NCBI GenBank assembly: GCA_964445265.1
Contig: CAYUPU010000002.1
Location: 1 to 53,688 of the forward strand
Direction of reading: 5' to 3'
From: an uncultured Methanomassiliicoccales archaeon
Lineage (GTDB): Archaea; Thermoplasmatota; Thermoplasmata; Methanomassiliicoccales; Methanomethylophilaceae
DNA: 53,688 nt
The notes under the pieces are model-generated. The model saw only the letters and a list, made by a program, of their open reading frames with translations. It had not been told where the DNA came from and searched no databases. A program made the translations under genes and the position numbers. Of the stretch, positions 1-53,688 are shown piece by piece; the stretch's first letter is position 1, and each line of letters opens with the position of its first letter.

Positions 1-44
1 TCTGATGTTCGATCGTGATATCTATCGCATCAACTCACTGGTGA

Positions 45-869
45 CTTAACACATACATCTTAGACTTCGAGAAGTACTGGGGGCCTTCCGCGATATGTAA
101 AATCGAGAGAACGTATCGGTTCTCTGGAGAGCTCCTTAGGAAGAGTAGCGAGTTCATCTGCAGGAACAGCCGTCAATTCAGGAAGGATCTGGTCGGCATG
201 AGCGGTATGGACAGCAGGGTATTTTCCATATCCAAAGATGACGATGTCCAGACGCGTGAAGAGATAGGGCGGAGGCTTTCGTTCATCGGTAATGGGAAGC
301 GGGTCTTGTTCCTAGGGAGATACAATCATGATGTCAGGCTGCTGAGCGGTGACGGATTCGAATGGATACAGAACATCTCGGATGCCTCGAAGACTATAAT
401 CTACGGTCCACGTCCGGATCTGAATATGAGGTTCATGACGATACATTCATCCAAAGGCCTCCAGGCGGATGTGGTGTTCTCCATCAACAATAGGGCCGGG
501 AGGTACGGGTTCCCGAGCGTCAGGGAGGAGCCGATAGCGATCTCGATGCTCCTTGGCGGAGAGAACACGCAGGTCGACGAGGAGCGCAGGCTGTTCTATG
601 TCGCCATGACCAGAGCCAAGGAGGCTGTGTATATCGTCTCTCAAAACGGACGTCAGTCGGATTTCTTCAAGGAGATGTTCCCGAGGCGCGATGCGAACGG
701 CAAGAGGATTGATATGACCTGTCCGTTGTGCGGTGGGATCTTGATTCTGAAGACCAATCAGAATGGGCACAGGTTCTACGGATGCAGCAACTACCGTTCC
801 AAGGGATGTAAATTCACAAGGAACTGTGTCATCGTCGACAACCTTCCTGGAAGCGGGTCTCGTATCCGA
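45..869 (+). CDS. C-terminal part of a UvrD/HelD-like SF1 helicase with a C-terminal topoisomerase-type C4 zinc finger (5' part missing)
   Basis: Motifs TYRF (upstream of ATG 198, same frame), MTIHSSKGLQAD, EERRLFYVAMTRAK, then CPLCG..FYGCSNY..C. The frame is open from 45, with TGA at 42-44. First in-frame CGA is 867-869; standard-code end is TAG at 887. Confidence 0.8.
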
Positions 870-1012
870 TGCCGGTCTGGATCTTAGAGCGTATCTGCGA
901 TTGTCGGATCGCAGCGGTGCAGTCTTCGGATTCAGTGCGTGCAGCGTTCGTGCAGGGCGGAGCCATTATGCCGACTTCTTTTGTGGTTGGGGATTGTCGA
1001 ATACGATACTCG

Positions 1013-1030
1013 CCGTTCGAAACGGTTTTT
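1013..1030 (+). terminator. Small hairpin plus T5, possible terminator
   Basis: CCGTT-CGA-AACGG followed by TTTTT, downstream of the helicase. Confidence 0.3.
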
Positions 1031-1555
1031 GCTAGGTAAGCAGTGAGTTGATAAATCGGTCGTCACAAGCGAATCAGCACAATGTCTCCGCCCTTCCTGG
1101 ACGCCTCCATTCGGATGACCAAGGTCCGAGCATCTGTTCCGCCGCCGTCATCGGACGAGGTTCCATCTCCTCGGAAGCAGGAGAGCATCTGCAGGCGCAT
1201 CCGATGTCCGCGATCCCCTCAGCACGATAGCTCCGGTCTCGGTCGGATCGCGGTACGGATCACACGGATGGTTCAACGTCCCGAATCGTTCGAACGGCCA
1301 TCAACTCACTGCTTACATAGCAAGAAACGGTTTGTATCCGGGATCCATCGGATGCATCCAACGGATTCAGGGTATTCTCGAACGGACGTTCTTCTGCCTC
1401 CGCCCGATACGGGCGAATCTTCAGATTGCACACGACCGGAGCACGAACTCCGTATATGAGGTGCGATGTTCTATCGACCGTCACAGTAATATATTACGTG
1501 ACGATGCTTTAGTTCTGCGACCACTTGCGTGGCATGAGTACAGACTGTGATAACT

Positions 1556-4500
1556 ATGGAGAGACCACATGCGGTAGTCCTCACATCCGCTCTGGCAGTG
1601 ATTGTTCTTCTCGCCTCCTGTCTCCTCATCATCGGAGGGGGGGGGGGGGAAACGAGAACGATGGTGCTGTGGAGGAGGGCGAGCTCGAAAAGAACGGCGT
1701 CGCCCATATGGAGTTGAAGAACGGAACACTAACTCTAACAGGCATTCAAGGAATGACAATGAACCTTGCGAATGTCAGCTTTTGGCTTCTAGAGTATTCT
1801 ATGGGAGGAGGGGAGATTGGAGGTGGTGTAACCAAGATCGTTGTAGAGAATGCATCGGAAGTGGTGACACTCAACAGCGGAAAGCAGTACCAGTTCGCGT
1901 TTGAGAATTTCACTAAACTGCAAACGGTCGAACTGGAACAGTCGGTGAAGAGCATCGGCGAAGGCGTCTTCAAGAATGTCAAGACTCTGGAGACGATAAA
2001 TCTCCACTATGTCGAGACCATAGGTAAGGAGGCGTTCAGTGGATGCACGGGACTGAGTTCCGCAGATCTCGCACATGCGACTAAGTTGGGATACGGCGCA
2101 TTCAAGAACTGCACATCTCTAACGTCGGCAGATGTTCTGGCTTTAACTTCAGAAGCATCGTTCGAGTACAGGCCTTTCGACGGATGTTCGAAGCTAAATA
2201 CGGTAAATGTAACCGTATCGTTAGATACCGGACTAATAAAGCCGTTGTTCGGCGGTACGCCTCTGGAAAACTCCGAGGCGTGCAAACAGGTATCAGATCG
2301 TAGGGAACTGATTCCCAGGTTGCAGGATGCGGTAAACAATGATTACGGTATCAATACAGAGATCGTTGTGCTGAGAGATTTAGACCTTCGGAATACCGGC
2401 GTCAATATAGGAAAATCGATAGTGCTATTCCTCAATAACAGGAGATTGACCGCTGATGAAGGGCCTGCGATCACGATAGATGCAGATAGGGTCAGTTTGT
2501 ACGGAGCAGACACGAGAGCACAGATGTTCGACGATGGCGGCACGATCGAAGTCAAATCCGGCAATGCGGTGCTGGTCAAAAGCGGGAACCTCAGAATATT
2601 TGGAGGAACCTACTCCTCGTCCTCGGGCCAAGCGATCGGAACGGCTTTCACCGATGCAGGGCCGGCGACGATTATACAGATAGTAGGCGGGATCTTCACG
2701 GAAGGCAACGGCATCTCCAGAATCGGCAAGATCGATACGGCTTCCGGAACATCCGGGAGAATTATGAAGACGGCGGGTGTGTCTTTGGATCCCCCCGACC
2801 AGTACTACAAATGGAAGGATAACGGAAACGGATACCAGGTGCTGACCAGACAGACCTGGGTGGAGTTCTCCGTCGGAGAGGGTGTCGACTTCACCAAGGG
2901 TGCGGGACTCGACAGCCTCGCACTGGATTCCAGCGGCCGCGGCAGCATCGCGGTCGAGAACGGCACGACCATCGGGTTCTCCGCCATAGCGAAGGACGGA
3001 TACCGGAAGCTCAAGGTGGAATCGGGAATTCCTGCTACGGAGAGCGGAAATGTCTATTCCATAGATGTGGGCACGGCCGAGTCGATCAGTGTCGATATCG
3101 GTGCGACGAGGATGTACACAGTGACGTTCTCCAACAGCAGTGACGTGAAATTCTACAAAGGCACCCTGCCCGGTACCGAATATGAGTGGAATGAGGATGC
3201 GAATATAGCCTATGTCGTTCCGGGAGGATCGCTGAAATTCATGACAGAAGCTCCGAACGGGAGGATCGTCGTAGACTCGCCGTACAGCAGTATAAATGGG
3301 GATCACGGGTCCGAGTACGAAACGACCGTAACCATCGGATCCGATGGCGAAGTGAAGATAAAAGGAGAGTATCGTGTCGAACTATCACTGGTCGAAAACG
3401 GATCCGTGACATCGAACAAGGACTGGTATGCCTACGGGGAGATTGTGCAATTGAGATTCTATCCCGATACCGGATACAAGCTCGAAGAATGGAGTTGGCG
3501 TAGCCAAGATGGACAGAATTATGAGACCATAACAACGGGCAGACCGATGACATCTATGACTGCAGGAGGCATGACCGTCGAGGTGTCATTTGTCAAAGAG
3601 GTTTACTCGATTTTAAAGTCAAATCCAGAAGGTGCCACCTTGGAAGTCCAAGAAACCGCTCATTACGGGGATGTTGTGCGGGTTGTGGGCAGTTGCGAAG
3701 AAGGATACACCATGATTGGCGTCAGAGTCTTCGGTTCTTCAGAGCCAGTGGATGTCGGTGAAGGTCAAAACGGGTACGAATTCGTTATGCCTGCGGAGGA
3801 TGTCACACTGACCGCAGTGACGGCAAGGTTGCACACGGTGACCTTCGTTTGTCCGGCCGATGCCCAGATCACGTTGGGAGGAGGACTCAGTCTGACGGAT
3901 GAGGGGACGGTAACGGTGGAGGAGAGCACCATGATACAGTTCATCACTGCCACGAAGTCCAAGACAGGACGCACGGTACTGAAGTCGTCGGAATATGGCA
4001 TCGATCAAACGACCGACGGGCCAGAATATAGAATGTCCCTGGTGGTCGACTCGGATGGGACCGTCTCCGTGAAGACACAGTACAAGGTTACCCTCCAAAC
4101 CGTACCGCATGGAAAGATCACGGCCGACAAGGTGTGGTACGACAATGGAGAACAGGTCGTGCTGACTCTCGAGCCCGATGAAGGCTACAGAGCAGTCCAA
4201 TACAGTTGGGAGAGAAATGGAACAACTGTCGGAGTCGCAGGATTCGATGGGAGCAGACCCGCAAGAATAACAATGAATGGCGCAGACATAGACGTCAGTG
4301 CGTCATTCCTATCTAGAACCTACAACATATCCGCGTCTCATCCGGACAGCGGAGGGACGGTAGTTGTTCCGTCAAGTGCGGAGTACGGTACTAAAGTGGA
4401 GTTCACGGCAACTCCGGACAAGGGATACGAAGCGAGAGTCGTCATCGAGGATGTCTACGTGCAGCCGGATCCGGCGGATCCGACGAAGTACACATTTCGG

Positions 4501-7044
4501 ATGCCCGCCCATGATGTGGGAGTGAAGATAGACTTCGAGGCAAAAAGGTACGCCATCACGATAGAGGAGGCCGAGCATACCCGCGTGGTGTCTACTCTTG
4601 TAGATTCCGCCCGGTACAAAGATATCCTGAGGTTCAAGGTAGAAACCGATGACGGCTACTCCGAGCATCTGGAGGTCTATTTCGACGGGAAGCAGGTGAG
4701 TCCCGATTCCTCGGGCGCATACTCGGTGACCATGCCGTACAACGACGTCGTCCTCAGGACGGAGACTTCGGTGAGCGTCTACACCGTGAACTTCACAATA
4801 GGGGAGCACACCAGATTGAGGTTCGACGGCGACTCGGAGGATCGCACCGAATCGTTCCATAGGGAGTATACACACGGCGAGACCTTAGCGTTCAGATGCT
4901 CCACCGATACGGGATACGACAGGGCCTTCAAGCTCATAATCGGCGGTACGGCCGTGTCATCCAGGGAGTACAGCGAGCCTGTGCGCAGCAGCATGGATCT
5001 GATCCTGAGCACAGAGGTCAACAAGTACATTATCACATGGGTGGATGAGAACGGAACGGAGCTCTATCGGGACGAGGCGGCGCCCTATGGTATGGATCCG
5101 GATTACAAAGGGTCGAGACCGACGAAGGCGGAGGATGAAGCCAGGACATATACTTGGATTGGGTGGAACCCGAAGGTGGAACCCGTTGTTGAGGATAGGG
5201 TCTACACGGCGAATTACGAAGGAAATCTGAAGGATTACACCGTGACATGGCGGGATTGGAATGGTGATGTGCTGGAAAGCAGGACTGTCAAGTACGGGGA
5301 GTTCCCGGAGCGGGCGAACCTCGAACGGGATCCCGATGAGATGTATGAATACGAGTTCAAAGGGTGGAGCCCGTCACCTTCGAAGGTGACAGGCAATGTC
5401 ACCTACGATCCGGTGTACAAGCAGACCGATAGGCTGTACACCGTGATCTGGAAGGACCACGATCAGAAAGAGCTCAAGAGGGAACAGTTGAAGTTCGGTG
5501 ATACGCCGGATTACGGCGACGGTCCTGAAAGGGCCCCCGATAAGGAGCATGTCTATTCGTTCGATCATTGGCAACCTACCGTCACCGATGTGAGGAACGA
5601 CGCCGAGTACCAGGCGGTATACAAAGCTAAGGACAGAGAATACAAGATTGTATTCAACAAGCTGGATGGCGCAGAATTCGTCCGCCCTGCTGGATTCAGC
5701 TTCTCTGAGAAGTACCACAGCAGAGTGGAGTTTGCCATAGTTCCGACGACGACTCACATCGAGGTCCTCGATGTCATGATCGGTTGGGAAAGTGGATCCA
5801 GGCCCCTTTATCCGGATGACTCAGGGATATATTCGTTCGAGGTAGAGGGCGACACGGTGGTATCTGCTACGACCAGTCCGGATGAGCATATGGTATTCAT
5901 CATCGGAGAGGGCATCACGGTAATGAACGGCGATATCGAGGTGGTGGAAGGAGGAAGGGTCAGACACGGGGATGTCCTTATAGTGACGATCGCCTCGAAG
6001 GCGGGGCATGATGCGGAGGTGACCTCCGATGTCGGCACGATAGGTTCCGACGGGACTTACTCGGTAGAGACGGATGTAACCTTCACGGGCAAGTACACGC
6101 CCGTTATCTATGCCGTGAAGTGGCTCGCGGACGACGGCTCCATCATCAGAACGGATCCCGTGGCATACGGGGTGCTTCCGGCTGCACCGGAGTCTCCGAT
6201 CAAGGAGTCCGATGAATCGGCCACGTACGAATTCGCAGGATGGTCGCCGTCCGTGACGGCCGTCACAGGCGATGCGACATACACCGCGACATATAACAAG
6301 ATACCGAAGAAGTACACCATCCGCTGGCTGAATGACGACGGCATCCTTCTGTACAGTTCCAGTGTCGAGTACGGCGTAGTCCCCGGATTCGTGGGCGAAG
6401 ATCCGCAGAAGGTGCAGGATGCACGGTACAGGTACGAGTGGAGGGGATGGACCCCGGAGGTCGTCCCGGTGACTGGGGACGAGACCTATACCGCGGACTA
6501 CCAAGCTGTCGAGAGGACCTACGCAGTCAGATGGACGGATTGGGACGGCAGCGTTCTGCTGTCAGACGATTACCCCTACGGCACCACGCCCGTGTACCGG
6601 GGCCCGGCTCCGGAAAGGGGCGGCCACACCTTCGCAGGGTGGTCGCCGTCCGTTACGGCTGTCACAGGGGACGCGGTCTACACCGCGACGTACTCCGCCT
6701 CGGGGCAGAGCTGCACCGTTACGATAAGGGGCGAGGGCGTGGTCGTGATGGACGGGCCGACGCGGATCGTCGACGGGGGCGCCGTTCCTGCCGGGACTGT
6801 CCTCACCGTGACGATGGAGCAGAGGGACGGCCTCGCCGCGGTCCTGACCGCATCCGTCGGGGCGGTGGCGTCCGACGGATCGTACACAGTCTCGGAGGAC
6901 GTGTCCTTCACCGGATCGTACACGCGGTCAGCCGTCGCGGGCGGCGATGACGACGGCGGGTTCCCGTGGTGGATCCTGATCGTGCTGGCCATCATCATCG
7001 CATGCCTGGTGTACAGGCACCACAGGGACAGCGGCCGCGACTGA
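1556..7044 (+). CDS. Large adhesin-like surface protein (BspA-type LRRs, Ig-like/Listeria-Bacteroides-type repeats, C-terminal TM anchor); signal peptide frameshifted at a G13 tract
   Basis: ATG 1556 gives the signal-like MERPHAVVLTSALAVIVLLASCLLIIGGG in a different frame from the long ORF (1525..7044). LRR motifs SIGEGVFKN, TIGKEAFSGC, KLGYGAFKNC; repeats YxFxGWxP.V..VTGD..Y.A.Y; anchor FPWWILIVLAIIIACLVYRHHR. Confidence 0.85.
1637..1649 (+). repeat. G13 homopolymer tract (candidate phase-variation site)
   Basis: 13 consecutive G directly after the hydrophobic signal segment. G11 or G14 would join it to the long ORF. Confidence 0.85.
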
Positions 7045-7140
7045 TCTCACACCCCCTCCGGAAGGGGGCGCAAACGCATCACGGGCCGGCGGGGCCATCC
7101 CCGCGGCCCGGCCACATCCGCCCGGTCCGGCGTCCATCCG

Positions 7141-7150
7141 CTTTTATAGC
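7141..7150 (+). promoter_or_regulatory. Archaeal TATA box of the cob operon (probably a leaderless transcript)
   Basis: CTTTTATAGC about 25 nt before ATG 7171, in GC-rich context. Confidence 0.6.
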
Positions 7151-7170
7151 TCCACCTCGTAGCAGCCAGC

Positions 7171-8280
7171 ATGAAGGGTCGCATCGCGCCCAGGGCCGAG
7201 ATATCGGGCCTACCCAGGACCGTCCACGGAGGGCAGGGATGGAGGTTCGAAGGAGTGGAGGACTACAGCCACAACCTCAACCCGTTCGGTCCGCCGGACG
7301 GCCTGGAGGCGGTCGTCTCCGAGGCCCTCGGGAGCGTCGGCCACTATCCCGACGACTCCTGCGCCGCCTTGAAGGAAGCGGTCTCCTCGGCGTACGATGT
7401 GGGCGAGGACGAGATCGTCGTAGGCGCCGGCTCCTCCGATATCATCAGGTGCGTCCCGAACACGTTCTTCGAGAAGGGCGACCGCGTGGTCATACCGTCC
7501 CCGAGCTTCGCCGAGTACTCGCAGCAGTGCAGGATCGTCGGCGCCCGCATAGACCCGTTCGAGCTCCTGCCAGAGGAGGACTTCCGCATAGATGCGGACC
7601 GCCTGCTGGAGAGGGCCGAGGGGGCCAGGGCCGTCTACATATGCAACCCGAACAATCCCACCGGTAGGATAGAGCCCAAGGACAAGCTCCTCCGCATCGT
7701 GCGCGAATGCGAGGACATGGGCGTCCTGGTCTTCCTGGACGAGACCCTCCTGGAGCTGGTTCCCGGCTTCGTGGACAACACCCTGTCCGGCCATGTCCGC
7801 AGGTTCAACAATCTCATCGTGGCGTCGTCCCTCACGAAGTCGTTCGCCATCCCCGGGATACGCATAGGATTCGGATTCGCGAATCCGGACCTGGCCGACG
7901 CCATGAACGGCGTGCGCATGACATGGAACGTAGGGGCCATCGAGCAGGCTGTCGGAACGGCGCTGCTCAGGGACTTCAGGTCCCATGTGGACCGTGCCGC
8001 ATCCATCATGGCCGTGGAGTCCGAGGTGATGAACGCCGCCCTGAAGGAGATAGGGTTCCCCGCGGGGGACGTCTCCGACTCGTTCTTCTACTTCACATCC
8101 GTGGAGCCGCTCGGCATGGATGCCGGCGAGTTCAAGGCCAGGATGGAGAAGAGGGGCGTATCCGTGAGGGACTGCTCGTCCTTCGGGCCGGCCTGGTCGT
8201 CGTACGTGAGGTACAGCGTGAAGGACAAGGAGCGCAACTGCAGGTTCGTGGCCGCGGTCGATTCCGTCATCAACGGGTGA
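7171..8280 (+). CDS. cobD: L-threonine-O-3-phosphate decarboxylase (class I/II PLP aminotransferase fold)
   Basis: DYSHNLNPFG, CNPNNPTG, SLTKSFAIPGIRIG; first gene of the cobamide cluster. Confidence 0.85.
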   Translation: MKGRIAPRAEISGLPRTVHGGQGWRFEGVEDYSHNLNPFGPPDGLEAVVSEALGSVGHYPDDSCAALKEAVSSAYDVGEDEIVVGAGSSDIIRCVPNTFFEKGDRVVIPSPSFAEYSQQCRIVGARIDPFELLPEEDFRIDADRLLERAEGARAVYICNPNNPTGRIEPKDKLLRIVRECEDMGVLVFLDETLLELVPGFVDNTLSGHVRRFNNLIVASSLTKSFAIPGIRIGFGFANPDLADAMNGVRMTWNVGAIEQAVGTALLRDFRSHVDRAASIMAVESEVMNAALKEIGFPAGDVSDSFFYFTSVEPLGMDAGEFKARMEKRGVSVRDCSSFGPAWSSYVRYSVKDKERNCRFVAAVDSVING

Positions 8281-8287
8281 TTATCCC

Positions 8288-9304
8288 ATGGACCTGTGGG
8301 CCGATGCGGTTCTGGCGGTCGTTCTGGCGGTCCTCATCGACCGCTTCGTGGGCGAGCCCCCCAACAGGATCCACCCCCTGAGGTGGATGGGGAACATGCT
8401 CGACGCCATAGACCGGAGGATATCCGACCGCTCCAGCAGGATGAACGTCCTGTGGGGGCTCCTGTCGTACCTGCTGGTCTTCGCGGTGTTCTGCGGGATC
8501 GCCCTGTGCATGACATCCCTGATGAGGATCGGGGTCTCCGGATACAGCGCGGCCCTGGGCGAGGCGCTGTGGATCGCGGCGACCGCATGGCTGTTCAAGA
8601 TGACCTTCGCGGTCTTCTCGTTCAGGAGGCACTGCCGTCCGATATGCGAGGACCTCGAGGCGGGGGACATAGAAGGGGCCGATGCCAAGGTGCAGATGAT
8701 CGTCAGCAGGGACACCAGGGGGATGGACGCCGAGCACGTGGCATCCTCGTGCTGCGAGACCGTGTCCGAGAACCTTGTGGACAGCGTCTATTCGCCCGCG
8801 CTCTACTTCGGGATCCTGGGCCTTCCGGGGGCGTTCATGTTCAGGTGCTGCAACCTGATGGACGCCATGTGGGGATACCTCGATGACAGGTACTCCCTCC
8901 TGGGGAGGTTCCCCGCGAGGTTCGACGATGTCCTGGGGTTCATCACGTCGAGGATCTCCCCGTACTTCATCGCCCTGGCGGGCCTCCTGCTCGGAATGGA
9001 CTGGAGGGCGGCCGTTCCGGCCGCGAGGGCCGAGCACGCCAAGACCCCCAGCCCCAACAGCGGGTGGTCCATGACGGCCGCAGCCGCCGTCCTGGGGATA
9101 AGCATGGAGAAGCGCGGGGTCTACGTCATGGGGAGCGGACCGCTCCCCTCGGCGGACGATGTGGGGAGGTGCTGCAGGCTCATAGAGGTCGCCTCCGTCC
9201 TGTTCATCCTCACGGTCTGCCTGATCCTGTTCGTCTCAATCGGCGTCCATGTCCAGGTCCTCCTGGAGGACGCCATCTTCGGATTCTGGGGGTCGATTCT
9301 CTGA
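8288..9304 (+). CDS. cbiB: Adenosylcobinamide-phosphate synthase
   Basis: GEPPNRIHPLRWMG, IVSRDT, ETVSENLVD, NLMDAMWGY, TPSPNSGW; membrane protein. Confidence 0.92.
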   Translation: MDLWADAVLAVVLAVLIDRFVGEPPNRIHPLRWMGNMLDAIDRRISDRSSRMNVLWGLLSYLLVFAVFCGIALCMTSLMRIGVSGYSAALGEALWIAATAWLFKMTFAVFSFRRHCRPICEDLEAGDIEGADAKVQMIVSRDTRGMDAEHVASSCCETVSENLVDSVYSPALYFGILGLPGAFMFRCCNLMDAMWGYLDDRYSLLGRFPARFDDVLGFITSRISPYFIALAGLLLGMDWRAAVPAARAEHAKTPSPNSGWSMTAAAAVLGISMEKRGVYVMGSGPLPSADDVGRCCRLIEVASVLFILTVCLILFVSIGVHVQVLLEDAIFGFWGSIL

Positions 9305-10308
9305 GTCTCATAAGCTCTCACGGTGTGTACGAGGTCGACGGCATGCCCGTCGGCGTGGCGGAGTTCGCGGAGCCCATGGAGGTCCTGAGCTGCGCCGTCA
9401 TGAACGGCGGTGTCTCCACCGCTTCATGCGCTTTCATAATGCAGGTCCCCAAGGACTACTGCTGCGACGATCCGGACAAGGATGCGATCAGGGTCAGGGA
9501 CGCCCTGGGCCTGCCGTCCGATGCCCTGGGGATGATGACCGCCGCGGAGGTGGACTACGTCTTCAACGTGAGGTCGTGCACGTTCAACGGGGCCGAGGCG
9601 TCCGTGTTCGCCACCGCGGGGCTGAGCAACCACGTGGTCGCCGGCGAGGAGATCCGCGACTACGGCGGGCGGTCGCTCGTGTCTCTGAGGAGGGCGCGCG
9701 AGATGAGGGCCGGCACGATCAACATAGGCGTGGTCTCATCCGTTCCGATGACCATGGAGGGGAGGGTGAACCTCATGATCCCTCTGGTGGAGGCCAAGTG
9801 CGCCGCGATGGCGGAGCACGGGTTCCGCGAGACCGGCACGACGTCGGATGCGATGGCCGTGTTCTCGCCGATCGGGAGCGATCCGGTGTCATGGACGGGC
9901 ACGGGCTCGGACATAGGCATAGCCGCCGCCAGGGCGGTGTCCGCCGCCGTGGGGCACGCGCTGGACGTCCGCAACGAGCATCCGATACCGATAGGGCTGG
10001 ACGGCATCATGGAGAGGATGGGCCTCGGTCCGGAGGATCTTCGCAGGATGTCTGGGACGGGCATCCCTGCGGACGGCTTCCGCGATGCCCTCAGGGGGAT
10101 CGCGGAGCGTCCGGACGTAGCGGCCGTCCTGGATGCGGCATGGTTCATAGCCGATCGCGCCGATTCCCTGTCGGACGACGGAGGTCCGGAGCTGTCCGAC
10201 GCCATCGTGGACGGCATGGCCCGCATGGTCGGCGGGAGCCCGGTATCCGACGGATGCCTCATGGACCGCGTCATGGGGACGATCGCCAGAAGGGCGGGTG
10301 GTCTCCGA
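9301..10308 (+). CDS. cbiZ: Adenosylcobinamide amidohydrolase
   Basis: GMMTAA, ATAGLSN, GTINI, TGTTSDA motifs. Start uncertain (CTG 9301, GTG 9325 or ATG 9343). CGA 10306-10308 overlaps the cobS ATG; standard-code end is 10368. Confidence 0.85.
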
Positions 10309-11141
10309 TGGCGGGCAGCGCTATCCGCGCGATGGTGTCGTTCTTCACGGTATGGCCCACAGACATGACGCAGGAGGACCTGGACGCCATGGACTCCCGG
10401 TTCCATCTGGCTCCCGTGGTGGGAGCCATGATCGGCATCGCGGTGGCGGCCCTGGTCGCACTGCTCCTGATCCTGCAGGTCAACGGTATCATCGGATCGG
10501 GGATGTTCTCCGCGGCCGTGATCCTCCTGGCCGTTTATGCCGGGAGCAGGTTCCTGCATTTCGACGGTCTAGTCGATTTCGGCGACGGGTCGGTCGTGGC
10601 GGGTCCGCAGGAGAAGCACGTCAGGGCCCTGAAGGACACGCTCATAGGCGCCGGCGGGCTGGGGGTGGCGCTGACAGTGACCCTTCTCAGCTTCTCCGAG
10701 TACGCCATGGCGGGGACCGCTCTGGTGATCCTCGCCCCCGTGGCGGAGGTCATGGTCAAGAACTCGCAGGTGGCGGCCGCCGCGTACGGCGATCCCAGCA
10801 ACGGGATGGCGGGCAGGCAGGTGTCGGAGACCACCATGCGCTCCCTCGCGGCATCGTCCGCCATATCCCTGGTCCTGGGGATGGCGGTCTGCCTGCTGGG
10901 GATGCTCCTGTTCGAAGCCGTCATGTCATCGCACGGGAGTCCGGTCTCGGGCGGTCTGGTGGCGGTTCTGCTCTGTCCCGCGGCCGGCGTCCTCGTCAGC
11001 ATACTCGTCGGGCGCGCCGTCGCCCGCAGGGCCAACAGGGTGTTCGGATTCGTCAACGGGGACGTCCTCGGAGCGGCACATGAGATCTGCAGGGCCACAT
11101 GCATGGCGGTCCTGATCGCGGTGTACTGCCTGGTGGTGTGA
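10308..11141 (+). CDS. cobS: Adenosylcobinamide-GDP ribazoletransferase (cobalamin synthase)
   Basis: LHFDGLVDFGDG, ALKDTLIGAGG, FGFVNGDVLGA; hydrophobic; ATG 10308. Confidence 0.92.
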   Translation: MAGSAIRAMVSFFTVWPTDMTQEDLDAMDSRFHLAPVVGAMIGIAVAALVALLLILQVNGIIGSGMFSAAVILLAVYAGSRFLHFDGLVDFGDGSVVAGPQEKHVRALKDTLIGAGGLGVALTVTLLSFSEYAMAGTALVILAPVAEVMVKNSQVAAAAYGDPSNGMAGRQVSETTMRSLAASSAISLVLGMAVCLLGMLLFEAVMSSHGSPVSGGLVAVLLCPAAGVLVSILVGRAVARRANRVFGFVNGDVLGAAHEICRATCMAVLIAVYCLVV

Positions 11142-11750
11142 GTGGAGGTCCTCGTCAACGCCGGCGGAAAGGGGTCCCGCATGGGGCCGTGCGGCATAGA
11201 GAAGCCCATGCAGATCGTCGGCGGAAGGCACACGGTGGACCGCGTCGTGGACGTCCTGGCGTCGTCCGACGGGCTGGACCGGGTGCTCGTATCGGTGAGC
11301 GGCAACACGCCGGAGACCGAGAGACATCTCCGGGACAGGGGCATCGAGACCGTCCGCACGTCCGGCGAGAGCTTCATGGACGATCTGCACACGGCGTTCG
11401 AGGTCATGAGCGGCGAGTACGTGATGACGTGCCCCTCGGATCTGCCGCTGCTCGACAGGCTCTCCGTGGAATCATTCCTCCGCTTCTTCCGTCCGGGGAG
11501 GATGGACTCCGCCATAGCGGTGATAGATGCGGCCACCGTCGAGGGGCTCGGCATACACCCCTCGTTCACGAGGGAGTGGAACGGGTCGGAGTGGGTGCTG
11601 TCCGGCCTGTGCATAATGGACCGCCCCAGGACCCTTGCGGGTGACTACCTGGACGAGGTGCTGTACGCCACGCGCTCCAAGGCGCTGGCGGTCAATGTGA
11701 ACACGCAGGAGGAGCTCGAGCTGGCCAGGCTCCTCTGCGACGATGGGCGA
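11142..11750 (+). CDS. cobY: GTP:adenosylcobinamide-phosphate guanylyltransferase (archaeal)
   Basis: AGGKGSRM..EKP, PSDLPLL, NVNTQEEL. CGA 11748-11750 sits just before a 15-bp hairpin; the standard-code ORF runs to 11870 into cobT. Confidence 0.88.
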
Positions 11751-11751
11751 T

Positions 11752-11785
11752 GCGCCCGCCCGGACCCCGCGGTCCGGGCGGGCGC
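11752..11785. terminator. Perfect 15-bp GC inverted repeat between convergent cobY and cobT
   Basis: GCGCCCGCCCGGACC-CCGC-GGTCCGGGCGGGCGC. Confidence 0.65.
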
Positions 11786-11789
11786 GGGG

Positions 11790-12899
11790 TCATTCGAGAC
11801 CCATTATGCCGCGGTAGATGTCCTCGACGGCATCGGAGAGGTCCCTGGCGGTGATCCTTCCGGCGGATGAGGCTATCGCGCCGACCGAGGCCCCTCCGCA
11901 TCCCGTCCCTTCCTTGATGAAGCCCCACTCGTAGGCCTGGAGGCCCTCGTAGGGGCTGTCGGAGTAGTCCACGTTGACATAGACCGACGGGACGTCGGGC
12001 GTGATGGCGTCTATGATCCTCCTCATGGACGAGTTGGCATCGTCCATGAGCCATCTGGTCGTTCCCTGGAGGAAGTTTCCTATGAGTTCCGGGTGGAGCG
12101 CGACGACCCCGGAGATGACGGCGCCCATCTGGGTGCCGCCTCCGACTATCACGGGGATGTGGGGTGCGGCCCCGCAGACTATCCCGATGTTGGCGGGCAT
12201 CATGGGGTCTCCGACGCACTCTATGGCTCCGAGGGGGTCGTCCCTCATGTCGCCCGGTTCGATCCCGGCGGCCTTCAGGGATTCGGCGACGACCTTCGAC
12301 TTGAGCTCCCTGGGGTTGTTGGGGGAGCTGCTGCTGACGAGGTTCTCCCTCACGACGCCCATGGCGGTCATGACGGCCAGCGCGGTCGTGGTCCCTCCGG
12401 CGCAACTCTCGCTGATGACCAGGAAGTCGTTTCCCTTGGACAGCATCCTGCCGAGCATGACGCCCTTCTCGAACTCCTTGCGGACGTTCTTCACGGCCTT
12501 TCCGGTCGTGATGAAGTCCCCGCACTCCCCTCCCATGTCGAAGTAGGGGACGTACGGCTCGATGGAGCATCCTCCGTTGACGATGTAGCAGGGCATGCCG
12601 GAGAGCCTCAGCGCGGCCATGGTGAGGGTGGCGGGCGTCGGGATGCCTCCGGGGTTGATCGGGATGCCCTTCATGCAGGTCGTCCTTCCGTTGATCAGCA
12701 GCTCCGCGTCGGCGGGGCCGGTGAACATGGTCAGCTCGGGGGTGTCCCCGGCGTCCGACAGGCCCGGTATGGTGGACGTGCGGGTGTTGGCCACGGTGCA
12801 TGTGAAGGTGCCGCGTCCTCCCCAGATCCTGGAGAGGATGTCCTTCGCAGTGTCCTCGTTGCCGTATACGCTCAATGATGGTGGCAGTTCGAAATCCAT
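11790..12899 (-). CDS. cobT: Archaeal nicotinate-mononucleotide:base phosphoribosyltransferase
   Basis: TSTIPGLSDAG, PTPATLT, ESCAGGTTTALAV, GGGTQMGAV, IKEGTGCGG; GGTGA RBS before ATG 12899. Confidence 0.88.
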   Translation of the reverse strand: MDFELPPSLSVYGNEDTAKDILSRIWGGRGTFTCTVANTRTSTIPGLSDAGDTPELTMFTGPADAELLINGRTTCMKGIPINPGGIPTPATLTMAALRLSGMPCYIVNGGCSIEPYVPYFDMGGECGDFITTGKAVKNVRKEFEKGVMLGRMLSKGNDFLVISESCAGGTTTALAVMTAMGVVRENLVSSSSPNNPRELKSKVVAESLKAAGIEPGDMRDDPLGAIECVGDPMMPANIGIVCGAAPHIPVIVGGGTQMGAVISGVVALHPELIGNFLQGTTRWLMDDANSSMRRIIDAITPDVPSVYVNVDYSDSPYEGLQAYEWGFIKEGTGCGGASVGAIASSAGRITARDLSDAVEDIYRGIMGLE

Positions 12900-12904
12900 T
12901 GTGT

Positions 12905-13912
12905 TCACCTGTGGCTGCATATCCTCGGCACCAGGGTGGACAGATCGAGGATCTCCCCGTCCGCTCCTCCTATGTCGAAGCTCGTCCATACCGGGACGTC
13001 GGTCAGGATGTGCTCGCCGGTCACGCACGATGTGCCGTGGTCGGCGAAGTAGACGATGCGGTCCGCATCCGGGAAGTATTCCGCCATCAGGCGGTCCGTC
13101 CTCTCAAGGACGGCCTTCTTCTTGAACGGGTCCTTCTGGTGGCTGTATTCGTCTACCTCGTCTATGTGGAGGAGCACGTCGCCCTCCTCGAGGGCCTTCC
13201 GCGCCACGGGGAAGCGGGCCTCCAGATCCTCGACGAGGGCGATGTCGTATCCGAGGGATGCGCATATTCCCAGCGAGGTGGGGCTGTCCGATATGGCCGT
13301 GAGCTTCCCGATCCCGGGGAATCCGGGATGCTGGCGTCCCATCCTGCCGCACCCCCAGGGGTACACGGTTACGCCGTCCATGTCCTCGGCCACGGCATCG
13401 ATGAGCTCGCCCAGGGGGCCGCCGATGTCGACCCAGGGCGCGTCCACCGGTGGAGCGGGGGTCGCAGGCACGTCATCGGAGACCATGGTCAGGACCGAGC
13501 GGCCCTCCACGAAGAACCTTATGTCGGGATCGCGGGGCCCCAGAATGTCCATATGGGACATCACGGACCTCTCCAGCTCGTCCTTGAACCCCTCGTTGTG
13601 GTAGGACCAGTGCACCATCCCGTCGCCCGTCCTCCTGACGGGGCTGAGGCGGTACGCGACCCTCGCGGGATCCTCCAGACGGAGCCCGAGGCCCAGCGCC
13701 TCCAGCGCACCCCTCCCGATCTCCGGCCCGTGGCCGGTGAAGAACTCGTTGAGGAACAGCTGCGTGTATCCGCGCCCGGTGGTCCTGCAGCGGTGCGACA
13801 CCTTGGACTCCAGATACGGCATGTCAGCGACGTCTATCGGCTTTTTCCCGTCCAGCTGGGGGCAGGGATCGTCCTCCGCGCCGTCCAGAAGGACGAAGAG
13901 AAGATTGCTCAT
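12905..13912 (-). CDS. Alkaline-phosphatase-superfamily metalloenzyme, short divergent ApgM-like protein
   Basis: LLDGAEDDP..LDGKKP, HIDEVDEYSH, ADHGT metal-ligand motifs; ATGA overlap with hypF. Confidence 0.75.
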   Translation of the reverse strand: MSNLLFVLLDGAEDDPCPQLDGKKPIDVADMPYLESKVSHRCRTTGRGYTQLFLNEFFTGHGPEIGRGALEALGLGLRLEDPARVAYRLSPVRRTGDGMVHWSYHNEGFKDELERSVMSHMDILGPRDPDIRFFVEGRSVLTMVSDDVPATPAPPVDAPWVDIGGPLGELIDAVAEDMDGVTVYPWGCGRMGRQHPGFPGIGKLTAISDSPTSLGICASLGYDIALVEDLEARFPVARKALEEGDVLLHIDEVDEYSHQKDPFKKKAVLERTDRLMAEYFPDADRIVYFADHGTSCVTGEHILTDVPVWTSFDIGGADGEILDLSTLVPRICSHR

Positions 13913-16059
13913 GTTTTCCTCCTTGCGGCGATCGCGGCCTGTCCGACCGAGATGCCGCCGTCCCCGTTGGGGACGTTCCTGTGGAGGACTGGTACGCGGC
14001 CGGCCCTTATAACCGTGTCCTCGAACATCCTGGCTATTGCGCCGTTGCAGGACACTCCGCCGCTGAGCCCTATGGGGCCGTCGGAGGCCTCGCAGGCCAG
14101 GGCGACCAGCTCCTCGACGATGCCGAGGACGATGGAGTACGCCACGTCCTCCGGCCTGTCCCCGGGATCGATGCGTGCGAACAGCTCGGCGGTCTGCACC
14201 ACGCCCCCGATCGAGCGGGCGGCGTACCCGTCTATCCTCTCTCCTCTGTTCAGCAGGGGCTCGAGGCACATGGCGGGCTCCCCGTCGTAGGTGCGGCGCG
14301 AGCAGGCTCCGAGGCGGTAGGACAGCGCATCCAGGATGCGGCCCATGGACGACGTCTCCACGCTGCGGCCCATCATCTTCATCAGGACGGACGCGTCCCT
14401 GTCGCCGAAGTCGCGGTTCTCGACGCCGTTGATGGCGTCTACGGCGAAAGCCAGTCTGCGTATGTCGTACAGCGCCTTCTCGTTCCCGAGAAGGGGGATG
14501 TACTGCAGATGGGCGACGCGCCTGTATCCGGAGTAGTCGGCGTCCAGGACCTCCCCGCCCCATGCGGCCCCGTCGTCCCCGTGCCCTGTGCCGTCCAGTG
14601 CCAGAACGGTGCAGCGGTCCATGCCGTTGTCCGCCATCAGGGAGGCGGCGTGGGCCCAGTGGTGCTGCACCTCGATCAGCTCCGCCCCGTTCTCCTCGGC
14701 CAGTTTCCTGCCGAGGGGCCGGTTGGCGTATCCCGGGTGCAGATCCACCGCGATCACCTGGGGCTCGCATCCGACCAGGGCCATCTGGGTGCGGACCGCC
14801 TCCTCCAGGAACTCCGGGACCCCGATCTTCTCCCCGTTCCCTATATGCTGCGTCGGCCATATGCGGCCGTCCGCCGCGACGGACCCGGTCAGGTTCTCCT
14901 GCGCGCCCAGCGCGACGGCCTGCACGTCCGAACCGGCCTCCAGGCTGTACGGCACGGCCCCTCTGGACCGCCTGATGTACTGCGTCCTGCCGCCGAGCAT
15001 CCTCAGGACGGTGTCGTCGGCCCGGTTGACGATGATCTGGTCGTGCAGGAGCCAGGCATCCGCAGGGACCCCTCTGGCATCGGCATCGTCCACGGCCATG
15101 GGCTCCCCGGGGGGATTGGCGGATGTCATCACCAGCGCGTCGTGGTCCATGCGGGAGAAGAGCAGGTGGTGCATCCCGGTGTAGGGGAGGAAGACGCCGA
15201 TGTTGTCGAGCCCGGGGGAGGCGGCCTCGGATTCCTCGGAGCGAACCTTCCTGCACAGGACGATGGGCCTTCCCGGGGAGAGAAGCATCCGCTCCTCGTC
15301 TGGGGTCGGATCCGCGAATCTGCGGAGGGCGCACATGTCCCTCGCCATGACGGCGAAAGGCTTCCTCTCCCTCCCGTACCAGCTCCTGAGCTCCGGTATC
15401 CGTCCGGTGATGCAGCATATATGGGTGCCGCCCCACCCTTTGACGACCGCCCGTCCGCCCGAGTCCAGGATGCCCGCGAGCCTGCCGATGGGGTCGTCCG
15501 CGAACACGCCGTCGGTGGTCTCCAGACGGTAGGACGGGCCGCACGCGGGACATGCGATGGTCTGATGGTGGAACCTGCGGTCCCCTGGAGACGAGAACTC
15601 CCTGCCGCAGTCCGGGCACACGGGGAACGCGTCCATCGATGTGAGCCCGCGGTCGTACGGCATCCCCTTCAGCAGGGTGAATCTCGGTCCGCAGTCCGTG
15701 CATGTCGTGAAGGGGTACAGGCGCCTGCGGCCGTCCGACATCATATCCTGCACGCATCTGTCGCAGATCGCGCTGTCCGCCGGCACCGATGCCCCCTTGC
15801 CCGAGCCGTCGGACGGAGCGATAGAGAATCCATCGGGGCCGTCGTACGCGAGGTCCTCGCGCTCGACGCCGTCTATCCTGGCGAGAGGGGGCAGGTCGGA
15901 CAGGAGCTCACCCATCAGGCCGTCGCCGTCGTCCGTATCGATCACGACTCTGGATCCGTCGTTCCTGACGGTGCCCGACGCGCCCGCTCTGACGGCGGCG
16001 CGGTAGACGGCGGGTCTGAAGCCGACCCCCTGCACCGTGCCCGATATGACGATCCTCAT
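13909..16059 (-). CDS. hypF: [NiFe]-hydrogenase maturation carbamoyltransferase
   Basis: GTVQGVGFRP, zinc fingers CTDCGPRF and CPACGP, VMTSAN, QHHWAH, GDGGISVGQ. Confidence 0.96.
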   Translation of the reverse strand: MRIVISGTVQGVGFRPAVYRAAVRAGASGTVRNDGSRVVIDTDDGDGLMGELLSDLPPLARIDGVEREDLAYDGPDGFSIAPSDGSGKGASVPADSAICDRCVQDMMSDGRRRLYPFTTCTDCGPRFTLLKGMPYDRGLTSMDAFPVCPDCGREFSSPGDRRFHHQTIACPACGPSYRLETTDGVFADDPIGRLAGILDSGGRAVVKGWGGTHICCITGRIPELRSWYGRERKPFAVMARDMCALRRFADPTPDEERMLLSPGRPIVLCRKVRSEESEAASPGLDNIGVFLPYTGMHHLLFSRMDHDALVMTSANPPGEPMAVDDADARGVPADAWLLHDQIIVNRADDTVLRMLGGRTQYIRRSRGAVPYSLEAGSDVQAVALGAQENLTGSVAADGRIWPTQHIGNGEKIGVPEFLEEAVRTQMALVGCEPQVIAVDLHPGYANRPLGRKLAEENGAELIEVQHHWAHAASLMADNGMDRCTVLALDGTGHGDDGAAWGGEVLDADYSGYRRVAHLQYIPLLGNEKALYDIRRLAFAVDAINGVENRDFGDRDASVLMKMMGRSVETSSMGRILDALSYRLGACSRRTYDGEPAMCLEPLLNRGERIDGYAARSIGGVVQTAELFARIDPGDRPEDVAYSIVLGIVEELVALACEASDGPIGLSGGVSCNGAIARMFEDTVIRAGRVPVLHRNVPNGDGGISVGQAAIAARRKT

Positions 16060-16172
16060 GGCAGGGCGATGCGGGTACTGGTTTATCACTGGTCTGGATG
16101 CGGCGCTCCGGCCGCACGTAGAAACGGATGGGGTTCGCCGGGCCCGTCCCGGAGGACGGGCCGGCCGCGCGC

Positions 16173-16706
16173 TCAGGCGCAGTACTTCTTCTTGTAGCCG
16201 TCCTTGGCCTGGACGACCATCTTCTCGGCCTCGGCCTTGCCGACCGTGCCGTTGATCTCGGTCTTCTTGTTCTCCAGGGCCTTGTAGACGCTGAAGAAGT
16301 GGCACATCTCGTCGACGAGGTGCTTGGGTATGTCGTCCAGGGATCTCACGTCGCGGTAGTCGGGATCCCCCTCTGCGACGGCTATGATCTTCTCGTCGTT
16401 GTCCCCTCCGTCGACCATCAGGATGGCTCCGATGGGGCGGCACTGGACCAGGGTCATGGGCGCGATGGTCTCGCTGCACAGGACGAGGGCGTCCAGAGGG
16501 TCCCCGTCGTCGGCGTACGTCCTGGGGATGAACCCGTAGCTGGCGGGATAGTGGGTGGATGTCGACAGGATCCTGTCGAGCCTCAGCATGCCGGTATCCT
16601 TGTCCAGCTCGTACTTTGCCTTGCTGCCCTTGGGGATCTCGATGACCACTGTGAAGCTCTCCGGCTCGATGAGGGCCGGATCGATGTCATGGAAGATGTT
16701 GGACAT
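16173..16706 (-). CDS. ppa: Family I inorganic pyrophosphatase
   Basis: EIPKGSKAKYE, YGFIPRT..DDGDPLD, DEKII. Confidence 0.96.
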   Translation of the reverse strand: MSNIFHDIDPALIEPESFTVVIEIPKGSKAKYELDKDTGMLRLDRILSTSTHYPASYGFIPRTYADDGDPLDALVLCSETIAPMTLVQCRPIGAILMVDGGDNDEKIIAVAEGDPDYRDVRSLDDIPKHLVDEMCHFFSVYKALENKKTEINGTVGKAEAEKMVVQAKDGYKKKYCA

Positions 16707-16761
16707 ATCTTAGCCTCTGACATCCCTATCGGCGGTTCTGTAAAATATCTTGCTGGACCTG

Positions 16762-17142
16762 TCGGTATCCGTCGGTCGCGCGCTCGGCGGCGTAGGCCTT
16801 GTACATTAGCCCCCACTCCTCCAGAGTATCCAGCACAGGGGACAGGGTCCTTCCGAGATCCGTGAGCGAGTACTCCACCTTGGGCGGGACCTCGGGATAG
16901 ACCTTCCTGGACACCAGGCCGTCGCCCTCGAGGTCGCGGAGCTTGTCGGTCAGCACCTTCTGCGACACGCCGCCGACGGACTTCTTGATCTCCCCGAATC
17001 TCCTCGTCCCCTGGAGCAGCTCCCTGATTATGAGTACTTTCCACTTGTCCCCTATCATCAGCAGCGTTGTCTCAACGGGACACGGCGGCAGTTCCTTCAT
17101 GTACGGTCTCCTGTCGAAGGGTGTTTGCTCCGATCCGGGCAT
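16762..17142 (-). CDS. HxlR-family winged-helix regulator
   Basis: CPVETTLLMIGDKWK, VSRKVYPEVPPKVEYSLT. Start 17142 or 17100. CGA at 16762-16764; standard-code end is TAG at 16726, across the ppa promoter. Confidence 0.9.
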
Positions 17143-17298
17143 CAAAGAGGTCGCGGAATCGATGCGGAATCCATGCTCCCGCAGTATATGCACCCGATAG
17201 TTATCTAGAAGTAACATAGATTCTTTTAGAAACCATATGTCCGATTCTCCGCGCATCCGCACGCGCTGTTCAAATACGCAGGATGTCCTCGAGCATCC

Positions 17299-17775
17299 AT
17301 GGACGCGAAGACCAATCCCATGAGGCACCTCGACAAGCTGGGCATACCGTATATGGTCCACTTCTACGGGGACGAGCCCCTGTCCGGGATGGAGGTCGCG
17401 GAGGCGATGGGCGAGAATCCGGCCGAGGCGTTCAAGACCCTCGTCACGGAGTCGAAGGACCGCAGACTCTACGTCTTCGCCGTCCCGGTCGACGGGGACC
17501 TGGACATGAAGAAGGCTGCCGCCAGCGTGGGGGAGAAGTCGCTCCAGATGATAAGGTCGAAGGACCTCCTCCAGCAGACCGGATACGTCCACGGCGGATG
17601 CTCGCCCCTGTGCCTCAAGAAGCCGATGAGGGTCACGTTCGACTCCAGCGCACTGGATCACGAGAGGATATACTTCAGCGCGGGCAGGATTGGATACCAG
17701 ATCGAGATGGCCGTGGCGGATCTGCCGAGGGCGCTGGATTTCCAGTTCGCGGATGTCAGGAAGCCGTTGCAGCGA
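17299..17775 (+). CDS. ybaK: Cys-tRNA(Pro) deacylase (YbaK/EbsC)
   Basis: KTNPMR, FKTLV, TGYVHGGCSP, SAGRIG. CGA 17773-17775; standard-code end is TAG at 17784. Confidence 0.92.
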
Positions 17776-18156
17776 TCGCAGTAGGGCGAGCCATCTCCCG
17801 GCGGCGGCCCCCGCCACGCACAGCGCCGAGTTCAACAGGATGTTGATTCCGGCGAGGCCGTACGATCCGTCGGCCAGCAGATTCACGGTATCGATGGAGA
17901 ACGTGGACATCGTCGTGAACGCGCCGAAGAAGCCCGTGAAGACCAGCGCTCTGGCCGTGTCGCCCGTCTGCACGCCCCAGGCGAACATGAGGTACGATGC
18001 GGCGCAGCAACCGATGATGTTGACGAGGAACGTGGCCAGCGGGAACGGGGAATCCACTGCCTGGTAGATGCCGTACCTCGAGAGCGCGCCGAGGGCGCCT
18101 CCCGCGGCGACCGCCGCGAACGGGACGAGGGATTCGATGCCCATGGGACGGTCCAT
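17776..18156 (-). CDS. crcB: Fluoride channel Fluc/CrcB
   Basis: GGALGALSRY, FPLATFLVNIIG, TGFFGAFTTMSTF. CGA at 17776-17778 gives 122-126 aa; under the standard code there is no stop until 16726. Confidence 0.92.
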
Positions 18157-18333
18157 CGCGCGTAGCGCCTAGAATCTTGCTGTCGTCGCGCTGTCGGAGC
18201 CGACGATTCCGATCGTTCCTCTCCCGGAAACGATCGCTAGGTCAGAGAGATATCCGATTCGCGCGGTCTACGGAGTCCGTCGTCAGTATAGTGTTTGTAG
18301 TCATCGCCTATTGTATTAATAAATTTCAATAAG

Positions 18334-18390
18334 TGTGCTAATAGCGGATTTCAGGAGCCATCTTGTTTTGCGGAGTCCGTTGTTAGCACA
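18334..18390 (+). other. 19-bp imperfect inverted repeat, fully paired with G-U on the + strand; third copy of the arm at 18271-18290
   Basis: TGTGCTAATAGCGGATTTC pairs with GGAGTCCGTTGTTAGCACA. Confidence 0.6.
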
Positions 18391-18429
18391 TCCATCAACT
18401 CTTTTACCTGCATACTCATCGGCTCCGCC

Positions 18430-19605
18430 ATGTACCTGACCAGGGAGGAGCAGGCGATCCTCGACGGAGAGGAGGGGGAGAGCAGGCAGAAGGCCATGGA
18501 GCTGGTCACCGCGCTCGGGAAGATTTACGGGGCGGAGGACCTCATCGACATAACCTCGGCGCATCTCTCCGGGGCGTCCTACAAGACCATCGGCGACGGG
18601 GGGCTGAAGTACCTCGAGGACATGGCTGCCGGCGGTGCGAGGGTCTCCGTGCCGGCCACCCTGAACCCTGTCGGGATGGACCGCGACCGCTGGAGGGAGA
18701 TGCACATCTCCCCGGAGTTCGCCGAGAAGCAGCTCCGGATAATCGATCTCTACGGGAGGATGGGGGTCATGAAGACGTGCTCCTGCACGCCTTACACCGG
18801 CGTCAACGTCCCATCTCTGGGCGACCATGTCGCCTGGGCGGAGTCGTCGGCGCTGTCGTTCGTCAATTCGTTCATAGGGGCGAGGACCAACCGCGAGGGA
18901 GGGCCTGGGGCCCTGGCCGCGGCCATCCTCGGCAAGACCGCGAACTACGGGCTGCATCTGGATGAGAGGAGGGTCCCGACTAAGGTGATCGAGGCCGACA
19001 TAGACGGATCGGTGTTCTCGTACTCCCTCCTGGGCCAGGCCGTCGGCATGGCCATGGGGAGCGGGGTCCCGTACTTCAGGGGGGTGTCCCCCGGCGTGGA
19101 GGAGGCCAAGACGCTGTCCGCGGCCATGGCGGCCGCCGGGTCGGTGGCCCTCTGGCATGCGGAGGGCGTCACGCCCGAGGCCGGCGGCTTCGACGTGTCG
19201 GACCTGGAGGTCGTGCACATAGGGGAGCCGGAGCTCGAGGCCGCGTACTCCAAACTGAACACGGTGGACGACGTGCAGCTCATCGCGATAGGCTGCCCCC
19301 ATCTCACGGAGAAGGAGATGCACCAGATCGCGGCCTTCCTGGACGGGAAGGAGAAGGTCAGGGACGATGTCGAGATCTGGTTCTGCACGTCCGCCGAGGT
19401 CAGGGCCAGATGCCCGAAGGATGTGGAGGTCATGGAGCGGTTCGGCCCCGTCCTGGCGGACACGTGCATGGTCGTCGCCCCCATCGAGGGCGCGTTCCAG
19501 CGCACCGGCACGAACTCGGCGAAGGCGGGGAACTACCTGCCCACGCTGTGCTCGCAGAAGGCCATGGTGCGCGACATACCGGCCCTCCTGGAGGTGGTCA
19601 TGTGA
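18430..19605 (+). CDS. Aconitase X catalytic subunit / phosphomevalonate dehydratase large subunit
   Basis: AHLSGASYKTIG, CSCTPY, WAESSA, GARTNREGG, IGCPH, DTCMVVAP, TNSAKA. Confidence 0.92.
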   Translation: MYLTREEQAILDGEEGESRQKAMELVTALGKIYGAEDLIDITSAHLSGASYKTIGDGGLKYLEDMAAGGARVSVPATLNPVGMDRDRWREMHISPEFAEKQLRIIDLYGRMGVMKTCSCTPYTGVNVPSLGDHVAWAESSALSFVNSFIGARTNREGGPGALAAAILGKTANYGLHLDERRVPTKVIEADIDGSVFSYSLLGQAVGMAMGSGVPYFRGVSPGVEEAKTLSAAMAAAGSVALWHAEGVTPEAGGFDVSDLEVVHIGEPELEAAYSKLNTVDDVQLIAIGCPHLTEKEMHQIAAFLDGKEKVRDDVEIWFCTSAEVRARCPKDVEVMERFGPVLADTCMVVAPIEGAFQRTGTNSAKAGNYLPTLCSQKAMVRDIPALLEVVM

Positions 19606-20378
19606 TAATCGACGGGCGCACGATATCCGGAGGAAGGGCCTCCGGAAGGGTGCTGAGGCTGGACGAGCCGCTGAGCTTCCTCGGAGGCGTGGACGGTTCG
19701 ACCGGCGAGCTCCGCGTCGGTCCCGGCGGGAGCGTGGCCGGACGCGTCCTCGTATTCCCCCGGGGCAAGGGCAGCACGGTCGGATCCTTCGTCATGTACG
19801 ATCTGATGGTCCACGGGAAGGCCCCTGCGGCGGTCGTGAACGAGTCCGCGGAGACCATCGTCGCCACGGGCGCGGTGATATCCTCGATCCCGATGGTGGA
19901 CTCCGTCCCGTCCGTGTCAATGTTCGAGGACGGCGACGAGGTCGTCGTGGACGCGGATGCCGGAACGGTGGAGATCGTAGGGGTCGAGCTCAGGACCGCG
20001 GTGTCGTCCGTCGTGGAGAGGGACGGGAGGATCCTGATGCTGAAGCGTCCCGATGCATGCCGTTCGTTCCCCGGCCGCTGGTCCCTCGTGTCCGGCAGGG
20101 TGGAGCCGGGGGAGTCGCCGGAGCAGGCCGCCTCCAGGGAGATCCTGGAGGAGACCGGGATCCGCGTGGGGGAGCCCGATGCGGTCCTGCCGGTCCGGCA
20201 CGTCCGCGAGGGCTCCGTGCTCTGGGAGGTCCATCCGTTCCTCTACAGGATACCGGAGGGGGAGCCCGTGCTCAACGGGGAGAACGTCGTCTTCGAGTGG
20301 GCGGATCCGTCGGATGTGCCCGGCATGGGCACGGTCGACGGCGTGCCGGGGATAGTGTCCGATGCCATCGGGAACCGA
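19602..20378 (+). CDS. Phosphomevalonate dehydratase small subunit (DUF126) fused to a Nudix hydrolase
   Basis: GTG overlaps the upstream TGA; LSFLGGVD, GKGSTVGS, then Nudix box GRVEPGESPEQAASREILEETG. CGA 20376-20378; standard-code end is TAG at 20600. Confidence 0.88.
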
Positions 20379-20690
20379 TCCGCTCGTCCTTCGCGAGAAG
20401 CGATTCGACGAGCTCTCCGCACACGAGCTGTGCGCGATACTCCGTCTGCAGAGCGAGGTGTTCGCGGTGGAGCAGGACAGCGCCCATCCGGATCCGGACA
20501 GGGCGGACTCCCGGCCGTGCACCTGTGGCGGGATGGCGCTGACGGCATCGCGGCGTACGCCAGGGTCATCCCCGCCGGCGTGACGACATCCCTGCCATAG
20601 GCAGGGCGATCGCAGCGAGGCGCGGCGCCGGCCTGGAGACCAGGATCATGAAGGAGATCATCGCGCCCCGGGGCGCGATGCCCCTCCCCG
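20362..20690 (+). pseudogene. Decayed ElaA-like GNAT acetyltransferase
   Basis: Pieces in three frames: FDELSAHELCAILRLQSEVFAVEQ / VHLW..IAAYARVIPAG / IGRAIAARRGAGLETRIMKE. C-terminus missing; end approximate. Confidence 0.75.
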
Positions 20691-20753
20691 AACGAGGGGC
20701 CGCCCTCCGCGAGGAGGGCATTACTTATTCTACCGCTTCGTCATCACGCGGGC

Positions 20754-22238
20754 ATGCCAGGTTTCGACAACGACCTCTATCTGCGCATGCAGTCCGAGCA
20801 CATACGTCAGCGCATCGAGAGGTCGGGAGGGAAGCTGTATCTCGAGTTCGGCGGGAAGCTGTTCGACGACTACCATGCATCGAGGGTCCTCCCCGGGTTC
20901 ATGCCGGACAGCAAGATACGCATGCTGATGGAGTTCGGGGATCAGGCCGAGGCGATAATCGCCATAAGCGCCGAGGACATCGTCCATAACAAGGTCCGCA
21001 AGGATTTCGGCGTGGGCTACGACATGGAGGCCCTCAGGCTGGTGGACTCGTTCCACGACAGGGGGATTCCCGTCTGCGGCATAGTCATCACCAGATACAA
21101 CGGGCAGGCGCCGGCGGACGAGTTCAAGAGGAAGGCCGAGGCCATGGGGTTGAAGGTCTACCGCCACTACCCGATCCCGGGGTACCCGTCCAATGTGAAG
21201 CTCATAGCATCGGACGAGGGGTACGGGAGGGACGAGTTCGTGGAGACCACCCGCCCCCTGGTCGTGGTCACCGCGCCCGGACCGGGCAGCGGCAAGATGG
21301 CCGTATGCCTGTCGCAGCTGTACAACGAGAACAAGAGAGGGGTTTCCGCAGGATACGCCAAGTTCGAGACCTTCCCCATATGGAACCTTCCTCTGAACCA
21401 TCCGGTGAACATAGCCTACGAGGCGGCCACTCTGGACCTGAAGGATGTGAACATGATCGACCCGTTCCATCTCGAGGCCTACGGGGAGACGTGCGTGAAC
21501 TACAACAGGGACATCGAGATCTTTCCCGTCCTGAACGCCATTCTGGACGGGATATACGGGGAGTCCCCGTACAGGTCGCCCACGGACATGGGGGTCAACA
21601 TGGCCGGGAACTGCATCATCGACGATGCGGCCGTCGGCAAGGCGGCCCGGAACGAGATCTCCAGAAGGTATTTCGGGGTCCTGAGGGACCGCAGGGAGGG
21701 CAGGGCGGACGACGACGACGTCCTCCGCGCCGAGGCCCTGATGAAGAGGGCCGGGATGACGCCCGAGAGCAGGGGGACCGTGGTCACAGTCAGGAGGTTC
21801 ATGGCCGAGTCGGACCGGCCGGTCGTGTGCGCGGAGCTTCCGGACGGCAGACTGGTCACCGGCAGGGCTTCCGCCCTATTGACCGCGTCGTCCGCCATGC
21901 TGATCAATGCATTGAAGGTCCTGGCCGGGATAGATGATGCGACCCCGCTCATATCGCCCGAGATGATCAGGTCCATGCAGAAGCTCAAGATGGACTATCT
22001 GGGCAACAGGAATCCCCGCCTGCACACGGACGAGCTCCTGGTAGCTCTGGCCATCGTGGCCGAGTCCAGCACGGCCGTCGGGGAGGCCCTGGACAGGATC
22101 CCCGACCTCAGGGGGAGCGACGTCCACTCGTCGGTGGTCATCTCCGCGGTGGACGAGGGCGTGTTCAAGAAGCTCGGAATGTACGTCTCCACGGAGCCCC
22201 AGCACCAGACCAAGTGCCTCTTCCATTGGGGCGACTGA
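20754..22238 (+). CDS. DUF1846 (UPF0371) family protein
   Basis: KLYLEFGGKLFDDYHASRVLPGF, APGPGSGKMA, YAKFETFPIWNLPL, SPTDMGVNMAG. Confidence 0.92.
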   Translation: MPGFDNDLYLRMQSEHIRQRIERSGGKLYLEFGGKLFDDYHASRVLPGFMPDSKIRMLMEFGDQAEAIIAISAEDIVHNKVRKDFGVGYDMEALRLVDSFHDRGIPVCGIVITRYNGQAPADEFKRKAEAMGLKVYRHYPIPGYPSNVKLIASDEGYGRDEFVETTRPLVVVTAPGPGSGKMAVCLSQLYNENKRGVSAGYAKFETFPIWNLPLNHPVNIAYEAATLDLKDVNMIDPFHLEAYGETCVNYNRDIEIFPVLNAILDGIYGESPYRSPTDMGVNMAGNCIIDDAAVGKAARNEISRRYFGVLRDRREGRADDDDVLRAEALMKRAGMTPESRGTVVTVRRFMAESDRPVVCAELPDGRLVTGRASALLTASSAMLINALKVLAGIDDATPLISPEMIRSMQKLKMDYLGNRNPRLHTDELLVALAIVAESSTAVGEALDRIPDLRGSDVHSSVVISAVDEGVFKKLGMYVSTEPQHQTKCLFHWGD

Positions 22239-22314
22239 ACATCCCGTCCGCGCACCGCTCCTGTGCCGCGGACGGATAAAATGGTTTGGGCGGGGGCGTC
22301 GCCCCCGCATTTCA

Positions 22315-25263
22315 TCACTCGATCGGCGTTATGCCGATCGAGACCTTCTTCCCGGTGAACTCCCAGTCCTTGACCTCGGTCCCGGCGGGTTCCGTCGCGA
22401 AGGACAGGGTCTTCGCCCTGACCTCGTTGGAGATGTGGTCGCTCCAGGTCCCCAGCAGCTCGGCCATCCTGGGCTCGGCGGCGATGGTGCAGTCGATGAA
22501 CTGCTCGACGTTGAGCTTCAGGTCCTTGCGCATCTGCTGGATCCTCCTGATTACCTCCCTGGCGTAGCCCTCCGCCTCGATCTCCGGGGTGACCGTGAAG
22601 TCTATGAACAGGGTTCCCTCGTCGAACGGCACGGGCTCCATGGACCCCGCCGAGGGGATCTCGTCCTTGCCGAGGTAGACCAGGCTCTTGGTGTTGGCCT
22701 GCGCGGCGAGGACGCCGTCGAATCTCTTCACGGCCCTGTTGACGTCCGCGTCGTTCCCGCGGATGAAGATCTGGAGCAGGGGCCACCTGAGCTTCGAGGC
22801 GTTCTTGGCCCTCTCGGCCGCGACGACGTCGACGATGTTCTGCACCAGCGCGGTGCTGTGCTCGATGTCGTCGTCCACGAGCGACGGGTCCGCGACGGGC
22901 CAGTCCTCCATGTGGACGGACTCCTTCTCGCCGCCCATGTGCTGGTAGATCTCCTCCGCTATGTGCGGGGCGATGGGGGCGAGCACAAGGTCGGTGCTCA
23001 TGATGGCGTACCACAGGGTGTAGTACATGGCCTCCTTGTCCTTCTGCTGGTCCGCGGACTCGGACCAGGACCTGTCCCTTACGAGGCAGACGTACCATCT
23101 GGAGAGGTCTTCCATGATGTAGTCCGTCATCGTGCGGGCGAGCTTGTGGAGCTCCCTGGATTCGAGGAACTCGGTCGCGGCGGAGATCATCCTCTGGGTC
23201 CTGGAGACCATCCAGCGGTCCTCGTCCCTCATGAAGGGGGCGACCTCGGCCAGCGTGTGCCGGGATGGATCGTAGCCGTCGATCAGCATGTACGTGTCCG
23301 CGAAGTTGACCACGTTCCAGAAGGTGTTCAGGACCTTCCTGGCGTTCTTCGGTCCGTCCTTCTGGAAGGCCGTGTCCTCCCAGGGGGCGTTGGTCATGAT
23401 CAGGTAGTACCTGAGCGAGTCCGCTCCGACCTGGTCTATGACCTCCAGGGGCTCGATGACGTTGCCCAGGGACTTGGACATCTTCTGTCCCTTGGGATCC
23501 AGTACCCATCCGTGCATCATGACCTCGTCGTAGGGCGCACGGTCGAAGGATATCACGCCGGCTCCCAGCTGGGAGTAGAACCATCCGCGGGTCTGGTCGT
23601 GGGCCTCCACTATGAATCTGGGGGGCCACCACTTGTCGAACTCGTCCTTCCTCCTCGGATAGCCGAGATCGGCCCAGGACGCCACTCCCGAATCGAACCA
23701 GACGTCCAGGACGTCCGGGATCCTGCGCATGGTCCTGCCGCACTCGGGGCACTTGAACGTGACTCCGTCGATCCAGGGGCGGTGCGTGTCCATCCCCTCG
23801 GTGTAGCCGTCGCCCTCCTTGAGCTCCTCATACTGGCCGACGACCCTCCTGTTGCCGCACTCGCACTCCCAGACGGGCATGGGGATGCCCCAGTACCTCT
23901 GCCTGGAGATGCACCAGTCCCTGGCGCCCTCGACCCAATTCCTCTCCCTGGTGGCTCCGGCCCAGTCGGGGACCCACTTGACGCGGTCGATCTCCTCGAG
24001 CATCTCGTCCTTGACGTCGGGGACGGTGACGAACCACTGGCGGGTGTTCCTGTAGATGATGGGCGACTTGCATCTCCAGCAGTGTCCGTATCTGTGCTTG
24101 ATCTTCCCGACGTTGAAGATCCGCCCGCTCTCGGTCAGTATCCTGACGACATCGTCGGCGACGGTCTTGACCTTCTTCCCCGTCATCGGGGGGAACTCGT
24201 CGGTGTACCTTCCGGCCTCGGACACTGGGCAGAACGGCGGTATGCCGTAGCGCTTCCCGGTCTCGTAGTCGTCCGGACCGTGGCCGGGGGCCGTGTGGAC
24301 CAGTCCGGTGTTGTCGTTCTCGACGTAGTCGGCGGTGACGACCCTCCAGGACCACTCCGTCCTCGGAGCGGCCTCGACCTCGAACGGAGGCATGTAGCGG
24401 AGGCCTTCCAGGTCCTTCCCCTTCATCCTCTCGAGGACCTCGAAGGACTCGTATCCGCCCTTCTGCATGACGTATTCGGCCTGGGCCTCGAGGATGATCA
24501 CGTCCTCCTCGCCCTTGGCGCCCCTCATCCTGACGCGGGCGTAGTCCAGTTCGGGGTGGACGGCGACAGCCATGTTGGCGGCGAGGGTCCAAGGGGTGGT
24601 GGTCCAGATGAGCAGGGACGCGGTGCCGTCCTCCAGCGGGAATCTGACCATGACGGACGGATCCGTCTCGTCCCAGTACTCGATCTCGGCCTCGGCGAGG
24701 GCGGTCTCGCATCTGGGGCACCAGGTGACGACCCTGCTGGCAGGCTTCAGCAGACCCTTCTCGTCGGCCCTGCTGAGCGTCCACCATGCGGACTCCAGAT
24801 AGTCCAGGTTGATGGTCTGGTACGGCTTGTCCCAGTCCATCCACACGCCGAGCTGCTTGAACTGCTCGGTCATGTCCTTGTGGAAGTCCAGGGCGAACTC
24901 CTTGCAGGTGTTGACGAACTTGTCTATCCCGAGGGCCTCGATGTCCTTCTTGGAGTGGACGCCGATGTTCTTCTCGACCTTGACCTCGATGGGGAGGCCG
25001 TGCATGTCGAACCCGGGCTGGTCGCGGACGTTGTATCCGCACATCCTCCAGTATCTGATGAGGATGTCCTTGACGGTCTTGTTCATGGCCGTGCCCAGGT
25101 GGATGGCCCCGGTGGTGTAGGGAGGCCCGTCGACGAAGTAGAACCTCTCCCCGCTCTCGCGGAGCTCCTTCGTCTTGCGGTAGGCGTCGGTCTCTCTCCA
25201 GTACTGCTGGACATCCTTCTCGATGCCCTTGGCATCATAATTGGCGCGGATCTGCTTTATCAT
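22315..25263 (-). CDS. ileS: Isoleucine--tRNA ligase
   Basis: DGPPY..GAIHLG, WTTTPWT, DWCISRQRYWG, DQTRGWF, KMSKS. Confidence 0.98.
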   Translation of the reverse strand: MIKQIRANYDAKGIEKDVQQYWRETDAYRKTKELRESGERFYFVDGPPYTTGAIHLGTAMNKTVKDILIRYWRMCGYNVRDQPGFDMHGLPIEVKVEKNIGVHSKKDIEALGIDKFVNTCKEFALDFHKDMTEQFKQLGVWMDWDKPYQTINLDYLESAWWTLSRADEKGLLKPASRVVTWCPRCETALAEAEIEYWDETDPSVMVRFPLEDGTASLLIWTTTPWTLAANMAVAVHPELDYARVRMRGAKGEEDVIILEAQAEYVMQKGGYESFEVLERMKGKDLEGLRYMPPFEVEAAPRTEWSWRVVTADYVENDNTGLVHTAPGHGPDDYETGKRYGIPPFCPVSEAGRYTDEFPPMTGKKVKTVADDVVRILTESGRIFNVGKIKHRYGHCWRCKSPIIYRNTRQWFVTVPDVKDEMLEEIDRVKWVPDWAGATRERNWVEGARDWCISRQRYWGIPMPVWECECGNRRVVGQYEELKEGDGYTEGMDTHRPWIDGVTFKCPECGRTMRRIPDVLDVWFDSGVASWADLGYPRRKDEFDKWWPPRFIVEAHDQTRGWFYSQLGAGVISFDRAPYDEVMMHGWVLDPKGQKMSKSLGNVIEPLEVIDQVGADSLRYYLIMTNAPWEDTAFQKDGPKNARKVLNTFWNVVNFADTYMLIDGYDPSRHTLAEVAPFMRDEDRWMVSRTQRMISAATEFLESRELHKLARTMTDYIMEDLSRWYVCLVRDRSWSESADQQKDKEAMYYTLWYAIMSTDLVLAPIAPHIAEEIYQHMGGEKESVHMEDWPVADPSLVDDDIEHSTALVQNIVDVVAAERAKNASKLRWPLLQIFIRGNDADVNRAVKRFDGVLAAQANTKSLVYLGKDEIPSAGSMEPVPFDEGTLFIDFTVTPEIEAEGYAREVIRRIQQMRKDLKLNVEQFIDCTIAAEPRMAELLGTWSDHISNEVRAKTLSFATEPAGTEVKDWEFTGKKVSIGITPIE

Positions 25264-25366
25264 CGCATTCCCTCGAATCCTCCGGGATTTATCTTCACCC
25301 GGGGCGGCTTCGGGCGTCCATGATGGTGTCTCTAATAAAGGTTGGGCAGGCGCGACGGATACTCGA

Positions 25367-26062
25367 TCGCAGGCCGAGGATGTACCTTATGGCCTCGTTG
25401 GCGAGCGTCATGCCCATGACGGCCGGCACGGTTGGCATGGATCCAAGGACGGACTTCCCGTGCTCGTCCCTCCCGTCCCCGGTGCGGATCGGCGGTTCGA
25501 TGTTGTAGACACAGGTGATGCGCGAAGCGTCGAACCCTCTCATGCCATTCCTGACGGCCGCCGCCACCGGGCACACCCGGGTCTCGGACAGGGGCCCCAC
25601 CCTGACGGTCGTGACGTCCATGTGGCGGGCGGCTCCCATGGAGGAGAACGTCCTGATGCCCTTCTCAGAGGCGGCCTGGAGCAGCTGGATCTTGCATCTT
25701 ACGGTGTCTATGGCGTCGATGAGAACGTCGAAGTCCCCCTCGAGGATGCCGGGTATGGTGGATCCGTCCACATGGAGCCTCATGGGGACGATGTCTATGT
25801 CCGGATTGATGGATCTCGCCCTCTCGCAGGCCACGTCCGCTTTTGGCCTGCCGACAGTCCCGGTGGTCGCGAGTATCTGGCGGTTGATGTTGCTGGCCGA
25901 GAACTCGTCCCCGTCGACCGTGCGGATCTTGCCGAACCCGGCCCTCACGAGCCCCTCCAGCGCATACCCTCCGACGGCGCCGTTCCCGACGACGATGGCG
26001 GACGCCCTTCCGATCCTCTCGACCCCGTCCTCTCCGATGAGCAGGGAGGTCCTCTCGCTCAT
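25367..26062 (-). CDS. tcdA: ThiF-family tRNA threonylcarbamoyladenosine dehydratase-like protein
   Basis: RTSLLIG, VGNGAVGGY, SNINRQ, DAID..K, SSMGAA, CP. CGA 25367-25369; standard-code end is 25295. Confidence 0.8.
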
Positions 26063-26772
26063 GCCCTCCATCCGACCGTCCTCTCCGCGTTCATGGCCGA
26101 CAGCTCTAAAAGATGTTCCGGGGAGGTGCCGGTCGCCTCCGACAGGCGGTCCGCGAACCAGGACATCCCAGCGAAGCCGCGGGGGGAGTACGGCGCATCG
26201 GATTCCAGCAGGAGTGCGTCGCCCGGGATCGAGTCCAGCAGCCTCTCCACCCTCCTGTCGGAGCGGGCGAGGATGCGTGGATTCACGGACAGCATGCATC
26301 CTAGGTCCAGGAACGGGCCGGCGTAGCTCTCGCTGGAGAACGAGTGCATGATCACCGGGATCCCGGGGCGGATATCGCGCAGCATGTCGAGCACTTGCTT
26401 CTCGCAGCCGACATCGTGGATCTGCACGGGACGCCCCATCTCCGCCGCGATCTCCATCTGCTCCCTGAACGCGGCGATCTGCACGGACGGGTCCCCGCGC
26501 TTGGCGTCCAGCCCTATCTCGCCCACTCCCGCCGCCGGATCGTTCTCCAGATAGGACCTCAGCGCCGCGCGGGCCTCGCCGCTCCATTCCCCGGCGTGCC
26601 ACGGGTGGACGCCGTAGAATCTCGTCACGCGGGCGTCCGCCAGATCGCGGAGGCCCGCCCATTCGGACATGCGGGATGAGCATCCCAGGACGCGGACGGC
26701 GTCCGTGTAGTCCGAATAGGGGACGGCGATGTCCGCCGGATGGGCGTGCGCATCGGAGAACATGCGTGCCAT
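26059..26772 (-). CDS. tatD: TatD-family hydrolase
   Basis: DAHAH, GVHPW, VGEIGLD, HSFS, LLESDAP. Confidence 0.9.
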   Translation of the reverse strand: MARMFSDAHAHPADIAVPYSDYTDAVRVLGCSSRMSEWAGLRDLADARVTRFYGVHPWHAGEWSGEARAALRSYLENDPAAGVGEIGLDAKRGDPSVQIAAFREQMEIAAEMGRPVQIHDVGCEKQVLDMLRDIRPGIPVIMHSFSSESYAGPFLDLGCMLSVNPRILARSDRRVERLLDSIPGDALLLESDAPYSPRGFAGMSWFADRLSEATGTSPEHLLELSAMNAERTVGWRA

Positions 26773-26819
26773 GGCATCCTCATGGGGATGCCCCGTTAAG
26801 ATGTTCCGCATCCGGTCTA

Positions 26820-26863
26820 TTAGGCTCGCCTAAACCTTTTATACCAAATTTAGGATATCCTCA
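26820..26863. promoter_or_regulatory. Two TTAGG-N4-CCTAA-type palindromes flanking a TATA box (DtxR/MntR-type operator candidate)
   Basis: TTAGGCTCGCCTAA (26820-26833), TTTTATA (26837-26843), TTAGGATATCCTCA (26850-26863). Confidence 0.6.
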
Positions 26864-26868
26864 TTACC

Positions 26869-27543
26869 ATGAGGTCGGACGGAATCGCCAACGCCAACTG
26901 CGGAAGAGGACTTTCCGACAACAAGACAGAGATCCATGAGCCAGCCTGCCCCATATTAGAGACATGCCCTGGGCAGGCGGAAACCTCCGTGCCCGATCTG
27001 CGGTGCTGCGTCGTCCGCCACTGTTCGCCGACTCTGGCGGGTCTGAAGTGCGGGAGCATGTTCAGAGTGGGGTCCGACCTTCATGGTATTCGCGATCAGC
27101 TGTCCGATCTGGAGCTGGAGCTCGGGCCGTGCGGCATCGAGGTCGCGGTCATCCGCACCGAGCCCGCCGCCGTCCTGTTGTACGTCTACCGCCCTGGGAT
27201 GCTGGACGCCCTGCTATCCGATCCGGATATAGTGGAGTTCATGGCGGGATACGGCTACGAGCCAGGCTCCCCTGTTGGAATGGTCGCACAGCTCACTGCC
27301 CGTTTCGCGCTGTGTCCCTCGATGCCCCCCGAGGTCGGCATATTCCTGGACTATCCGCTGGAGGACGTCAGGGGATACATCGAGAACGAGGGTCGCTGCT
27401 GCAGGTGCATCGGGTGCTGGAAGGTCTACGGGGACGTCGAGAGCGCCGAGAGGCGCTTCAGGTCCTTCAAGGAGTGCAGCAGCATCTACCGTCGCATGTA
27501 CGAGAGCGGATGCGGCCTCTCGCATCTGGCCGTGAAGGTCCGA
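26869..27543 (+). CDS. DUF3793 family protein
   Basis: HCSPTLAGLK, LLYVYR, PPEVGIFLDYPLEDVRGYI, GCWKVY. CGA 27541-27543; the standard-code ORF runs on through fen antisense to 28353. Confidence 0.88.
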
Positions 27544-27551
27544 CGGCATCC

Positions 27552-28580
27552 TCGGAACCAGGCGTCCAGGGACTTCTGCTTGCGCCTGTCCGACTCCGCC
27601 TTCCTGGCGGTGGCCATCTTCTCGAGCACGGTCCTGACGCGGTCCTCGGAGAACCCGTATTCCGTCATCATGTCTAGCACGCCCTCGGTGTCCACGGGAC
27701 CCGGCCTTATGCTGTATTCGTCGGATGTCGGACCCTCCAGGAATATCCTCCTGACGTCCTCGTATCCCGGGACGTCGTATCCCGTGGCCTCGATGACCCT
27801 CTCCAGGGTTCCGTGCTTCTGTATCAGCTTCAGGCCCTTCTTGGGACCTATCCCCGGTACGCCGGGGTTGAAGTCGGTGCCGATCATGATGCACACGTCG
27901 ACGAGCTGCTCCCTGGTGATCCCCAGGTCCCCGAGCATCTTCTCCGAGTCTATGATCTCGGGCGTCACGGTCCTGTACACGTTCTTCCCAGGCATCTTGC
28001 GCCTGCCGGACACGGTGAGGTTCCTGAGGAGGAGGGGGGCACCGAACAGGAGCGAGTCGAAGTCCTGGGATGCGGCCGCGTACACGTCGCCGCGCCGGCA
28101 CATGTACGCGCCCTGGGCCTCTCCGTCGCTGGGGGCCTGGACCACAGGTATCCCCATGAGGCCGAGGAGCCTCTTGGAGGACTCCAGTATCTCGGGCGTC
28201 ATCCTCGATGTCTGCTGGGCCTTGGAGAACGCCCTTTCGAGGTCCCCGTGCTCCAGGGCCTCCCTGTACTCCGCCTCGGCCTTCTCCCTCCTGGCGATGC
28301 GCTCGCCTATCGTTCCGGCCTTGAGGGCGTTGGCCTTGCCGTCGAAGACGTAGGACGGTTCAATCCCGTTCTCTATGAGGTTGGCCGTCCTGTAGAGGAG
28401 GCCGGAGAGCTGGGACGTGGTCCTCCCCTGCTCGTCGCACAGGGGCCTGCCGTCCGGCTGGCGGATGATCGACAGGAACTGGAATATTGTGTTGTAGGCG
28501 TCCACCGCGACGGATCTGCCGCGGAGGTCGGAGAGCTCGACGGGGACGGCCTCGGCGATCGGGGACAGGTTAACTCCCAT
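27552..28580 (-). CDS. fen: Flap endonuclease 1
   Basis: MGV, VDAYN..QFLSIIRQPDG, APSDGEAQ, SQDFDSLLFG, GTDFN.G..GIGPK; terminal PIP box QKSLDAWF followed by CGA (27552-27554). Standard-code end is TAG at 27486. Confidence 0.97.
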
Positions 28581-28581
28581 A

Positions 28582-29244
28582 TCGGCACCCCTTCCGCCCG
28601 AGGGCCTTCCAGGACGCTATGGTCGGGGACATGTCCTCCTGCTTGAACAGGAACGATCCCGCCACCAGGACGTCGGCGCCCGCATCGACGCAGATCCTCG
28701 CGGTCTCGTCGTTGATACCGCCGTCGACGGAGATCAGGAGGGAGGGGTTGTGCTCCTCCGCCCAGGCCCTGGCGCGGGAGATCTTGGAGACGCACTCAGG
28801 TATGAACGACTGTCCTCCGAACCCCGGATGGACGGTCATCACGAGGACGATGTCCGCCAGAGGGAGCCATCCGTCCAGCATCTCGTCCGGGGTCTCGGGG
28901 TTTATGGATATCCCCGCCCTGAGCCCTCTCTCCCTGATCCTCTCCACGGCCGCGCGGACGTTCCCGCCGGCCTCCATATGCACGGTGATGGCATCGCACC
29001 CGGCATCCGCGAAGTCGTCCACATAGCGGACGGGGTCCTCGATCATGAGGTGGGCGTCGAAGAGCTTGCCCGAGCATCCCCTCACGGCCTTGACCACCGG
29101 CGGTCCGAACGTTATGTTGGGGACGAATGCGCCGTCCATGACATCGAGGTGTATCCAGTCGGCGCCGGAGGCGTCCGCGCGGGCGACCTCCTCGCCTAGT
29201 CTGGAGAAGTCTGCGGAGAGTATGGACGGGGAGATCAGCGTCAT
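28582..29244 (-). CDS. rpe: Ribulose-phosphate 3-epimerase
   Basis: SPSILSADF, HLDVMDGAFVPN, MTVHPGFGGQ, VDGGIN. CGA 28582-28584 lies one nt before the fen ATG; standard-code end is 28570. Confidence 0.96.
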
Positions 29245-29356
29245 CGGCCTTGCATGTCCCCCGTCGTAGTTATCGGTTGCCGTCGCCGGGGCGGGTGACG
29301 GCCGGAGGCGCTTCGCGCTCGAACCTGTTATCTACCCTCCCGCCCTTCTCCGTGGC

Positions 29357-29572
29357 ATGGAGCCAGCAAAGCACAAGACGAAGACGGAGATCTGCGACGT
29401 CGACGGCTGCGACAAGCCCGCCGAGCGCTCGTTCAACATAAAGCAGGTCAGCCGCTCCAAGTTGGTACTGAAGTCCTCCGATCTCCGCAGCGTCCACCTA
29501 TGCAAGGACCACTACAAGGAGTACAAGAAGGACACGAAGAAGGACAGGGCGCTCGATCAGGTCTACGACTGA
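29357..29572 (+). CDS. Small basic zinc-finger-like protein
   Basis: CDVDGC...LCKDH; host-like codons; TGATG overlap with rnz. Confidence 0.75.
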   Translation: MEPAKHKTKTEICDVDGCDKPAERSFNIKQVSRSKLVLKSSDLRSVHLCKDHYKEYKKDTKKDRALDQVYD

Positions 29573-30495
29573 TGGAGCTCCTGTTCCTGGGGACGTCGGC
29601 CGCCGTCCCTTCCAGAGAGCGGTCGACATCCTGTGTAGCCGTCCGCGACGGACAGGACATAGTCCTTCTAGACTGCGGGGAGGGGGCGCAGCGCCAGATG
29701 ATGGCGTCCCCGTTCTCGTTCATGAGGATACGCGCAGTGCTGATATCGCATCTGCATGGCGACCACGTGTTCGGCCTTCCGGGCCTGCTGCAGACCATGG
29801 GCCTGTCGGACCGGCGGGACCCCCTGGTGGTATGCGGGCCGCCCGGGCTCAAGGGATACCTCGAGGCGTCCATGTCGTTCACGGAGGGCGAGACGACGTA
29901 TCCGGTGGAGATCGCGGAGCTGTCCGGCGGGGAGTGGCTGGATGTGAGGCGGTTCCGCATCGGCTGCTTCCGGACGGAGCACGGGATAAGCTCCCTGGGC
30001 TATGTCATCAGAGGTCCCGACTCCCCGGGGAGGCTGGACCACAGGAGGGCTCTGGAGCTCGGCATCAGGGACGGTCCGGACATGGCCCGTCTCAAGAACG
30101 GGGAGACCGTGAACGGCGTCTCGCCGGAGCAGGTCATCGGGCCCGTGATCCCGGGGTTCACGGTCGCGTACACGGGGGACACCCGTCCGTGCGACCGTAC
30201 GGTCGAGAGCGTCCGCGGAGCGGACGTCCTGATCCATGAGGCCACCTACACGTCGGCGGAGTCCGATAACGCCAGGGAGCACAACCACAGCACCGCCCTC
30301 CAGGCGGCGGAGGTGGCTCGCGCCGCGGGCGTGGGGCATCTCATCCTGACGCATATAAGCAACCGCTACGACGACCGGTCGGTCCTGGAGTCCGAGGCCC
30401 GCGCGGTCTTCCCGGAGTCGTACGTCGCCGACGACATGCGGATGTACACCGTCCTCAGGAGCGGCATAAGGCTGGAGACGCCGCAGGTCAGACGA
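29572..30495 (+). CDS. rnz: Ribonuclease Z
   Basis: FLGTSAAVPS, LDCGEG, SHLHGDH, YTGDT, HEAT, HST, THISNRY. CGA 30493-30495, with TGA ending at 30501. Confidence 0.96.
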
Positions 30496-31063
30496 GCTTG
30501 AGGATATCGGCATTGGTTATCATGCCGGTGATCGATCCCTTGCGGGACACCAGAACGGCGTTGTATCCCACCATCAGCCCGGTCACGGCGCTCATGGAAG
30601 TTGTCTCGGAGACGACCGGGTAGGGCTCCTTCATGACCTTGGCTATGGGCATGTCGCCGATATCGTCCATGGTGCTCCCCTCCCTCAGGAGCTCGAATAT
30701 CACCCTCTCGGATATGCTCCCCACGGGGACGCCATTGTCGATGACAGGCAGCTGGGAGTAGCCAGTGCTCCTCATCAGCTCCGACGCCTGATGGACCAGT
30801 TCGCTGCTGGATATCGATACGACATCCGACGATGCGACGTCCATGGCCTTCATGTCGTTGGCGCTGCCCTTCTTCATCGATTCGAGGGTCTCGAAGAGCC
30901 GGACTATGGTCTCGTAGGACGCGGACGTTCTGCCACCCTCTATCTTGGCGATGGTGCTCTGGCTCACACCCGATCCCTTGGCCAGCTCCGACTGCGTGAT
31001 GTCCAGGGATTTCCTGAGCCGTCTGATGTCGGATACCGGAGGGAACTTCATGCGGTCCTGCAT
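30488..31063 (-). CDS. XRE-type HTH plus CBS-pair transcriptional regulator
   Basis: ITQSELAKGSGVSQSTIAKIEGG, then two CBS motifs (YSQLPVID, GMITNADIL). Confidence 0.9.
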   Translation of the reverse strand: MQDRMKFPPVSDIRRLRKSLDITQSELAKGSGVSQSTIAKIEGGRTSASYETIVRLFETLESMKKGSANDMKAMDVASSDVVSISSSELVHQASELMRSTGYSQLPVIDNGVPVGSISERVIFELLREGSTMDDIGDMPIAKVMKEPYPVVSETTSMSAVTGLMVGYNAVLVSRKGSITGMITNADILKLV

Positions 31064-31142
31064 CAGATATGCGTATTAGAATATTTGTGGCAATGGAGTC
31101 TTTATACGGCGATACCCTCGGTGTGACAGGAGTTTATAAACA

Positions 31143-32366
31143 ATGGCTAAGAACATCTATGTGGAGGGGCTCAACGAGATCCCCACCCCCATGAAGGACA
31201 TCGAGATCGTCGAGCGCAAAGGAATCGGGCACCCCGACAGCGTCGCGGACGGTCTCGCGGAGGAGGTGTCCAAGGCTCTTTGCCGCATGTACAAGAAGGA
31301 GTACGGACACGTCCTCCACCACAACACCGATGAGACCCAGATCGCGGCCGGACAGGCAGCGCCGAAGTTCGGCGGCGGAGCCATCATCGACCCGTCCTAC
31401 ATCCTGCTCGTCGGACGCGCCACCACACATGTCGGCGAGGGGAAGGATCTCAAGTCCCTCCCGTGCAAGCCCGTCGCCCTCAAGGCCGCCAGGGACTATC
31501 TCGACAGGACGTTCCCCAATCTCGATGTCGATTCGGAGATCATCCTCGATGCCAAACTCGGCATGGGATCCGACGACCTCACCGGCGTCTACAAGGCCTC
31601 CGGCCACCTGGCCAACGACACCTCCTTCGGTGTCGGATACGCGCCGTTCTCCATCGCGGACAGGCTCACCCTTCAGACCGAGGAGTACATCAACGGCAAG
31701 ATGAAGGAGTCCCTGCCCGAGACCGGTCAGGACGTCAAGGTCATGACCTCCAGGGTCGGGAAGACCGTCACCACCACCATCGCCTGCGCCATGATCGACA
31801 AGCACATCGAGGACGTCACCGCGTACAGGTCCGTCTGCGAGCAGATGTACGACAAGGTCTACGACAACGCTCTGAAGATCATCGGCGACGAGGATGTGGA
31901 GTACAAGCTGGAGATCAACACCGGCGACGACTACGACCGCGGCGTGTACTACCTGACCTGCACCGGTATGTCCCAGGAGATGGGAGACGACGGATCCGTC
32001 GGAAGGGGCAACAGGTGCAACGGGCTCATCACACCCTACAGGCCCATGTCCATGGAGGCCACCTCCGGGAAGAACCCCATCACGCACATCGGGAAGATCT
32101 ACAACGTCATGTCCAAGCTCATCGCCGACGATGTCGCCAAGAAGGTCACCAACGAGGCCGAGATCCGCGTCAGGCTGCTCTCCCAGATCGGGAAGCCCGT
32201 CTCCGAGCCTCTGAACGCCTCCGTCCAGATCGTCCTGCCCAATGCGGAGGAGGACCCCCACCTCAAGGCCTGGAAGTCCGAGGCCGAGGCCATAACCGCC
32301 GATTGGCTCGACAACGTCGACAAGGTCAGCGACATGATCATCGAGGGGAAGGTCCGCACCTTCTGA
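31143..32366 (+). CDS. mat: Archaeal S-adenosylmethionine synthetase
   Basis: EIVERKGIGHPDS, LANDTSFGVG, GQDVKVM, GDDGSVGRGNR, GKNPITHIGKIYN. Confidence 0.97.
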   Translation: MAKNIYVEGLNEIPTPMKDIEIVERKGIGHPDSVADGLAEEVSKALCRMYKKEYGHVLHHNTDETQIAAGQAAPKFGGGAIIDPSYILLVGRATTHVGEGKDLKSLPCKPVALKAARDYLDRTFPNLDVDSEIILDAKLGMGSDDLTGVYKASGHLANDTSFGVGYAPFSIADRLTLQTEEYINGKMKESLPETGQDVKVMTSRVGKTVTTTIACAMIDKHIEDVTAYRSVCEQMYDKVYDNALKIIGDEDVEYKLEINTGDDYDRGVYYLTCTGMSQEMGDDGSVGRGNRCNGLITPYRPMSMEATSGKNPITHIGKIYNVMSKLIADDVAKKVTNEAEIRVRLLSQIGKPVSEPLNASVQIVLPNAEEDPHLKAWKSEAEAITADWLDNVDKVSDMIIEGKVRTF

Positions 32367-32658
32367 GTCTCCGAAACCGGGGTCGTCGGTTCGCCGGCGG
32401 CCCCGTTCCCCCTCCATCGGTCGTCGGTGACGACTGCGGCTCCCCCTGCTATTTCTGGCGGGGGCGTGTACCCATCATGTGCAGTGCGATAGTGCGGCGC
32501 AATCCTGCAATCATCGAGACCCCTCAGTGGTGATGCACCCCGGACAACAGGATCGATGCGATCGGATGCCCCTGACACACCCCCTCGTGCCGATGGATCC
32601 CCGCATACCCCTTACCCGTATCCACAGGGTTAAGAACCCAGCAGTGTATACATGAATT

Positions 32659-33243
32659 ATGAAGATCATCGACGAGCCCCAGTTCGGACCGATGTTCCGC
32701 TTCAACGACGCGAACGTCTATTGGGCGCTTTACATCCTATCCAGCGGCAGGCGCATCGGCAGGAAGAGGCTTGCCGACGAGGTCGGCGTCGGAGAGGGCA
32801 GCATGAGAAGGATCATCGAGACCCTCAAGGAATGGAGCTTCATCGACATCAAGCAGACCGGCATAACCATAACGAAGTCGGGGCAGGCGTTCCTCGCCCA
32901 GGTTCCCATCAGGCCGGTTGACGTCTTCATCGAGGGCTCCGTGATCGGCGCATGCCAGCAGGGCGTCCTCGTCATCGGCGGGGAGAGCAAGGTCAAGAAG
33001 GGCATGGAGCAGAGGGATGCCGGCATCAAGGTCGGCGGGTCCGGCTGCACGACCCTGGTGATCCGCGACGGCGCCCTCATGATACCACCGGACTGGAACC
33101 TCGACGAGAAGGATCCCGAGGCCGCCTACAAGATCCGCAAGGACACCGGAATGACCCAGGACGACGCTCTCATCATCGGCGGGGGGGACACGAAGCCCCT
33201 GGCTGTGGAGTCCGCCATCGCCGCGGCGCTGTCCATGTTCCGA
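32659..33243 (+). CDS. Winged-HTH protein with a DUF4443-like C-terminal domain
   Basis: IGRKRLADEVGVGEGSMR, GMEQRDAGIKVG. Ends CGA-TGA (33241-33246), overlapping the next ATG. Confidence 0.75.
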
Positions 33244-34178
33244 TGAGGCATCAGCTGTCCTATTCGGTCTATCAGGATCTGTCCGTATTCGGGGACGATC
33301 CCTCCGCATCGCTGCGGTCCATGGGATGCGATTCCCTGGAGATGCTCACATCCTACGACACTCCGGACGCCTCGCTCAAAGGTCTGATAGGATCGGTCCA
33401 CTTGCCGTACGCCCCGGACTGGCTCGCGGCCTGGGAGGATCGCCCGGTGGAGATGCCGTCGGATTATGCGCTGTACCACATGTTCGGCTCCTCCCGGGAG
33501 GAGCTGGTGGCCAATGTTCGCAGGGCCGTGGCCGCCGCATCCGTCCTGGATCCCCCGTACGGGGTGTTCCATACGGGCAACGCGGACACCCCCGAGATAT
33601 TCAGGAGGACGTACTCCCGCAGCGATTCGGATGTTCTCTCCGCGCTCTGCGAGATGCTCAACACGGTGGTGTCCGGCCTCCCGGGAGGGGAGCCGCCGTT
33701 CGACCTCATGCTCGAGAACCTGTGGTGGCCGGGCCTCCGCCTGCTGGACCCATCCGGGTTCAGGCGCCTGGAGCGGGATCTGGAATTCGAGAGGTGGGGC
33801 ATAAACCTGGACACGGGGCATCTGATGGACTGTCTGCCGGTGTCCACGGAGGCGGAGGCGATAGATGCCCTTCTGGATGTTTTCGACGGGTATCCGTCGG
33901 ACATGATAGAATCCATCCGCGCGGTGCACCTCCATTGGAGTGCCACGTGGCCGTACCGTTCGTCCTTCGAGGAGAGGGGGTACGAGCCGCCATTCGAGGA
34001 GTTCATCGTGGAGGCCAACCGGCACGTGTCCCAGATGGACCGTCATCTTCCGTTCTCCGATCCCCGCTGCAGGGAGCTCGTCGACGTCCTGCGGCCGGAT
34101 TTCATCACCCATGAGCTCCCCGGGTCGGAGCGCGGCATGATCGAGGATCTATCGAAGCAGAGGGCGCTCCTTCCGCGA
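33243..34178 (+). CDS. Xylose-isomerase-like/AP-endonuclease-2 TIM-barrel protein
   Basis: SVHLPY, YGVFH, LENLWWPGL, LDTGHLM, VHLH, DRH.PF, THE. CGA 34176-34178; the standard-code ORF would run over rpl40e to 34361. Confidence 0.8.
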
Positions 34179-34275
34179 TCCGTCCCGTGTCCGTGCCCAT
34201 CGACGGCCCGTCGTTCCGCCCTGTGCAATTCCCTTTTATATGTCCTCCAGATACTCGGTTCCAGAGGAATAAGGA

Positions 34276-34425
34276 ATGGCACGCTTCAAAGAGGCAGAGC
34301 ACAGGCTCCTCGACAAGACTGTTTGCATGAACTGCTACGCCACCAACCCCAAGAAGGCTGAGAGGTGCAGGAAGTGCGGGAGCAGCGACCTCAGGCCCAA
34401 GGCCAAAGAGAGCAGGAAGCAGTGA
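34276..34425 (+). CDS. rpl40e: 50S ribosomal protein L40e (absent from the ORF track)
   Basis: [49 protein letters not shown]; TTTTATA upstream and a T-run downstream. Confidence 0.95.
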
Positions 34426-34565
34426 TTCCAGCTCGCAGGATCGTTTTTTCTTACGGCCCGTCCCGGGCCGGTCAATAATCGATCAGCGCGAGCTTTGAAC
34501 GTGTCCGTCCCGTCCGCGGCCGATAGTATGAAGTCGTCCGCGGCCGTGGAGGGAACGGGTGCATC

Positions 34566-35483
34566 ATGAAGGTCCTCGTAATCGACGACAACCCGTCCCT
34601 CCGGGCTGTTCTGAAGGACATACTGTCCGAGGAGGGCCACAACGTCCGTCTGGCGCGGACGATCGATGAGGCGGTCTTCAAGACGCAGTCTTTCGAGCCG
34701 GACGTCGTGGTCCTGGACTCGGTCGTCGGCAGCGAGGACGGGCTCCTGTACCTGGGCCGTCTTGCGGAGGACCTTCCGCGGCTCAGGCCGGCCGTGGTCT
34801 ATCTCAAGTCGCATGTGGAGATCGTGCCCGGGGACAATCCGTATGTGAAGGCGAGCATCGACAAGCCGTTCAGGACGGAGGACATCGTATCGGCGGTCAA
34901 GGATGCGGCCGATGGGATGCGCGCCCAGGAACCCCAGGGGCTCCGTCAGAGGGCCGAGAGGAGGCTCGTCCGCCGCAGGAGGGTCAGGCAGGACGCTCCC
35001 GACGGGGATGCGATGGAATCCCACGGCGTCCGCTTCGGCACATCCTATGCGGTGTTCACCCGCGATCCAGAGGACATATACCGGTTCATCGGTCTGGTCG
35101 ATCCGACGAGATACGATCTGATGGTCGTCACCACGGACCGGGCCAAGGCCGTAGAGGAGAGATTCTCCTACGGAACCATGGAGGTCGTGCCGCTCTCGTC
35201 GAACGGGAAGGCGGGATCCCTCGGGATAAGGGAGATAGGCACCATGACCGAGCGGATCAAGGAGTTCATAGATTCCAAAACGCGTCCGGTCGTCGTAATC
35301 GACGGCTTCGACGACATTATCGCCGCCAACGGCATCAACCAGCCCCTCATGATGATCCAGCAGATCGTCGGGAGTAGGAGCAAGGAGTGCACGCTGGCGC
35401 TCTCGGTGGACGGAGCCGTCCTGACCGAGAAGGACAGGAGCATAATCCTGCACAGCATGTCGGAGTACATAACGGAGGAATGA
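34566..35483 (+). CDS. Receiver-domain protein with a C-terminal DUF835-like domain
   Basis: KVLVIDDN, VVVLD, DKPF; C-terminal VVVIDGFDDIIAANG. Confidence 0.75.
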   Translation: MKVLVIDDNPSLRAVLKDILSEEGHNVRLARTIDEAVFKTQSFEPDVVVLDSVVGSEDGLLYLGRLAEDLPRLRPAVVYLKSHVEIVPGDNPYVKASIDKPFRTEDIVSAVKDAADGMRAQEPQGLRQRAERRLVRRRRVRQDAPDGDAMESHGVRFGTSYAVFTRDPEDIYRFIGLVDPTRYDLMVVTTDRAKAVEERFSYGTMEVVPLSSNGKAGSLGIREIGTMTERIKEFIDSKTRPVVVIDGFDDIIAANGINQPLMMIQQIVGSRSKECTLALSVDGAVLTEKDRSIILHSMSEYITEE

Positions 35484-36754
35484 GAATGCAGATCGAGAAG
35501 GTATGGGCCAGAGAGGTGCTCGACTCCAGGGGCAACCCCACGGTCGAGGCGGAGATCACAGTCAGAGGGCACAGGATATCGGCCATCGCGCCGTCCGGCG
35601 CCTCCACAGGCACCTGGGAGGCCCTGGAGCTCAGGGACGGGGACAAGTCGCGCTACGGCGGCAAGGGCGTCCTCAAGGCCGTGGAGAACGTCCGCGGTCC
35701 CATAGCCAAGAGGATCGTCGGCATGGATCCAGCGGACCAGGAGGGGATCGACCGCGCCATGATCGAGCTGGACGGCACCGAGAACAAGTCCGGCCTCGGC
35801 GGGAACGCCATGGTCGCCGTATCCCTGGCGGCCGTCCGCGCGGGTGCGATGGCCGAGGGCGTGGAGATCTACGAGCACATCGGCGGGGATCACGCGACGC
35901 TGCCGGTGCCCATGCTGAACATCATCAACGGCGGCAAGCACGCCGGAGGGAATCTGAAGATACAGGAGTGCATGATCATTCCCGCCGGTGCGAAGTCGTT
36001 CTCCGACTGCCTCCGCATGTCGTCCGAGGTCTACATGAGCCTCAAGGGCATACTCAAGCAGAGGTACGGCACATCCGCCATCAACATCGGCGACGAGGGC
36101 GGGTTCGCGCCTCCCGTGGACACGGTCGACGAGGCGCTCACAACGATCACCGATGCAGTATCCGATGCGGGCTACGTTCCTGGGAAGGATGTGTTCCTGG
36201 CGATGGATGCGGCATCCTCCGAGTTCTACAAGGACGGAGTGTATGCCGTCGATGGCATGGAGCTCGATGCGGGAGGCCTTCTGGAGCACTACGTCCAGCT
36301 GACCAGGGACCATCCTCTCGTGAGCATCGAGGATCCGTTCTTTGAGGACGACTTCGAGACCACGGCCGAACTCACCCGGAAGGTCGGCAGCCATGTGCAG
36401 ATCGTCGGGGACGACCTCTTCGTCACCAACTCCAAGCGCCTCAGGCGCGGGATAGACCAGGGCGCCGCCAACGCACTGCTTCTGAAGGTCAACCAGATCG
36501 GCACCGTCACGGAGGCCGGCGAGGCCGCCGCCATGAGCTTCGCGAACGGCTACAACGTCGTCGTCTCCCACAGGTCCGGCGAATCCGAGGACACGACCAT
36601 CGCGGATCTGTCCGTTGGATGGGGCAGCGGGGAGATCAAGACCGGCGCACCCGCCCGCGGGGAGCGCACGGCCAAGTACAACAGGCTCCTGGGGATCGAG
36701 GAGGACCTCGGCTCCTCCGCCAGATTCCCCGGACTCTCCAAGTTCAGGATCTGA
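35480..36754 (+). CDS. eno: Enolase
   Basis: AREVLDSRGNPTVE, PSGASTG, GDEGGFAP, LLKVNQIG, SHRSGE. Confidence 0.98.
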   Translation: MRMQIEKVWAREVLDSRGNPTVEAEITVRGHRISAIAPSGASTGTWEALELRDGDKSRYGGKGVLKAVENVRGPIAKRIVGMDPADQEGIDRAMIELDGTENKSGLGGNAMVAVSLAAVRAGAMAEGVEIYEHIGGDHATLPVPMLNIINGGKHAGGNLKIQECMIIPAGAKSFSDCLRMSSEVYMSLKGILKQRYGTSAINIGDEGGFAPPVDTVDEALTTITDAVSDAGYVPGKDVFLAMDAASSEFYKDGVYAVDGMELDAGGLLEHYVQLTRDHPLVSIEDPFFEDDFETTAELTRKVGSHVQIVGDDLFVTNSKRLRRGIDQGAANALLLKVNQIGTVTEAGEAAAMSFANGYNVVVSHRSGESEDTTIADLSVGWGSGEIKTGAPARGERTAKYNRLLGIEEDLGSSARFPGLSKFRI

Positions 36755-36775
36755 ACCCTCTTCCAGCGTCGTCTG

Positions 36776-36820
36776 CGGCTTCCGAAGGCCCTTCATCGGT
36801 CTTCGGAAGCCGGTTTCTTC
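36776..36820 (+). terminator. Hairpin plus pyrimidine tail after eno
   Basis: CGGCTTCCGAAGGCC...GGTCTTCGGAAGCCG followed by GTTTCTTC. Confidence 0.6.
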
Positions 36821-36855
36821 CCGAATATTACATATTTAAATGTGATTCTTGGAAA

Positions 36856-36877
36856 ACCCCTTTATTTCCACTGGAGA
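36856..36877 (-). promoter_or_regulatory. Origin recognition box (Orc1/Cdc6 binding site)
   Basis: Minus strand TCTCCAGTGGAAATAAAGGGGT matches the archaeal ORB consensus with G-string; AT-rich context. Confidence 0.75.
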
Positions 36878-37026
36878 ATGCAGGTTAACAGTGTGATTTA
36901 GGATAACCTGAAAAACTCCATAGAGAAGGCTTATATGTGGACTCCGGATAGGGTGGACTGCAGCGGCGGAGTCCGAGATGGATGGATACGGACACTCGTG
37001 ATTGCTGCTAATCTCGGGGGAGAGGA

Positions 37027-37299
37027 TTGATAGCGAATAAGAAACTCAGTAGCGGTAGCTATGCGGTCACCGGCGGTCGCATCGAGATGCTGGATGCGTT
37101 TCCGAAGGCCGATATGATGAGCGTCTACTGCGCATGTGGCAGGATAGTTCCGCTCGACCGCTCGGAGATGCATATCCGTCTCGGTCTCGGAAAGAAGCTC
37201 GAATGCGTGTCGTGCCGCAATGCCAGGATCTCTCGCGAGATCGATGTCATGAATGATCACTTCAATGGCATAGACGAGCAGGATGCGGATCTCTTCTGA
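37027..37299 (+). CDS. Small Cys-motif (CxC...CxxC) hypothetical protein
   Basis: TTG start after GGGAGAGGA; CACG and CVSC; TTATAT box near 36931. Confidence 0.65.
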   Translation: MIANKKLSSGSYAVTGGRIEMLDAFPKADMMSVYCACGRIVPLDRSEMHIRLGLGKKLECVSCRNARISREIDVMNDHFNGIDEQDADLF

Positions 37300-37411
37300 G
37301 GGGTCCGTCATCCGGTCTTAAAAAACTAGATTTTATTACTTTTTCTAGAATTCGTAATACCGAATGCGATGCACGATGTCTGCGCCCGCGGCACATGGTT
37401 CCGGCATTCGG

Positions 37412-39790
37412 TCAGGCATCCTCGTCCGAAGGCTCCTCAGTCTTCTTCTTGGCCTTGGATTTGACGGGCTTGCGGATGATCTTCTTCTTCACGGCCTTCT
37501 TGCCGGGTTCCTCTGCATCCTCGCCCTCCTTCTTCGTCTTGGACGCCTTCTTCCTTCCAGGACAGTCCGGATTGATGCACTCTTCTATGGTGCCCATCCT
37601 GATGACGGGCGCCTTGCAAAGCGTGCACTGCCTGCCGGCGTACTCTATGCTGCCCCTGGGCCTGAGCGGATAGGTCTGCGTGCATGCGGGCCATTCCGAG
37701 CATCCGGCGAAGCGCTTGCCGGCCTTGGAGTACATGAGCCTGATCCTTCCGTTCCCGCAGGCCGGGCACGGTCCGAGATCGTTCCTTTCGGTGTTGCTGA
37801 GGCACTTGGGATCTATGCACTGGACTGAGGGCGGCATGCCCTTCCTGATGATCCTGAGCATCGGCAGGCCGCATGTCTCGCACACCTGCTCGGTGGTCTG
37901 TATGAGCGCCCCCCTGGGAAGCGGGTACGCGCGCTTGCAGTCGGGATATCCGTCGCATCCGATGAAGTTCCCGTTCTTCGACCTTTTTATCGTGAGGCTG
38001 TTCCCGCAGGCCGGGCAGGTCCCGATGTGCTGCTGGGAGTGGAGCGCGGCCTTTATCTCGCTTCCGATCTCGTCGGAGTCCTCGGAGATCCTGACCGCGA
38101 CGTTGTACAGCATGTCCTGCGACTCGGTTACCACGGAGTCGAGCGTCCTCTCGCCGTCCGTGATCAGGACCATGTCCGCCTCCAGCTTCGCGGTCATGTC
38201 GGGCTCGGTGATCCCTCCCCCGTGGTTCTCCAGCGCCTTCGTAAGGGCTATGCCGCTGGGCGTCGGAATCATGTAGTTCCCTTGGACGTAGTTCCTGGAG
38301 TACAGCTTCCCGATGATGTCGTGCCTGGTGGACTTCGTCCCCAGCTGGAGCCTGTCCATCTCCTGGATCAGGGATCCCTGGTTGTACCTGAAGGGGGGCT
38401 TGGTGGCCGATTCCACCATCTGGACGGACCTTATCTCGATCTCGTCGCCGACGCTCATGACGGGGAGTCTGGCATCGTTCGATTTGAGGTACTTCCCGTA
38501 GTACTTCTTCCAGCCCTTCTTCTTGAGCACGTAGCCCGATGCGGAGAACTGCTCCCCGTTCACGTCTATCGTGCACTTGGTGATCTCCGCCTCCGCATTG
38601 GGGGCGACGGTGGCCAGGAACCTCCTGGCGATGAGCTCGTAGAGCTTCCACTTGTCCCCTTTCATCTTCTCGGGGGACGCGCCGGCGGTGGGGTATATGG
38701 GCGGATGGTCCGTGGTGCGCCTCTTGCCCCTCGACGGGGTGATCTTCTCCTGGGTCAGGATCTCCTCGGCCTCGCTCTTGAACGCCCCGTCCTTGAGCTT
38801 CTCCAGCACCGAGCGCAGCGACAGGCTGCGCGGGTACTCGGTGTTCTCCGTGCGCGGATAGGAGATGTACCCCCCGGTGTAGAGGTCCTCCGCCAGCTTC
38901 ATCGCCGTCGTAGGAGGTATCCCGATCTTGTTGGACTCCACCTGCATCTGCGTGGTGTCGAACGGGGCGGGGCGGTACTCCTCCTTCAGCTCGGTTTCGT
39001 ACGACGAGACGGTCCCCTTCTCCGCGCCCCCCACCCTGGCGAGGACGGCGTCAGCCTCCTCCTTGTCCCAGAACGGGTTGCCGGAGTGCTCGCCCTTGAA
39101 TGCGAGCATGCCGAACTTGGCTATGACGTTCCAGAAGGGGGTGGGCACGAAGCGCTCGATCTCCTCGTGGCGGTCCACCAGGAGCTTGAGCGTGGGGCTC
39201 TGCACCCTGCCTACCGACATGAAGTTCTTGCCGACCTGTCCGGACGACAGGGATATGAGCCTGGTCAGGACCGCTCCCCAGGACAGGTCTATGACCTGCC
39301 TGGCTTCGGCGGCGTCCGCCAGTCTCTCGTTGGGGTCGGTGAGGTTGTCGAACGCGTTCTCGACCTCCCCTTTGGTCAGGGCGCTGAACTTGGCCCTTCT
39401 GACCGATGACATGTCCGCTCCGACGGCCTTGACCGTCTCCATGCCTATGAGCTCCCCTTCGCGGTCGTAGTCGGTCGCGATGATGATCTCGTCGGCCTGG
39501 GATGCGAGCTCCTTGATTTTGTTGAGGATGGACTTCACCTTGACGGTCTTGACCTGGGGGGCGTGCACGAGCTCCGTGGGATCGGTGGCGCTCCAGTCGT
39601 TGTACTCCTCGGGATAGTCCAGCTCTATGATGTGTCCGCGGAGGGACACGACGTCGTACTCGTCCCCTCCTGCTTCGAAGGAAATCACCGTAACGCCGCC
39701 CGACGATGCGGACTTGGAGGTGCCGTCGGAGAGGATCGTCGAGATCCTGCGCGCGGCATTGGCCTTCTCGGTGATTATCAGCTTCTTCAT
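37412..39790 (-). CDS. topA: Type IA DNA topoisomerase with C-terminal zinc ribbons
   Basis: IITEK, ATDYDREGE, SVGRVQSPTL, GYISYPRT, C4 repeats. Confidence 0.97.
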   Translation of the reverse strand: MKKLIITEKANAARRISTILSDGTSKSASSGGVTVISFEAGGDEYDVVSLRGHIIELDYPEEYNDWSATDPTELVHAPQVKTVKVKSILNKIKELASQADEIIIATDYDREGELIGMETVKAVGADMSSVRRAKFSALTKGEVENAFDNLTDPNERLADAAEARQVIDLSWGAVLTRLISLSSGQVGKNFMSVGRVQSPTLKLLVDRHEEIERFVPTPFWNVIAKFGMLAFKGEHSGNPFWDKEEADAVLARVGGAEKGTVSSYETELKEEYRPAPFDTTQMQVESNKIGIPPTTAMKLAEDLYTGGYISYPRTENTEYPRSLSLRSVLEKLKDGAFKSEAEEILTQEKITPSRGKRRTTDHPPIYPTAGASPEKMKGDKWKLYELIARRFLATVAPNAEAEITKCTIDVNGEQFSASGYVLKKKGWKKYYGKYLKSNDARLPVMSVGDEIEIRSVQMVESATKPPFRYNQGSLIQEMDRLQLGTKSTRHDIIGKLYSRNYVQGNYMIPTPSGIALTKALENHGGGITEPDMTAKLEADMVLITDGERTLDSVVTESQDMLYNVAVRISEDSDEIGSEIKAALHSQQHIGTCPACGNSLTIKRSKNGNFIGCDGYPDCKRAYPLPRGALIQTTEQVCETCGLPMLRIIRKGMPPSVQCIDPKCLSNTERNDLGPCPACGNGRIRLMYSKAGKRFAGCSEWPACTQTYPLRPRGSIEYAGRQCTLCKAPVIRMGTIEECINPDCPGRKKASKTKKEGEDAEEPGKKAVKKKIIRKPVKSKAKKKTEEPSDEDA

Positions 39791-39910
39791 CGCGCATAAG
39801 ACCCTGACTTCTGATATAACTGTTTCCTCTTGCGATAAAGCAATAATGTAATCCGTCTCCGCCGATGCCCGCCTCTGTTATATAAAAGATGGAGGTATCG
39901 TCCAATCCAG

Positions 39911-40540
39911 ATGCTGTACTTGGATTTCCTGGATGCGGTCCGCGGCGTGCCCGGCGTCATAGACGCGGTTCCGCTGGGCCGTGCGATGGCCTCTAGGATA
40001 TGCGATGTGGAGGACGGGCTCGTCAGAGGGGCGAGCGGATTCCGCATGGAGAACGCCGGCATGAACGCGTGCGCCTCGCAGGACAGCCTGTTCGTCATGT
40101 TCTGCGATTCGGACTACGACAGGGGTTCAGAGGTGAGCATCGAGATGGTGGATGATCGCGGCGTGACGGTCGGCCATGACGTGCCAGAGGCGATGAGGCC
40201 GCAGTTCGCGGATCGCGGCGATGTCGTGTGGATAGCCGACAACTTCGTGATGTTCCCGGACAGGCTGGGTCCGTGCGATGCCCGCATGGTCATGAAGGCC
40301 GTACGCCCGGACTGGAGCGCCGGGATGGACGTCTCCCCGCGCACGTTCCTCCCGTCGATGGAGTCGGCCATGATGCTGAAGGGCGCATACGGCTACGACG
40401 ACCCGATGGTGAGCGCCGTGGTCCTGGGCGTGAGCGGGCTCGAGGCCTGCCCGTCCTCGGTTCCTGTGTCCGATGTGGTGGAGGTTCCCTGTGCTGGGTG
40501 CGGCCATGGTGAGTCTGCCTCTCAGGACCCCCTTTACCGA
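39911..40540 (+). CDS. Hypothetical protein (3' end uncertain)
   Basis: TTATATAAAA upstream; coding-like to about 40450. First in-frame CGA is 40538-40540; standard-code end is 40852. Confidence 0.6.
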
Positions 40541-40897
40541 TGTGATCTCGTCGGCGAACCTCTTGAGGTCCTTCAGCCTCCCTTCGCAGATCAGGATCTC
40601 CATGCACTTGTCGTGGTCGAGATGGACGTGGACGGACATGTTCACCAGGCCTGGGTGGTCGTGCTGCATGTCGGTGATCTTGTCCCCGACCGCCGTCACC
40701 GTATGGTCGTAGACGATGACGATGGTGCCGACCATCCACTCCTCCTCGTTCTTCCACTCGGATTCCGCCAGGGAGTCGCGCACGAGGTCCCTTATCGCCT
40801 CGGAGCGGCTGACATAGCCCTTCTTCGAGATCGATTCGTCGAACTGCTTTAGGAGCTCCGGCTCCAGGGACACACCTATGCGCGTGACGCCTTCCAT
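40457..40897 (-). CDS. nikR: Nickel-responsive regulator
   Basis: RIGVSL, GYVSRSEAIRDLVR, VYDH, HVHLDHDKCME. CGA 40457-40459 gives 146 aa; standard-code end is 40127. Confidence 0.95.
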
Positions 40898-41044
40898 GCT
40901 CACCTGGAACCGCGAGCATCCGTTTAACACCTGCGATGGGCCGGATATCGCCTCCGTGACACCGCGGATCGGTTATGTGCCACCGGCGCCGGCTTCCGCC
41001 CCTTCCCGCGCTTCTTTAATAGACAGGCGCCGATACCATCTCCG

Positions 41045-41839
41045 ATGTCTGTCGATTTCGAGAATCTGGAAAGGGCGATCGTCTCCGCCATCAAGAACGA
41101 CGTCGAGGATCAGGACGTCGCCGTGGCCTTCTCCGGCGGTCTGGACTCGGGTCTGGTGGCGGCCATTTCCAAGGACTACGCGAGGTCGGTGACGCTCTAC
41201 ACGTCCGGTCGCGACAAGTCATACGACGTCGTCATGGCGCAGGAGATGTCCGAGAAGCTGGGCCTGCCATGGCTCCATATCCCCATCACCGAGGACAACA
41301 TAGAGTCGAGGCTGAGGGAGATGATAACCATCACAGGCACCTCGTCCCCGCTCACGCTGTCCTTCGAGCTGCCGATGTTCTTCGTCTGCAGGACCGTGCA
41401 CGAGAAGTACATCATCGGCGGGCAGGGATCGGACGAGCTCTTCTACGGGTACAGCAAGTACGTCGGCCTGCCCGACGACGAGCTGGTCAGGCTCAGGAAG
41501 ACCGATATGGGGAAGCTGATCACATCCACCATACCCCACGAGACGCTGGTAGCCGACCACTTCGGCAAGAGGATCTACTACCCGTACATGGACCCGCTGG
41601 TCACCATGCAGGTCAACGCCATGGATCTGGACGAGCTCAAGCCCAAGGACAAGGACTCCAGGAAGATGCTCCTCAGGGAGATCGCCCGGGACCTCGGCTA
41701 TCCGTTCATAGCGGACAAGAGGAAGAAGGCGGCCCAGTACGGCTCCGGGACCATGGACCTGGTCAGGGACGTCGCGAAGAGGAAGGGCATGACCTACTCC
41801 GAGCTCGTCGACTCCATCTACAGGGACATATTCGAGCGA
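41045..41839 (+). CDS. Stand-alone asparagine-synthase C-terminal (ATP pyrophosphatase) domain protein
   Basis: AFSGGLDS, GQGSDELFYGY, KKAAQYGSG; no glutaminase domain. CGA 41837-41839, with TGA ending at 41845. Confidence 0.85.
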
Positions 41840-41869
41840 TTCTGAAACCGCGGCGGGGGTCCGCCCCCG

Positions 41870-42751
41870 TCGCTCCGTTGCATCCATCTCGCGGATAACG
41901 TGGTCCGCATAGGCGCCGGCGACATCCACCCCTGTGCACTCCTCGAACGATTCGAAGAACGCGTTCGAGTTGACCTCGCAGACTATCGAGTAGTCGCCGT
42001 CCTCGTCCTTCAGGAGGTCTATCCCGCAGTAGTCCAGCCCCAAGATCTCCGCGGCCCTCTCGGCCAATCTCCTGGTGCCAGCTCCCGGGTCGAAGGGCTC
42101 CGCGGATCCGCCCAGGGCGCAGTTCGATCTGAAGTCGGACGCGGACCTCCTGACCATCCCTCCCAGCGCCCTGCCGCCGACCACGATCACGCGCAGATCC
42201 TCCCCGATGCTGGTGGCCACCGCCTCCTGGTACAGGTGCCTGGTGCCCTTGAGCTCCTCCGATGCGGCATCCAGCCCGGCCCTGTCGCGGACCATGCGGA
42301 CGCCGGTCCCTCTGGATCCGTAGCATTCCTTGACGATCATCGGATAGCCGTACCTCGACTCCAGGATGTCGGCCGTTGCCGGGTCCAGGGGCATGGACCG
42401 GTCGTACATCATGGGGGCCGGGGTCGTGTCCGGCATGCGGATGCCGCCGCCGGCGAGCGCGATGTACGTGAGCATCTTGTCGTCGCAGACCTCGATCGAG
42501 CGGGCGGTGTCGAAGAGCCTGGTCCCGGCGGCCTCCAGCATCCTCGACGTGTACAGGTCCTTGTCCAGGAATAGGCAGAAGTCCGGGGCATCCGCGGCTA
42601 TGCGCCCCTCGGCAATGCGCGCGGGGAGCGACGTGTTCTGCACGATGTCCACGTCGGCGCCGCGGGCCAGGAGCTCCTCCTCCATCCTGGCAATCTGGTT
42701 CTCGTACGGTCCGTTGCGGAAGTAGGCGTTGCGAACGATGGATCCCCTCAT
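41870..42751 (-). CDS. RimK/LysX-family ATP-grasp ligase
   Basis: CDDK..TY, YPMIVKE.YGS.G.GV, DLRVIVVG, FRSN, CGIDLL, CEVNSN. CGA 41870-41872 gives 293 aa; standard-code end is 41219. Confidence 0.9.
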
Positions 42752-42851
42752 GCCGCTCGGACATCCGATAGCGCATCATCGCCTATAAACCAGGGCGGAT
42801 GGTCGGTACAGATATAAGCAGGCCGGCCATCGCACGGCAGCGTAGATTCAA

Positions 42852-44111
42852 ATGTCGACGGGTCCCAATACTGAGTGGTACGCCGGTCTGTCAAACAGGG
42901 GCGTGAGGCTGGGCCTCGAGGACGAGCGCGAGCTCCTCGGGAGGCTCGGCAGCCCTCAGGACTCCCTCCGGATCCTCCACGTCGCGGGAACCGACGGCAA
43001 GGGCTCCGTCTGCTCGTTGATGGAGTCCGTCCTCATCGCGTCCGGATGCTCGGTGGGCATGTTCACCTCTCCCGAGATCCTCAGCGTCAACGAGTGCATC
43101 AGGATAGCCGGCGCCGAGATCGAGGATGCGGATCTGGAGCAGGTCATGGGCGTGGTCAGGACGGAGGCGGAGGCCATGGCCGCGGAGGGGAGGCCCTGCA
43201 CATGGTTCGAGGTCCTCACCGCCGCGGCCCTCGTCGCATTCAGGACTGCGGGGGTGGAGTTCGCCGTCCTCGAGGTCGGCATGGGAGGGAGGCTGGATTC
43301 GACCAACGTCGTCGTTCCGGAGTCCTGCGTCATCAACAACATCGAGATGGAGCACGGCAGGTTCCTCGGTTCGACCCTGGAGGAGATAGCGGAGCAGAAG
43401 GCCGGGATAATGAAGCCGGGCGTCCCTTGCGCGACTATGAACCCGGACCCCGTGTTCCGCGTGCTGGAGGCGCGCTCCGCAGAGGTCGGGTGCCCCCTCC
43501 GCAGGATAATGCCGGAGGAGGTCGGCGTGGTGTCCATGGATCCGCGCTCGATCGTCATGGAGTACAGAGAGGAGCAGTTCCGCGTGGGCCTCCCCGGGAG
43601 GCACCAGGCCAGGAACGCCGTGCTCGCGATGGCCTGCCTCGCGGCCCTTCCAGACTTCGAGGAGCGCATCCGCCCCAGCCTGCACCGCGGGCTCGAGGAC
43701 GCCGCGTGGCCGTGCAGGATGCAGAAGCTGCTGGCCGACCCCATCGTCGTGGACGTCACCCACACCGTCGGCGGCGCCAGGGACCTGGCGTCGGACGTGT
43801 CGGAGATATACGGCAGGGTCGTCCTCGTGATAGGGATGCTGTCGGACAAGGACGTGGACGGCGTCATGAGGGAGCTGGCCCCCGTGGCCGAGAGGGTGGT
43901 GGTCACGGAGCCGCCGTCGCCCAGGGCGATGCCGTATCAGGAGGCCGCGGAGGCGGCGTCCCGGCATATGCGCGTGGACCTGGCGTGCCCGACGGTGGCC
44001 GGGGCGATGGATGCGGCTATGGGGATGAGGCGGGACGAGACCGTTCTCGTCACCGGGTCCCTGCGCATGGCGGAGGGGGTGCTGAGATGGCTCAATCAGA
44101 GATCGTACCGA
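42852..44111 (+). CDS. folC: Folylpolyglutamate synthase/dihydrofolate synthase family
   Basis: HVAGTDGKGS, FTSP, EVGMGGRLDSTN, KAGIMK, VTGSL. CGA 44109-44111; standard-code end is 44177. Confidence 0.9.
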
Positions 44112-44794
44112 TCCTGGACATCCTGTCCGGAGTGTACCTGGGCGGAGCGTATCCCGGGCGCAGCTCGGAGGGCCTGAACCCGTGGTGGCCGGCCGATCCG
44201 TTCCACGTGCTGGTGGCGACGATACTGTCCCAGCGCACCAAGGACGACAACACCCGGAGGGCGTCCGACAGGCTGTTCGGCCGCTTCGACTCCGTGGACG
44301 CGCTCGCGGATGCGGATCCGGCGGAGGTTGCCGAGCTGATCCGTCCGGCAGGGTTCCCGAACCAGAAGGCGAGGGCCGTGGTGGAGTGCTGCAGGATCCT
44401 GAGGGACGAGCACGGCGGCACCGTGCCGGAGGAGACCGAGGAGCTCGTCAAGCTCCCGATGGTCGGCAGGAAGACCGCGGCCTGCGTCCGGTCCTACGCC
44501 ATGGGAATACCGTCCGTGTGCGTGGACACCCATGTCCACAGGATATCCAATCTCATGGGATTGGTGGACACCAGGACCCCCGAGCAGACGGAGCTCGCTC
44601 TGATGGCCGTCACACCGAGGGACAGGTGGAACGACATAAACCGCTATCTGGTCCGCCACGGGCAGGTGGTGTGCCTTCCCAACCGTCCGCACTGCGAGCG
44701 GTGCCCCGTGGCGCATCTGTGCAGACACGGCAGGGAGGCCGCGTCCGACGGCCCCGCTCCGCGGATCCAGACGCGGCCGGGGGAGGAACATTAA
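44087..44794 (+). CDS. nth: Endonuclease III
   Basis: LVATILSQRT, LPMVGRKTA, VDTHVHR, CLPNRPHCERCPVAHLC; ends in TAA. Confidence 0.94.
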   Translation: MAQSEIVPILDILSGVYLGGAYPGRSSEGLNPWWPADPFHVLVATILSQRTKDDNTRRASDRLFGRFDSVDALADADPAEVAELIRPAGFPNQKARAVVECCRILRDEHGGTVPEETEELVKLPMVGRKTAACVRSYAMGIPSVCVDTHVHRISNLMGLVDTRTPEQTELALMAVTPRDRWNDINRYLVRHGQVVCLPNRPHCERCPVAHLCRHGREAASDGPAPRIQTRPGEEH

Positions 44795-44820
44795 AAGGAC
44801 GATTGCATGGTACACCGTCC

Positions 44821-45201
44821 ATGCACGAGGTCTCTGTCACGACGGGGATAGTCGATGCGGTCATCCAGGAGCTGTCCGGGTACCGCATCGAGAAGGTGAA
44901 CGCCGTCAACATCGCGATAGGGGATATGACGAGCCTCGGGGACGAGCAGATGCGGTTCGTCTACGAGATCGTGACCCGCGGGACGATACTCGAGGGCTCA
45001 GAGCTCTCGATAGAGCACGTGCCCGTCGAGGTCGAGTGCGACTCGTGCGGGTACAGGGGGCCGGCCAGGATGCTCACGGACCCCGACTACGAATCCCATT
45101 CCGTGCCGATACTCTCCTGTCCGGACTGCGGCGGCAGGATACGCGTCGTCAAGGGGATGGAGTGCACCGTCAGGAGCATGGATATCGAGGAGGCGGAATG
45201 A
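44821..45201 (+). CDS. hypA: Hydrogenase nickel metallochaperone
   Basis: MHE start; CDSC...CPDCG. Confidence 0.94.
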   Translation: MHEVSVTTGIVDAVIQELSGYRIEKVNAVNIAIGDMTSLGDEQMRFVYEIVTRGTILEGSELSIEHVPVEVECDSCGYRGPARMLTDPDYESHSVPILSCPDCGGRIRVVKGMECTVRSMDIEEAE

Positions 45202-46286
45202 TGTTCAAGTACAGGGACGAGGCGACGGCCAGGAGGATACTCGAGCGCATCGGGAATCTGGATGTGGATGTCCGCCTGATGCACATATGCGGAACGCATC
45301 AGGACACCATAGTCAGGTTCGGCCTGGAGGAGATGCTGAACGATGTGGGCGTCAGGATCGCGCAGGGCCCGGGGTGCCCGGTGTGCGTCACCACCAGCGC
45401 GGAGATCGCCGATGCCATCACCCTCGCCAGGAACGGCGTGACGGTCACGGCGTTCGGGGACATGATGAGGGTGCCCACCACGATTGGATCCCTCTTCGGG
45501 GCCAAGGCCGAGGGCGCGGACGTGCGCATCGTCTACTCCATAGACGACGCCGTCCAGATGGCCCGCGACGAGCCGGACAGGCCCCTGGTGTTCGTGGGAG
45601 TGGGGTTCGAGACGACCGCCCCGTCCACATGCGTCCCGCTCCAGAAGGACGACTGCCCCGAGAACTTCAGCGTCTACAGCTGCCACAGGATCTGCCCGCC
45701 CATCATAGAGGCGCTCTACGAGCTCGGCGAGAACAGGATAGACGGGTTCATCATGCCCGGCCATGTCGCCGTTATAACGGGCCTCGACATGTTCTATCCC
45801 GTGGCCGAGAAGCACCACGCGCCCCAGGTCGTCGCCGGCTTCGAGCCGCTGGACGTCCTCATGGCGGTGTACATGTTGTGCAGGCAGATCAAGGAGGGCA
45901 GGGCCGAGGTGGAGAACGAGTACACCCGCCTGGTCCGTCCGGAGGGCAACCCCGTCGCCAGGAGGCTGATGGAGGAGACCTTCGACCCGGTGGACCGCGC
46001 ATGGCGCGGATTCCCCGTCATAAGGAAGAGCGCCCTGGCCCTGAAGCCCCGGTTCGCCGACCACGATGCGACCAAGGTCCACGAGGACATCCTCGCCGGG
46101 ACGCCGGCCGTGGAGGCGGAGGCCAAGGGGTGCAGGTGCGGAGACGTCCTCAGGGGCGTCCTGTCATCGGAGGAGTGCCCCATGTTCGGGAAGGCATGCA
46201 AGCCCATGAGCCCGCTCGGGCCGTGCATGGTGTCGGCCGAGGGCAACTGCTCCATCGCGTACCGTCTCGGGTCGAGGCGGTACCGA
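45198..46286 (+). CDS. hypD: Hydrogenase formation protein
   Basis: ICGTH, GPGCPVC, GFETT, PGHV, GPCMVSAEGNC. CGA 46284-46286 overlaps the next ATG; standard-code end is 46379. Confidence 0.96.
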
Positions 46287-46864
46287 TGTCCGACGGTTGC
46301 GCAGGCACGAGGATCCTCGCCGAGATGCGCCTCGGCAAGAGGATCCTGGTTGTCACGAACGATTCGACGGTCTTCCTGAAGAGGGCCCTGTCGACCCCCT
46401 GGGAGATCTTCGGCGGCCGCGTGACGGAGGTCAAGAACCTGGTGGAGCGTCTGGACACGGCGGTCGACGGCAAGGGCGGGAAGCTCTGCGACGTGTCCTT
46501 CGGCGTGATAACGACGAAGTACGGCTTCGTCCCGGCCAACTACAACATCCTCCCGTACGACGGCGTGATGTCCGATAGGAAGGGCTACGAGGAGGCGGAC
46601 GGGAGGAAGCACTTCGTCGAGCAGACATCGTTCCTCACGAGGCCGTTCGACAAGGTGGTGATGTGCGTCCCCAACGACATGTTCGAGATGTTCCTGGACA
46701 GAGGGCAGATCGAGGACGGAAAACTCATCGCGGTCACATCCCCCAGGTTCAGAGAGGAGTGCGAGCGCCGCGGATGGACCTGGCTGGAGAGGAGGGGCGC
46801 CAGGGTCGGCTCGGGCAACGCCGATGAGATCGAGCGCCTCGTCCGCGAGCTGTGCTCGCCTCGA
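46286..46864 (+). CDS. Hypothetical protein, loosely DUF6884-like
   Basis: FGVITTKYGFVP..ILPYD. CGA 46862-46864; standard-code end is 46954. Confidence 0.7.
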
Positions 46865-47318
46865 GGTCGAGGAGCTGCTTCTTCAGGGCGGTGCCGCCGC
46901 TGTACCGCCCGATGCCGCCGGCCGCGGGAACGATCCTGTGGCAGGGGACGATGATGGGCAGGGGGTTCCAGGCGCACGCCGTGCCGACCGCTCTGGATGC
47001 GCCCGGGTGCCCCGATGAGGCCGCGATCTCCCCGTATGTGCGGGTCTCCCCGTACGGTACGGAGGAGACGGCCCTGGAGACATCCATCGAGAAGTCGGTG
47101 CCGGTCAGGCGCAGCGGCAGGTCGAAGCGCCTGCGTCTCCCCGACAGGTACTCGCCGATCTGCCCCTCCGCCTCTGCGAGAGCCTCCGTGACCCTCTGAT
47201 CCATTGGGTCCAGATTGTCGCTGGGCAGGTAGATGCGGATTATCCGCCCCTCCCCGTCCTCAGCGACGCTGAGGGTGCCTATGATCGTCAGGAACGAGTG
47301 CATGCAGGGACCCGTCAT
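46839..47318 (-). CDS. ogt: Methylated-DNA--protein-cysteine methyltransferase
   Basis: VPYGETRTYG, SRAVG, IVPCHRIV. Start 47303, 47318 or 47330. CGA 46839-46841; standard-code end is 46749. Confidence 0.93.
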
Positions 47319-47397
47319 GGGGCGCACCATACCCCTGCCCCGTTTATCCCTTTCCCTATAGCGACATGTTTTTCGGAACGGAGCGTTCCGGATGGCG

Positions 47398-48306
47398 ATG
47401 ATAATCTGCGCCAGCCGCCGCACCGACATCCCCGCGTTCCACGCGGAGTGGATGATGGCACGGCTCCGCGCCGGGCACTGCCTGGTGAGGAATCCGGTGA
47501 GCAGGGGCGTCCTGCACCGCATCGACCTCGACAGGCGGAACGTGGACTGCATAGAGTTCGTTACGAAGGACCCCCGTCCGCTGGCGCCGCACCTGAGGGA
47601 GATCATGGGCATGGGGCACATGTTCGTGTTCCATGTCACCCTCACGCCGTACGGCAGGAGGATCGAGCCCGGCGTAGGCCCCAAGGCCGACATCAGCGAT
47701 GCGTGCGAGGCCATCGCGGACAGGATAGGGAGGGACCGCATGGCCTGGAGGTACGATCCCGTGCTGATGGCACCGGGGGCGGACGTCCGCTACCATCTGA
47801 GGAAGTTCGCAATGCTCTGCGGGGAGGCGTCCAGATGGACCGATCGCTGCATATTCAGCTTCGTGGACACCTATGGGAGGACGCCGTCCGGGTACCGCGA
47901 GCCCACGATCGGGGAGCAGGACGAGTTCTGCAGGGAGGCGGTCCGCATAGCGGCGGACCACGGCATCTCATTGGACGCCTGCTGCCCGAAGCGCGATCTC
48001 TCCGCGTTCGGCATAGGGAGGCGCGGATGCTTCGATCCCGCCTCGATGCGCTCCCTGGACGTGCCGTACGAGTCCCAGAGCGTCCCGTACAGGGCCGGCT
48101 GCAGGTGCGTGAAGGCCGTCGATATAGGGGAGTATGGCACGTGCGGGCACGGCTGCATCTACTGCTACGCGTCCCGCCCCTCCCTGCCGGCGGGCTCCAC
48201 CAGGCTTTACTCCCCGGACACCGAGCTGCTGTGGGGCGCGGTCATGCCGAGGGACCGCATAGTGGATCTCAGGGGCCGGGACGCCTCCAGGATAGACGAT
48301 TTCCGA
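47398..48306 (+). CDS. DUF1848 family protein (radical-SAM-like, Cys-rich C-terminus)
   Basis: MIICASRRTDIPAF, WRYDP, DIGEYGTCGHGCIYCYA. CGA 48304-48306; standard-code end is 48390, over the mntP start. Confidence 0.9.
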
Positions 48307-48362
48307 CGCACCGTCATCCGCGGTGCTGGAAGTGTCATAAACACGGATCGCATGGCGGGCGT

Positions 48363-48923
48363 ATGGACCTGCTGGCCGTGGTTCTCATAGGCGTGGGGCT
48401 CGCCATGGACGCGTTCGCCGTGTCGGTGTGCAAGGGCATGGCCATGAGGCATCCGACCATCCGCCAGACGGTCGTCGTCGGCCTGTGGTTCGGGGGCTTC
48501 CAGGCCCTGATGCCCGTGATAGGGTTCCATCTGGGCGGAGCGCTCTACGACCATATATCGGCCTACGACCACTGGGTGGCGTTCGTCCTCCTTCTCCTGA
48601 TAGGCGTCAACATGGTTCGCGAAGGCCTTTCGGACGACGGTGGCGAGGCGGATGCGAGTCTGGGGTTCAGGACGATGCTCCTGCTCTCGATCGCGACGAG
48701 CATAGACGCTCTGGCGGTTGGGATATCCCTGGCCATGACGGAGGGCGAGATCCTGCTCCCGGCCGCGATCATAGGCGCGGTGACGTTCGTCCTCAGCGCA
48801 TGCGGGATCAGGCTCGGCAGCGTGTTCGGCGACAGGATGGGGTCCAGGGCCGAGATCCTGGGCGGGATCATCCTGATCGCCATCGGATCCAAGATACTGC
48901 TCGAGCACCTGGGGATCATCTGA
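48363..48923 (+). CDS. mntP: Manganese efflux pump MntP family
   Basis: GLAMDAFAVS, FQALMP, ATSIDALAVG, AEILGG. Confidence 0.93.
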   Translation: MDLLAVVLIGVGLAMDAFAVSVCKGMAMRHPTIRQTVVVGLWFGGFQALMPVIGFHLGGALYDHISAYDHWVAFVLLLLIGVNMVREGLSDDGGEADASLGFRTMLLLSIATSIDALAVGISLAMTEGEILLPAAIIGAVTFVLSACGIRLGSVFGDRMGSRAEILGGIILIAIGSKILLEHLGII

Positions 48924-48933
48924 CGGGCTCGGA

Positions 48934-49959
48934 TCGCTCGCAGTCCTTGGACTCCTCTTCCGAGGGCGTCCCGTCGGCGGGCTCCTCGACATCGGGCTGA
49001 TGCTCGATGAGGAGCATGTTCTCGACGTAGTCCTCGACAGCCGTCTCGGGGTCGCTCTCGCCCTCGTCCTTCTTCATGATCATCTGGAGGAGGCCCTTCT
49101 TCTTGCCGAGGAGGTCGTCCAGGACGGGTTCGGACTCCTTCTGGAGATCGATGTCGCTCCAGTGGTCGAACATCCTCACGAAGTCGGAGTCCGTCATGCC
49201 GGCGGTGTCGTTGGACAGGGCCCGGCGGATGAGGTCGTAGACGTGCAGGTCCTCGTTCTCGTCCTCGTCGTAGGTCTCCGGATCGTAGTTCCTGCTCTGC
49301 AGGTACTCGTCGATGACGGATATGAGGCCGGAAGGGTTCCTGTGGTATGCGACGACCCTCTTGAACAGGAGGGGGAATATGTCCTTGTAGAACTCGTCCT
49401 CGCCCTCGGCGGCCAGTCTGGCCGCGTCGTTCCTGCAGACGACGTAGACGGAATAGTACAGGAACGCCTTGCAGGAGAGCCCGGTGCTCTCATCCAGGTC
49501 GTCGGCGACCCTGTCGATGTGGGAGAGGACGTTGAACTCGATGAACTCTCTCTCCTTGTAGTGTATCATCCTGGACAGCGCGCTGGACATGAGGCAGACG
49601 TACGCATCGAGGTTGAACGCGTTCCCGATGAGCTCCAGCCCCTTCTTCCAGCTTACGAGGACCTTGCCGTCCTCGCCGGCCAGGGCGTAGACGTATCCCA
49701 GCACGAGGTGCGAGTCCCCGTTGCCGACGGTCTCCACGAGGTCCGTCGCGACCTCCATGGCCTTCTTCTCGTTGCCGTCCTCGATCGCTTCGAAAACGCT
49801 CCTGAAGCGGTCCTCGATCTCGCTGGGGCGGATGAACGCGGTCGCGTTCGCGCGGTCCTTCAGGATGAATTTCCCGCAGCTGTCGCAGACGTATCTGTCC
49901 GGGTATGTGGAATCGACGGTCCTGCCGCAGTAGGGGCAGCACATCACAGCGAAATCCAT
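48934..49959 (-). CDS. Zinc-ribbon plus TPR-like helical protein with an acidic tail
   Basis: CPYCG...CDSCG, helical repeats; TTATAT upstream. CGA 48934-48936; standard-code end is 48916. Confidence 0.75.
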
Positions 49960-50300
49960 GGACGCAAAAGAAGGGTATCGATATAAGAGGGTTGTCCAGG
50001 CCGTATCATGGTTGGACGATGCAGCCACAGTGGTCGTTTCATGGAGGAAACCGTCCGTATTTCGTGCGCGGCTCCTCCGTTTTCGCACCGTCTGGCCGTT
50101 CCGGACGTAGCGCCGTCCGGTATTGGTTGCACGCCGCATCGATGGTCCGAGCATCGCATCCGCGTGCCGCGCCCGTTCCGCGGAGGGGCATGCGCCCCTG
50201 CGCGCCGGAAGGCCCGGCCGGCTCCGCCACCCTGTTCCGGTGCGGGGATGCGATGATATTATGGAATGCCTAAAATATCGGCGACAGGAATCGGAGGGCC

Positions 50301-50552
50301 ATGTACAGGACGACAGTGAGCATCGAAGGCATGATGTGCGGCCACTGCGAGATAGCGGTGAAGGAGGCCGTGACGAGGGCTTTGGACGTGAGGAGCGCCA
50401 GGGCGTCGACGGCCAAGAGGAACTGCGTGATCGTGTCGGAGGGGCCCTTGACGGAGGAGGACGTCCGCAGGGCGTTGGATCCGACGGGCTACACCGTCAC
50501 CGGATTCAGGTGCGAGCCCTACGAGAGGAAGGGGCTGTTCGGAAGGAGGCGA
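50301..50552 (+). CDS. Heavy-metal-associated (CopZ-like) protein
   Basis: IEGMMCGHC...GY. CGA 50550-50552 gives 83 aa; the standard-code ORF would be 478 aa, mostly antisense to the next gene. Confidence 0.88.
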
Positions 50553-50579
50553 CCGGGGCCCGCCGGCCCCGTCGCCGGT

Positions 50580-52493
50580 TCAGCGGCGGCGTCCGCCGCG
50601 GGGACCGTTCCCGCGGCCCCTGCCGCCCTTCCCGCCGTGCCTCTTCACGTAGCCGTCCTCGGCGAAGATGTCCTCGAACCCCTCGAGGTCGCCCCTCTTC
50701 TCGTATTCCGAGCGGACGTAGGCCTTCACGTCCTCGTCGGCGCACACCTTGGCCAGCCATTTGGGGCTGGGCAGGGCGGCGGAGTCGCCTATGGAGAAGT
50801 ACAGTCTGGCGGCCTCCATGTCCTCCCCCACGTCGTGGAGGGCGTAGACGAGGCGCTTGGACCATCTGGAGGGGTCGGATGCCAGCGAGACTATCGCGGC
50901 CCTGCACTCCTCCGATCCCGCGCGGTAGCACCGCTTCAGCCAGTCCAGCTCTTCCTCCTCCTTCATCAGCGACCCGGCCTCGATCATCCTCCGCGGGTCC
51001 CCGGCGCACCAGGCGTCGAGCCATTGGGCGTCCTCCCCGTCGTACATCCGCACGAGCGCCTTGGCATCGCCCTTCCCGAGAGCGATCTCCGCCATGGCGC
51101 GGGAGACGTCCCCGCGCCCCTTCACGGAGCCGAGCTCCTTCTCCGCGTCCTCGGACCCGCTCTTCGCGGCCGAGACCATCAGCGGGATCCAGTCGTCGCC
51201 GTCCGACTTGGCCCTCATGGCTCTGAGGTACCTTCCGAATCCGGAGTCCAGGTTCAGGTTGGCGGCCACGGACACGATCAGGTCCCTGTTCCCCGCCATC
51301 CCATCCCTCAGGTACCCCTCGGGGTCGTCGGACTCTATGTATCCCGCGAGGAATCCCGCCTCCGGAAACTCCCCCGACATGTCCTCCAGCCTCGCGAGCG
51401 CCTTGGCGTCGTTCCTCATGGCCCTTGCGAACGTCTGGTTGATGGAGGCCCTGGCCTTCGCGCGCTCCTCGATCCTCCTCAGATGCTCCGCGGCCCTTTC
51501 GGAATCCTTCCTCCTCCTGAGGCGGTCCAGGCCCTTCGCCACCATCTCCGGCCTCTCGTCCGCGCATCCGGCGAAGGCGTCTATGATGGGATCGTCGCCC
51601 TCGATCTCGTCGAGGCGGATCCTGCAGTATACGGCGAGGGGGCTCCCCTCGGCGGAGGCCCTGTCGATGAGCGTCCTGTCCGCGGCCGGGTCCAGCTGCA
51701 GGCGGACGTAGTCGAACTCGATGAGGGCGTCCTCTGAGCACATCCCGGCTATGGAGTCGCGGGCCGCCTGCCTCTCCTCGGGGCCCATGCCCCTGAGCAG
51801 CTTCTCGGCGTTGCCCTCGCATCCGCCGCTCATCCTCGCGGCGCCGTGGAGGTAGAGGACCAGGGCGAGGTCGCTCCTTCCGTTGACCTCGCAGTCTATG
51901 CCCTTGAAGAGTATCCTCTGGGGATCGGACGGGATGGTGACCCTGTCGGCGCGCTCCGTCGGCACGTCCCTTCTCCTGTCGGGCCGGCGGTCGTCGCGGC
52001 GTCCCCCCTCGCGTGGCCCGCGGCAGGCCCTGTCGCCGGACCTCCTCCCGTCCCCGTATCCCCTGTCGCGGGGCCGGTCATCCCGGGGGCGGCACCCTCC
52101 GTCGCGGCGCGGCCTTCCGGATCCGCCATCGCGCCCGTCGTCCCTGGGGCGGTATCTCTTCTCGCGGGGTCCGCGGTCGTCGCGGTAGGTCCTGTCGCCG
52201 GACCTCCTGTCGCGGCCGGGCCCGCTCCCGGACCTGTTGCCACTGTACGGTCCGTTCCTCTGACGTGTTCCGTCGCCGCGTCCGCGGGGTCCGTCTCCGG
52301 GCCGGTCATCCCTGGGACGGCGCCCTCCGTCGCCGCGCGCCCCGCGACCATCGCTTTTCGGGCGGTATCCGCCGGTGCGGTCGCCGTCGCGCTTCTGGCC
52401 GCCGCCGGAGTACCTTCCGCCGGAGGGCCTTCCGCGGTATCCTCCCCTGTCCTTCCGGTCGTTCCTGTCGTAGTGTTCGTCGGCCATTGGCAT
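50580..52493 (-). CDS. Protein with a long R/G/D-rich disordered N-terminus, a Sel1-like helical core and an RG-rich tail
   Basis: About 180 aa of low-complexity sequence, then repeats such as LYLHGAA..GC and WLKRCYRAGSEE; GGAGG RBS and TTTTAATA upstream. Confidence 0.8.
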   Translation of the reverse strand: MPMADEHYDRNDRKDRGGYRGRPSGGRYSGGGQKRDGDRTGGYRPKSDGRGARGDGGRRPRDDRPGDGPRGRGDGTRQRNGPYSGNRSGSGPGRDRRSGDRTYRDDRGPREKRYRPRDDGRDGGSGRPRRDGGCRPRDDRPRDRGYGDGRRSGDRACRGPREGGRRDDRRPDRRRDVPTERADRVTIPSDPQRILFKGIDCEVNGRSDLALVLYLHGAARMSGGCEGNAEKLLRGMGPEERQAARDSIAGMCSEDALIEFDYVRLQLDPAADRTLIDRASAEGSPLAVYCRIRLDEIEGDDPIIDAFAGCADERPEMVAKGLDRLRRRKDSERAAEHLRRIEERAKARASINQTFARAMRNDAKALARLEDMSGEFPEAGFLAGYIESDDPEGYLRDGMAGNRDLIVSVAANLNLDSGFGRYLRAMRAKSDGDDWIPLMVSAAKSGSEDAEKELGSVKGRGDVSRAMAEIALGKGDAKALVRMYDGEDAQWLDAWCAGDPRRMIEAGSLMKEEEELDWLKRCYRAGSEECRAAIVSLASDPSRWSKRLVYALHDVGEDMEAARLYFSIGDSAALPSPKWLAKVCADEDVKAYVRSEYEKRGDLEGFEDIFAEDGYVKRHGGKGGRGRGNGPRGGRRR

Positions 52494-52700
52494 CCTGCCT
52501 CCCCACAGGCACCGGCTATTAAAAGGACGTCATGGGCCCGGATCCCGGGAGCACGGCCGATGGGGCGGCGGCACGGGCGCTGCTCGCATGGAGGAACGGG
52601 ATGTGCGATGCGATGGGGATCCGGGCCTCGTCTTATGCGGATTAGAGGGCCGATGATAGGTATTTAGAGAAGGAGGATCACCGGAAATCCGGGTGACGGG

Positions 52701-53228
52701 ATGGCAGCGAGCTCGCTATGCAGGGGCCTGGTTCCGGATGCGTCCGAGGCTGTCCGCAACACGGAGATAGTCTTCGAGCGCGCGGAGACCGAGGAGGAGA
52801 ATATCCCCTGGCGCGAACCGAGGATCTGCACCGATCGGAGAGGATCAGGAAGTTCATCAGGGGCTGATCGCTCCACGGACCACGCTCTCCTCCCGCTCAG
52901 GCTCCTTCTCAAGGACGAGTATGGCGTCCAGGTCCGTTTGGATGCGTTCGAATGCTCCCGGAACAGGGACCTCGAGCAGTTCCTCTACAGGAACGCCATC
53001 ATCAATGAGGAGGATGAACTCGCCAGGACACATCTGGCCGTCCCTCCGGACGACCGCATCCTCGGCTGATTCAGCCTGAACCTCCGCTGCGGCATCGTTC
53101 CTCCGGGCAGCGTCTCCAAGAGCCTCTACAAGAATCCCAACGTCCCGGAGGATACCGACATTGCTCAGATGTATCTGATCGCCCAGCTCGGCCGTGACGA
53201 TCACCGGTCCGTTTCCGGATTCTCGGCA
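52701..53228 (+). pseudogene. Decayed GNAT-like acetyltransferase, possibly with a remnant of an upstream partner gene
   Basis: FECSRNRDLEQFL..ARTHL..ILG*FSLNLRC..AQMYLIAQLGRD, with in-frame TGA at 53067-53069; similarity stops at the convergent paralog. Ends approximate. Confidence 0.7.
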
Positions 53229-53687
53229 TTAGATAATCTGTATCATCTGATTGAGAGGCGGTTTGTCCGGAGCGGGTTCCGTGGTGCACAGGTATCTGAA
53301 GCCTTGTTCTCTATAGTAGGGAATGAGATTATCGAGGCAGTCGACTCTGATGACACGGCATCCTACAAGTTTGTTGGCCTGCTTGATCAACTCCACAGCA
53401 TCCTCCAGAAGATCCTTCCCCATGCCTTTGTATGAGCAGTCGGCCCTTCCGAGTTGACCGAGGAGGTAGCTCTGTGCGACGTTGTTGTCCGGATCCACGT
53501 TCATCTTCCTGCTCAGGGTTTTTGACACTTCTTGATTCCTCGGAACCTGGAGACACCTTATGGAGAGCGTAAAGTACCCTGCGATCCTGTCGTTCATGAG
53601 AGCCAAGTAAGTTCTGGCCATGTCCTTTCTTTCAAACTCTAACTCACCCATTATGAGGTATGTATCAAATCCAAGGAATATCCCATC
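53229..53687 (-). CDS. GNAT-family acetyltransferase (toxin-like), frame open to the window edge
   Basis: ARTYL, IAGYFTL, YLLGQLGR, GMGKDLL, GCRVIRVDC, YYREQGF; lower GC; ends in TAA. Confidence 0.8.
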   Translation of the reverse strand, partial: DGIFLGFDTYLIMGELEFERKDMARTYLALMNDRIAGYFTLSIRCLQVPRNQEVSKTLSRKMNVDPDNNVAQSYLLGQLGRADCSYKGMGKDLLEDAVELIKQANKLVGCRVIRVDCLDNLIPYYREQGFRYLCTTEPAPDKPPLNQMIQII

Positions 53688-53688
53688 T

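Follow-up and report, generated by a model that had tools for sequence, protein, structure and literature searches.

Do genes in this archaeon end at CGA, which the standard prokaryotic code (code 11) reads as arginine? The window, meaning the whole 53,688-nucleotide stretch of DNA analyzed here, comes from a Methanomethylophilaceae archaeon, a gut methanogen whose assembly is 86% complete. An initial annotation of it proposed that CGA terminates translation there. We find that CGA ends about one-third of the genes of this genome and is nearly absent from their interiors. It probably serves as a fourth stop, a leaky one, for which the normal aRF1, its predicted reader, competes with a tRNA-Arg(UCG) that is retained and probably weakened. 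Support for termination at CGA in this archaeon, which we consider likely, is comparative throughout.

Gene ends in the window

All 25 positions singled out by the initial annotation hold an in-frame CGA in the genes named, each after 92–421 codons free of CGA and stop codons. The coding score, computed with CGA set neutral, drops clearly past the CGA at 24 of them and stays flat at 40538. An independent codon-model gene caller placed 53 genes in the window and ended the same 25 in CGA, the others in TGA (22), TAG (three) or TAA (three). The annotation had proposed checking orthologs for canonical stops at these sites, and at all 19 sites with relatives at least one relative has TGA or TAA within three codons of the CGA. 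Here and in the other tallies of loci below, the loci are kin and their counts not independent. Sites 867, 10306, 11748, 40538, 48934 and 50550 are without a relative among the loci compared. At seven sites a canonical stop follows within five codons beyond the CGA, and each of these sites is weak taken singly. The sites are listed below, with names taken over from the initial annotation in quotation marks.

867..869, plus strand: terminal CGA, "helicase-like ORF"; score drop; canonical stop five codons later
10306..10308, plus strand: terminal CGA, "cbiZ"; score drop; gene caller
11748..11750, plus strand: terminal CGA, "cobY"; score drop; gene caller
16762..16764, minus strand: terminal CGA, HxlR/MarR-type regulator; score drop; TGA at offset 0 in 1/3 orthologs
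17773..17775, plus strand: terminal CGA, "ybaK"; score drop; ortholog TGA, offset 0
17776..17778, minus strand: terminal CGA, crcB; score drop; 8/8 orthologs stop within two codons
20376..20378, plus strand: terminal CGA, "PMDh-S/Nudix"; score drop; ortholog TGA, offset 0
25367..25369, minus strand: terminal CGA, "tcdA (tRNA ct6A dehydratase)"; score drop; ortholog stop within three codons
27541..27543, plus strand: terminal CGA, "DUF3793"; at offset 0, TGA in 8, CGA in 3 and TAA in 1 of 14
27552..27554, minus strand: terminal CGA, flap endonuclease FEN1 (ends ...AWF); TIGR03674, residues 1–342 matching profile 1–338
28582..28584, minus strand: terminal CGA, "rpe"; score drop; ortholog stop within three codons
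30493..30495, plus strand: terminal CGA, "rnz"; score drop; ortholog stop within three codons
33241..33243, plus strand: terminal CGA followed directly by TGA, HTH gene; TGA at the CGA position in 4/4 orthologs
34176..34178, plus strand: terminal CGA, "TIM-barrel gene"; score drop; 2/2 TGA, offset 0
40457..40459, minus strand: terminal CGA, "nikR"; score drop; 2/2 TGA, offset 0
40538..40540, plus strand: first CGA of the 39911 gene, the weakest site; no score drop, no ortholog
41837..41839, plus strand: terminal CGA, "Asn-synthase-like gene"; score drop; ortholog stop within three codons
41870..41872, minus strand: terminal CGA, RimK-family ligase; score drop; ortholog stop; 293 aa (510 aa under code 11)
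44109..44111, plus strand: terminal CGA, "folC"; score drop; ortholog stop within three codons
46284..46286, plus strand: terminal CGA, "hypD"; score drop; 2/2 TGA, offset 0
46839..46841, minus strand: terminal CGA, "ogt"; score drop; ortholog stop within three codons
46862..46864, plus strand: terminal CGA, 46286 gene; score drop; ortholog stop within three codons
48304..48306, plus strand: terminal CGA, "DUF1848"; score drop; ortholog stop within three codons
48934..48936, minus strand: terminal CGA, "zinc-ribbon gene"; score drop
50550..50552, plus strand: terminal CGA, CopZ-like chaperone; score drop; 83 aa (478 aa under code 11)

The run-on products previously noted under code 11 were reproduced for the RimK-like and CopZ-like genes and for crcB, whose 126-aa product is spanned by TIGR00494 over residues 15–124 and grows to 476 aa, fused to the regulator, when CGA is read as arginine. 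Stops of ybaK and crcB adjoin as the palindrome CGATCG, and hypD ends in CGATG, overlapping the ATG of the next gene at 46286. In 23 complete loci of the genus, the WF/WM end of FEN1 is followed by TGA (18), CGA (four, including the present one) or TAA (one). The window genes checked contain no internal CGA, as first reported. These now include ileS (67 Arg), topA (45) and hypF (67), not fully scanned at first, together with the adhesin (86) and the 50580 gene (102).

CGA across the genome and its internal exceptions

A genome-wide count, also proposed in the initial annotation, found CGA at 483 of 1,369 clean gene ends versus 4 of 178,473 core codons aligned to orthologs in relative G045 (12,260 Arg). 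Among 175 ortholog pairs whose member here ends in CGA, 163 have TGA in G045. Outgroup G030 carries 132 CGA in 97,290 aligned codons, where the study genome has three. Within the CG box, the codon ending in A makes up a share of 0.0008, compared with 0.014–0.20 in seven other four-codon boxes, and CGG remains an arginine codon (336 of 7,807 conserved Arg columns). Where a relative has an aligned canonical stop, CGA replaces it at 73 of 405 positions, making up 73 of the 185 non-canonical codons there; the control rate, taken immediately after TGA stops, is 2.1% in-frame CGA (binomial p ~1e-71). A chance origin of CGA at aligned stops is excluded. A general relaxation at the first codon position, with CAA and CAG also serving as stops, was considered and is not supported, neither codon being enriched at stops.

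The base context of CGA ends is terminator-like. U occupies the +4 position after 267 of 483 such ends (background 26%) and A after 25 of 483 (background 15.5%). The fifth of genes with the strongest codon bias has fewer CGA ends (51/274) than the second fifth (134/274). Many lie within operons, and 39 overlap the next ATG. Loci from other Methanomethylophilaceae genera are likewise depleted of CGA, and internal CGA is purged in the main gut clade. Three complete relatives scarcely end genes in CGA (8/507, 1/121 and 0/86), where it looks like a nearly unused codon rather than a common stop.

Outside the window the earlier claim of no internal CGA does not hold strictly. Internal copies occur in aRF1, rpl18e, a gmhA-gmhB fusion and three NifH-NifD-like fusions, so that the codon is near-absent from coding interiors, with conserved copies in aRF1, rpl18e and the NifH-NifD-like fusions. 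Raw BLAST lists of internal CGA consisted mostly of overlaps, out of frame, with genes lying upstream and were trimmed to coding cores before counting. By eye, 94 apparent CGAs inside cores were mostly gene ends before another in-frame ORF, or antisense shadows. Of 30 rpl18e loci, 29 retain a CGA, among them every one of the 14 outgroups, and this CGA is older than the codon change; since the gene encodes a ribosomal protein, its CGA must be read through efficiently. The proposal that CGA terminates translation therefore gains strong comparative support, but not as a clean stop: a few conserved internal copies in essential genes (aRF1, rpl18e) still need readthrough, giving CGA two meanings.

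The NifH-NifD-like fusions carry CGA in their variable linker in 23 of the 26 genus loci spanning it, TAG in one and neither in two; none of three outgroup fusions has a linker CGA. The base following this CGA is A in 14, G in seven, C in two and never U, and Fisher tests on this context overstate significance because the loci are kin. The pattern suggests programmed readthrough, which could yield a free NifH-like reductase plus the fusion protein.

Release factor, tRNA and competing explanations

A relaxed aRF1, one of the routes put forward in the initial annotation, finds direct sequence support. Met65 of aRF1 aligns to human Arg68, and the equivalent residue is Met or Leu across the family, in 79 of 80 named loci and in 120 of 120 close homologues, whereas all 7 outgroup loci have Arg. 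How far Arg68 is conserved beyond the order is judged from PDB matches and PMC5681627. The change lies in the codon-reading region of the factor. In the simulations of Lind et al. 2017, Arg68Ala lowers the penalty for a first-position C from ~6 to 1–2 kcal/mol (PMC5681627), although that mutant is Ala in human eRF1 and the archaeal residue is Met. The same simulations foresee an equal loss of discrimination for CAA and CAG (PMC5681627). Arg68 loss is not sufficient, because G030, from another family, has Gln at this position with CGA in free use, and termite-type and two other family loci combine Met68 with internal CGA (18 of 219 Arg in L151, 9 of 216 in L130).

In all 23 genus loci, the aRF1 gene itself carries a single CGA. 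The neighbouring genes of 66 family loci hold 10,339 Arg codons and not one CGA, yet CGA stands in aRF1 at 64 of these loci and occurs exactly once at 63; in further genomes it lies within the first 139 residues in 12 of 12. "Ca. Methanoprimaticola sp. MG2" (L098), of this genus, combines Met68 with the aRF1 CGA. Its position shifts between lineages (residues 78, 25, 11, 123, 50, 9 or 99+105; the aRF1 tree used is a quick one built without bootstrap). The reading frame is continuous across the CGA, with a TIGR03676 match over residues 11–408 and no frameshift at the signal; a single-sequence AlphaFold model was unusable (pLDDT 37.9). If CGA is a stop, the gene thus holds a conserved early in-frame stop signal, and this single, position-shifting codon suggests feedback.

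Loss of tRNA-Arg(UCG), another route proposed earlier, is contradicted by a gene at G000:C9:30692-30765. Matches occur in 43 of 62 genus genomes. A tRNA pattern search also picks up tRNA-Pro(CGG) and misses many outgroups, so no call of presence or absence was based on its tallies. The tRNA keeps its arginine identity (A20, C35). Positions 31:39 are unpaired in all 25 genus copies read and paired in all 14 copies from other family genera, so the tRNA is probably weakened in this genus. Other genera are CGA-depleted with the pair intact, and its break cannot be the first cause.

We lean, by a modest margin, toward a scenario in which one Arg68-to-Met substitution gave Methanomethylophilaceae a four-stop code, aRF1 became self-tuned through its own CGA, leaky CGA became a switch yielding both the NifH-like reductase and the NifH-NifD-like fusion, and the stages of the change stay visible across living relatives. 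Loss of Arg68 would loosen the NIKS loop such that aRF1 tolerates a first-position C. CAA and CAG would remain sense codons with tRNAs that win the competition against aRF1, while CGA, with its poor tRNA, would often trigger release. In this GC-rich lineage TGA stops could subsequently have drifted to CGA. More aRF1 would mean more truncation of aRF1 at its own CGA, a negative feedback.

Chain release might instead follow stalling at a "hungry" CGA, with pelota/aEF1A/ABCE1 and peptidyl-tRNA hydrolase freeing the chain without codon reading by aRF1. The structurally weakened tRNA of this genus and the presence of a pelota gene fit this idea, and the yeast CGA case has been framed as rescue (PMC7379694). 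We consider it improbable: rescue would need to serve 35% of genes, predicts neither the conserved, shifting aRF1 CGA nor the family-wide Arg68 loss nor the +4 preference, and leaves other genera purging CGA despite an intact 31:39 pair. Vertebrate mitochondria have a dedicated release factor, mtRF1. That a second factor or adaptor of this sort reads CGA here is quite unlikely; the failure of Arg68 loss alone to track the trait in G030 and the termite clade allows for a further component, and the assembly is only 86% complete, but a PF03463 search of this genome returned only aRF1 and pelota, and the complete relatives G008 and G014 each have one aRF1 match at 1e-60.

Site-specific editing of terminal CGA to UGA would need a single C-to-U step to restore the ancestral TGA, and the genome has one CDA-fold deaminase gene, yet that family also matches in 12 of 14 control genomes. 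RNA-library contigs keep C at 30493 (all nine differences of that contig being listed), at 41837 (depth 37) and at 41872, while 27541 and 27554 are not among the changes listed; these are consensus contigs of another, near-identical strain, may include DNA and do not cover 40457 or 40538. With no editing seen at the five covered sites, we give this route, also raised earlier, very little weight. Hardly more credible is that CGA is still a rare arginine codon and the genes bear tolerated C-terminal extensions. The tRNA's identity and the CGA of aRF1 and rpl18e, which must be read, speak for it, and TTA is nearly as scarce internally (11 of 179,155 codons). Against it, CGA stands in place of TGA at exactly aligned stops, where TTA is not enriched; extensions reach at least 50 codons in 183 of 483 cases, overlap another coding core in 242 of 483 and differ between strains. 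Reading of T as C, already judged unlikely in the initial annotation, is scarcely conceivable. Many terminal sites do lie in GATC-containing contexts, but the same CGA recurs in other species' assemblies, independent protein records and Illumina contigs, and error cannot erase internal CGA across a family.

Relation to known code changes

Autoregulation of a release factor occurs in bacterial prfB by +1 frameshift. Further cases are the Mimivirus/Megavirus class-I factor (PMC3521657) and plant eRF1 (PMC5397192); in all of them, as proposed here, an early in-frame termination signal in the factor gene must be bypassed. The archaeal case would differ in using a reassigned sense codon, in-frame readthrough by the cognate tRNA, a position that moves between lineages, and no frameshift.

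Sense-to-stop changes are described in organelles: AGA/AGG in vertebrate mitochondria, UUA/UUG in Marsupiomonadales mitochondria and UUA/UCA in peDinoflagellate plastids (PMC12574857). Shared with these are a sense codon at aligned gene ends, a purge from interiors and a release factor altered in its codon-reading part (PMC12574857). Here, unlike in organelles, the change involves a whole cellular genome, an aRF1/eRF1-class factor and a C-initial codon, which retains its cognate tRNA and a small number of internal copies that undergo readthrough. The eRF1 of yeast (Saccharomyces cerevisiae) can misread CGA and free the chain there, competing with tRNA-Arg for the codon (Wada and Ito 2018, PMC7379694), likewise pitting an eRF1-class factor against an inefficient tRNA, but at a low level in artificial reporters and not as a genome-wide terminator. 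The pyrrolysine TAG code of Methanomassiliicoccales (Kivenson et al., 10.1101/2024.09.30.615893) is another codon contested between aRF1 and a tRNA in the same family, in the opposite, stop-to-sense direction. In some ciliate codes, whether a codon means stop or sense depends on how far it lies from the mRNA 3' end (PMC4967479).

That no prior description exists holds in part. Our literature search found no paper establishing a CGA stop in archaea, and CGA is absent from the main texts of Borrel 2014 and of Kivenson et al. Melnykov 2026 floated CGA as a possible stop in two Njordarchaeales assemblies (10.64898/2026.04.02.715157), similarly an archaeal CGA missing from conserved domains; that case concerns another order and is coupled to CGG-to-Trp, with no tRNA-UCG and, in the portion of the text covered, gene ends untested and Methanomassiliicoccales unnamed. 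Seven Codetta supplementary files gave no match by name or accession; file 1 may hold "?" for CGA in this family. According to the KACI preprint, neither Codetta nor KACI is able to call stops directly, and conserved Arg-CGA sites, few as they are, could hide the change still more from such methods.

If confirmed, this would be a sense-to-stop change in a free-living cell, found established so far only in organelles, and the first natural C-initial stop codon for the aRF1/eRF1 class. It would provide a natural case in which to test the enforcement of U at the first position by this class, the Arg68 prediction included, and a living series from permissive mutation through codon purge to wide stop use. 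Common gut methanogens would be mis-annotated in databases; FEN1 of this genome is recorded only in its 364-aa read-through form.

CGA at gene ends

The unusual distribution of CGA is real, genome-wide and family-wide. In the assembly studied here (G000; 1.59 Mb, 62% GC, 86% complete), of which the window is contig C2, all 25 gene ends at which the initial annotation had placed a CGA stop carry the codon in frame, each after 92–421 CGA-free codons. An independent codon-model caller predicted 53 genes in the window and ended the identical 25 at CGA, and coding score drops past CGA at 24 of the 25 sites. The reported lack of internal CGA also holds in ileS, topA, hypF, the adhesin, and the Arg-rich gene at 50580 (367 Arg codons). 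Nineteen sites have a matching relative among the loci compared (six have none), and at all 19 at least one relative has TGA or TAA within three codons. The clearest window case is FEN1, whose profile is already complete at residue 342, before the CGA; across 23 complete genus loci the next codon is TGA in 18, CGA in four, and TAA in one.

We aligned code-11 ORFs to three same-genus relatives, G045 (1.2 of 1.9 Mb), G008 and G014 (0.2 Mb each), and to 0.8 of 1.9 Mb of G030, an outgroup from another family. Internal CGA at normal frequency, which had been held to contradict a stop function, was not seen: trimmed aligned cores contain four in 178,473 codons, of which two seem to lie in antisense shadow frames. 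In the cores aligned to G030, that genome has 132 CGA in 97,290 codons versus three in G000. The 405 positions aligned to G045 stops include TGA 192, CGA 73, TAG 20, and TAA 8, an excess of CGA over its 2.1% share of 3′ flanks (p ~1e-71); CAA and CAG show no such excess at these positions. CGA forms 483 of 1,369 clean gene ends, and the G045 partner has TGA in 163 of 175 CGA-ended pairs. Read under code 11, CGA-ended genes extend by a median of 29 codons and 242 of the 483 run into another gene. At the +4 base U is preferred (55%; 49% without overlaps) and A avoided (5%), and terminal CGA is scarcer among strongly codon-biased genes. It overlaps the next ATG as CGATG in 39 cases and adjoins a convergent stop as palindromic CGATCG at 34 gene ends genome-wide. 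Convergent window genes adjoin in this way at 17773–17778; a convergent neighbour lies within 30 nt of 113 of 483 CGA-ended versus 58 of 752 TGA-ended genes.

Among 80 named aRF1 loci (several near-identical, so not independent, and some titled as bacteria), 66 lie in neighbourhoods that lack CGA altogether (10,339 aligned Arg codons). CGA makes up a few per cent of Arg codons in outgroup loci, and termite-type family members and two others still use it internally. Its share of gene ends is 35% in G000, 8/507 in G045, 1/121 in G014, and 0/86 in G008. Because 66 of the 80 loci have CGA-free neighbourhoods yet terminal use varies widely, the purge is family-level and heavy stop use lineage-level. 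Records L093–L095, L106, L108–L110, L126, and L170 are archaeal aRF1 contigs under bacterial titles, likely mis-binned. CGG is also very scarce in G008 and G014 (L273–L292), at 3–4 of >1,000 conserved Arg columns.

Decoding machinery and rival explanations

What is observed directly is where the codon stands, its purge, the state of the tRNA, residue 68 of aRF1 (human eRF1 numbering), and the conserved internal CGAs; judging from sequence, CGA is probably a leaky stop read by aRF1. The initial annotation had offered loss of tRNA-Arg(UCG) plus a relaxed aRF1 as one of three possible routes. The tRNA gene proved to be present, with A20; its 31:39 pair is broken in 25/25 genus copies read (from 30 loci) and intact in 20/20 copies of other genera and families. 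In tRNA-Arg(GCG) (G000:C9:21003–21077) the anticodon arm contains one T.T mismatch along with two G-T pairs. A relaxed aRF1 agrees with the motif NIKS-KTT-M, in which Met65 aligns to human Arg68, and an aRF1 with Met68 may release chains at CGA. The protein shares 88% identity with aRF1 in named records of Methanomethylophilaceae, e.g., ‘Ca. Methanoprimaticola sp. MG2’; 79 of the 80 named loci carry Met or Leu at residue 68, and 7/7 outgroup loci carry Arg. In a free-energy simulation study, Arg68 is predicted to brace the NIKS loop and Arg68Ala to lower the first-position C penalty from ~6 to 1–2 kcal/mol (PMC5681627). Yeast eRF1 competes with tRNA at CGA and releases the chain there (PMC7379694). 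Loss of Arg68 is nonetheless insufficient alone, because G030 (Gln68) uses CGA normally and the termite clade (Met68) has internal CGA.

Stalling at CGA followed by rescue is unlikely, and a separate factor reading the codon more so; within the release-factor family, G000 yielded only a single aRF1 and a single pelota. Editing of CGA-bearing mRNA is very improbable. A near-identical strain was found in one metatranscriptome, and C is retained in its RNA contigs at 30493, 41837, and 41872, while 27541 and 27554 are not among the changes listed; these are consensus contigs, possibly with DNA, so minority editing is compatible with them. Base-calling error, already thought unlikely, is excluded by RNA contigs carrying the same C, and a sequencing or assembly artefact is the least credible explanation. 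We give a plain rare Arg codon as little weight as editing; TTA, though internally almost as rare as CGA, has no terminal use at gene ends.

Most likely, CGA represents a new dual-meaning code variant. It is not classed as a clean reassignment because the cognate tRNA persists and CGA still stands at some internal sites, which are also differences from the organelle sense-to-stop codes, similar in working (PMC12574857). The initial annotation knew of no description; we likewise found no paper establishing a CGA stop in archaea (subscription journals and two large supplements lay outside coverage), but a 2026 preprint floated CGA-as-stop for two Njordarchaeales (10.64898/2026.04.02.715157).

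CGA within coding sequences

Internal CGA was located in the following genes.
G000:C41:12599–13828 (L032:1444–2676): aRF1 gene, one in-frame CGA at conserved Arg78
G000:C3:6631–8721 (L344): NifH-NifD-like fusion (Fer4_NifH + Oxidored_nitro), CGA in a variable linker; paralogues on C4 and C10
G000:C1:17639–17950 (loci L313–L342): rpl18e, TGG-CGA-GA kept in 29/30 loci, including all 14 outgroups
G000:C1 near 15065: gmhA-gmhB fusion, CGA where the two domains join (G030 has AAA there)

Exactly one aRF1 CGA occurs in 23/23 genus loci; of the 21 whose position was read, it is at residue 78 in 20 and residue 25 in one. In the 66 CGA-free neighbourhoods aRF1 has CGA in 64 and exactly one in 63, in seven different placements; across the family its position shifts among residues 78, 25, 11, 50, 123, and 9, and 12 further genomes have one or two, all in the N-domain. 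Because the codon is kept while its place changes, selection probably acts on the codon itself instead of the amino acid, which a feedback role would demand. A CGA within this gene may act as such feedback, making aRF1 a candidate for autoregulation via its own CGA. The arrangement is like release-factor autoregulation in prfB, but without a frameshift. The Mimivirus release factor is alike with the same difference (PMC3521657). The aRF1 of L142 has, besides CGA, an in-frame stop just before NIKS, which may reflect error, a pseudogene or pyrrolysine.

Among 30 loci of 62 NifH-NifD-like matches listed, 26 genus loci span the linker codon, which is CGA in 23, TAG in one, and neither in two; linker CGA occurs in three of five G000 paralogues and 0/3 outgroup fusions. 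The +4 base is mostly A and never U. A leaky linker stop would give two products, free reductase and fusion protein. L370 has the linker TAG, and a single internal TAG is also recorded for several further paralogues; pyrrolysine readthrough possibly serves here in the same role as CGA.

The rpl18e CGA, kept in all 14 outgroups, therefore predates the CGA change, and shows that some contexts allow good read-through; the order-wide string around it suggests an older nucleotide-level element. The gmhA-gmhB junction is a possible further two-product site.
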